64,000 nt of DNA from contig OZ024740.1 of assembly GCA_964016885.1 (NCBI GenBank), positions 106,020,001 to 106,084,000 on the forward strand. Direction: 5' to 3'. The translations under genes and the position numbers were made by a program. Below are positions 1 through 64,000 of the stretch, piece by piece. Source of the DNA: Eledone cirrhosa (Eukaryota). The notes beneath the pieces were generated by a model, which made no database searches, was not told the origin of the DNA, and saw only the letters and a list, made by a program, of their open reading frames with translations. Positions within the stretch are counted from its first letter, which is position 1; the number at the start of each line of letters is the position of its first letter.

Positions 1-3000
1 AGAAAGGATCGAAAAAGTGGAGGGAGTGCATGCTCAAGATGAAACTCCAAATGAAAATAATGAGATCGTAAATGATAAAGAAATGAATGAGAATGAACTT
101 GCCAACTTGAAGGATGAAATTATGATCGAATGGATGAAAATGAAAGAATCTGACATGGGGCAACGAGACACCCTCCCTAAGATCCAGAACTCCAAACAGA
201 ACCAAAAGAAAATACACAAGACTAACATAATTCTCAAAAACATTATCATCACAAACAAACTAAACATTACTGATTTAAATCATCTCTATTATGCATCGGC
301 TAAAGTCAACACTCACTTATGTGGAGTGAAGATGAAAAAACAAAGGAATTCCCACAAGAAATCTACTTGGCAAGAGAACATCAATCGCCAAATAAACCTT
401 CTCCGATCTGACATAGAAATTTTAACAAACTATAAAGTAGGTGAACATGTTAAACAAACTAAACTTAGAAAATTGAAAAAAAAGTACAGTGTAAAATCAA
501 CATGTGACATAGACATGCTGATAGAAATAATCAAGCAAAAAGTGTCGGCCAAAGCTGCTCGTATAAGGCGCTTTGAAAAACGATCTAGATTCTATAAGGA
601 CAATAATATGTTCAAAAACAACCAAAGAAACTTCTACAGAAAAATTGGTAAGTCAACAATAACTGCTAAATCAATACCACCCAAGGAGGAAGCGCAAGAT
701 TTCTGGGAAAAGATCTGCGCCGAAGAAAAAGTTCATAACATACATGCCCCATGGATAGACAGACAAATGAAAGATACAGCTCACCTTGAGGAAAAAACAT
801 GGGAAAATATAACAGTTGAACAGTTGCGCTTGGCTCTAAGAAAAACCAGCAAATGGAAATCCCCAGGAAAAGACAAAATACAAAACTTTTGGATAAATGC
901 CTTCACAGAATCTCATGAGCTGTTAGCCCAACTTTACAATGAAATAGTTAAGGAGCCAGAAAAGATACCATCATGGCTAGTTAACGGCATTACATTCCTG
1001 CTTCCGAAGAATGATGAGACAAACAATCCCCAAAATTACAGACCGATAACTTGCTTGACCACAATGTATAATATTTTAACATCAGTCCTAACTGAATACA
1101 CATATGACCACCTGATGACAAATGACCTATTTCCCATTGAGCAGAAAGAGTGTAAACGAGGCTCATATGGCTGTAAGGATCAGCTTCTGGTTAACAAAAT
1201 GATACTGGAAGATTGTCATAATAGACACAAAAATCTATCGATTTCTTGGATAGATTATAAAAAAGCATTCGATAGTTTGCCACACAGTTGGATTGAAAAA
1301 TGTTGAGAGATTTTCAAAATATCCCCCGTTGTCAGGAGGTTTTTGTCATTCAGTATGAAGACATGAAAAACGACACTCCTTTTGAATAGTGACACAAAAT
1401 CACTGGAAGCTGGAGAAGTTAATATTAATTGTGGAATTTTTCAGGGTGACTCTTTATCACCGCTTTTATTCTGCATCGCACTTATACCATTAAGTAAAAT
1501 GCTCAATGAAACAAAAGATGGATATAAAGTCTATGACAAAACCATTAATCACCTGTTCTACATGGATGACCTGAAACTATTTGCAAAAAATGATGAACAA
1601 TTGAAAGGGCTATTATCCACTGTGAAGCAGTTCAGTGATGACATTAAAATGGAGTTTGGACTAGATAAATGCGCCAAAGCAACGTTCACCAGAGGAAAGC
1701 TGCTGAAGAGTTCAGACATTAATCTTGATCGGGGGAACGTGATAAGAGAACTTGATCCAGAAGAAACTTACAAATATCTAGGTGTTTGTGAAGGAGACGG
1801 AATCAAGCACTCGGCAATGAGGGAAAGGATAAGGAAGGAATGTTACCGCAGAGTAAGAGCAATCTTAAGAACGGAATTGAATGCAAGGAATAGGATCGAT
1901 GCAATAAACATGCTTGCCATACCAGTAGTAACCTACAGTAAACAATGTCATCAACTGGTCAAGCACAGAGATCCGTAGGCTCGATACAAAATTCGAAAAT
2001 TCTTAACCATGCACAGAATGCATCACCCTAAGGCAGATATAGATAGAATATATCTCCCTAGGAAAGAAGGAGGACGTGGGTTAATCCAGTTAGACATTGC
2101 ATTGAAAACTGCAACAATTGGATTATCTACATATCTAAGGGAATCACATGATCGGATGATCAAACTCGTTTTGAAACACGAAAGCACCAAAAGATCATAT
2201 TCCATTACAAAAGATGCACAAAGATACAGTAATGGACTACAAATTTCAGAAGTCCCATTTACTGCTGAAATGGAAAACACAGAAAAAGCAAAGCAGGTAA
2301 AAGTAACTGCAAAGAAAGAACTGCTACAGAAACTGGCTAAGAAATGGCAAGAAAAGCCTGTGAATGGAAAATACCCAGAGCGAGCTAACAATCCTGATGT
2401 TGACAAAACTTTAACCCATCAGTGGTTGGCATCCTCTGGACTGAAATCGGAGACTGAAGGACTGATTATATCAGCACAAGATCAGTGTCTGCCAACTAAA
2501 AATTACCAAGCCAACATAATAAAAAATGGGTGCAGCCCATTATGCCGTGTATGCAAAAAACAACCAGAGACCATTGACCATATAATTTCAATGTGCAGTC
2601 CTATAGCTCCAACCGAATACCTAAACAGGCATGACAGAGCTGCACAATACATACATTGGATAATGTGTAAGCATTTTGACCTGCCCCATCAAAAGAATTG
2701 GTGGGAGCATCAACCACCTCCCATACTTGAAAAAGATCACATCTCAATCTTGTGGAACTTTAGTATCCAAACAGACCGAAAAATAGATGCAAATAGACCT
2801 GATATAATATTGAAGGACTTTCAAAAGAGGGTATGCCTGCTAATTGATATGTCTGTTCCAATAGACAAGAATGTATCTATAAAAACATTTGAAAAATTGA
2901 GCAAGTATAAGGACCTGGAGATAGAAATTGGAAAAATGTGGACATTGAGAACTAAAACAATACCAGTGGTTGTAGGCGCTCTGGGAATGATACCTAAGGG

Positions 3001-3251
3001 GTCTAATGACTACTTATCGCAAATCCCAGGAAACCCGCGTATAGGAGAAATACAAAAGATAGTACTAATGGGAACTGCCCATATACTAAGGAAGATTCTG
3101 TTAATATATGTACATCACAAGTCTAAACACTAAAGATGCATGTGTGAATATGTATGTTCTTTCTTGAACATGGCGGACCTTGTTGTCTCTTGAGGTCACT
3201 GGTTGTGACTTGGTGATAACTCGTATGAACATAAAGCAAGATAAATGCAAC
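1..3251 (+). mobile_element. R4/Dong-like RLE non-LTR retrotransposon, family A, copy A1 (5' part outside window; stops and frameshifts)
   Basis: ORF pieces 17-1306, 1382-1978 and 2009-3133 give KSPGKD, NYRPITCL, DYKKAFDS, GIFQGDSLSP, LFYMDD, the zinc knuckle CRVC..ETIDHIISMC and the RLE motif RPDIIL..LIDMSVP..EKLSKY. A short 3' UTR is followed by a (TAA)n tail. Confidence 0.93.

Positions 3252-3283
<32 letters not shown>
3252..3283 (+). repeat. (TAA)n tail/target of A1
   Basis: Trinucleotide run directly after the 3' UTR. Confidence 0.9.
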
Positions 3284-3285
<2 letters not shown>

Positions 3286-3890
3286 TTTCAAGAATTATTA
3301 ATAATAGTTAATATTTTTTTCTACTTGGTCAGTATCTATTTCTAAATTTGTATAATGCTTGAAATGTCTTTGCAGATTTATGTAGACAAGTTCCAAATAA
3401 ATCATTTTTTTAATTAATTAAAATACCATAATTCGTAATTATTAACTGAGTTTCTAAATTGCAAAGATTGCAGTTTGGTGAAATGGAAGCGTTCCGAAAG
3501 GAATCAGAATTCTTAAGTTTATACAAAAAAATTGAGTATTTAATATTTTTCTCTTTTAAAGACCATATTAATTGTGATAATGAAGAACATTTTTTATCTG
3601 GATTTGAGAAAGAATGCTTATGATTGGAAGAGCGAAACTTGAAGTTCGATGAAGTGGCACCTATGTAGTTATAAGTATTATTATTATTTGTCTTAATAGT
3701 ACATTTATATACTAAATTCTTATCAAGGCAATTATTTTGTAAAGAGTATTCAGATTTCCTTCTACAGTTACAGTTCAATTCCATGTTATTTCTATAACCT
3801 AAACTATTCGAATTATCATTGTTAGTATTTCAAGGTGTTCTACTATTATTCGTATTTAAACTATTGTTATTGTTATTCACATTAACTAAT
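3284..3890 (-). pseudogene. Penelope-like element PLE1, 3' part: Cys-rich linker and GIY-YIG endonuclease
   Basis: ORF 3410-3784: CNCR..NNCL..LVYKC..YNYIGATS..FKFR..H..CNLCNLE, followed by a frameshifted CLH. Confidence 0.85.
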
Positions 3891-3907
3891 GTATTATTAT
3901 TATTATT

Positions 3908-6817
3908 ACAGTTGCATTTATCGTGCTTTATGTTCATACGAGTTATCACCAAAGTGATATATCTTTTTCAAGTATGGGAGGTGGTTGATGCTCCCACCAA
4001 TTCTTTTGATGGGGCAGGTCAAAATGCTTACACATTATCCAATGTATGTATTGTGCAGCTCTGTCATGCCTGTTTAGGTATTCGGTTGGAGCTATAGGAC
4101 TGCACATTGAAATTATATGGTCAATGGTCTCTGGTTGTTTTTTGCATACACGGCATAATGGGCTGCACCCATTTTTTATTATGTTGGCTTGGTAATTTTT
4201 TGTTGGCAGACACTGATCTTGTGCCGATATGATCAGTCCTTCAGTCTCCGATTTCAGTCCAGAGGATGCCAACCACTGATGGGTTAAAGTTTTGTCAACA
4301 TCAGGATTGTTAGCTCGCTCTGGGTATTTTCCATACAGAGGCTTTTCTTGCCATTTCTTAGCCAGTTTCTGTAGCAGTTCTTTCTTTGCAGTTACTTTTA
4401 CCTGCTTTGCTTTTTCTGTGTTTTCCATTTCAGCAGTAAATGGGACTTCTGAAATTTGTAGTCCATTACTGTATCTTTGTGCATCTTTTGTAATGGAATA
4501 TGATCTTTTGATGCTTTTGTGTTTCAAAACGAGTTTGATCATCCAATCATGTGATTCCCTTAGATATGTAGATAATCCAATTGTTGCAGTTTTCAACGCA
4601 ATGTCTAACTGGATTAACCCACGTCCTCCTTCTTTCCTAGGGAGATATATTCTATCTATATCTGCCTTAGGGTGATGCATTCTGTGCATGGTTAAGAATT
4701 TTCGAATTTTTGTATCGAGACTACGGATCTCTGTGCTTGACCAGTTGATGACATTGTAACTGTAGGTTACTACTGGTATGGCAAGCGTGTTTATGGCATC
4801 GATCCTACTCCTTGCAATCAATTCCGTTCGTAAGATTGCTCTTACTCTGCGGTAACATTCCTTCCTTATCCTTTCCCTCATTGTCGAGTGCTTGATTCCG
4901 TCTCCTTCACAAACACCTAAATATTTGTAAGTTTTTTCTTGATCAAGTTCTCTTATCACGTTCCCCCGATCAAGATTAATGTCTGAACTCTTCAGCAGCT
5001 TTCTTCTGTTGAACGTTGCTTTGGCGCATTTATCTAGTCCAAACTCCATTTTAATGTCATCACTGAACTGCTTCACAGTGGATAATAGCCCTTGCAATTG
5101 TTCATTATTTTTTGCAAATAGTTTCAGGTCATCCATGTAGAACAGGTGATTAATGGTTTTGTCATAGACTTTATATCCATGTTTTCTTTCATTGAGCATT
5201 TTACTTTATGGTATAAGTGCCATGCAGAATAAAAGCGGTGATAAAGAGTCACCCTGAAAAATTCCACAATTAATATTAACTTCTCCAGCTTCCAGTGATT
5301 TTGTTTCATTATTCAAAAGGAGTGTCGTTTTCCATGTCTTCATACTGAATGACAAAAACCTCCTGACAACGGGGGATATTTTGAAAATCTCTAAACATTT
5401 TTCAATCCAACTGTGTGGCAAACTATCGAATGCTTTTTTATAATCTATCCAAGCAATCGATAGATTTTTGTGTCTATTATGACAATCTTCCAGTATCATT
5501 TTGTTAACCAGAAGCTGATCCTTACAGCCATATGAGCCTCGTTTACACCCTTTCTGCTCAATGGGAAATAGGTCATTTGTTATCAGGTGGTCATATGTGT
5601 ATTCAGTTAGGACTGATGTTAAAATGTTATACATTGTGGTCAAGCAAGTTATCGGTCTGTAATTTTGGGGATTGTTTGTCTCATCATTCTTCGGAAGCAG
5701 GAATGTAATGCCGTTAACTAGCCATGATGGTATCTTTTCTGGCTCCTTAACTATTTCATTGTAAAGTTGGGCTAACAGCTCATGAGACTCTGTGAAGGCA
5801 TTTATCCAAAAGTTTTGTATTTTGTCTTTTCCTGGGGATTTCCATTTGCTGGTTTTTCTTAGAGCCAAGCGCAACTGTTCAACTGTTATATTTTCCCATG
5901 TTTGTTCCTCAAGGTGAGCTGTATCTTTCATTTGTCTGTCTATCCATGGGGCATGTATTTTATGAACTTTTTCTTCGGCGCAGATCTTTTCCCAGAATTC
6001 TTGCACTTCCTCCTTGTGTGGTATTGATTTAGCAGTTATTGTTGACTTACCAATTTTTCTGTAGAAGTTTCTTTGGTTGTTTTTGAACATATTATTGTCC
6101 TTATAGAATCTAGATCGTTTTTCAAAGCGCCTTATACGAGCAGCTTTGGCCGACACTTTTTGCTTGATTATTTCTATCAGCATGTCTATGTCACATGTTG
6201 ATTTTATACTGTACTTTTTTTTCAATTTTCTAAGTTTAGTTTGTTTAACATGTTCACCTACTTTATAGTTTGTTAAAATTTCTATGTCAGCTCGGAGAAG
6301 GTTTATTTGGCGATTGATGTTCTCTTGCCAAGTAGATTTCTTGTGGGAATTCCTTTGTTTTTTCATCTTCACTCCACATAAGTGAGTGGTGACTTTAGCC
6401 GATGCATAATAGAGATGATTTAAATCAGTAATGTTTAGTTTGTTTGTGATGATAATGTTTTTGAGAATTATGTTAGTCTTGTGTATTATCTTTTGGGTCT
6501 GTTTGGAGTTCTGGATCTTAGGGAGGGTGTCTCGTTTCCCCATGTCAGATTCTTTCATTTTCATCCATTCGATCATAATTTCATCCTTCAAGTTGGCAAG
6601 TTCATTCTCATTCATTTCTTTATCATTTACGATCTCATTATTTTCATTTGGAGTTTCATCCTGAGCATGCACTCCCTCCACTTTTTCGATCCTTTCTTTA
6701 ATTTGTTCTGTTGCCAGTGAATCCGCCCCAACCCTGGGATTCGAAGTGTTACAGTTTACCTCGTTTTCACTGACACATGTTTCATTTTCCCTTCGCTGAC
6801 TTTGTGCTAATAGCACA
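3908..6817 (-). mobile_element. R4/Dong-like family A, copy A2 (5'-truncated, RLE domain deleted), inserted in PLE1
   Basis: Near-identical inverted copy of A1. ORFs 5206-6900 and 3946-5199 are split by one stop. (TAA)n lies on both sides. Confidence 0.93.
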
Positions 6818-7075
<258 letters not shown>

Positions 7076-8790
7076 TATTATCGCTAATTATATGCCGGTT
7101 CAAATTAAGAATTTTGCTATTAATTTTTGCAATATTTTGAGCAATATTCATAGTTGTTGAATAAGAGAGTTTAATTGTGTGTCTATTGAAGATAGGGTAA
7201 TACTTATGTGATCTGGGGAAACATTTATCCAAGGCTTTAAAAAATAAATGTGCTAAAGGTGTTTTAATAGCTAAAGATGCTGGTGGAGCATACCAAATTA
7301 TAGATTTAGTCCTAATTTTTTTCCCCGATTTATTCCCCAAGTTGTTATTTTTACAGTCAGTTTTATTTTTATTATTATTATTAAGAATATTGTGTTTATG
7401 ATTAATATTAATTTTTTCTACATATTCAATATTATTTTTATATCCTGCTTTATGTAAGGCTTCATTATAATATTCAGCTTTACTATTAAAAATGGATCTG
7501 TTAGCAGATTGTCTGGATATTCGTTGTTGGACACTATTGATTATTGCATTTTGAACACTTTTAGGATGATTAGAGTAAAAGCTAACATAATTTAGGTTTT
7601 CATTGAGTTTATGGAATGGGTAATAGTGGCCTGAGTTTAAATTAAGGTTTACGTCTAAAGAGTTAACTATTTTATTGTTATTTTCTACTTCTAATTTCAG
7701 GTCGTAATTTTTAAAGAATTCTATAATTACGTACTTTACTCTATTTAATTCGCTATTATTATGTCTATCTACAGTAGGGCGGTGGATTGGCAGTATCGGT
7801 AGAGGGTCGGACGCCATGCTTTGCAGCAAAGAGTTACGGCCCTTTACGGTCTGAGTTCAAATCCCGCCGAGGTTAACTTTGCCTTTCATCCTTACAGGGT
7901 CGATAAAATAAGTACCAGTAATACACTGGTTAATTGCTGGCCTTGTGCCAAAAGTAGAAACAATTATGTCTATCTACAGTAAATAATATGTCATCTCTAT
8001 ATAAACCACCGGTAATCTCCGGCAGTTTTCTATTTATCATATTAACGATGAAAATTCCCACAAGATCGGTGACTTGCGCCGAATCAGACGAGCCCATAGT
8101 AATGTCGAAATTTTTCTGCTTATCCGAACGAGTCCAAAAATCATTATTAAAGTCAATCAAGGTTCGCCTTGCGTTAAAATAATATTTATCTCGTCACTAG
8201 ATAGATATGTGTGTTTATATGCATATGAAAGCGCCTTATTTAAAAGGTTAGGAGTTATTGAGAAGTAATAACTCGCTATGTGCATTTGAATGAATTTAGG
8301 ATTTTTCTTATTTTCGATATTATTGAACCAATCTATGACTTCACTAGTGCCCTTCCATAAGTTAAGCCTTGACCTCAATTTTAACGTTGGCAAAATCCTA
8401 TCTATTATGTTTTTTATTAATTATTCCAAGGTCTGACTTCGAAGGAGCAATAAGTCTAACAGGTAAGTCCTCTTCGAAATTTCTTTTATGGTCTTTAAAA
8501 TTTATGCGCGGTTGCCTTGGTATGAAAGGTTCGATCTTCCGTTCTATTCCGAGATTGGTGATAATTTCAAAAGCATCATAATTGATATCTAATACTCGGG
8601 GCTTTTATGTAATTTTTTCAAAATTCTTTTAAAATTAAGTCCTTATATTTTGATTTTTCTATCCCATATAGGTTGTTGGTTTTGTCTGGTTTCACTAATA
8701 TTTTATTTACTTTTTTTATGTCATTAATTTTTTCTCTCAGACCTCTAAGGTATTCTTGGCCTTTATATAGGTTTTTCTTAAATCTTATAT
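7076..8790 (-). pseudogene. Penelope-like element PLE1, RT and thumb part (frameshifted, 5'-truncated, interrupted by a SINE)
   Basis: [74 protein letters not shown]. Confidence 0.88.
7777..7962 (+). mobile_element. tRNA-derived SINE, full length, 19-bp TSD
   Basis: A-box-like tggcagtatcgg, B-box gagttcaaatcc, core tttgcctttcatcc..ggtcgataaaataagtaccag (from memory, resembles the Nin/Deu-type SINE core). TSD attatgtctatctacagta at 7758-7776 and 7963-7981. Confidence 0.9.
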
Positions 8791-8837
8791 TCCTTAATAT
8801 ATTAAAAATTTACATATATATATGTATGTATATATAT

Positions 8838-8873
<36 letters not shown>

Positions 8874-9157
8874 ATATATCTATATATATGTATGTATGTA
8901 TATATATGTATATATGTACATATGTATATATACACACACGCATATATATATATATATATATATATTTGTATATGTAACTATATGACATTCTTTGTGTATG
9001 TGTATGTAACCTTTACATAATTCTCAGGGAGATTCAGCATGACAACAAAACTCCAAAGACCTTGTGCTGAATCTCCCTGAGGCACACCACCAAACGGATC
9101 ATATCTGAACCATTTTTTCTTTTCTTTTTTATCTTTAATCTTTATTTTTTATCTTTT

Positions 9158-9267
9158 ATTGGCAGTAGAATCGGTTAACCTTGCCTTTCATCCTTACGGG
9201 GTCGATAAAATAAAGTACCAGTAATGCACTGGTTATTGCTGGCCTTGTGCCAAAAGTAGAAACAATT
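9158..9267 (+). mobile_element. Same SINE family, internally deleted copy
   Basis: Core and 3' end ...gtgccaaaagtagaaacaatt match the copy at 7777. Confidence 0.85.
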
Positions 9268-9460
9268 ATATATATATATATATATAATAGTTAGATCTAA
9301 GTGTCTTGTTGGTGTGTGATTTTCAATGATTTATTTTTTTTTTAATTTACGATTCATTCCTATGGCAACTATAAACATGTACATATGGACCCATTTATAA
9401 AGCTATCCAAATTGCTATGTAAATAATCACATACACTCACACACACGTACATACGCACAT

Positions 9461-10157
<697 letters not shown>

Positions 10158-10348
10158 TGTGTGAGTGTGTTAAACGAATGTGTTGTGTGTAATGAAACAA
10201 ATATATATATATATATAAAGAATATAATTTGACATCCATTACGTGACAATTAATTTAAAGTGTATCGAAGTTTGAAATGGTCACAACATATACTTAACTC
10301 ACAAATAAACAGTTATAGACCTAACTAAAACTATCTGAAGGGTATATT

Positions 10349-10497
10349 TTATTGTAAAGGCATTCATTTTCTTTTTTAGGTTGTTGGTAGTTGTTTACAT
10401 ACTTGGAAACCAATATACTAAAATAAATATGTACACACGTTCGTACACATACACACATACACACTACATATATGCAGGCGGACACATGCATATAATC

Positions 10498-10529
<32 letters not shown>

Positions 10530-10608
10530 GAGCGTGTGTGAATGTGTGTGCGTGTGTAATTCATATATTTATACAGGATGCCCTATATATATATATACAT
10601 ATATATAC

Positions 10609-10642
<34 letters not shown>

Positions 10643-10729
10643 GTATATATGTATATATATGTATATATATATATAGGGCATCCTGTATAAATATATGAAT
10701 TACACACGCACACACATTCACACACGCTC

Positions 10730-10763
<34 letters not shown>

Positions 10764-10905
10764 GATTATATGCATGTGTCCGCCTGCATATATGTAGTGT
10801 GTATGTGTGTATGTGTACGAACGTGTGTACATATTTATTTTAGTATATTGGTTTCCAAGTTTGTAAACAACTACCAACAACCTAAAAAAGAAAATGAATG
10901 CCTTT

Positions 10906-10912
<7 letters not shown>
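10349..10912. repeat. Fold-back palindrome with ~235-bp arms and a (TA)n centre
   Basis: 10349-10584 is the reverse complement of 10675-10912. Confidence 0.9.
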
Positions 10913-10981
<69 letters not shown>

Positions 10982-11025
10982 AAGTTAAATAAAAGTCAAA
11001 TGATTAAAATTTAGCTTCGCTTATT

Positions 11026-11080
11026 ACTGCTATATATATTTCAGTGACAGCCATCTTTGGCTGTGACCTCTTCAGGCAGT
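11026..11080 (-). ncRNA. Type I hammerhead ribozyme motif (left arm)
   Basis: Reverse complement of 11254-11308. Confidence 0.75.
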
Positions 11081-11253
11081 TTGAATTAGTATGGTATAGA
11101 CAAGTACATATGTTGTTTAGGTGTATGATATTGTCAATACTCTGATATGCCCAGTTCCTTGTTGGGTTGTTAATTCACTGGGGAACTGGAGTCATATTGA
11201 CAATATCATACACCTAAACAACATATGTACTTGTCTATACCATACTAATTCAA

Positions 11254-11308
11254 ACTGCCTGAAGAGGTCACAGCCAAAGATGGCTGTCACTGAAATATAT
11301 ATAGCAGT
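11254..11308 (+). ncRNA. Type I hammerhead ribozyme motif (right arm)
   Basis: actgc-CTGAAGA-g-gtcacagcca aaga tggctgtcac-t-GAAA-tatatata-gcagt: stem I actgc/gcagt, a stem II hairpin and a palindromic minimal stem III, followed directly by AATAAA. Confidence 0.75.
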
Positions 11309-11454
11309 AATAAACGAAGCTAAATTTTAATCATTTGACTTTTATTTAACTTTATTTTACACTACTCCGGAGTAACCAAACCAACCTGCGCACTTCGTCG
11401 AGTGCTCCAGCCTGCATACTGAGGTGTTGGTATACAACCAACATAAACTCAAAA

Positions 11455-11491
<37 letters not shown>

Positions 11492-11495
11492 GGTG

Positions 11496-12100
11496 GGTGG
11501 CTGCCAACTCGTTTTCGAGTAGGGCCACTACTTTATATCCATGTAGGAGAACCCCTACCGATGCTCTGAACGAGTGTGACTTTTTAGTCTAGCCAGCGAC
11601 TTGAAAACGCTGGTACAAACACTACACCTGTGACAATTATTGACACATAGTGCTGGGCCCATGGGACCATGTAACGACAAGTGCAGAGAGATCTCCAGAT
11701 GTAAAGCAATGCCTGTGCGGTGAAGCTTTTATAGTGAGTAAAGGCACTGCACAAAGCCAGTCCCACTCTCTTAACCAAGATGATATTTACCAAAAAGAAG
11801 AACAAGTCAACATCATTGGATACCATCAGGGTTGCCGGTGTTATATCAGAGTTTTCCTTCTGCTAGAATTCTGCCTTGACAAAGGCTAAGGGTTATCTCT
11901 CCCGGTGATTTTAGATGGCCATTGACTCTTAAGAGCTCCTATGCCTTTTGACAGGTTTTGTTTTTAGTCCTTCAGGTAGTCCAAAGTCACCCTCCTCGCC
12001 AAGAAACCGTGGTGGGGTTGCCAGTTTAGTCGCCAACGACCCGACCATGAGACAGGTTGTACTGGGATACATGTTACCAGTAGGACCAACTGGTGACCTG
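11496..12100 (-). mobile_element. Non-autonomous RTE-derived element (5' UTR fused to 3' end), ~600 bp
   Basis: RTE-like 5' UTR motif ctag(g/c)agaaggaaaactctgat. The 3' part encodes the remnant CSVCT.VFKSLA.LKSHTRS.HR* zinc finger. Four copies in the window. Confidence 0.7.
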
Positions 12101-12145
12101 AAATACCATATATACCATATATATATATGCCATATATACCATGTA

Positions 12146-12198
<53 letters not shown>

Positions 12199-12308
12199 CG
12201 GCGATGAATTAGTTTAAAAGACAGCGAGAAGCGAAAACCAACCAAACAGTGAGTGTGTTCTGTTATTAATTCTGGCAATATTACACAAATATGACCCTCC
12301 CCAAGTAT

Positions 12309-12408
<100 letters not shown>

Positions 12409-13019
12409 ATGTATATATATATACGCATATATATATATATGTTTGTGTGTATGTGTGTAAGTGTGTGTGTGTGTATGTAATACATATATTTATGCCAGAT
12501 GCCTTGTACCATGTAGGCACATTTCCATTGTTTTATAATTGAAATATAAGATCATAAATATGTAAACGGTTTGAGTTATTGTAAGGGATAGAACCGGTGG
12601 CCGTTCTGGTTCAGACACTGCTGACAACATCACCCGATGGAACTGTAAACATCACTAATCAATTTAATTGATTTATGAATTTGTTGTCTTTCAATGACTG
12701 CTTTCATTTCATTGGTTGCTGCCTCCCTGGTGCAAGTTTTTAGATATTTTCATTTAAAAAATCCAGTGAGGTGTGGTCAACGTGGTGTGTATTCCATACC
12801 AGTTCTTCACTCATTTCAACTGTTCGGCATATAATATTTATATATATATATGTGTGTGTGTGTGTGTGGGTGTGTGTGTGTACATTATATGATCGACAAG
12901 ACCCAGTCCTCATTTACCGAGTGGGGTAGAACTCGTCAGATTGGACCAAGGAAACAAGGTTTCAATTAATCGTTCTGTTACTGATGTTATCTATCGGTCA
13001 CAACTCCTGGCACAAGGAA

Positions 13020-13130
13020 CAACGTGAAATATAGTGTCTTGCTGAAGAATATAACGCAACACCCGGTCCGGGAATCGAACTCACAACATTACGATAGTGA
13101 ATCCAAATCTCTAAACATTAAGCCATGCGC
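13020..13130 (-). mobile_element. Second tRNA-derived SINE family, 5' part, degenerate
   Basis: Reverse complement gcgcatggcttaatgtttag (A box)..gagttcgattccc (B box)..ttcagcaagacact core. Confidence 0.7.
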
Positions 13131-13481
13131 TACTAATGTGTACATAGTACTTCTGGAATGTGTCACATGATGGATAGTGACATAAAATTCAAAAAGTTTA
13201 ATAAGTAAATATTTTAGGACTTCTTAAAGGAAAATTAACTTCTTTATCTTAAAAGAGAAGAAACGTTTAGAACATTGCCGCAACCACTGTATGTATGTAT
13301 TGACCCGTAACTCCTGCGGCAGTCGTAGGCGCGCTGTGATAAAATACAGCGTTTCTTGGGCACTTTTCATTAAACCTGGTGGAGCCCATCTCCTCTCCAG
13401 GTCTGAACACATTAGATTTATTCCAGGGAAGGACAGAAAGTGATAGAGAAGAAGGGAGAAAGAGATGTAGAAGCAACAAAC

Positions 13482-13600
13482 TACCCCAGTACATGACTGA
13501 CACTGCTTTTAACGACCTCGGCGGGAGAGTAGAGAGCCGGAGCAAATGCAGCATACAGTCTATCCGACGTTCTAACAACTCTGCCAATTCGCTGCCTCCG
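13482..13600 (-). mobile_element. Old degenerate relative of the 7777 SINE family
   Basis: Reverse complement ggcagcgaattggcagagttgttag..tcccgccgaggtcg..gtactgggg. Confidence 0.5.
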
Positions 13601-13728
13601 CTGCAACTATTAAAAGGTTCTATGATATATAAAACATAAATGTCACGACAATGACTTCCTTTCTGTGTTGGCCTAACTATAAATCAATCTGTCTACCGAT
13701 AACTAAACACATACAATCACATTCTCAA

Positions 13729-13759
<31 letters not shown>

Positions 13760-13797
13760 TGTATGTATGTATGTATGTATGTATGTATGTATGTATG

Positions 13798-14386
13798 CTA
13801 CTGGTAACATGTATCCCAGTACAACCTGTCTCATGGTCGGGTCGTTGGCGACTAAACTGGCAGCCCCACCAAGGTTTCTTGGTGAGGAGGGTGACTTTAG
13901 ACATCCTGCGGGACTAAAAACAAAACCTGTCAAAGGGCAAAGGAGCTCTTAAGAGTCAATGGCCATCCAAAATCACCGGGAGATATGACCCCTTAGCCTT
14001 TGTCAAGGCAGAATTCTAGGAGAAGGAAAACTCTGATATAACACCTGCAACCCTGATGGTATCCAATGATGTTGACTTGTTCTTCTTTTTGGTAAATATC
14101 ATCTTGGTTAAGAGAGTGGGACTAGCTTTGTGCAGTGCCTTTGCTCACTATAAAATCTTCACGGCACAGGCATTGCTTTATATCTGGAGATCTCTCTGCA
14201 CTTGTCGTCACATGGTACCATGGGCCCAGCACTATGTGTCAATAATTGTCACAAGTGTAGTGTTTGTACCAGAGTTTTCAAGTCGCTGGCTGAACTAAAA
14301 AGTCACACTCGTTCAGTGCATCGGTAGGGGTTCTCCTACATGGATATAAAGTAGTGGCCGTACTCGAAAACGAGTTGGCAGCCACC
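13798..14386 (+). mobile_element. RTE-derived non-autonomous element, copy 2
   Basis: Inverted near-identical copy of 11496-12100, flanked by (TGTA)n. Confidence 0.75.
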
Positions 14387-14401
14387 ATGTATGTATGTAT
14401 G

Positions 14402-14715
14402 CTGACTTGTTCTTCTTTTTGGTAAATATCATCTTGGTTAAGAGAGTGGGACTGGCTTTGTGCAGTGCCTTTGCTCACTATAAAAGCTTCACGGCACAGG
14501 CATTGCTTTATATCTGGAGATCTCTCTGCACTTGTCATCACCTGGTACCATGGGCCCAGCACTATGTGTCAATAATTGTCACAAGTGTAGTGTTTGTACC
14601 AGAGCTTTCAAGTCGCTGGCTGGACTAAAAAGTCACACTCGTTCAGCGCATCAGTAGGGGTTCTCCTACATGGATATAAAATAGTGGCCGTACTCGAAAA
14701 CGAGTTGGCAGCCAC
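14402..14715 (+). mobile_element. RTE-derived element, copy 3 (5'-truncated, tandem to copy 2)
   Basis: Repeats the 3' ~315 bp of copy 2. Confidence 0.75.
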
Positions 14716-14834
14716 CATCTATGAATGTATGCCTGTATGTCTGTATGCATGTGTGTATGTATATATGAAGAAAGATGTAAGTTATGTATATTAAATATAT
14801 TGTATAATAATTTCCCTATATACGTATATATACA

Positions 14835-14922
<88 letters not shown>

Positions 14923-14926
14923 ACTG

Positions 14927-15008
<82 letters not shown>

Positions 15009-15341
15009 TGGCTGTCTGTCTGTGTGTGTATGCGTGTCCGGAAATGATTATACAATATATTTAATCGTCACAACTTAACTTAATATAAATGTAATATACT
15101 TCATAAAAGTCACTCTGTGGTTAACTAGTTTGGAAATTGATATTGTCTAGAACTTTTATTAAAACAGTTGCTGCTTTGAAATCAGAATTATTGATCTCAA
15201 CAGAAATTTCATATTACACCAAATAAGGCTGTATAAGACAACTTCTAAACTGTCTTTCTTAGCTACAATAACGTACGAACATCAGGTAATATATGTATAT
15301 ATATACTTATATATATATGTTCTTCTGGTTTTATATTTTTA

Positions 15342-16260
15342 CTAGCAGTAGTACCCGGCGTTGCACGGGATAAGGTATTTTGGAACGCGGGCCGCCAATA
15401 GACCTAATCGTGGAAAAACTGCATGCTTGGACAATATGTAAAGAAAATAAACTGAATACTCTGATGGCTTGATAATCTTTAAGATTTTCCTCGATGAAGC
15501 AGAAAAAATGCAAGTTTTCACCTAATGCGGGTCCTATGGGATCAAGAAAATGAATTTTTTTTATATGCATAATATGCCTTGAAATTTCGGGAAAATCGGC
15601 TAGAGGTAACGCCTCCAAAAAGCCCTAAGTAGCTGAAAAAATGAAGTGTTTCACCAAATGCAGGCCCTAGGCAATAAGAAAGTTGGATTTTCTTTGCTTA
15701 CGGTATGAAGAAGAGACCGACTAATACATAGTTACAATTTCAAGGAAATCGATCTGACGTAACGCCTAAAAAAAACCCTAACAATATTTTAAAAACGCAT
15801 TTTTTCACCTAATGCGGGCCTTAGGAGATAAGAAAGTTGAATTTTGATGTGCATAACACTCCCTGAAACATAAGTAATACACATGTAAAGTTTGAAAAAA
15901 TCGGTTGGGTAATTCTCGAGTTTTAGGGATTCAAACTCACACACACACACACACAGACATCCTCAGGGAAGTGATGTAATGCAGACAGCCAGACATACAG
16001 ACATGTATTATAAGGGCGCGACGTTATATATATGTATCTATTTAAAAAGAGAAAGACTAAGAATTATAGAGAGAGATCGCTAAACGCCTAATGTGGTCCC
16101 TAGGGCATAGAAAATTTGAAATTTGTTTTGCTCAGAACACTTCCTGAAACATAAGTATTACATGTGTAAAGTTTGAAAACAGTCGGTTGGGTGGTCTCGA
16201 GTTTTAGGGACTCGAACTCACACACACACAGACAGACATCCTCAGTTTTATATATATAGA
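15342..16260 (-). mobile_element. Non-autonomous Helitron with internal ~150-bp repeats
   Basis: Minus strand starts TCTATATATATAAAA and ends CCCGTGCAACGCCGGG (hairpin)-TACTACTG-CTAG|T. Four diverged cacctaatgcgggcc..agaaa.ttgaattt units. Confidence 0.8.
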
Positions 16261-16307
16261 CTAGCAGAAAACCGCCTCCGGGTGGTTCTCTGCTAGTATA
16301 TATATAT

Positions 16308-16337
16308 ATTACACACACAGAAATGTATATATATTTC

Positions 16338-16368
<31 letters not shown>

Positions 16369-16502
16369 TACACACACAGAAATGTATATATATTTCTGTG
16401 TGTATATATATATATATTACACACACAGAAATGTATATATATTTCTGTGTGTATATATATATATATATTACACACACACAGAAATGTATATATGTTTCTG
16501 TA
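16308..16502. repeat. Minisatellite of palindromic ~50-60-bp units
   Basis: acacacagaaatgtatatatatttctgtgtgt occurs four times. Confidence 0.8.
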
Positions 16503-16982
16503 GCACTTCTCAATTCCCCCTCTTGTAGTCTGTCTCTTTCTTTCACTCTCACTCTCTCTCTACGCGTGCGCAAAAAACATTCGCACGCGCGCACGTGTTT
16601 CCACTGTCGGACAGACAGACAGAGAAATTGCTGGTTATATATTATAAGGAGATAAATGTTTACCAATAGAGAGAGAGTCGGTTTATAACATAGACACAAG
16701 ACCCTCTTATCGGAATTTGAAAAACATCAACTTGGTAGATATGTATGCATGTCTGCATGCATGTGTGTGCATGTATGGATGTTATTGTATGTATAGATGT
16801 GTATGTTTTGACTTATACGTGTACATGTGCATATGCTTTGTACATGTGTATTAGATGCAGTATTTTTGGAATTTTTTACATATTGTAACTGTTCTATTAA
16901 TGGATTATACTTGTAATTTCCTAACTATGTATGTATTTATATATGTATGTATGTATGTATGTATGCAAACATGCATGCAGGC

Positions 16983-17031
<49 letters not shown>

Positions 17032-17036
<5 letters not shown>

Positions 17037-17239
17037 ACTAGAAATTGATTAACATATAAATAAACATGAATAATCACAGGAGATAATTTTACAAGTGTGT
17101 AAGCACTTAGGTATCTATTTTTGAAGTTCTGGTTAACTTTATTTAGTTATCTACCTAGCTATGTGTGCTTACACACTTGTAAAAATTATCTCCTGTGATT
17201 ATTCATTTTTATTTATATGTTAATCAATTTCTAGTTATA
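17032..17239. repeat. Fold-back with ~75-bp arms next to (TA)n
   Basis: taactagaaattgattaac..gtgtaagcac pairs with gtgcttacac..atttctagtta. Confidence 0.85.
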
Positions 17240-17365
17240 AAATGCTCGGACCTATTCGTTAGAATCTTAGAGCTTATTTTGCGGGTGATATGGTGCATGT
17301 CTTTCTGGCATGACACCCATAATTTTGATTATCTTAATTTTGAATATATATATATATATATATAC

Positions 17366-17443
<78 letters not shown>

Positions 17444-17556
17444 ATAGTTTAGGGATTGTAACGCGAAGTTGGTTCACCAAATTGAGCACTCGGAGTGTAG
17501 TTATAACCTCTCCAGTATGTATTCCGGGGTTGTACTAAGCAGAGTGTAATAGTAAT

Positions 17557-17960
17557 AATTGTTTCTACTTTTGGCACAAAGCCACCTTTTATCCCAGTAC
17601 ATTACTGGTACTTTATTTTATCGACCCCATAAGGATGAAAGACAAAGTTAACCTCGGCGGGATTTTGAAATCAGACCGTAAAGGGACGTAACTAAGCTTG
17701 AAAGCATGGCGTCGAACCCTCTGCCGATAATGCCAATCCACCTAGTAATAATTGTTTCTACTTTAGGCACAAGGCCAGCAATTACCCAGTGCATTACTGG
17801 TACTTTATTTTATCGACCCCGTAAGGATGAAAGGCAAAGTCAACCTCGGCGGGATTTGAACTCAGATCGTAAAGGGACGTAACTATGCTGGAAAGCATGG
17901 CGTCCGACCCTCTACCTATACTGCCAATCCACCACGCTCTACCGATACTGCCAATCCACC
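17557..17960 (-). mobile_element. Two tandem copies of the 7777 SINE family
   Basis: Copies at 17557-17742 and 17750-17960. tagtaataat is repeated at about 17550, 17743 and 17961. Confidence 0.88.
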
Positions 17961-18327
17961 TAGTAATAATAAGTAGGGACGAGGTGTCAAATTATCATTC
18001 AGCGTATTCAAGTATGTCGCGCGTTTTACGATTGATCAGTTCAAGGTTCGATCTCTATCGATCGGAAGCGACTCTAAAATCAAAAGGTTATCAGTCTTCT
18101 GTTTTCTTAATGACGGAATATTTCGCATATAGTGTTAACATATATCTGTTCTCATTTATTTGGGATGGTCAGTTGTTGTTTGTTTTGATTGGTTGTTTTG
18201 GGAAGAAAAAGAAAATGTGTGAAGAGGAGGTTGGGAGAGGAGAAGGGAAGATATAGTAAGAAGAAAGGGATTGCGAAACTGAAAAATGTTGGTGGGGTTC
18301 ATCCAGTGGTAAAGGTGGGGGTGGAAT

Positions 18328-18630
18328 ATGTATGTATGTACGTATGTTTGTATATATATATATATATGTATATGTATGTATATGTATATGTATATGTATA
18401 TATATATGTATATGTATATATATGTATATATATATATATGTATATGTATATATATATATGTATATATATGTGTATGTATATATATGTGTATATGTATATG
18501 TATATATATATATGTATGTATATGTATATATGTATATTTATGTATGTATATATATATATAGAGATATATAGATATATGTATATGTATATATGTGTGTGTA
18601 TATATCTATGTATATATGTGTGTATATGTG

Positions 18631-18677
<47 letters not shown>

Positions 18678-18702
18678 ATGTGTATGTATATATATATGTA
18701 TG

Positions 18703-18738
<36 letters not shown>

Positions 18739-18891
18739 TATGTATGTATATGTATATATATGTATATATGTATGTGTATGTATATGTATGTATATATATA
18801 TATGTATATGTGTATGTGTATGTATGTGTATATGTATGTATGTGTATGTATATGTATGTGTATATATGTATATGTGTATGTGTATATTTAT

Positions 18892-18941
<50 letters not shown>

Positions 18942-19168
18942 ATGTATGTATATATATGTATATGTATGTGTATGTGTGTATATGTATATATGTATATATG
19001 TATATATATATATATATGTATATATGTATATGTATATGTATATATGTATATATGTATGTATGTATATATATATGTATATATATGTATATATATATGTGTA
19101 TGTGTATGTATTTATATATATATATGTATATGTATATATATATGTATATGTATATATATGTGTGTATA
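18328..19168. repeat. Compound (TA)n/(TATG)n/(TG)n microsatellite
   Basis: Direct inspection. Confidence 0.95.
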
Positions 19169-19173
19169 TCTCT

Positions 19174-19576
19174 CTAAGGCGGGTAAAATTCCCAAGATCC
19201 ATGGACGAGTTCTCTCCAGCGGTCTCTGTCCCTCATTATCGCTGCCATGTCCTGCGTCTCCAACAGACCAGTGTCTGTCCTTAGGGCATCAACATACGTT
19301 AACCTTGGTCTTCCTCTTCTAGTGTGTCCATGTAGGGGCTCCCAAAGGAGCACTGAGTGCAATGTCAACTCTGGATGTCGGTGAGCATGTCCAGCTAACA
19401 TCAGTCTCTTCTGTGTCACTTTTGAGCTGACTTTTGGGATGCTCCCATACAGCTCTGCGTTCTGCCGACGACATAGTTTTGGTGACAAATACAGTGAAGG
19501 AGGCAGAGGATTTGATGCGGGAGGTTGAGACTGTGTCGATAGTGTGGGGCTGAGAATGAATGAGACTAAAACAAAA
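19174..19576. pseudogene. RTE-group LINE fragment with inverted 5' piece
   Basis: Minus strand: [33 protein letters not shown]. Plus strand from about 19464: [27 protein letters not shown]. Confidence 0.75.
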
Positions 19577-19630
19577 TGTGTGTATATATGTATATATATG
19601 TATATGTATATATATATGTATATATATATG

Positions 19631-19681
<51 letters not shown>

Positions 19682-19754
19682 GTATGTATATATATATATA
19701 TATATGTATATGTATATATGTATGTATATGTATATATGTATGTATATGTATATA

Positions 19755-19789
<35 letters not shown>

Positions 19790-20058
19790 ATATGTGTGTA
19801 TATGAATATATGTATATATATGTATATGTATGTATATATGTGTGTTTGTATATATGTGTGTATATATATGTATATATGTATGTATATATGTGTATATGTG
19901 TATCTAAATGTGTGTATATATATGTGTATATGTGTGTATATATATATGTATATATATGTATATATATGTACATATGTATGTATATGTATATATATATATG
20001 TATATATATGTATATATATATATGTATATATATATGTATATGTATGTATATATATATG

Positions 20059-20089
<31 letters not shown>

Positions 20090-20111
20090 GTATATGTGTG
20101 TATGTATGTAT

Positions 20112-20173
<62 letters not shown>

Positions 20174-20298
20174 GTATATGTATGTATGTGTATATGTATA
20201 TATGTGTATATATATATATGTATATATATATATGTATATATATATGTATATGTATATGTATGTATATATGTGTGGATATATATATGTATATATATATC
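19577..20298. repeat. Compound (TA)n/(TATG)n microsatellite
   Basis: Direct inspection. Confidence 0.95.
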
Positions 20299-20300
20299 TT

Positions 20301-20724
20301 CCGGGAGAGATTACCTCTTAGCCTTTATCAAGGCAGAATTCTAGGAGAAGGAAAACTCTGATATAACACCTGCAACTCTGATGGTATCCAATGATGTTGA
20401 CTTGTTCTTCTTTTTGGTAAATATCATCTTGGTTAAGAGAGTGGGACTGGCTTTGTGCAGTGCCTTTGCTCACTATAAAAGCTTCACGGCACAGGCATTG
20501 CTTTATATCTGGAGATCTCTCTGCACTTGTCATCAGGGTACAATGGGTACAGGGTACAATGGGCCCAGCACTATGTGTCAGTAATTGTCACAAGTGTAGT
20601 GTTTGTACCAGAGTTTTCAAGTCGCTGGCTGGACTAAAAAGTCACACTCGTTCAGCGCATCGGTACGGGTTCTCCTACATGGATATAAAGTAGTGGCCGT
20701 ACTCGAAAACGAGTTGGCAACCAC

Positions 20725-20726
<2 letters not shown>
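20301..20726 (+). mobile_element. RTE-derived element, copy 4 (5'-truncated), followed by a ~335-bp (TA)n tract
   Basis: Matches about 13975-14386; [26 protein letters not shown]. Confidence 0.75.
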
Positions 20727-20810
<84 letters not shown>

Positions 20811-20834
20811 CATATATATATATACATATACATA

Positions 20835-20933
<99 letters not shown>

Positions 20934-20950
20934 ATTTATATATATATATT

Positions 20951-21062
<112 letters not shown>

Positions 21063-21226
21063 ATGATCTTATTTATAGTTATGTATATACTATAAACAGG
21101 AAAGATCAGTAATTCATTACTACCTTATCACCAGTAAGGGAAATAGCTCAATATAAGAACATCAAGTGTGTTACAGAGCAGGAATATAAATTACACAAAT
21201 ATCAAAGTTATGTTCAAATCATTTAA

Positions 21227-21273
21227 TTGCTCACAATTGTTTTTTCCAAACTTTCGTTTAGAGTCATCGGAGC
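21227..21273 (-). ncRNA. Degenerate hammerhead motif in the 3' pseudo-LTR of PLE2
   Basis: Paralog of 24313-24359 with GAAA changed to AAAA and GTC to GTG, so probably inactive. Confidence 0.55.
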
Positions 21274-24200
21274 ATTATCAATGTTTGTACATATAATTAA
21301 CCTTCTATTCAACTGAACAATCATATAGATACATATGTATTGATATTGTGAACAACAGTTTAGTATTTACTGGGTGTAATGGATGCGACATATATTATAC
21401 GAGAATTGTACAAAAATTAAAATTAAAATTAAAAGCACTGAGTGGAATACATGCGACAGATAATACAAGAGAAAAGTCTAATAATTAAAGAGGCATTGAG
21501 AAAGAATGAGGACACTTGCAGTACATATGCAAGCGTGTAGTGAGTGCACATGCGTTAGTCATATATATGAGAAGGAAACAAGCAAAGGTATTAGCCATAT
21601 ATAAATACTGTATAGCAAGGTAATACATAAAATACAAGCACTCTAAGCGAATATGTTAGTGTATTAAAATTATGGAGGATGTAATGCGATGATAGTATCT
21701 GTAGATTTCAAATTTGTATGTGTGGAGAATATGAAAGTTATTCATTTCCTATCCATTACATATGTTAAATTATATTTTAGTTAATCTTTGTATTGAATGT
21801 TTTTAGTTAGTTATAGTAATGGATTGTACATTGGTCTTATTGTATTCATATTCATGGATTAGAGTTGTTCTACAGCGAGATATTCTAACGGTTTAATTTC
21901 CGGAAGTGAATATGAGATCCAAAATTAAGGAGAGCTAATTCGTGAGGGGGGGGGGTAACTAGCTCATTAAACTATTTAAATTCTTTGCTCTAATAGACAT
22001 TATATAGTGTCACAATTGAATCCCTTTTACATAATGTTATATATTTATATTTAATTTTAAATACACTCTACTCTCCCATAATATATTAAATGTTTCATTA
22101 GATTGTTATCTATCCATTACTAGACAAGATACAAGTTATGGAACAATGTATAGCTGTTTACATGTCCAATTAGTTAAACCCCATGTGTTAATAATTTAGT
22201 CCTTTATATACAATGCTATTAATTTATATATTTAATTATAAATGTATATATAATTCATTATCACATATTACATTTAATGTCTCTACATATTATATATCCA
22301 TTACTGTATATATTATAAGTAATCTAAAGTAGTTATATTAAAAGGCGGTGACTATATGTTTTTTTCTAATAGTTATTATAGAGTATAAGGTTTGAGATAA
22401 ATAGGAGTTGTGTAGAGGAAAGAGCAGATCAAAGAGTGTGATGCTGTGGGGGGAAGAAAAGTCCTAGAGGTGAAGTGTATCTGACATTGTTATATACTAG
22501 CGGCTACGTTTAAAGTTATGGTATGAGTGTCGGTAGTGGTGCTGGCATGAGGAAAACATCTCTGATTTTTTATTTAGGTCTAGTTTCGAAAAGATTATAG
22601 TACGGTTCTCTAGAAGACAGAGGTTACATAATGTATTCGGTGGTTTATACGATGTGGCCATATCTACTACTTCCCATTGAAGTGTTCATGGTCTATTCCT
22701 AGTTTTCAGAGAGTGTATGTGGCTAGACAATGAAGTGGAGTTGGCTAGATTGTGTTTTTTGAAAGAGTGGAGGTGCGAGTTGTATCTCGTCTTGAAGCTG
22801 TTCGAAGTAGAGCCAATATAGGTTTTAGAAGAGTTGTTTGTGTTAATGATGTCTTTGATTAAGCAATTATTACCTCAGGGGCAGGTTCTATTCGATCTAC
22901 AGTTACATTTATTTTGGATGTTAGCTTGCCGGTTACTGTGTTGTGTAGAAGTCTGGTTGCTATGGATAGCATTAGGGTAATGATGGTCGTCGTTCCTATT
23001 GTTATTGATTTCATTAGTTCTATTACCATTATTACTATTGCTACTAGGGTTTACAGGTACTATGTTGTTCTGTAAGTTTACCTCCTGTTGTGTTTTAATT
23101 AGTTGGAAATAATTATTAATCTTCCTTTTATTACTACTAGCTATATGGTATGCGATGTTAGGTGTGGTAGAGTAAGAGATTTTAATCGTATTTTTATTTA
23201 TAAGATTATGGTGTTTGTGGCCAGATGGGAAGTTTTTTCTAGGATTGAGAAGAAAGCCTTATGCAAGTTGGTAGAGACGTTTAGATTGAAAGGGGGATTG
23301 ACGAATGTATTAGTTCTTCTATTTTTGTTTTTGTAATGTCTTTTGAGGGATTTGTATTTCTGTTTATATTTTTATTGTGGTGTTTACTTTGGTGAGAGTT
23401 AAGTTTGATATTACCCTTCGTATTAGAGTAAGAGTGGTTAGTACTTTTATTATTATTATTTTTTTTTTTTTACCTCATGGCCATATTGGGAGAAATAATG
23501 CTGTAACTAAGTGATTTTATAGGGAGGAATTCAATCTCATTTTTATGGCCTGATTTAGCTAATGCCTGATTATAGTATTGGGAATTATTGTTAAATATGG
23601 TTCCGTTATATGATAGATTAGAAATTCTATTAGATGTTCCTTTAGTAATTGAGTTTAATATGAATTTAGGGTGGTTAGACTTTGTATCCACATAAGTTAG
23701 TTTTTCGTTTGGTTTATGAAAGGGTGTATATAATTTTGAGTCTAGGTAAAGGGTAGCATCAAGGAAGTTAACGTTTTTAGTGTTTTTATCTAGGGTGATA
23801 CTTAAGTTGAAGTTTTTGAAAATGTTATGTAATAGTTTCCTAGTTATTTCTATATTAAATTTTGTATAGTCTATAAGGAGTAGTGCATCATCGCGGTATA
23901 AACCACCATTGAGGTAGGGTAGGTTCTTATTAATTTCATTTAGTAGATATAGGCCCACCAAATCAGTGACCTGCGCCGAGTGACTAGATCCCATAGTTAT
24001 GTCAAAGTTGTTATGCGTATCCTTGCGGGTCCATAATTGATCTTCAAATGTAATTATGGTTTTTCGGGCCGCAACTATGACATCAATTTGGGATCTAGTC
24101 AGGTCACTATTATTCATGGCCATAACCATGGCCTTATTTAATAGGATAGGGGAAATAGTTTTAATTTGAATTTGTGTACAATTCTCGTATAATATATGTC

Positions 24201-24312
24201 GCATCCATTACACCCTGTAAATACTGAACTGTTGTTCACAACATCAATATATATGTATCTATATGATTGTTCAGTTAAATAGGAGGTTAATTATATGTAC
24301 AAACATTGATAA

Positions 24313-24359
24313 TGCTCCGATGACACCAAACGAAAGTTTGGAAGAAACAATTGTCAGCA
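24313..24359 (+). ncRNA. Type I hammerhead motif (U4C core variant) in the inverted pseudo-LTR of PLE2
   Basis: tgct-CCGATGA-ca-ccaaac gaaa gtttgg-aa-GAAA-caattg-TC-agca, followed by ATTAAA. Confidence 0.7.
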
Positions 24360-24395
24360 ATTAAATGATTTGAACATAACTTTGATATTTGTGTA

Positions 24396-24429
<34 letters not shown>

Positions 24430-25124
24430 TCATCATCATCATTTAACATCCTCTTCTCCTGCTACCCTGCTACCCGTGTTTGGGTGTATGTACGTGTGTG
24501 TGTCGGTGTATGAGGATATCACTATACATATATATATATGTGCGATACTATTTATTGTTGCCCTATAACCCTTTAATTTAATTATATGCCTGGATTCTAA
24601 TAAGAAATAATGCCCTGGAGAAATCGATTAACAATACTCAAAACATATACGAATATTTTACGACCAGATTTGGAAATCGAACCTGAAAAATGATTCGCTT
24701 TCGATGGACCTCCCCCTATGAAGCCCTTCTCTACCCAACTCATGTAACATCGGATGAATATATCACAGAAAATGAGTACGGAGTCCAGCTAAATCAAGGT
24801 GTCCAATTGTTGATCACTCCATTATAGCATATCTACCGTCGCTATACTAAAACAATGAAAATAACAGAGCTAATTGTATATCTAATTCGTTAATTCTATT
24901 AACTGATAATGTTACACCATATCAAAGTAACCAGTATCCGTTGTATCTATCCTATACTCCAAGTCCAATACCTGATATTTCACACCATCACACTCCGAGA
25001 CCAATATCTGATAATTTCACTCTATATCAAGGTAACCAGTATCTTTTGAATCTATCCTGTACCCCGAGGTAGTGTTTACATGTCATGCTTTACTTACAAT
25101 AGTAGATACTAATACTTCTACATG

Positions 25125-25308
25125 CGAGGGTCGGCTGAAAAGTTCATAGGGTGACCAAGATACTCTCATGGAATGACCAAATGAGATTTATTTTCAACAT
25201 AGTACCTGGAAAGAAACAATGCAGTTATTAATAAAAAGAGTTGGAATTAATGCATGCAAGATTTCACAACTCTAGCATCACTCCTTCATGTCAACCTATG
25301 AACTTTTC
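25125..25308. mobile_element. Tc1/mariner-derived MITE remnant
   Basis: cgagggtcggctgaaaagttcatagggtgac pairs with gtcaacctatgaacttttc. The outer right end is missing. Confidence 0.6.
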
Positions 25309-25593
25309 GAATACAATCCCAGCATTCGCTTTATGTCCTGCTTCGCTCATACATAGCAACTTCGATTATATTCATTATTAACCTATAAAACATGCAATGT
25401 TCATATTAACCTTTTATAAACTTTATCCATTAAGAAAGTTATGAAGAAGCAGAGTCGAGCAGGAGACAATGATCTGTAATTATGGTTTCTTATATTAATT
25501 TTCCATTCCATGTCTTTCTATGGAAATGTTTCGCTGACATGATTTTATTCGTAACGAAAGGGTCCAATGTATATCTATCAATCTACCTACCTA

Positions 25594-25677
<84 letters not shown>

Positions 25678-25797
25678 TGTATATATATATATGTGTATAT
25701 ATATAGAGAGAGAGAGAGATTACCCATTATACTACCCTAAGTATTGAGTAGTTTGGTACGTTATGGTCCATCTGGTTCCTTACCACAATTCCTTCTT

Positions 25798-25878
<81 letters not shown>

Positions 25879-26141
25879 GGAACAGTGGAAGGTAATATCC
25901 GTAGCGGTAGAACACTCAATCTAAGGGACGAGTTAGGTAGATGTGGTTACACAACAGTTAGTTCACCATACCGAGAACAATTGTTTCACCTTAGCGGATG
26001 TTCAGCTCGGAATGGGCATGGTTATAGGAACAGAAAGGACAACCGTACGAACGCGCATGCGCAAAAACCCGGTCACTTCACACGGGCAATACTAGACTGC
26101 GTGCGAGAGGTGTAAGGGATATAACTGCGAAACATCATATA

Positions 26142-26950
26142 ACGCTTGCCACACATCTCGGAAGTTGTTTTTTGATAATTTCCAATAGCCGAAATACGAT
26201 TCTCGCTAATTTATATTTGTATTAATCTCCAGAGTCTAGCTATTGACCAGTTAATTATCTTGATTTTTTTAGTTAATTCTATTGACTGATGAATAGCTTT
26301 TGTTAATTTTAAAACCATTCTGTTGAGAACTTAATTCGTTTTGTGATATTTTGCAATTTTGCAATAATAACACACATACTGAATTCATCCGCCAGAACTA
26401 AAGATGCCCCCCCCCCTTGTCGAGCCCAACGTGGGTTTTGATAACGGTCAGTCCTTCGCTTGGCACTTGAACTAAAAGCCTGTTGAGAAAGTGACTTCCT
26501 TGTTCGATCATCTTACCAAAAGCTTAACATTGAGTTCAAATCCCGCCGAGGTTAACTTTGCCTTTCATCCTTACGGGGTCGATAAAATAAAGTACCAGTA
26601 ATACACTGGAATAATTGCTGGCCTTGTGCCAAAAGTAGAAACAATTATTTGTCTAAGCAGACAGTACTTGATTTAGGAGTTGCAGAAACCCAAATGCTGG
26701 ATTTGACCAACCTTCCAGGGTTCCGGGTATAATTTTCAATCATATTTTATTTGTTTGACCCGAATTACTTGGTCGTTTCTATGGCTGTGCGGATAATGGT
26801 TTAACCATCGTCTCAGTGTGTTTGGCCCTTTAACTTATGTTGTTGCTCTAGTCCACTAGCTTCTATGGAGCGCTTGCCACACATCTCGGAAGTTGTTTTT
26901 CGCTAATTTCCAATAGCCTAAATACGATTCTCGCTAATTTATATTTGTAT
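26142..26950. repeat. ~80-bp direct repeats (26142-26222 and 26871-26950) bracketing ~650 bp
   Basis: cgcttgccacacatctcggaagttg..gattctcgctaatttatatttgtat occurs twice. Confidence 0.8.
26531..26648 (+). mobile_element. 5'-truncated copy of the 7777 SINE family
   Basis: Runs from the B box to gtagaaacaattatt. Confidence 0.85.
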
Positions 26951-26963
26951 ATATATATATCTA

Positions 26964-27047
<84 letters not shown>

Positions 27048-27300
27048 AGTACAGCATTAACGAAGCTTTAGATCGCAGCCAAGCTAACGAATGCAAATTC
27101 GGTATGTAGCTTTAGCACTCGGATAGAGAAAAGTATCCCAGAGTGATAACAATACGTTTAGACAGCTTAGCAAATCAAATATAACGATCGGCAATCCAGC
27201 TGCATCACCAGAGCAACGAAAATACAGGACTCAGGAAAAGATATATGTATGTATATATATATATATGTACGAGTCTACCATATATATATATGTATATAGT

Positions 27301-27443
27301 CACTTTACTAAGGCTAAGTAGGGAGTCTTGTTACTCTGGAGTTTCACCTGTTTATCACAGGGCCATCAGACAAAATCATGATCCTGTCATAAACAGACAA
27401 AGCTCCAGAGTCACAAGACTCGCGACTTAGCCTTTATAAAATG
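27301..27443. repeat. Imperfect fold-back with ~60-bp arms
   Basis: aaggctaagt..gagtcttgttactctggag..ctgtttat pairs with ataaacag..ctccagagtcacaagactc..acttagcctt. Confidence 0.75.
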
Positions 27444-27589
27444 AATATTTAGCCTTAATAGAATGAATACTTAAACTCTACCTCGGTATTGTGTACCCTC
27501 TTCTCTCAGTCGTCAATAATATATATATATATATATATAGGGCGGTGCCCCAGCATGGCCTCAGCCGGATGGCTGAAACAGGTAAAAGA

Positions 27590-27651
<62 letters not shown>

Positions 27652-27770
27652 TAAAAGAAACCAAGCAGGCTGTTTGGTTACTGTAAACTAAATTTACGAT
27701 GGTAATATGGACGAAACAAGAGAAGAAACCCTTCATCAGCTGTTAACTGCAGATCATAGATTTTTCGATA

Positions 27771-27870
<100 letters not shown>

Positions 27871-27941
27871 TGGTAGCTAAGATGCTTCCATAGGCCGTAT
27901 GCCGGTTGAGCACTCTATGCTCTTACAGAGCAGAGTATGAT

Positions 27942-28147
27942 ATAATATAAAACGTAAAATCAGTGATGAATCTGAACTCAATTTATTGTGTGTTATAATT
28001 GTTTCGCCGACGGACAGCTCGAGACACGATCATTGCGTGGATCTGTCTGATTCTACAGATCCACACAATGATCGTGTCTCGAGCTATCCGCCGACGAAAC
28101 AATTGTATAAATAAATTGAGTTCACGTGCACCACTGATTTTTCGTTT

Positions 28148-28155
<8 letters not shown>
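27942..28155. repeat. Fold-back carrying a core-deleted hammerhead motif in both arms
   Basis: Arms meet at about 28050. The left arm, read on the minus strand, is gtgt-CTCGA-gctg tccgt cggc-GAAA-caatta-TA-acac..AATAAA. Confidence 0.75.
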
Positions 28156-28185
<30 letters not shown>

Positions 28186-28915
28186 GTAAAGAGACAGACA
28201 GACATATCAGAGCTCTTATCTAAAAAAATATAATTTGTCCTTTCCGTAGAGTGTGCACGGAAATATATTTCATGAATATTTAGTAACGTAACTCTTTACT
28301 CTTCTACTTTTTTACCTGTTCCAGCCATCCGGCTGAGGACATGCTGGGGCACCACTCTTAAACTCTGTGTTTAAAAATGTCATACCTAAAATGTTCTGGC
28401 ATATATATATATATAATAATAAATGTGATAACTAAAATCCAAAGAGGGCTCGATAAGGATTGCTTTTTCTTAGTTTCAGAAGATCCCGTTAAGAGTGAAA
28501 GCAACGATTCTTTGCTTAAACTTGCCAAATTCAAATAAAAAAGAATATTTCGCTCTATATGGCTGAATACAATAAATGTAATCTGTGTTTTTCGTGGATC
28601 TGCTAATATGCAGATCTGACTGATCAGCCAGTCTGCTAATATGCAAATCAGGCCGATCAGCCACTGTGTATTTTTGAAAATAGCATATATTTTCACTAGC
28701 TCATCAGTTTTGGCAGGTGAACAGTGAGCTGTATTGATGAAGGGTGATACCCAGAAACGTTAGTGCCTGCAGTTCTGTTCGCATACCAACATAAGAGCAA
28801 GAATGAAGAGTTCATTCTACTGACATGGCTATAAAATTGAGGCTTGTTTGCATAATTGCAAACGAATCGAATGTTATTATTGATATTCGAAAAACTCAGA
28901 TTACATTTATATATA

Positions 28916-28962
<47 letters not shown>

Positions 28963-29261
28963 CCCAATGGCTAGTGAGCCCCAGGAGGCCCATGGTAGCA
29001 TTGCAGGGCCGACTGTAATGTTCTAGGGCCCAATGCTTTGCTTTCAAAAAATACCCGAAGCCTAAGAGAAAGAATAATTTTTTTTTTAAATATACAAAAC
29101 AATTAAGCAAAGCATTTGGTCAACCAATTCCCCAGGGAATTAATAGAAACCAAAATATATGATACTGCTAGCAACTGGAATCAGTTGTTGTACATTCTAT
29201 TAAATCTAAATCTTAGTGTATTCATTCATGCATGCAAACATACATTCATAGACACACACAA

Positions 29262-29298
<37 letters not shown>

Positions 29299-29302
29299 TT
29301 AC

Positions 29303-29345
<43 letters not shown>

Positions 29346-32300
29346 GCTGTTATTCCTTGAATCTCAGTCATTGATGTTGGTTAACTGGAAAGTCCGTTGG
29401 AATGAATATCAAGCCACTACCTGCAGCCTCAGATATTCAGGACGTATCGGAGGGTTCTTGCTGTTCCAAGCAAGCATGCCTTTTGAAGCGTTCCAAAAAG
29501 CGTGAAGGGGCCGATTTTCTTTAACCATCCCTGGAAACTTTTGGAGATAGTCCCCAGTGCGCCTATGACAATCGGGATCACTTTGACTTCATGGCAGTTC
29601 CAAATCCTTTTCACCTCCCACTTTAGGTCCTGGTATCGGTTAATTTTCTCCCTCTCCTTCTCTTGCACTCTCGTGTCGAAAGGGCAGGCCACATCCACAA
29701 TCAGTCACGATCTTTTTTCTTTGTCCACAACCACCAGGTCAGGTCTATTGTGTTCCAGTTTTTTGTCCGTCTGTATCCTAAAATCCCACAGCACTTTCAC
29801 CTGATTGTTCTCCATCACCGCCTCTGGCCTATGCTCATACCATTTCTCAGAATGTGGTAAATTGTTTACTTTGCACAGATGCCAGTGGATCACCCTGCCC
29901 ATCACATCGTGTCTCCAGCCCTTACAGTGGGTCTGGGCTAGGTGTTTACACTCGGACACAATGTGAGCCACAGTCTCCTCTCTCTCTACACAGATCCTGC
30001 ACAGTGGGCTAGCCTCCTACTTGTAAATATGGTGCTTCAACCACTTCGTTTTGAGGGCCTGCTCCTGCGCAGCCATTAGCATTCCTTCTGTAGCCTTTTT
30101 GAGGTCTCCTCTTCTCAACCAGTTCCATGTCTGTGGATCTCTAAATTCAGTTTTCTCAAAGAAGGTACTATGAAGGGATTTTCCCTTAAGGCTGCTCTTC
30201 CTCCTTGATGTTATTTCCTCCTTGGATATCCCCTGGCCTACTGTCCCCTCCTTCAGTACAGTTCTGAGCATTGGCTCCTTACTATAGGTCACGTATTTGT
30301 ATAGGTTGTTTTTTTCCATCTGAACACAGTCCTCTATGCTGATAAGACCTCTTCCACCCTCAGATCTCCTTAGGTAGAGTCTATCGACATCACTCCTCTT
30401 GTGGAACATGTTGTAGATAGTCAATAGCTTCCTAGTCTTCCTATCCATTTCTTTTTGTTCAGCAACATTCCATCTCAGAATTCCCGCACTGTACCTAATA
30501 ATAGACACAGCTCGGGAATTTACTGTGCTTATGGCATTTCTGCTGTTCAGATGTGACTTCAATACGCTCCTTACTCTCCGAATGTATTCAGTTCTTAACA
30601 ATTCCTTCATTTTTTTGTTCTTTATGCCATCAGCCTCCAGAACGCCCAAATACTTGTATCCTTCCTCAGAGTCAATTTCCTTTATCATCTCACCTGTTGG
30701 TATCTGGATCCCGTTACTTCTGCTCAACCTACCCCTCCTCATCACAATGACTCCACATTTACTAATACCAAACTGCATACATATATCACTGCTGAAAATA
30801 CGGACAGTGTCAACAAGCACATCCAACTCCTTCTCACTTTTCCCGAAGAGCTTAAGATCGTCCATGAAGAGGAGGTGATTGATGGTAAGCTCTCCCTTTC
30901 CCAACTTGTATCCTGCTCTCACTTTTCGCAGCATAATGGTCAAGGGCATCAGGGCAAGGACAAACAACAGAGGGGACAGACTATCTCCCTGGAAGATACC
31001 TCTCTTGATCTTCACGCTTCCCAAGGATACTCCAGTTGATGTCAACTCTGTCTCCCAGGACCCCATACTCCTGCCCAGCAACTGTCTGATGTTATCTGCC
31101 ACCCTGAAGATCTCCAGGCTTTTGGTGATCCAAGAATGAGGCACCATGTCAAATGCCTTTCTGTAGTCTATCCATCCCATGGCAAGATCAGTGTGTCTCC
31201 TCCTGCAATTCCCCATTACCATCTTATCAATAAGTAACTGGTCCTTTGTACCACCTGACTTCTTTCGGTATCCTTTCTGTTCGTCCGGTAACAAGTTGTT
31301 TGTGTGGAGGTGATGGTAGATTTCCTCAGACACAATGCTCGTCAACAGTTTCCACATTACGGACAGACATGTGATAGGTCTATAGTTGGTAACATCATTA
31401 CCCTTGATTCGGTCTTTCATTATCAGAACTGTGGTACCTTTTGTCAACCACTCTGGCACCTCACCCGACACCAAGCAGTCATTGAACATGGCCGTCAGCT
31501 TCGGGTGGAGGGATGTTAAATTTTTAATCCAATACCCATGCACACCATCTGGGCCTGGTGATTTCCAGTTGGTTAGTTTTTTGGCCTGCCCCTTAAGAGT
31601 TTCAACTGTGATACTCAAATCAGTTTGTTGGTGTGCCTGCTCACCGATCTCCCTCTTTACTGTCTCAATCCACCCTGCCTGGACATTATGTCTAACATCC
31701 AGCTCCCATATTCCTCTCCAGAATGTTTTAGTTTGCTCCGCCCCAGGGATCAAGTCGTTGCCTCTTTCTTTCCCCTCAAGCTGTCCAAACAGCATCTTCT
31801 GGTTGTTGTCGAACATGCGGTTCTGTTTATACTGACTGACTCTGTTCTCGTATCGCCTGATTTTTGCACTCTTTGCTACAATGCGTTGCTTCAGTTCCTC
31901 TATGATAATATTTAGCTTTTTCCTCCTAGTTTTGTACTTTATTTCCAGTCTATTTTTAGTGCCTATGTTTTTTAGTGTCCCATTCAGTAGTGACTCAAGC
32001 TTTCCTATGTCATTTCCCATTTCCCCGATTTGACCACTCAGTCGTTTCTTCCACCACGGCTCTGCTCTTTCTTGTCTGTTGTTTCCTCTCGCTTTTATAC
32101 CAAGTAGTTTCCTCACCGTATTTGCTGTTGCTTTGAGGATATTGTTGCACTGGTGAAGGCTCCTCGCCTCAAGGTATGGGATGACTTTGTTTACCTTAGC
32201 TGTTGTTTCTTTTAACTTTTTCCTGTCTACAAATCTTAGGTTCATAGGTCTCCCACTATCATTGTTCAATTCATCTACCACTAAATTTAGGATGTCAACC

Positions 32301-33881
32301 GAATCTTGTCCTAGCCCGTCAGCATTCATCTCCTCAGTGGCCGTATCTCTGTTCCAGATATTATTTATCTCAGTATTCAGATCATTGTCTGCTTCGGGTG
32401 GTTCCTCCGTTCTCAGGACCTCTTCACCTTCATTTCCCACTGGCTCGCTTGTCTGGCATACTACACCCGCCATCTCCAAGCCATTCTCTCTGCTCAGTTC
32501 CTCCAGTTCCAGCTCGCTTATCCACCCATTAGTTCTTATTACCCAAGCCTGCCCGGCCAATTTTTGTTCATCTAATTTAAATAGACCAATCTCGTTCCAG
32601 ATGTTATGCATCCGTCTCCTGTAGCCCCTCTCCTTGGGGTTACTTTTCAGGTAACATTGCATAACAGTTCTATTCAATTCTTTCGTCCAGTTGGTTCTGG
32701 CCCCTTTCCTTCTTCTTCTTCCTCCAACATCAGCAGTATTTGGTTGACAGTCAGGTTCCTGCTGCTGAGCCAGGGGGCACCTGTTGTGTGAGAGTCTGTC
32801 ACATGACGTTCTAGTCTCCATTTCACCGTTATTCGAACTGTTTATGTTCGATATTTAAACACTCTTATCGAGGATTGGCGAATGTATGGTTACATAGCCA
32901 TCTGTGGATTCGCCGTTCCACTTGGCCCTTGTGTGGCATTATCACCACGCTGTATACGAACACACATAAACAAACAAACACACAGGCAGAAAGGGCCCCA
33001 AAAATGAATAAGCATAAGTTTCATTGTAATGTAGTGTTCGAATGTCTGACTTAGTTTTTGTTTTTTTAGTTTTAGTTTCCCCCCCCTCTTCTCTGTCCGT
33101 CCGCCTGCTTCTCTCTTCATTCTTATTTTCTTTACGTTTTTTGTTTTTTTTTGTTTTTGTTTTTCTCGTTTTTTGCTGTTGTTGCTGTGTTGCTTTGGTT
33201 TTGTTGTTTGTTTTTTCTTTTTTCTTTTGAGTCTATCTATATATTTTGATGCCTTCCTCTTTTTTAGTAGTAGGAATTCTATAATGTGGTGGCAGCAGCC
33301 ATCTGGAGAAGTGGATGACTGGCGGCGGTAGCGATACTGAGACAGTGGTGGTGGTGATGTCGATACCGAGGCAATGGTGGTGGTGATGTGGTCGTATTAC
33401 TGTAGTGATGGTGTTGTAGCGGTGGTAGCAGTGAAAGAGTGAAGGAGTGGTGGCGGCGGTGATGGGATAGTGGTGGTAATGATGGCAGTAGTGAGCGGTG
33501 GTGGTGGTGAAATTGCCGTTATCTGGCTGCTGTGTTTAGTGTACACAGGTGATGAGGTGGGTGGTGTATCTAGTTTCTGGTGTTGGTGAGTTTGGCTGTT
33601 CTATATAGTGTAGACAGAGGAGAGGAGGGGGGGGGTTCTTCTTCCATTTATAGCCATTTTCTTTTTTGGATATACAGTGTACAATACAAAGTTGAATATT
33701 TGAATATTTGAGCCCTATAACAATATATTTTGGGTCCGAATTTTTTTGGGGGCTCAAGCCGGGTGCTTTACGTAGCATTTGTACTAAGAGTTGTTATTTC
33801 ACAAATGATTTAAATATGTTAAAAATTCAAAACTTACGGGAGCGATTTCATGACCTCCGTCACCTCGTGCGTCTTCTTCCC
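29346..33881 (-). mobile_element. R4/Dong-like family B, copy B1, apparently full length
   Basis: Single ORF 32821 to 29429: WTKELN..MQCY..RGYRRRM..W N-terminus, RT LFMDD, CRIC..HIVSEC, RPDLVV..VDVACP..EKINRY. Stops at 30017 and 29705. About 1 kb of 5' leader; (TAA)n on both sides. Confidence 0.93.
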
Positions 33882-33910
33882 TTATTATTATTATTATTAT
33901 TATTATTATT

Positions 33911-34685
33911 GTTGTTATTCCTTGAATCTCAGTCATTGATGTTGGTTAACTGGAAAGTCCGTTGGAATGAATATCAAGCCACTACCTGCAGCCTCAGATA
34001 TTCAGGACGTATCGGAGGGTTCTTGCTGTTCCAAGCAAGCATGCCTTTTGAAGCGTTCCAAAAAGCGTGAAGGGGCCGATTTTCTTTAACCATCCCTGGA
34101 AACTTTTGGAGATAGTCCCCAGTGCGCCTATGACAATCGGGATCATTTTGACTTCATGGCAGTTCCAAATCCTTTTCACCTCCCACTTTAGGTCCTGGTA
34201 TCGGTTAATTTTCTCCCTCTCCTTCTCTTGCACTCTCGTGTCGAACGGGCAGGCCACATCCACAATCAGACACGATCTTTTTTCTTTGTCCACAACCACC
34301 AGGTCAGGTCTATTGTGTTCCAGTTTTTTGTCTGTCTGTATCCTAAAATCCCACAGCACCTTCACCTGATTGTTCTCCATCACCGCCTCCGGCCTATGCT
34401 CATACCATTTCTCAGAATGTGGTAAATTGTTTACTTTGCACAGGTGCCAGTGGATCACCCTGCCCATCACATCGTGTCTCCAGCCCTTATAGTGGGTCTG
34501 GGCTAGGTGTTTACACTCGGACACAATGTGAGCCACAGTCTCCTCTCTCTCTCCACAGATCCTGCACAGTGGGCTAGCCTCCTACTTGTAAATATGGTGC
34601 TTCAACCACTTCGTTTTGAGGGCCTGCTCCTGCGCAGCCATTATCATTCCTTCTGTAGCCTTTTTGAGGTCTCCTCTTCTCAACC

Positions 34686-34688
<3 letters not shown>
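33911..34688 (-). mobile_element. Family B, copy B2 (5'-truncated)
   Basis: 3' ~780 bp nearly identical to B1; (TAA)n flanks. Confidence 0.92.
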
Positions 34689-34730
<42 letters not shown>

Positions 34731-34743
34731 TATTATTATTATT

Positions 34744-36467
34744 GTTCTTTGAGTCTCAGTCATTAATGTTAGTTAACTGGAAAGTTTGTTGAAATGAATA
34801 TCAAGCCACTACCTGCAGCATCAGATATTCAGGACGTATCGGAGGGTTCTTGCTGTTCCCAGCAAGCATCCCTTTTGAAGTGTTCCAAAAAGCGGGGCGG
34901 GGCCAATTTTCTTTAACCATCCCTGGACACTTTTTGAGATAGTACCTAGTGCGCCTATGACAATCGGGACGACTCTGACTTCATGGCAGTTCCAAATCCT
35001 TTTTACCTCCCACTTTAAGTCTTGGTATCGGTTAATTTTCTCCCTCTCCTTTTCTTGCACTCTCGTGTCAAATGGGCAGGCTACATCTACAATCAGGCAT
35101 GATCTTTTTTCCTTGTCCAAAACCACCAGGTCAGGCCTATTGTGTTCCAGTTTCTTATCCGTCTGTATCCTAAAATTCCATAGCACCTTCACCTGATCGT
35201 TTTCTATCACCGACTCTGGATTATGCCCATACCACTTCTCAGAATGTGGTAAATTGTTTACTTTGCATAGGTGCCAGTGGATCACCCTGCCCATCACATC
35301 ATGTCTCCAGCCTCTATAGTGAATCTGGGCTAGGTGTTTACACTCGGATACAATGTGAGCCACAGTCTCCTCTCTTTCTCTCCATCTCTCCACAGATCCT
35401 ACAGTGGGATAGCCTCCACCTTGTAAATATGGTGTTTCACCGACTTCGTTTTAAGTGCCTGCTCTTGCGCAGCCATTAGCATTCCTTCTGTAGCCTTTTT
35501 AAGGTCTCCTCTTTTCAACCAGTTCCATATCTGTGGATCTCTGAATTCAGTTTTCTCAAAGAAGGTACTATAAAGGCATATTTCATCAAGGTTGGTCTTC
35601 CTCCTTGTTGTTATTTCCTCCTTGGACACCCCCTGGTCTATTGTTCTCTCCTTCAGTACAATTCTGAGCATTGTCACGTATTTGTGCAGGTTGTTTTTCT
35701 CGATCTTAACACAGTCTTCTATGCTGATAAGACGTCTTCCACCTTCAGATCTCTTTATGTAGAGTCTATCGACATCACTCCTCTTGTGGAACATGCTGTA
35801 GATAGTCAACAGCTTCCTAGTCTTCCTATCCATTTCTTTTTGTTCAGCAACATTCCATTTCAGAATTCCCGCACTGTACCTAATAATAGACAAAGCTCGG
35901 GAATTCACTGCACTTATGATATTCCTATTATTTAGATGTGATTTTAATACGCTCCTTACCCTCCTAATGTACTCAGATCTTATCAATTCCTTCATTGTTT
36001 TGCTTTTGATGTCATCTGCCTCCAGAACACCTAAATATGTGTATCCTTCTTCAGTGTCAATTTCCTTTATCATCTCACCTGTTGGTACCTGGATTCCGTT
36101 GCTTCTGCTCAATTTACTCCTCTTCATCACTAGAACTCCAACTTATTAATACCAAATTGCATACATATATCACTGCTGAAAATACGGACAGTATCAACAA
36201 GCACATCCAACTCCTTCTCACTTTTCCCAAAGAGTTTAAGATCGTCCATGAAGAGGAGGTGATTGATGGTAAGCTCTCCCTTTCCCAACTTGTATCCTGC
36301 TCTCACTTTTCGCAATATAACAGTCAGAAGTATCACGGCAAGGACAAACAGCAGAGGGGACAAACTATCTCCCTGGAAGATACCTCTCTTGATCTTCACG
36401 CCTCCCAGGGATTCTCCACCTGATGTTAACTCTGTTTTCCAGGACTTCATACTTTTGCTCAACAACT
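34744..36467 (-). mobile_element. Family B, copy B3 (diverged subfamily, 5'-truncated)
   Basis: ORF pieces 36130-36465, 35399-36130 and 34821-35393. Confidence 0.92.
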
Positions 36468-39400
36468 AATAGCTAATTCACCACTGCACCAAGCAGCTGA
36501 AAGCCTTTCTCACAAATTAACACCTCACACCGACACCACCATTGTAAATGATTATACGTCTGCCAACACAAACAATTTAAGCACTAGCAATATTTTAAAT
36601 TTGTCTCAGGCAGACATTCATTTCCCGCCATTACCAATGACTGCAGGTGTTAAAGCCGCCACCACCACCACCACCGCGACAACCCCCCCCCCCCACCACC
36701 ACCACCACCACCACCGCGACAACAGAAACAAAAGGAAAAAATAAATCAACTCGTGATGTCGAAATATTTTCAACCAAAATGGACTCTCCCAAACCGAACT
36801 TCACTGACGTCACCACCACCACAACTGAAACTAAAATTAATAATAACAAAAATAACGATAGCAACAACAACAACAATGACATTAAAAAAACCACCCTGAG
36901 TTTTGCCAGAGTAGCAAAACAGTGCGAAGCATTTACGGTAACTCAGGAGGAATTAGAAAATGCCAAAAAAATGGTAAAGAAAGATGGGTACAGGGTGAGC
37001 CTCACCCCCCACCTAATAAAATGGAGCATCGGCGAATAACCCACATCAGACGTGGGCAGAAGTATCGAACCGTGGACCTGTTCTTTGAAACACCAGAGGA
37101 GGCTAGAGAACACTCCATGGCCCCATTAAGAAGTGACGACTTCACACTCGTCCCAAGCGATTGTGGCCAGACACTCGTAAAGATCAGGGTGACCTACGTT
37201 CCACCGGCCATCGAAATTCATTGGCTAATAGCGGCCGTCCTCGCCAGCATCGAAGCCAACACAAAGATAATAGCAATAGCAAAAGAAAAGCAGGAGAACT
37301 GGTCCGGATCTGGGATGGAGTTCCTGATCCAAGCGGACCAAAAAAGCATTGAGGAGATCCCAGAGGTAATAGACCTCACTGACGGCAGCCACCTCACCGT
37401 AACTGTCGAGGGCAGAAGGCCTAGGTGTGTCGTTTGTGGTGAAGGAACCCACCTAAGGGTTTTCTGCCCTCAGGCTAAAAGGTTGAGCCCACCTCTCCTA
37501 CCCACCGCAGTGACACAACCATCAACACCACCAGTAGCAGAGATGGCAGCAACAACTGTAGCAGCAACAACAGAAGCAACTATAACAGCAACAACCCCAG
37601 CAACACTAGCAAAACCAACACCACCACCAGCAGCAAAACCAACACCACCACCACCCAACGCTTCAGAACTAGCACCAGCGCCTACACCATCCACCACGCC
37701 ACAACCAAAACTAACGCCTGTGGAGGATTTTTCACTCCCCGGCCTATCACAACTGGAGACAGATTGTGACGACGAGGAGTGGGAAACGGTATCAGGAAAA
37801 AAGAAGAAAAGAAACCAAAAAAGAAAAAATTCTCTTCCTTCCCCCTCCAAAAACAAAATACAGAGGGAAACGAATAAATTAACAAAGAAAAAAGTTAGGA
37901 CAGATATGCCACCATCCACACCAGCATCACCAACCCCATCAACCCAAACACCAACACCATCACCATCATTAACCCCAACACCACCATCACCTACACCACA
38001 AAAGTCACCAAAATGCGAAACAGAAACAAACCCACAACAAACGCAAACAAAACAAAACAACCAAAACGATGCACACTACACAGCATTAAATTTGAACAAC
38101 AACCAATTATTACACTACATCCAACACAACACCAGCATCACAGACAAAGACTACACAACAACCCAAAAATTCACACCACTTCCACACATACAAATCACTC
38201 GCATCACACAGAAAACGTACATGAGACTAAAACAAAAATTCCCCAAAGACTTCGGAGACTTCCGACAAGCACTCTCCAGGAGGATTTATAAGGACATCCT
38301 TCCTGAGGAGGCCACAAGCAGTGAAAAGGATGGAAAAACCGTCCTTCCTCTACGAGAAGTAAGGTAAGTGGTCTTTCCCATCTTTTCCACTCCTTTTCAA
38401 CATGACCTCACTCAGAATAGGCAGCATAAATGCGCGTGGATTGGGGTCGTCATGGAAGCAGGGCCACCTGCTCAACGACCTCAGGTCACTAAACATAGAT
38501 GTAGTGGCCATCAGCAAGACCAGAATCTCCAAACCACGGGCCTTCGCACCGATCTTCGGCGGCTACGATGTGTACGCATCTCCCAGCCGTCCGGGATCGG
38601 GGGGAGGAGTTGCTGTGCTTTTTCGCAGAGGTTTGGATCTTGCCGTACGGGCCATCTTCCTGGACCCAGAAGGTAAGTTGGTGGTGCTGGACGTGACTAG
38701 CGGAGACGGGCAAGCTTTCAGGTTAGTGGCCGTCTATGCCCCGACAGGAGCAGTGCGGCCTGATTTCTTGCGGCGTCTAGAGACCTTTCTTGGAACGTCC
38801 CGCTCTTTAGTGTTAGTAGGCGATTGGAACGGGATCTTAGATGCACGCTGGTATTGTGTGGGATTAGTGGATAGGGAAGGAGGGTGCAAGAGTCTCACCA
38901 ACCTGCTCAGGCGTTTTGAACTGTCTGACAGGTACCGAATGGATTTCCCGAATGTACCAATGTGGACTTGGACAAATCGCATAGGGTCATCCAGATCATA
39001 TCTAGATAGAGTATTTTGTAGGGAAATAGATAGGTCTAGCATAGGCTGTCCACAATTCAAGATAGTCAGCTACACGGACCACAAATTCGTGATCTGTGTG
39101 CTTGACTTAGATAGGCTTCATAGACGAGGACCCGGCTACTAGAAGCTAAACGCGTCCTTACCAGCGCGCAAGGCCTACAGAGACCGGATTAGCGAACTAG
39201 TTAAGCGGGCGTTGACGGGGGCCATCGTCAACTACAAGTGGTGGTTTTCTCTGAAAAAAACAATTAGAATAGAGTCCATTATGTTTAGTAAGGCTTTAGC
39301 AATAGAGAAAAATAAAGCAGAGGGAGAATTAGTTAGAAAATTAGACGAGGCGCTTAGCAAAGGCATCGCGACCGACGTACTTGCGGCGAAATTGGCCCTT

Positions 39401-42065
39401 GACCAATTCTTCAATGCAAAGCACGAAGGCTGCGTTGTCAGAGCTAGGGTGCGTGCTCTCAGACACGAGAGGACGAAAGCCGTTCAATGGGCCCGAGTGG
39501 CGGAGGCGCGTCGTGGCAACAAAGCCACAATCCGGTCCTTGGTGGTCCACGACCGGCGCATGCTACTCGATCCCGGGAAAATGTGTGAAGCTTTTCAGCG
39601 ACACTTCGCTCAACTGTTCGGGGGCAGTGGCGGGCCGGTTCGAGGGATAGACTTTAGTGTCTACCTCGACGGACTGCCGCGGCTTTCGGCCACTGAGGCG
39701 GAGTGTTGCGAAAAGCCGATAACAACCGCTGAAGTACGGGAGGCAATGACTGGCTGCACAAGGGGTAAATCGCCTGGTTTGGATGGTCTGCCCTATGAAC
39801 TTTACGTACAGATGCCAGACTTGTTCGGAGGCCTCTTGGCGAACGTCTACTGCAACTGGCAACAGAACTGGAGAATTCCCTGCTCTGTGAGCCGAGGAGC
39901 TGTGGCGCTGCTGAGAAAGGATCCGAACAAGGGGGATAACATAGATAATATTAGGCCCATAACACTGCTAAACACAGAGTTCAAGATTTTGGCCAAGGTG
40001 CTAGCAAAGAGGTTGGCGCTTGTCGTTGATGGTCTGGTGGGAGAGGCACAGACATGCGTCATTCCCGACAGATCCATCCACGACAACCTCCACCTCATGC
40101 GATACATCGTAGAGAGGGTAGCTAGGGAACCTGGCACGGGTGGGTCTTTGATCAGTTTAGATCAGTCGAAAGCCTTCGATAGGGTCGACCATTGTTACCT
40201 AGCGGCAGTCCTGAGGGCGGCTGGCTTTGGGCCCGTCTTCAGAGGCTGGATCGCTGCCATGCACAGCGACATCTGCTCTGTAGTGAGAGTGAACGGTCAC
40301 CTTTCGGAACTGTTCAACATCATGCGCTCGGTCCGCCAAGGATGTCCCCTCCCGTCCCTATTGTACGTATTGACTCTGGAGCCATTACTGCACAAACTGG
40401 AGACGTTGAGGGGGGTCCCGCGCGAACTAGGATGCGGAAGATCCGTGTCAGCATATGCCGACGATGTCACCGTACTGGTGTCGAACGCCAAACACATCGA
40501 GGCGATCGGCACTACACTAAGAGAATACGAAGCGGTGACAGGAGCAATGATCAACCAGGAAAAGTCAGTGGGCCTGCAGCTCGGCACCTGGAGAGGCAGG
40601 TCCATGCCGTCCAACAGCGTCGTCGGGCGCTGGACGGACGGAACGGTTAAATTGCTAGGGGTCTGGTTCGGTCCAGACCTCCAGACGGACAAAAACTGGG
40701 ACGAGGTGACGAGCAGGGTGGCTTCTCTCACCCAGAAATGGGCCGAGAGGAAGCTATCCCTGAAAGGTCGAGCGGAGGTGGCGAATGCGTACATCGCATC
40801 CGTCATCTACTACCGCCTGACCGTCGTACCTTGTCCTAAGCCCCGCCTGACTGCGCTGGAGCGTTTGCTCTTTCGCTTCTTGCGGAAGGGACGCGCTCCG
40901 ATGGTCAGGCGGTCCATCTGCTGTCAACACCCGCTACGTGGAGGGCTGGGCCTGCCGTGCCTGATGATGCGCAGACACGCGCTCAGGCTACGACATCTCC
41001 ACCTCTTCCTCGACGGTGATCAGGTGTGGTTGCCGTTTGCTAGACACGTTTTTCCCCAGCTCGTCTCCTTGACGGAGCTGCAGTCCTGGGTCAAGCGAAG
41101 ACCGAGAGGGAGCGCTTGGAGACTGGAATGTCTTCAGGCGCTCACAGCCCTCGACCAATCGGGCAATGTGATCGGTGGAAACTCCACCTTGGCGTTCTAT
41201 AGGGGATTAGTGGAGGGGAAGAGCGACGACGTACTTGGAGAAACTCTAGGCGTCGACTAAAATCAACTAGCCAATCTCTTCGGAAGGACTTTCGGGCCGG
41301 GGCCTATGGACAACTTCCAGAAATCCCTGGCCTGGCAGTGCTACCGAGGAGCTTTGCCAGTTCGGGATAAACTCTACAGGCATGGAGGTGCCGTCAGCCG
41401 GGCATGTCCGAGATGCGCGCAGGGCGACGAAACCGTCCTGCACGCACTCGTCCAGTGTCCGAGCATTGCTGACTTGTGGGTTTATGTCGAACACCTGCTG
41501 TCACGTGTAGGACGGATCCAGCTATCAGCTGAGTCCATCGTGAGGATTGCCCCGCCCCCTTCCTTTAGCCGGGAAGGGCAGGCAGTTTTTATCTGTCTGG
41601 TGGCCATGGCGAAAGAGATAGTATGGTGGACACGTTTGAAAGGGCTGAAGACGAGCACTTACCTCTTCGGTGATGCCCTGATTAACTTTTTCAAATTTCA
41701 TCTGAAAAGGAAAATCAGGGTAGAGAGGGAAGTGCTCTCTTCCCAGCATTTTGTTGAAAGATGGGTGAGAGAAGCAAGTATGGCCCGAATGAATGGGCCT
41801 TCTCTGAGTATGTGTCTGTAAATTAAAGGTGGAAAACTGGGAGAGGGCACTTGCCCTGGTGGTCAGGGCCACTGTGGTCTTTTAATGGGCTTTCTCCACA
41901 AATGTCCCTCGGAAGTCTCCCCCCTATTGGGGAATTTTTCTTTGTTATTTTATTTCATCCTCTGTTTTTTTTTACACGCAGAAATGCCCATTTGTACCGT
42001 CCTGTATTGTCCTGTACTGTCCTTAATGTCTACTTTATGTAAACCCTTGTGGTTAATAAAGAAAA

Positions 42066-42066
<1 letters not shown>
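36468..42066 (+). mobile_element. Tx1/L1-clade APE non-LTR retrotransposon, copy C1 (lacks 5' UTR)
   Basis: ORF1 remnant with a CCHC knuckle. ORF2 38402-41821: SINARG, VGDWNG, SYLDRV, TDH (APE); KSPGLDGL, KAFDRV, RQGCP, AYADD (RT); CPRC..ETVLHALVQC. Stops at 39140 and 41258. Ends AATAAA then (TTA)n. Confidence 0.92.
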
Positions 42067-42107
<41 letters not shown>

Positions 42108-42108
<1 letters not shown>

Positions 42109-42359
42109 GTTCTTTGAGTCTCGGTCATTGATGTTATTTAACTGGAAAGTTTGTTGAAATGAATATCAAGCCGCTACCTGCAGCCTCAGAGATTCACGGC
42201 GTATCGGAGGGTTCTTGCTGTTCCCAGCAAGCATGTCTTTTGAAATGTTCCAAAAAACGAGGTTGGACTAATCTTCTTTAACCATCCTTGGAAACTCTTT
42301 GAGATAGTACCTAGTGCGCCTATGACAATCGGGACGAACATGATCTCATGGCAATTCAA
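42108..42359 (-). mobile_element. Family B, copy B4 (~250-bp 3' stub)
   Basis: VPIVIGALGTISK..LLGTARTLRY plus the 3' UTR. Confidence 0.88.
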
Positions 42360-42612
42360 ATTACTTCTTAACTCCCACTTATTATTATTATTATCATTTT
42401 TATTTTCTTTCATTATTGTTTCTGAGATATATGCCGAGTGTCTTCCTGACACCTAGGGCAAATAAATTCACAGTGTGCATTGGTAAGCTAGTTAATACAG
42501 CACATTGATTATAATTTAAAAAAAAAACAGTACACATATACACACACACATGTGCATATGCATATGTAAATACAAGGAGGGATATCAATCTTACAGAGAT
42601 AGTGCTCTTCTC

Positions 42613-42646
<34 letters not shown>

Positions 42647-42651
42647 GTTAT

Positions 42652-45600
42652 TGTTATTCCTTGAATCTCAGTCATTGATGTTGGTTAACTGGAAAGTTTG
42701 TTGAAATGAATATCAAGCCACTACCTGCAGCCTCAGATATTCAGGACGTATCGGAGGGTTCTTGCTGTTCCCAGCAAGCATGCCTTTTGAAGCGTTCCAA
42801 AAAGCGTGAAGGGGCCAATTTTCTTTAACCATCCCTGGACACTTTTTGAGATAGTACCTAGTGCGCCTATGACAATCGGGATCACTTTGACTTCATGGCA
42901 GTTCCAAATCCTTTTTACCTCCCACTTTAAGTCCTGGTATCGGTTAATTTTCTCCCTCTCCTTCTCTTGCATTCTCGTGTCGAATGGGCAGGCCACATCC
43001 ACAATCAGGCACGATCTTTTTTCTTTGTCCCAAACCACCAGGTCAGGTCTATTGTGTCCCAGTTTCTTGTCCGTCTGTATCCTAAAATCCCACAGCACCT
43101 TCAACTGATCGTTTTCTATCACCGCCTCTGGCTTATGCTCATACCACTTCTCAGAATGTGGTAAATTGTTTACTTTGCATAGGTACCAGTGTATCACCTT
43201 GCCCATCAAATCATGTCTCCAGCCTTTATAGTGGGTCTGGGCTAGGTGTTTACACTCGGACACAATGTGAGCCACAGTCTCCTCTCTCTCTCTCCACAGA
43301 TCCTGCACAGTGGGCTAGCCTCCTCCTTGTAAATGTGGTGTTTCAACCACTTCGTTTTGAGGGCCTGCTCCTGCGCAGCCATTAACATTCCTTCTGTAGC
43401 CTTTTTAAGGTCTCCTATTTTCAACCAGTTCCATGTCTGTGGATCTCTAAATTCAGTTCTCTCAAAGAAGGTACTATGAAGGGATTTTTCCTGAAGGCTG
43501 CTCTTTCTCTTTGATGTTATTTCCTAGAGGGTCAGACACCATGCTTTCCAGCATAGTTACGTCCCTTTACGATCTGAGTTCAAATCCCGCCGAGGTTGAC
43601 TTTGCCTTTCATCCTTACGGGGTCGATAAAATAAAGTACCAGAAATGCACTGGGTGATTTACTGGCCTTGTGCCTAAAGTAGAAACAGTTATTTCCTCCT
43701 TGGATATCCCCTGGCCTATTGTCCCCTCCTTCAGTACAGTTCTGAGCATTGGCTCCTTACTATCAGTCACGTATTTGTGTAGGTTATTTTTCTCCATCTG
43801 AACACAGTCCTCTATGCTGATAAGACCTCTTCCACCCTCAGATCTCCGTAAGTAGAGTCTATCGACATCACTCCTCTTGTGGAACATGTTGTAGATACTC
43901 AATAGCTTCCTAATCTTCCTATCCATTTCTTTTTGTTCAGCAACATTCTATCTCAGAATTCCCGCACTGTACCTAATAATAGACACAGCTCGGGAATTTA
44001 CTGCACTTATGGCATTCCTACTGTTCAGATGTGACTTTAATACGCTCCTTACTCTCCGAAGTTATTCAGTTCTTATCAATTCCTTCATTTTTTTGTTCTT
44101 GATGTCATCAGCCTCCAGAACGCCCAAATACTTGTATCCTTCCTCAGAGTCAATTTCCTTTATCATCTCACCTGTTGGTATCTGGATTCCGTTACTTCTG
44201 CTCAACTTACCCCTCCTCATCACAATGACTCCACACTTACTAATACCAAATTGCATACATATATCATTGCTGAAAATACGGACAGTGTCAACAAGCACAT
44301 CCAACTCCTTCTCCTCTTCCCGAAGAGCTTAAGATCGTCCATGAAGAGGAGGTGATTGATGGTAAGCCCTTCCTTTCCCAACCTGTATCCTGCTCTCATT
44401 TTTTGCAGTACACTGGTCAGGGGCATCAGGGCAAGGACAAACAACAGAGGGGACAGACTATCTCCCTGGAAGATACCTCTCTTGATCTTCACGCTTCCCA
44501 AGGATTCTCCAGTTGATGTTAACTCTGTTTCCCAGGACTTCATACTTTTGCCCAACAACTGTCTGATGTTATCTGCCACCTTGAAGATCTCCAGGCTTTT
44601 GGTGATCCAAGAATGAGGCACCATGTCAAATGCCTTTTTGTAGTCTATCCATCCCATGGCAAGACCAGTGTGTCGCCTCTTGCAATTCCTCATTACCATC
44701 TTATCAATAAGTAACTGGTCCTTTGTACCACGTGACTTCTTTCGGCGTCCTTTCTGTTCGTCCGGTAACAAGTTGTTTGTGTGGAAGTGATGGTAGATTT
44801 CCTTAGACATAATGTCTGTCAACAGTTTCCACATTACGGACAGACATGTGATAGGTCTATAGTCGGTAACATCATTACCCTTGATTCGGTCTTTCATTAT
44901 CAGAACTGTGGTACCTTTTGTCAACCACTCTGGTACCTAACCTGACATCAAGCAGTCATTGAACATGGTTGTCAGTTTCGGGTGGAGGGATGTTATATTT
45001 TTAATCCAATACCCCTGCACACCATCTGGGCCAGGTGATTTCCAGTTGGCTAGTTTTTTGGCCTGCCCCTTAAGAGTTTCAACTGTGATACTCAAATCAG
45101 TTTGTTGGTGTGCCTGTTCACTGATCTCCTTCTGTACTGTCTCAATCCACACTGCCTGGTCATTATGTTTAACATCCTGCTCCCATATTCCTCTCCAGAA
45201 TGTCTTAGTTTGTTCCGCCTCAGGGATCAAGTCGTTGCCTCTTTCTTTCCCTTCAAGCTGTACAAACAACATCTTCTGGTTGTTGTCGAACATGCGGTTC
45301 TGTCTATACTGACTGACTCTGTTCTCGTATCGCCTGATTTTAGCACTCTTTGCTACAATGCGTTGCTTCAGTTCCTCTATGATAATATTTAGCTTTTTCC
45401 TCCTAGTTTTGTACTTTATTTCCAGTCTATTTTTAGTGTCTATGTTTTTTAGTGTCCCATTCAGTAGGGAATCAAGCTTTCCAATGTCATTTCTCATTTC
45501 CCTGATTTGACCACTCAGTCGTTTCTTCCACCAAGGCTCTGCTCTTTCTTGTCTGCTGTTTCCTCTCGCTTTTATACCAATAGTTTCCTCACCGTATTTG

Positions 45601-47676
45601 CTGTTGCTTTGAGGATATTGTTGCACTGGTGAAGGCTCCTCGCCTCAAGGTATGGGATGACTTTGTTTACCTTAGCTGTTGTTTCTTTTAACTTTTTCCT
45701 GTCTACAAATCTTAGGTTCATAGGTCTCCCACTATCATTGTTCAATTCGTCTACCTCTAAGTTTAGGATATCAACCAAATCTTGTCCTAGCCCGTCAGCA
45801 TTCATCTCCTCAGTGGCCGTATCTCTGTTCCAGGTACTATTTATCTCAGCATTCAGATCATTGTCTGCTTCGGGTGGTTCCTCCGTTCTCTCGACCTCTT
45901 CACCTTCATTTCCCACTGGCTCGTTTGCCTGGCATACTCCATTCTCCATCTCCAAGCTAATCTCTCTGCTCAGTTCCTCCAGTTCCAGCTCGCTTATCCA
46001 CCCATTAGTTCTTATTACCCGAGCCTGCCCGGCCAATTTTTGTTCATATAATTTAAATAGACCAATCTCGTTCCAGATGTTATGCATCCGTTTCCTATAG
46101 CCTTTCTCCTTGGGGTTACTCTTCAGGTAACATTGCATAACAGTTCTATTCAATTCTTTCGTCCAGTTGGTTCTGGTCCCTTTCCTTCTTCTTCTTCCTC
46201 CGACACCAGCAGTATTTGGTTGCAGCCAGGTCCCTGCTGCTGAGCCAAGGAGCACCTGTTGGGTGAGAGTCTGTCACATGACATTCTAGTCTCCATTTCA
46301 CCGTTATTCGAACTGTTTAGGTTCGACATTTAAACACTCTTATCGAGGATTGGCGAATGTATGGTTACATAACCACCAGTGAATTCATCGTCTCCGGTGG
46401 TTTCGTCACTCCACGTGACTTTTGTGTGGCATTATCACGCTGTAGACGAACACAAACAAACAAACAAACAGACAGAAAAAACCCCCCAAAAATGAATAAG
46501 CATAAGTTTCATTGTAATGTAGTGTTTGAATGTCTGACTTAGTTTTTCCCTTCCCTTCTCTGTCCGTCTGTTTGTTTTTCTCTTCATTCTTATTTTCTTT
46601 TCGTTTTTCGTTGTTGCTGTGCTGCTTTGATTTTGATTTTTGTTTTTTTGATTTGACCGGGTCATCAATTCAGTCTATTTATATATTTGGTGCCTTCCTC
46701 TTTTAGTGAGAATTCTACAATGTAGCAGGGGGTAGCGGGAGAGAATAGCGGCGGTAGTAATAATGAGGCACTGGTGGTGGTGGTGGTGGCGGTGCTGTGC
46801 TAGCAGCAACTAGCAGGAGGTATTTGGAGAGAATAGCGGCGGTAGCGATAATGAGGCAGTGGTGGTGGTGGTGATGTGGTCGTATTACTGTAGTGATGGT
46901 GTTGAAGTTGGAGTAGAAATTTGAGTCGACTTGACGAGAGTTTTCATCGTGGTAGTGGTGGTGGTGTTGGTGTTGAAATTATCTTTAGTGAAATTATCGT
47001 TAGTCGCGTATATGTGTTGACATATGTTCTTAATATTGGAATTAAACATTTTGTTAAAACTAAAACTTAATTTTTATTTTTGTTTTTTTTTTATTTTGAC
47101 CGGGTCATCAATTCAGTCTATTTATATATTTTGATGCCTTCCTCTTTTAGTGGTAATTCTACAATGTAGCAGGGGGCAGCGGAAGAGAATAGCGGCGGTA
47201 GTGATAATGAGGCAGTGGTGGTGGTGGTGCTGGCGGTGCTGTGCTAGCAGCAACTAGCAGGAGGTAGTGGGAGAGAATAGCGGCGGTAGCGATAATGAGG
47301 CAGTGGTGGTGGTGATGTGGTCGTATTACTGTAGTGATGGTGTTGAAGTTGAAGTAGAAATTTGAGTCGACTTGACCAGAGTTTTCATCGTGGTAGTGGT
47401 GGTGGTGTTGGTGGTGAAATTATCTTTAGTGAAATTATCGTTAGTCGCGTATATGTGTTGACATATTTTCTTAATATTGGAATTAAACATTTTGTTAAGA
47501 CTAAAACTTGAGACAATAATAATAGTAATTATTATTATTATGCTGAGATAGGTGGTGGTGAAATTGCCGTTATCTGGCTGTTGTATTTAGTGTACACAGA
47601 GAGGTGATAGGGTAGGTGGTGTATCTAGTTTCTGATGTTGGTGAAACATCAGAAACTAGATACACCACCTACCCCA
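42652..47676 (-). mobile_element. Family B, copy B5, near full length, degenerate, with SINE insertion and rearranged 5' leader
   Basis: ORF fragments 42733-46296 are collinear with B1; (TAA)n flanks. Confidence 0.9.
43526..43687 (+). mobile_element. SINE (7777 family) inserted in B5, 10-bp TSD
   Basis: TSD gttatttcct at 43516-43525 and 43688-43697. Confidence 0.9.
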
Positions 47677-47740
<64 letters not shown>

Positions 47741-50700
47741 GGCGACCTACGTAGGAAATCGTATTATCGTGAGCTCCGCAAAGGTTTGTTATTTCCGTTT
47801 GTTTAAAAATTGCCATTTATGGAAAATTTTATTGTAAACTGTTTATAAGCACACATACATTGTTTTCCGAAAAGGACACCCAAAAAGATTGGGGCCTTGT
47901 GCCCAAAATTTTAACTTTTATTATTATCCAAAAATTTCTTTGAAAAAAATGGCTAATTCCCCTCTGCACGAAGCAGCTGAAAGCCTTCCTCACAAAATAA
48001 CACCTCACACCGACACCACCATTGTAAATGTTACTACGTTTGCCAACACAAAAAAAAATATAAGCAGTAGCAATATTTTAAATTTGTCTCAGGCAGACAT
48101 TCATTTCCCGCCATTACCAATGACTGCAGGTGTTAAACCCTCCACCACCACCACCACCGCGACAACCACCATCACCACCACCACCGCGACAACAGAAACA
48201 AAAGAAGAAAAAAATAAATTAACTCGTGACGTCGAAATGAAATCAAGCAAAATGGACTCTTCCCCACCAAAGACAACTGACGTCACCACCAGCACAACTG
48301 AAAATAAAATTAATATTAACACAAATAACGATAGCAACAACAACAACAATGACATTATAAAACCGACCCTCAGTTTCGCCATCGTAGCAAAACAATTCGA
48401 AGCGTTCACGGTAACTCAAGAAGATTTAGAAAATGCCAAACAAATGGTAAAGAAAGATGGGTACAGGGTCAGCCTCACCCCCCCCCCCCCCCCCACACCT
48501 AATAAAATGGAGCATCGGCGCCTGTGCACCGTGTCGTATAGAACAATAAATGTAAAATCGCGCCGAGTGGAACAGGCATCCGAGTCCCAAATCCAAAAAG
48601 CTTTGGGACATGTGTGGGCAAGAAAAACCCACATCAGACGTGGGCAAAAGTATGGAACCGTGGATGTGTTCTTTGAAACACCAGAGGAGGCTAGAGAACA
48701 CTCCATGGCCCCATTAAAAAGTGACGACTTCACACTCGTCCCAAGCTATTGTGGCCAGAGACTCGTAAAGATCAGGGTGACCCACGTTCCACCGGCCATC
48801 GAAATTCCCTGGCTAATAGCGGCTGTCATCGCCGGCATCGAGGCCAACACGAGAATAATAACAATAGCAAAAGAAAAGCAGGAAAACTGGTCCGGATCTG
48901 GGATGGAGCTCCTGATCCAAGCGGACCAAAAAAGCATTGAGGAGATCCCAGAGGTAATAGACCTCACTGACGGCAGCCACCTCACGGTAATTGTCGAGGG
49001 CAGAAGACCTAGGTGTGTCGTTTGTGGTGAAGGAACCCACCTAAGGGCTTTCTGCCCTCAGGCTAAAAGGTTGAGGCCACCTCTCCTACCCACCCCAGTG
49101 ACACAACCATCAACACCACCAGTAGCAGAGATGCCAGCAACAACTGTAGCAGCAACAACAGAAGCAACTATAACAGCAACAACCCCAGCAACAGTAGCAA
49201 AACCAACACCACTACCACCACCAGCAAAACGAACACCACCACCACCCAACGCTTCAGAACAAGCACCAGCGCCTACACCATCCACCACACCACAACCAAA
49301 ACTAACGGCTGTGGAGGATTTTCCACTCCCCGGCCTATCACAACTGGAGACAGATTGTGACGACGAGGAGTGGGAAATGATATCCGGAAAAAAAAAAAGA
49401 AACCAAAAAAGAAAAAATTCTCTTCCTTCCCCCTCCAAAAACAAAATACAGAGGGAAACAAATAAACTAAGAAACAAAAAAGTTAGGACACATATGCCAC
49501 CATCCACACCAGCATCACCAACCCCATCAACCCAAACACCAACACCATCACCATCATTATCCCCAGCACCACTATCACCTACACCACAAAAGTCACCAAA
49601 ATACGAAACAGAAACAAACCCACAACAAACGCAAACAAAACAAAACAACCAAAACGATACACACTACACAGCATTAAATTTGAACAACAAGCAATTATTA
49701 CACTACATCCAACACAACACCAGCATCACAGAAAAAGACTACACAACAACCCCAAAATTCACACCACCTCCACACATACAAATCACTCGCATCACACAGA
49801 AAACGTACATGACACTAAAACAAAAATTCCCCAAAGACATCGGAGACTTCCGACAAGCACTCTCCAGGAGGATTTATAAGGACATCCTTCCTGAGGAGGC
49901 CACAAGCAGTGAAAAGGATGGCAAAGCCGTCCTTCCCCTACGAGAAGTAAGGTAAGTGGTCTTTCCCATCTTTTCCACTCCTTTTCAACATGACCTCACT
50001 CAGAATAGGCAGCATAAATGCGCGTGGCTTGGGGTCGTCATGGAAGCAGGGCCACCTGCTCAACGACCTCAGGTCACTAAACATAGATGTAGTGGCCATC
50101 AGCGAGACCAGAATCTCCGAAGCACAGGCTTTCGCACCGATCTTCGGCGGCTACGATGTGTACGCATCTCCCAGCCGTCCGGGATCGGGGGGAGGAGTTG
50201 CTGTGCTTTTGAGGAGAGGTTTGGATCTTGCCATACGGGCCATCTTCCTGGACCCAGAAGGTAAGTTGGTGGTGCTGGACGTGACCAGCGGAGACGGGCA
50301 AGCTTTCAGGTTAGTGGCCGTCTATGCCCCGACAGGAGCAGGGCGGCCTGATTTCTTCCGGCGTCTGGAGACCTTTCTTGGAACGTCCCGCTCTTTAGTG
50401 TTAGTGGGCGACTGGAACGGGATCTTAGATGCACGCTGGGATTGTGTGGGATTAGTGGATAGGGAAGGAGGGTGCAAGAGTCTCACCAACCTGCTCAGAC
50501 GTTTTGAACTGTCTGACAGGTACCGAATGGATTTCCCGAATGTACCAATGTGGACTTGGACAAATCGCATAGGGTCATCCAGATCATATCTAGATAGAGT
50601 ATTTTGTAGGGAAATAGATAGGTCTAGCATAGGCTGTCCACAATTCAAGATAGTCAGCTACACGGACCACAAATTCGTGATCTGTGTGCTTGACTTAGAT

Positions 50701-53651
50701 AGGCTTCATAGACGAGGACCCGGCTACTGGAAGTTAAACGCGTCCTTACCAGCGCGCAAGGCCTACAGAGACCGGATTAGCGAACTAGTTAAGCGGGCGT
50801 TGACGGGGGCCATCGTCAACAACAAGTGGTGGTTTGCTCTGAAAAGAGCAATTAGAATAGAGTCCATTAGGTTTAGTAAGACTTTAGCAATAGAGAAAAA
50901 TAGAGCATAGGGAGAATTAGTTAGAAAATTAGATGAGGCGCTTAGCAAAGGCATCGCGACCGACGTGCTTGCGGCGAAATTGGGCCTTGACCAATTCTTC
51001 AATGCAAAGTACGAAGGCTGCGTTGTCAGAGCTAGGGTGCGTGCTCTCAGACACGAGGGGACGAAAGCCGTTCAATGGGCCCGAGTGGCGGAGGCGCGTC
51101 GTGGCAACAAAGCCACGATCCGGTCTTTGGTGGACCACGACGGGCGCATGCTACTCGATCCCGGGCAAATGTGTGAAGCTTTTCAGCAACACTTCGCTCA
51201 ACTGTTCGGGGGCAGTGGCGGGCCGGATCGAGGGATGGACTTTAGTGTCTACCTCGACGGACTGCCGCGGCTTTCGGCCACTGAGGCGGAGTGTTGCGAA
51301 AAACCGATAACAACCGCTGAAGTACGGGATGCAATGACTAGTTGCACAAGGGGTAAATCGCCTGGTTTGGATGGTCTGCCCTATGAACTTTACGTACAAA
51401 TGCCAAACTTGTTCGGAGGCCTCTTGGCGGACGTCTACTGCAACTGGCAACAGAATGGGAGAATTCCCAGCTCTGTGAGCCGAGGAGCGGTGGCGCTGCT
51501 GAGAAAGGATCCGAACAAGGGGGATAACATAGATAATTTTAGGCCCACAACTCTGCTAAACACAGAGTTCAAGATTTTGGCCAAGGTGCTAGCAAAGAGG
51601 TTGGCGCTTGTCGTTGGTGGTCTGGTGGGAGAGGCACAGACATGCGCCATTCCCGACAGATCCATCCACGACAACCTCCACCTCATGCGATACATCGTAG
51701 AGAGGGTAGCTAGGGAACCTGGCACGGGTGGGTCTTTGATCAATTTAGATCAGTCGAAAGCCTTCGATAGGGTCGACCATCGTTACCTAGCGGCAGTCCT
51801 GAGGGCGGCTGGCTTTGGGCCCGTCTTCAGAGGCTGGATCGCTGCCATGCACAGCGACATCTGCTCTGTAGTGACAGTGAACGGTCACCTTTCGGAACCG
51901 TTCAACATCATGCGCTCGGTCCGCCAAGGATGTCCCCTCTCGTCCCTATTGTACGTATTGACTCTCGAACCATTACTGCACAAACTGGAGACGTTGAGGG
52001 GGGTCCCGCGCGAACTAGGATGCGGAAGATCCGTGTCAGCATATGCCGACGATGTCACCGTAGTGGTGTCGAACGCCAAACACATCGAGGCGATCGGCAC
52101 TACACTAAGAGAATACGAAGCGGTGACAGGAGCAATGATCAACCAGGAAAAGTCAGTGGGCCTGCAGCTCGGCACCTGGAGAGGCAGGTCCATGCCGTCC
52201 AACAGCGTCGTCGGGCGCTGGACGGACGGACCGGTTAAATTGCTAGGGGTCTGGTTCGGTCCAGACCTCCAGACGGACAAAAACTGGGACGAGGTGACGA
52301 GCAGGGTGGCTTCTCTCACCCAGAAATGGGCCGAGAGGAAGCTATCACTGAAAGGTCGAGCGGAGGTGGCGAATGCGTACATCGCATCCGTCATCTACTA
52401 CCGCCTGACCGTCGTACCTTGTTCTAAGCCCCGCCTGACTGCGCTGGAGCGTTTGCTCTTTCGCTTCTTGTGGAAGGGACGCGCTCCGATGGTCAGGCGG
52501 TCCATCTGCTGTCAACACCCGCTACGTGGAGGGCTGGGCATGCCGTGGCTGATGATGCGCAGACACGCGCTCAGGCTACGACATCTCCATCTCTTCCTCG
52601 ACGGTGATCAGGTGTGGTCGCCGTTTGCAAGACACGTTTTTCCCTAGCTCGTCTCCTTGACGGAGCTGCAGTCCTGGGTCAAGCGAAGACCGAGAGGGAG
52701 CGCTTGGAGACTGGAATGTCTTCAGGCGCTCACAGCCCTCGACCAATCGGGCAATGTGATCGGTGGAAACTCCACCTTGGCGTTCTATAGGGGATTAGTG
52801 GAGGGGAAGAGCGACGACGTACTTGGAGAAACTCTAGGCGTCGACTAAAATCAACTAGCCAATCTCTTCGGAAGGACTTTCGGGCCGGGGCCTATGGACA
52901 ACTTCCAGAAATCCCTGGCCTGGCAGTGCTACCGAGGAGCTTTGCCAGTTTGGGATAAACTCTACAGGCATGGAGGTGCCGTCAGCCGGACATGTCCGAG
53001 ATGCGCGCAGGGCGACGAAACCGTCCTGCACGCACTCGTCCGGTGTCCGAGCATTGCTGACTTGTGGGTTTATGTCGAACACCTGCTGTCACGTGTAGGA
53101 CGGATCCAGCTATCAGCTGAGTCCATCGTGAGGATTGCCCCGCCCCCTTCCTTTAGCCTGGAAGGGCAGGCAGTTTTTATCTGTCTGGTGGCCATGGCGA
53201 AAGAGATAGTATGGTGGACACGTTTGAAAGGTCTGAAGACGAGCACTTACCTCTTCGGTGATGCCCTGATTAACTTTTTCAAATTTCATTTGAAAAGGAA
53301 AATCAGAGTAGAGAGGGAAGTGCTCTCTTCCCAGCATTTTGTTGAAAGATGGGTGAGAGAAGCAAGTATGGCCCGAATGAATGGGCCTTCTCTGAGTATG
53401 TGTCTGTAAATTAAAGGTGGAAAACTGGGAGAGGGCACTTGCCCTGGTGGTCAGGGCCACTGTGGTCTTTTAATGGGCTTTCTCCACAAATGTCCCTTGG
53501 AAGTCTCCCCCCTATTGGGGAATTTTTCTTTGTTATTTTATTTCAACCTCTGTTTTTTTACACGCAGAAATGCCCATTTGTGCCGTCCTGTATTGTCCTG
53601 TACTGTCCTTAATGTCTACTTTATGTGAACCCTTGTGGTTAATAAAGAAAA

Positions 53652-53652
<1 letters not shown>
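47741..53652 (+). mobile_element. Tx1/L1-clade element, copy C2, full length
   Basis: Starts GGCGACCTACGTAGG directly after (TTA)n. ORF2 49990-53409 has three in-frame stops (50908, 52645, 52846). (TTA)n tail. Confidence 0.93.
47949..49955 (+). CDS. ORF1 (gag-like) of C2, open
   Basis: Starts MANSP. Globular region followed by CVVCGEGTHLRAFC (CX2CX4HX4C), Pro/Thr-rich segments and a basic KKKRNQKRK patch. Confidence 0.85.
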   Translation: MANSPLHEAAESLPHKITPHTDTTIVNVTTFANTKKNISSSNILNLSQADIHFPPLPMTAGVKPSTTTTTATTTITTTTATTETKEEKNKLTRDVEMKSSKMDSSPPKTTDVTTSTTENKININTNNDSNNNNNDIIKPTLSFAIVAKQFEAFTVTQEDLENAKQMVKKDGYRVSLTPPPPPTPNKMEHRRLCTVSYRTINVKSRRVEQASESQIQKALGHVWARKTHIRRGQKYGTVDVFFETPEEAREHSMAPLKSDDFTLVPSYCGQRLVKIRVTHVPPAIEIPWLIAAVIAGIEANTRIITIAKEKQENWSGSGMELLIQADQKSIEEIPEVIDLTDGSHLTVIVEGRRPRCVVCGEGTHLRAFCPQAKRLRPPLLPTPVTQPSTPPVAEMPATTVAATTEATITATTPATVAKPTPLPPPAKRTPPPPNASEQAPAPTPSTTPQPKLTAVEDFPLPGLSQLETDCDDEEWEMISGKKKRNQKRKNSLPSPSKNKIQRETNKLRNKKVRTHMPPSTPASPTPSTQTPTPSPSLSPAPLSPTPQKSPKYETETNPQQTQTKQNNQNDTHYTALNLNNKQLLHYIQHNTSITEKDYTTTPKFTPPPHIQITRITQKTYMTLKQKFPKDIGDFRQALSRRIYKDILPEEATSSEKDGKAVLPLREVR

Positions 53653-53703
<51 letters not shown>

Positions 53704-56700
53704 GGCGACCTACGTAGGAAATCGTATCATCTTGAGCTCCGCAAAGGTTTGTTGTTTTCGTTTGTTTAAAATTGCCATTTATGGAAAACTTTTGTTAACT
53801 ATTTTTAAAGTCACAAAATATGCTTTCGGAAAAGGACAATAAAAAAGATCGGGGCCTTGAGCCCAAAATTTAAACTTTTATAATTATCAAACAAAAGATT
53901 TATTTGAATAAATCATGGATGACTCACAGCTACACCAAGTAGCTGAGAGCATTCCTCACAAACTAACACCTCACACCAACACCACCATTGTATATATTAC
54001 TACGTTTGCCAACACTAAAAATATAAACAGTAGCAATAATTTAAATGTGTCTCATGCAGACATTCATTTCCCGCCATTACCAATGACTGCAGGTGTTGAA
54101 GCCCCCCCCCCCCCCCCTCCGCCACCAACACAGCGACAACAGAAACAAAAGAAAAAATAAATTATCGCGTGACATCGAAATGGATTCACCCAGAATGGAC
54201 TCTTCCACACCGAACACCACTGACGCTACAACCACCCCAACTGAAACTAAAAATAACAATAACAAAAGTAACAATAACAACAGCAACAACAACAATGAGA
54301 ATAACAACTTCGTGTCTTTTGCCAAAGCAGCTAAAACATGCGAAACAATCCAGGTAACTCAGGAGGAACTAGATGAAGCCAAGAAAATGGTAAAGAAAGA
54401 TGGGTATAGGGTCAGCCTCACCCCACTCCCCACCCCCACCAAATAAAATGAAGCATCGGCGCCAATGCCCCGTGTCTTATCGGACGATTAACATAAAATT
54501 GCGCCGAGTTGAACGGACATCCGAGTCCCAAATCCAAAAAGCTTTGGGACATGTGTGGGCAAAAAAAACGACATCAGACGTGGGCAGAAATATGGAACCG
54601 TAGACGTGTTCTTTGGAACACCACAGGAGGCCAGAGAACACTCCATGGCCCCATTAAGAAGTGACGACTTCACACTCGTCCCAAGCTATTGTGGCTAGAA
54701 ACTCGTGAAGATCAGAGTGACCCACGTGCCACCGGCCATCGAAATTCCCTGGGTAATGGCTGCCGTCCTTGCCGGCATCGAGGCAACACCAAGATAATTG
54801 AAATAGCTAAAGAAAAGCAGGAGAACTGGTCCGGATCTGGGATGGAGCTCCTGATCTAAGCGGACCAAAAAAGCATTGACGAGATCCCAGAGGTAATAGA
54901 CCTCACTGACGGCAGCCACCTCACCGTAATCGTTGAGGGCAGAAGGCCTAACTGTGTCGTTTGTGGTGAAGGAACCCACCTAAGGGCTTTCTGCCCTCAG
55001 GCTAAAAGGTTGAGGCCACCTTTCTTACCCACCCCAGTGACTCAACCATCAACACCACCAGCAGCAGAAATGGTAGAAACAACTGTAGCAGCAACAACAG
55101 ATGTAACTGTAACAGCAACAACCCTAGCAACAGTAGAAAAACCAACACCACCACCACCCAACGCCCCAGAACTAGCACCAGCGCCTACACCATCCACCAC
55201 GCCACAACCAAAACCAACGCCTGTGGAGGATTTTCCACTCCCCGACCTATCGCAACTGGAGACAGATTGTGACGATGATGATTGGGAAACGGTATCAGGA
55301 AAAAAGAAAAAAAGAAAAAGAAGCCAAAAAAAGAAACAATCCTCTTCTTTCCCCCTCCAAAAACAAAATACAGAGGGAAACAAATAAACTATCAAACAAA
55401 AAAGTTAGGACAGATATGCCACCATCCACACCAGCATCACCAACCCCATCACCACAAACACAACACAATCACCATCATTAACCCCAACACCACCAATACC
55501 ACAAAAGTCACCAAAAAGCGAAACAGAAACAAGCCCACAACAAACGCAAACAAAACAAAACGACCAAAACGATACACACCACACAGCATTAAATTTGAAC
55601 AACAACCGGTGGATTGGCAGTATTGGTAGAGTGTCGGATGCCATGCTTTGGCGCATAGAGTTACGTTCCTTGCCATTCTGAGTTTAAATCCCGCCGAGGA
55701 TAAAATAAAGTACCAGTAATACACTGGGTAATTGCTGGCCTTGTGCCTAACGTAGAAACAATTAAATTTGAACAACAACCAATTATTACACTACATCCAA
55801 CACAACACCAGCATCTCAGAAAAAGACTACACAACACCCCAAAATTTCACACCACCTCCACACATACAAATCACTCACATCACACAGATAACATAGATGC
55901 CACTAAAACAAAAATTCCCCAAAGACATCGGGGACTTCCGACAAGCACTCTCCAGGAGGATTTATAAGGACATCCTTCCGGAGGAGGCCACAAGCAGTGG
56001 AAAGGATGGAGAAACCATCCTTCCTCTACGAGAAGTAAGGTAAGTGGTCTTTCCCATCTTTTCCACTCCATTTCAACATGACCTCACTCAGAATAGGCAG
56101 CATAAGTGCGCGTGGCTTGGGGTCATCATGGAAGCAGGGCCACCTGCTCAACGACTTCAGGTTACTAAACATAGATGTAGTGGCCATCAACGAGACCAGA
56201 ATCTCCGAGGCACGGGCCTTCGCACCGATCTTCGGCGGCTACGATGTGTACGCATCTCCCAGCCGTCCTGGATCGGGCGGAGGAGTTGCTGTGCTTTTTT
56301 GGAGAGGTTTGGATCTCACCATGCGAGCCATCTTCCTGGACACAGAAGGTAAGTTGGTGATGCTGGACGTGACCAGTGGAGACGGGCAAGCTTTCAGGCT
56401 AGTGGCCGCCTATGCCCCGACAGGAGCAGAGAGGCCTCATTTCTACCGGTGTCTGGAGATCTTTCTTGGAACGTCCCGCTCTTTAGTGTTAGTGGGCGCC
56501 TGGAACGGGATCTTAGATGCACGCTGGGACTGTGTGGGATTAGCGGATAGGGGAGGAGGGTGCAAGAGCGTCACCAACCTGACAGGTACCGATTGGATTT
56601 CCCGAATGTGCCAATGTGGACATGGACAAATCGTATCGGGTCATCCAGATCATATCTATATAGAGTATTTTGTAGGGAAATAGATAGGTCTAGCATAGGC

Positions 56701-59700
56701 TGTCCACAATTCAAGATAGACAGCTACACGGACCACAAATTCCTGATCTGTGTGCTTGACTTAGATAGGCTTCATAGACGAGTACCCGGCTACTGGAAGC
56801 TAAACGCGTCCGTACCAGCGCGCAAAGCCTGCAGAGACCGGATTAGCGAACTAATTAAGCGGGCGTTGATGGGGGCCATCGTCAACTACAAGTGGTGGTT
56901 TGCTCTGAAAAGATCGATTAGAATAGAGTCCATTAGGTTTAGTAAGGCTTTAGCAATAGAGAAAAATAGACCAGAGGGAGAATTAGTTAGAAAATTAGAC
57001 GATGCGCTTAGCAAATGCATCGCGATCGACGTACTTGCGCCGAAATTGGCCCTTGACCAATTCTTAAATGCAAGGCACGAAGGCTGCGTTGTCAGAGCTA
57101 GGGTGCGTGCTCTCAGACACGAGGGGACGAGAACCGTTCAATGGGCCCGAGTGGCGGAGGCGCGTCGTGGCAACAAAGCCACAATCCGGTCTTTGGTGGA
57201 CCACGACCGGCGCATGCTACTCGATCCCGGGCAAATGTGTGAAGCTTTTCAGCGACACTTCGATCAGCTGTTCGGGGGCAGCGGCGGGGCGGGTCGAGGG
57301 ATGGACTTTCGTGTCTACCTCGACGGACTGCCGCGGCTTTTGGCCACTGAGGCGGAGTGTTGCGAAAAGCCGATAACAGCCGCTGAAGTACGGGAGGCAA
57401 TGACTAGCTGCAAAAGGGGTAAATCGCCTGGTTTAGATGGTCTGCCCTATGGAATTTACGTACAGATTCCAGACTTGTTCGGAGGCCTCTTGGCGGACGT
57501 CTACTGCAACTGGCAACAAAACGGGATAATTTCCCAGCTCTGTGAGCCGAGGAGCTGTGGCGCTGCTGAGAAAGGATCTGAACAAGGGGGATAACATAGA
57601 TAATTTTAGGCCCATAAGTCTGCTAAACACAGAGTTCAAGATTTTGGCCAGGGTGCTAGCAAAGAGGTTGGCGCTTGTCGTTGATGGTCTGGTGGGAGAG
57701 GCGCAGACATGCGCCATTCCCGACAGATCCATCCACCACAACCTCCACCTCATGCGATACATCGTAGAGAGGTTAGCTAGGGAACCTGGCACGGGAGGGT
57801 CCTTGATCAATTTAGATCAGTCGAAAGCTTTCGATAGGGTCGACCATCGTTACCTAGCGGCAGTCCTGAGGGCGGCTGGCTTTGGGCCCGTCTTCAGAGG
57901 CTGGATCGCTGCTATGCACAGCGACATCTGCTCTGTGGTGAGAGTGAACGGTCACCTTTCTGAACCGTTCAACATCATGCGCTCGGTCCTCCAAGGATGT
58001 CCCCTCTCGTCGCTCTTGTACGTATTGACTCTCGAGCCATTACTGCACAAACTGGAGACGTTGAGGGGGGTCCCACGCGAACTAGGATGTGGAAGATCCG
58101 TGTCAGCATATACGGACGATGTCACCGTAGTGGTGTCGAACGCCAAACACATCGAGGCGATCGGCACTACACTAAGAGAATACGAAGCGGTGACAGGAGC
58201 AATGATCAACCAGGAAAAGTCGGTGGGCCTGCAGCTCGGCACCTGGATAGGCAGGTCCATGCCGTCCAACGGTGTCGTCGGGCGCTGGACGGACGGAACG
58301 GTTAAATTGTTAGGGGTCTGTTTAGTCCGGACCTCCAGACGGACAAAAACTGGGACCAGGTGACGAGCAGGGTGGCTTCTCTCACCCGGAAGAGAGGAAG
58401 CTATCCCTGAAAGGTTGAGCGGAGGTGGCTACAGCATACATCGCGTCCGTCATCTACTACCGCCTGACCGTCGTACCTTGTCCTAAGCCTCGCCTGACTA
58501 CGCTGGAGCGTTTGCTCTTTCGCTTTTTGTGGAAGGGACACGCTCCGATGGTCAGGCGGTCCATCTGCTGTCAATACCCGCTACGTGGAGGGCTGGGCAT
58601 GCCGTGGCTAATGATACGCAGACACGCGCTCAGGCTACGACATCTCCACCTCTTGCTCGACGGTGATCAGGTGTGGTCGCCGTTTGCTAGACGCGTCTTT
58701 CCCCAGCTCATCTTCTTGACGGAGCTGCAGTCCTGGGTCAAGTGAAGACTGAGAGGGAGCGCTTGGAGACTGGAATGTCTTCAGGCGCTCACAAGCCTCG
58801 ACCAATCGGGCAATGTGATCGGTGAAACTCCACCTTGGCGTTCTATAGAGGATTAGTGGAGGGGAAGAGCGACGACGTACTTGGGGAAACTCTAGGCGTC
58901 GACGAAAATCAACTAGCCAATCTCTTTGGAAGAACTTTCGGGCCGGGACCTATGGACAACTTCCAGAAATCCCTGGCCTGGCAGTGCTACCGGGGTGCTT
59001 TGCCAGTTCAGGATAAACTCTACAGGCATGGAAGTGCCGTCAGTCGGGCATGTCCGAGATGCGCGCAGGGCGACGAAACCGTCCTGCACGCACTCGTCCA
59101 GTGTCCGAGCGTTGCTGTCTTATGGGTTTATGTCGAACACCTGCTGTCGCGTGTAGAACGGATCCGACTGTCAGCTGAGTCCATCGTGAGGATTGCTCCG
59201 CCCTCTTCCTTTAGCCGGGAAGGGTAGGCAGTTTTTATCTGTCTGGTGGCCATGGCGAAAGAGATAGTATGGTGGACGCGTCTGAAAGAGCTGAAGACGA
59301 GCACTTACCACTACGGTGATGCCCTGATTAACTTTTTCCAATTTCATTTGAAAAGGAAAATCAGGGTAGAGGGGGAGGTGCTCTCTTCCCAGCTTTTTGT
59401 TGAAAGATGGGTGAGAGAGGCAAGAATGGCCCGAGTGCGTGGACCTGCTCTGAGTATATGCCTCTAAATTGAAGGTGAAAAACTGGGAGAGGACAATTGC
59501 CCTGGTGGTCAGGGTCACCGTGGCATTTTTTAATGGGCTTTCTCCACGATGGCCCTCGGAACTCTCCCCCCTATTGGGGAATTTTTCATTGTTCTATTAT
59601 TACATCCTCTGTTTTTTTTGTTTTTTACACGCAGAAATGCCCATTTGTACCGTCCTGTATTGTCCTGTACTGTCCTTAGTGTCTACTTTATGTAAACCCT

Positions 59701-59718
59701 TGTGATTAATAAAGAAAG

Positions 59719-59719
<1 letters not shown>
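53704..59719 (+). mobile_element. Tx1/L1-clade element, copy C3, full length, older and frameshifted
   Basis: Same 5' start GGCGACCTACGTAGG; head-to-tail with C2 across (TTA)n; many frameshifts. Confidence 0.92.
55608..55760 (+). mobile_element. SINE (7777 family, core partly deleted) inserted in C3 ORF1, 20-bp TSD
   Basis: TSD attaaatttgaacaacaacc at 55588-55607 and 55761-55780. Confidence 0.9.
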
Positions 59720-59778
<59 letters not shown>

Positions 59779-59779
59779 A

Positions 59780-59900
59780 AGTTCAAATACCGCCGAGGTT
59801 AACTTTGCCTTTCATCCTTACGGTGTCGATAAAATAAAGTACCAGTAATGTACTGGGTAATTGCTGGTCCTGTGCCTAAAATAGAAACAATTATTATTAT
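59780..59900 (+). mobile_element. 5'-truncated SINE in the (TTA)n tail of C3
   Basis: Runs from the B box to agaaacaattattatt. Confidence 0.85.
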
Positions 59901-60596
59901 TATATTATACTAACTACTAAATTCATCCACTTCTTTGTGGTTTCATCACTAAACCTTTCCTTCTTACACGATCCATAATTACTGCATTAGTTTTTCACTG
60001 GATAATTCTATATCTTTATATCATTGACTCTCTTTAATGTGTTTCGCGCTTGCGTTTCACATTAGTGGGCTCCCATAGTAAACGTTTTGTAGCATGTTCG
60101 TTGCCTCTCATGACATAACCTGCAATTCGAAGACGCCTGGTAATGATAGTATGTCGAATGAGCGGGATGTTGCATTGAGAATTTTGTTTCTAACACGGTC
60201 GAGAGGTTTGATTTTTGTCTGCTATATGATATATATATATATTTTCATTCTGCACATGACATGAGCAATGGGTGGCTTCCAGTTTTTTAGTGACTAATAT
60301 TTTTCTAGAATTTCAAGACGTCTACTGATGATTCTAACTCGTGGCTTCACAATTTGCCGAGGTTGATGAATGGTAAATGTTGGTGATTTTGGCTAAATGG
60401 TCCCATGTAGACCTTGTAAATACTCATACTGTCTCTACATTTTTAAACATAATTAGATTATTCGCAAAATATTGTATATGTGGTTTCCTATGATATAGGC
60501 AGTGTGCAAGGCTCTGAGATCTTGGCCTTTCAGCTTCAATTCTGTCTTAGAGCTATTATAGAGCTACATGATCGATATATGTTATGGCTCTATCTC

Positions 60597-60653
<57 letters not shown>

Positions 60654-60736
60654 ATAATAATAAATTTGAAGACTAAAATCCAAAGAGGGCTCAATAAGGA
60701 TAAATATATATCAAATATATAAAAGCCGTAGAGCAA

Positions 60737-60882
60737 ATATTTATTAAAATAACAGATTAAAGTTTAAGAAAAGAATCGCTGCTTTCACCCTTAACGGGAT
60801 CTTCTGAGTTTCAGAAGATCCCGTTAAGGATGAAAGCAGCGATTCTTTGCTTAAACTTTAATCTGTTATTTTAATAAATATA
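60737..60882. repeat. Fold-back with ~70-bp arms and 3-nt loop; related single arm at about 28474-28525
   Basis: ..aacgggatcttctga gtt tcagaagatcccgtt.. Confidence 0.85.
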
Positions 60883-60890
60883 TATATATA

Positions 60891-61940
<1,050 letters not shown>

Positions 61941-61974
61941 ATGTATGTATATGTATGTATATAGATATGCGTGT

Positions 61975-62031
<57 letters not shown>

Positions 62032-62639
62032 CATTTCAGTTGAGTTGGGCCACTATGTCTGCTTGATCTGGATTGTACTAGGTCTAAACAACAATAGCAG
62101 CAGCAGTTATGTTTAAGTGTGAACAGCAATTTGATTCATTCAATTGAAAATCTGTTTCCATAACGACTGTTCATATATTTACCCTTATCTCCATAAGTAT
62201 TTATACATTGTCATACGTTAGCAAATATTTACACTGAAGGCCTGACGTTGTGCAAGGTTCTCAGACAAAGCACACTGTGGATTAATACAAATTATCCAAT
62301 CTTTGGATTTCACTGAAATGTCTGTTGAATTAACAACGCAATAGAATTGATTTTAAACTTGAGACCTTCAGAAGCTTTAGGATATTAAGGACGGCCGTTA
62401 AGTGTAGGGTGCGATGAAATGAAGTGAAATAGTTCAAGTAGGAATCGAATCTACGTCGCAAATACGATTTGCTAGGAACTTAGATTAAATAAATTCTACG
62501 CCAATCGCATGCCCATAACACAGATACTCATTCAAAGACACAAATATAAAAACTTGTTATCTATTTATGTAACGTGCACGCACGCCTACCTGCTGATGTT
62601 GAAATATATGCATGTGTCTACTTCTAGAATATGCACATA

Positions 62640-63010
<371 letters not shown>

Positions 63011-63151
63011 TAGTTTAAATATATACAAAATAGGTTCACTTTCATTTTCCGAATTGAATGGTTAGTATTTATTGTGAATGAATGTGTGTGAGAGAGAGAA
63101 ACAGAGAAAGGGGGAAGATAATGACACACTCATACACGCAGACACAGATAT

Positions 63152-63227
<76 letters not shown>

Positions 63228-63228
<1 letters not shown>

Positions 63229-64000
63229 AATAATGGAGCTGCGGCGTTGCAAATGGGTTACATATAAAAAAGGGGGGGAGTCCTTCATCAGTGACCCTCC
63301 AACCGTCCCAGGCATTTCATCGCTTTAAGGGCCATATACCTCAGGTTGGTGCGAACAACGGCTAAAAAAAGTCGTTGGGGCACGTAAATAAAGAGAACGT
63401 TAGGGTGAACAAACAAAATGGTTTAAGCAACAGAAAGTGAGAGGAAAGAGACAAGTCCCAGATTTCTATGAATATAAACTCGATAAAATCGTGAACTACT
63501 AGAGAATAAAGACCATCGGACCTGGTTGAAATGTGAGTAAGGAAGGAATTTTTCACAGGCCTAACGGGGGGAAGAAGAAGGGGTCTGGTCTGCGAATTCG
63601 GTAAACATAAGTTCTGTGAAGTCGCAGACGAGAGAGAGAAAGAGAAAAAAAAGTCATACCGGCTTGGCCAAGAACGCGCGAGAAAAGAAATCGGACAGGT
63701 CAAGCGGGAAGAAAGAGGAGGAAAGAGGAGGAGGAGGAGAAGTAGTGACAGAGAATGAGTGAGTGAAAGTTGAGGAGGAGGCTAACAGAGAGAGAGACTG
63801 CTAGAAAGGGTAAAGATACAAAGAACGAAACAGACGGGTGGCAGCAGAGGAAAGAATATGTGTAAATATGATAATAATGGAGCTGCGCGTTGCAAATGGG
63901 ATACATATGAAAAAGTAAGACCTGTGCGAAATTCCTTCCTTGCTCACATTTCAACCAGGTTTGATGGTCTTTTGTCTCTTGTTCACGATTTCACCGAGTT
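63228..64000. other. Unclassified element with a direct repeat (63228-63272, 63871-63914) and an inverted repeat (63476-63565, 63915-64000)
   Basis: ataataatggagctgcg(g)cgttgcaaatggg occurs twice. ctcacatttcaaccagg..gatggtcttt..gttcacgattt is inverted. Confidence 0.6.

What the first reader, a model, noticed from the sequence alone, without database searches (positions are those of the whole stretch)
29294..59900. 30-kb retrotransposon array on (AAT)n: RLE and APE families share one target in opposite polarity
Seen: five family B copies are all minus and three Tx1-like copies all plus. They are separated by (TTA)n spacers that read the same way on the + strand (29294, 33882, 34689, 42067, 42613, 47677, 53653, 59720). 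Full-length Tx1-like copies have (TTA)n at both ends. Established: Dong targets (TAA)n, some Tx1 families target other microsatellites, and TRAS/SART use opposite strands of telomeric repeats. Inference: a (TTA)n-specific Tx1 family, possibly undescribed, has converged on Dong's target, and each insertion's tail renews the target so the array propagates itself.
Basis: partly seen in the sequence, partly recalled or inferred. Interest (0 to 1): 0.75.

Follow-up and report, generated by a model that had tools for sequence, protein, structure and literature searches.

The report
Two retrotransposon clades share ATT repeats
Two unrelated kinds of jumping gene sit back to back in the same three-letter ATT/AAT repeat, facing opposite ways, here and at many other places in this animal genome, likely because their enzymes cut opposite strands of the repeat and each insertion leaves fresh repeat on both sides for the next one.

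Summary
Confirmed and genome-wide. Window 29294-59902 is a gap-free chain of six Dong/R4-type (RLE) copies, all minus, three Tx1-like (APE) copies, all plus, and SINEs, joined by (TTA)n. The repeat is a real target, not just a tail. 69 of 79 young Tx copies have an ATT tract at the 5' junction, including 6 of 16 truncated ones; the other 10 are fused to a neighbouring element. 37 of 40 Dong copies show the mirror pattern. Empty paralogous sites carry 3-11 ATT units, while a filled one has 10 + 14. A sister family of the same clade prefers (TATC)n and differs in the endonuclease hairpin loop. A SINE with a Tx-like 3' end inserts at bare ATTAT, so the enzyme's motif may be short. Dong on (TAA)n is published; I found no ATT-specific Tx1 family in nine searches (Repbase not searchable). 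Shared targets and opposite polarity have precedents (Keno/Utopia, TRAS/SART). Named Tx1-clade membership was not shown. The 30-kb size is not exceptional. The scan noted this pattern at least 8 times elsewhere in the same genome.

The parts
29294..29345 (+). (TTA)n tract, 13 perfect units, left end of the array; tail side of B1
29346..33881 (-). B1: full-length Dong/R4-type RLE element, ORF broken (945-aa open stretch 30017-32854)
   Evidence: 97.7% over the whole length to a full-length genomic copy; RVT_1
33882..33908 (+). (TTA)9 at the 5' end of B1 and the tail of B2
33909..34689 (-). B2: 5'-truncated Dong copy (CCHC + RLE domain), very young
   Evidence: 99.1%; translation
34690..34741 (+). 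(TTA)13+4 at the truncation point of B2
34742..36467 (-). B3: older 5'-truncated Dong copy, fused head to head to T1 with no spacer
   Evidence: 88.6%; junction; nearest-neighbour distance 5.6% against 0.9% for T1
36468..42067 (+). T1: Tx1-like APE element lacking its first ~200 bp; ORF2 has in-frame stops
42068..42106 (+). (TTA)13 between the tails of T1 and B4
42107..42378 (-). B4: 272-bp 5'-truncated Dong copy
   Evidence: 83%
42379..42393 (+).
42394..42614 (-). 3' UTR stub of a third RLE family (family C)
   Evidence: 40 scored hits at 92-100% among 1206 candidates; 2 of 2 other copies cut continue into RLE-coding DNA
42615..42644 (+). (TTA)10
42645..47676 (-). B5: near full-length Dong copy with a 441-bp tandem duplication (46627-47509) and a short fold-back at its 5' junction
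43526..43687 (+). SINE copy inside B5 with a 10-bp target duplication
47677..47740 (+). (TTA)20 between the 5' ends of B5 and T2
47741..53653 (+). T2: full-length Tx1-like element, 5913 bp. ORF1 47838-49955 with a CCHC knuckle; ORF2 from 49990 (APE, RT, zf-RVT) with in-frame stops
   Evidence: 99.05% to a genomic copy with an intact 1139-aa ORF2
53654..53703 (+). (TTA)16 between the T2 tail and the T3 head
53704..59720 (+). T3: full-length, older and frameshifted Tx1-like element
   Evidence: 84-93%
55608..55764 (+). SINE copy inside T3 with a 20-bp target duplication that begins ATT
59721..59777 (+). (TTA)9+9
59778..59902 (+). 5'-truncated SINE with (TTA)4 tail, right end of the array

Best explanation
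This is a nested chain of non-LTR retrotransposons in which a Dong/R4-type RLE family (sense strand AAT) and a Tx1-like APE family (sense strand ATT) occupy the same microsatellite in opposite directions, likely because each nicks the strand that can pair with its own RNA tail and primes reverse transcription there. The APE enzyme would nick the AAT strand at an ATAAT motif and the RLE enzyme the ATT strand (inferred). A target duplication of about 13-19 bp plus the copied tail leaves a tract on both sides, so each insertion likely makes two new targets, and chains grow by repeated independent insertions of either family. SINE tails and a tract inside an RTE-type element's 5' region likely seed new chains. 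Later or insertion-linked deletions remove some spacers and fuse neighbours.
For: Shown: Tx 5' junctions on ATT tracts in 63 of 63 full-length and 6 of 16 truncated copies; the other 10 are joined directly to another element; 0 of 79 sit in non-repeat DNA with an ordinary duplication. About ten more truncated Tx neighbours also abut ATT at different truncation points. Dong 5' junctions on the tract in the opposite sense in 37 of 40, 30 of 33 truncated, none reversed. Empty paralogues: of 20 copies of the repeat that flanks L099, 15 are empty with 3-11 ATT units (three of them look like one duplicated locus), 2 hold a Dong tail (minus), 2 a Tx end (plus), 1 a SINE; L099 itself has 10 units left and 14 right. 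An interruption duplicated on both sides of Dong L138 shows a target duplication. SINE duplications are 10-18 bp (11 of 39); TATC-family duplications of 16-19 bp are visible in several of 20 copies; uninterrupted 5' tracts of 57 of 59 regex-scored full-length Tx copies are 6-24 units. A recognised element lies across the 3' tract in 46 of 79 copies in the expected sense (lower bound). Copies in the array are 83-99% identical to young copies, so they arrived at different times.
Against: Which strand is nicked was not measured. 10 of 79 Tx and 3 of 40 Dong copies lack the 5' tract. The samples are the best-scoring, that is youngest, copies and come mostly from contigs C1-C4. The SINE, whose 3' end resembles the Tx end (5-8 of 2000 shuffles reach the score, but the TATC family scores similarly at 13 of 2000), inserts at bare RTTAY sites (36 of 39), so if Tx moves it the enzyme alone does not need a microsatellite. 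One of 79 Tx tails abuts an old Tx relative in the opposite direction (L081). No direct empty allele of a Tx insertion was seen.
Confidence: 0.85

Rival explanations
1. The Tx family inserts at any short ATTAT site, as the SINE does, and its confinement to long tracts and existing arrays comes from survival (insertions elsewhere are removed by selection), not from targeting.
For: SINE copies sit at bare RTTAY sites in 36 of 39 random cases. L1-type endonucleases nick more loosely than they integrate (PMC1950540, abstract and section 23).
Against: 0 of 79 of the youngest copies (97-99% identical) are at non-repeat sites, whereas the TATC sister family of similar size survives with little or no repeat at the 5' junction in 7 of 20 copies.
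Confidence: 0.1
2. The 5' (ATT)n is part of the element's own transcript (read-through from the donor's flank), so there is no target preference.
For: Most young copies are full length (63 of 79) and all of those have the tract.
Against: Copies truncated at unrelated points still abut ATT (L075, L102, L158, L174, L189, L190), and empty paralogous sites already hold the tract.
Confidence: 0.02
3. The two families insert together: their complementary RNA tails pair, or the second-strand end made by one primes the other's RNA, which gives the head-to-head fusions.
For: 7 of 79 Tx copies, plus T1 in the window, are fused head to head to a truncated Dong with no spacer. The tails are complementary.
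Against: In 4 of 8 fused pairs the Dong partner is clearly older (3-6% from its nearest sampled relative against 0.4-0.9% for Tx; depends on sampling). 0 of 40 young Dong copies are fused to Tx. Kilobase internal deletions and Tx-Tx joins are about as common.
Confidence: 0.04
4. The array arose by tandem duplication or unequal crossing over of a few units.
For: One local 441-bp duplication exists inside B5.
Against: Copies differ in family, truncation point and age (83-99%), and match copies elsewhere in the genome as well as or better than each other.
Confidence: 0.02

Closest known systems
Dong (R4 clade; Bombyx mori Dong, DongAg, DongBg, Darwinula Dong1/2)
   Same: Single ORF with RT, CCHC and PD-(D/E)xK-type endonuclease; (TAA)n target (PMC3812793 and PMC7998251, passages). 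Dong-R4 is reported as recently active in Octopus vulgaris (PMC13282606, passages).
   Different: Nothing essential for families A, B and C. Here three families share the tract with an APE lineage.
Microsatellite-specific Tx1 families: Kibi (TC)n, Koshi (TTC)n, crocodilian (TTCC)n/(TTTC)n; Tx1-1_ACar (telomeric repeat)
   Same: APE-RT two-ORF element inserted in a simple repeat in fixed orientation (PMC4494074 passages and section 15; PMC10088271 passages).
   Different: Target is (ATT)n, with a sister family on (TATC)n; neither target was found in the papers searched. Host is likely an octopod (closest named protein from Argonauta hians, 73%).
TRAS and SART in Bombyx telomeric repeats
   Same: Two families insert in one tandem repeat in opposite orientation and form arrays (PMC10088271, passages).
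   Different: Both are R1-clade APE elements at telomeres. Here the partners use unrelated endonucleases and the arrays are interstitial and dispersed.
Keno (Tx1 clade) and Utopia (RLE) in U2 snRNA genes
   Same: An APE and an RLE lineage converge on one multicopy target (PMC4494074 and PMC4640811, passages).
   Different: Insertion destroys a gene copy there, whereas here it leaves a usable tract on both sides. R1/R2 in 28S rDNA is a similar precedent (recalled).

Membership tests
Dong / R4 clade (family B) | One ORF with RT followed by CCHC and restriction-like endonuclease | tested here: met
   Intact 1130-aa ORF in L114 with a CxxC..H..C finger and RPD..D.A.P motif; best solved relatives are R2 proteins
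Dong / R4 clade (family B) | (TAA)n target on both sides, truncated copies included | tested here: met
   37 of 40 5' junctions, 30 of 33 truncated
Dong / R4 clade (family B) | No N-terminal zinc fingers; divergent Myb/SANT domain (PMC7998251) | tested here: inconclusive
   Pfam found no finger in the N-terminal part of window copies; the Myb-like domain was not searched with profile-profile methods
Dong / R4 clade (family B) | RT phylogeny with named R4/Dong references | not testable with these tools
   No named R4 or Dong protein was available
Tx1 clade (APE family) | ORF2 with APE, RT and C-terminal zinc finger, L1 group | tested here: met
   Exo_endo_phos, RVT_1, zf-RVT; intact 1139-aa ORF2; best solved relative human L1 ORF2p, E 1.6e-53, against R2 6e-21
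Tx1 clade (APE family) | ORF1 with CCHC zinc knuckle (feature recalled) | tested here: met
   CxxC-x4-H-x4-C in ORF1 of T1, T2 and the alternative ORF1 of L079
Tx1 clade (APE family) | Target sequence preference (PMC4494074 criterion: more than 20% of flanks) | tested here: met
   69 of 79 5' flanks and all 79 3' flanks
Tx1 clade (APE family) | Groups with named Tx1 families (Tx1L, Keno, Kibi, Koshi) in an RT tree | tested here: inconclusive
   Tree of 34 rows gives a 14-row clade at 100/100 with the Argonauta protein, sister to unnamed ENA proteins; fish and turtle proteins at 37-41% are the nearest named vertebrate hits, but none carries a Tx1 name
SINE as passenger of the Tx lineage | Shared 3' end and shared insertion signature | tested here: inconclusive
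   3'-end scores 20-22 against ATT families (5-8 of 2000 shuffles), 17 against the TATC family (13 of 2000), 10 against Dong (1687 of 2000); ATT tail, same polarity, duplications 10-18 bp

The most novel reading that the evidence does not exclude
An octopod Tx1-type radiation is a natural experiment in how APE elements pick microsatellites. The endonuclease reads only a 5-base motif, set largely by its beta-hairpin loop (TNRIGSS in ATT families, TNHSGQS in TATC families), and pairing of the repeat RNA tail with the nicked strand enforces long tracts. Together with Dong on the other strand, this makes and multiplies most long AAT microsatellites of the genome (5 of 7 tracts of 8 or more units in 400 kb of random DNA are at their junctions), a self-feeding interstitial counterpart of telomeric TRAS/SART arrays.
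Probability: 0.3. Interest if true: 0.7.

Novelty: new variant of a known kind. Interest (0 to 1): 0.52.

Why it matters
It adds two targets, (ATT)n and (TATC)n, to the list for Tx1-like elements, in sister families with intact or near-intact enzymes that differ in the loop known to steer L1 endonuclease. That makes the open question of how APE elements choose microsatellites (called poorly understood in PMC3812793) directly testable by loop swaps. It also explains how a few percent of a 3-Gb genome is laid down as polarised arrays outside genes, and warns that AAT markers in such genomes are often retrotransposon junctions. Convergence on a shared target is itself known, so the surprise is moderate.

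Tried and rejected
Co-insertion of Dong and Tx as the cause of head-to-head fusions: not needed, ages differ in 4 of 8 pairs. L085 as an empty site: the neighbour is another ATT-tailed repeat. The 221-bp piece as host DNA or a 3' transduction: it is a third RLE family's 3' UTR. Tx1-1_ACar as a precedent for ATT: it is telomere-specific. L113, where Dong seemed to face the wrong way: a 5' inversion of a correctly oriented Dong. Four 'opposite' SINE ends were false matches of a weak motif to T-rich flanks. Sequencing runs: no RNA holder listed; laying contigs and RAD reads gave no empty allele and no flank data from other organisms, uninformative. Metagenome locus scan found nothing. ESM Atlas held neither query. 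Rfam gave no match for the SINE, so a tRNA-derived head is unverified. The original Dong paper was not held, Kojima and Fujiwara 2004 and Repbase were not readable, and the supplements of PMC4494074 were not available; these may list an ATT-specific Tx1 family. PMC5786205 and PMC8967140 (passages) say nothing on targets of cephalopod Tx1.
Full report
Setting. The window is G000:C1:106020001-106084000 of a 3.0-Gb genome. The closest named relative of the APE element's RT is a protein of Argonauta hians (73%), so the host is likely an octopod; this is an inference.

Observation. All eight (TTA)n spacers are present. Self-comparison, Pfam and comparison with young genomic copies give, left to right: B1 (full length), B2, B3 (truncated RLE copies, minus), T1 (APE, plus, fused to B3 without spacer), B4, a 221-bp stub of a third RLE family, B5, T2, T3 and a truncated SINE. 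No host DNA is left between 29294 and 59902. Every copy in the window is broken, but intact ORFs exist elsewhere: 1139 aa for the APE family and 1130 aa for family B; the protein searches list many more frames of that length among their 150 best hits. The array members are 83-99% identical to young copies, so they arrived at different times.

Is ATT a target or only a tail? (1) Of the 40 best hits to the Tx 5' end, the 30 cut as loci all follow 6 or more ATT units. (2) I fetched 79 copies chosen by their 3' part: 39 of the 40 hits, leaving out the window's own, and the first 40 hits not already fetched. 63 are full length and all follow an ATT tract. Of 16 truncated copies, 6 abut a tract at unrelated truncation points, 7 are fused head to head to a truncated Dong, 1 joins a Dong through ATTAT only, and 2 are joined to another Tx. 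None lies in non-repeat DNA with an ordinary duplication. (3) Random expectation is 0.09%. (4) L099 sits in a tract inside the 5' region of a multicopy RTE-type element. Of the 20 next-best paralogues fetched (of 40 listed), 15 are empty with 3-11 units, two hold a Dong tail on minus, two a Tx end on plus and one a SINE, while L099 has 10 units left and 14 right. The tract therefore exists before insertion, and both halves remain usable afterwards.

Dong side. Of the first 40 hits after the window's own, 37 have the tract at the 5' junction in the opposite sense (30 of 33 truncated; two full-length copies have a TTC run in between), and none is reversed. L138 duplicates an interruption on both sides, which shows a target duplication. 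Over 159 loci, 265 Tx or Dong end motifs at 349 distinct tracts were in the expected polarity and none opposite; only the 5' junctions among these are independent evidence.

Controls from relatives. The random sample holds Tx relatives at about 70% identity that end in (TATC)n. In 20 such copies, 13 have TATC repeats at the 5' junction and 0 have ATT; several show 16-19-bp duplications that run into non-repeat DNA. In the RT tree (34 rows) ATT-tailed subfamilies lie on both sides of the TATC family within a 100/100 clade that includes the Argonauta protein, which suggests ATT is the older target; two rows have unknown tails and no named Tx1 reference is in the tree. The stretch that aligns with the L1 hairpin loop reads TNRIGSS in 60 ATT-tailed copies and [T/R]NHSGQS in 11 TATC-tailed copies, with ANRSGSS in one more TATC-tailed copy. 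Loop grafts alter L1 endonuclease specificity, yet nicking is looser than integration (PMC1950540, abstract and section 23). This is a correlation between two lineages, not a test.

The SINE. It covers 1.8% of the random sample, ends like the Tx lineage, has an ATT tail and the same polarity, but 36 of 39 copies sit at bare RTTAY sites, 11 with exact duplications of 10-18 bp. If the Tx lineage moves it (inconclusive), the enzyme's motif is short and the LINE's need for long tracts arises after nicking, most simply by tail pairing.

Mechanism. Shown: pre-existing tract, fixed opposite polarity, tract on both sides afterwards, nesting of different ages. From established knowledge: target-primed reverse transcription. 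Inferred: opposite nicked strands, the roles of tail pairing and loop, seeding by SINE tails. A recognised element lies across the 3' tract of 46 of 79 copies (a lower bound). With a continuation chance of 0.6-0.7 per side, chains of nine or more would surround roughly 7-20% of copies (hand calculation), so 30 kb is large but ordinary. In 400 kb of random DNA from C1-C4, family B covers 1.3%, family A 0.6% and all Tx relatives 4.6%, and 5 of 7 tracts of 8 or more units are at Dong or Tx junctions.

Against and rejected. Head-to-head fusions suggested joint insertion, but the Dong partner is older in 4 of 8 pairs and kilobase deletions are common in these copies. The samples favour young copies. 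No expression data and no empty allele were obtained.

Known and new. Dong on (TAA)n is published (PMC3812793, PMC7998251; passages). Published Tx1 targets that I saw are TC, TTC, TTCC, TTTC, U2, transposons and telomeric repeats (PMC4494074 passages and section 15; PMC10088271 passages). Octopus papers list Dong-R4 and L1-Tx1 as abundant or active and give no targets in the passages read (PMC13282606, PMC8967140). Nine searches showed no ATT- or TATC-specific Tx1 family; Repbase, Kojima and Fujiwara 2004 and the supplements of PMC4494074 could not be read. TRAS/SART and Keno/Utopia are precedents for opposite polarity and for APE/RLE convergence. Earlier notes of this scan report the same pattern at least 8 times in this genome; they are not independent support, and one gave the GATA lead that I tested.

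Verdict. Real and well supported; a new variant of a known kind; interest 0.52.

Noticed in passing
window 1-3283 (+) and 3909-6818 (-): Two copies of another Dong-type family (A), 98% identical and inverted to each other, each with the tract in the Dong polarity; a family-B stub and (TTA)18, (TTA)36 follow at 6819-7062.
   Followed up: partly
L113:8539-9870: Dong copy with an inverted 5' segment overlapping the direct part by about 23 bases, the pattern of twin priming known from L1 (recalled), here in an RLE element.
   Followed up: partly
window ~47606-47676: About 30-bp fold-back (inverted duplication) at the 5' junction of B5.
   Followed up: no
window 55608-55764; L160; L187: SINE insertions of different lengths at the same position of Tx ORF1 (about base 1933), probably a hot spot.
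   Followed up: no
L079, L084, L093, L104, L157, L173, L186, L191: A Tx subfamily with a different 5' UTR and ORF1 joined to a nearly identical ORF2, with the same ATT target: ORF1 swapping.
   Followed up: partly
L074-L112, L154-L193: 63 of 79 young Tx copies are full length, unusually many for a LINE, while 33 of 40 Dong copies are truncated.
   Followed up: no
L099, L274-L293: An abundant RTE-type element carries an (ATT)3-11 tract in its 5' region and so spreads landing sites for Dong, Tx and the SINE (5 of 20 paralogues hit).
   Followed up: yes
L136, L145: Full-length Dong 5' ends preceded by expanded (GAA)n runs that extend the element's own first bases.
   Followed up: no
window 6897-7856 and 23470-24207 (-): Degenerate ORFs that look like Penelope-type RT/endonuclease pieces (impression from the translation; no Pfam hit for the second, the first not scanned).
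   Followed up: no
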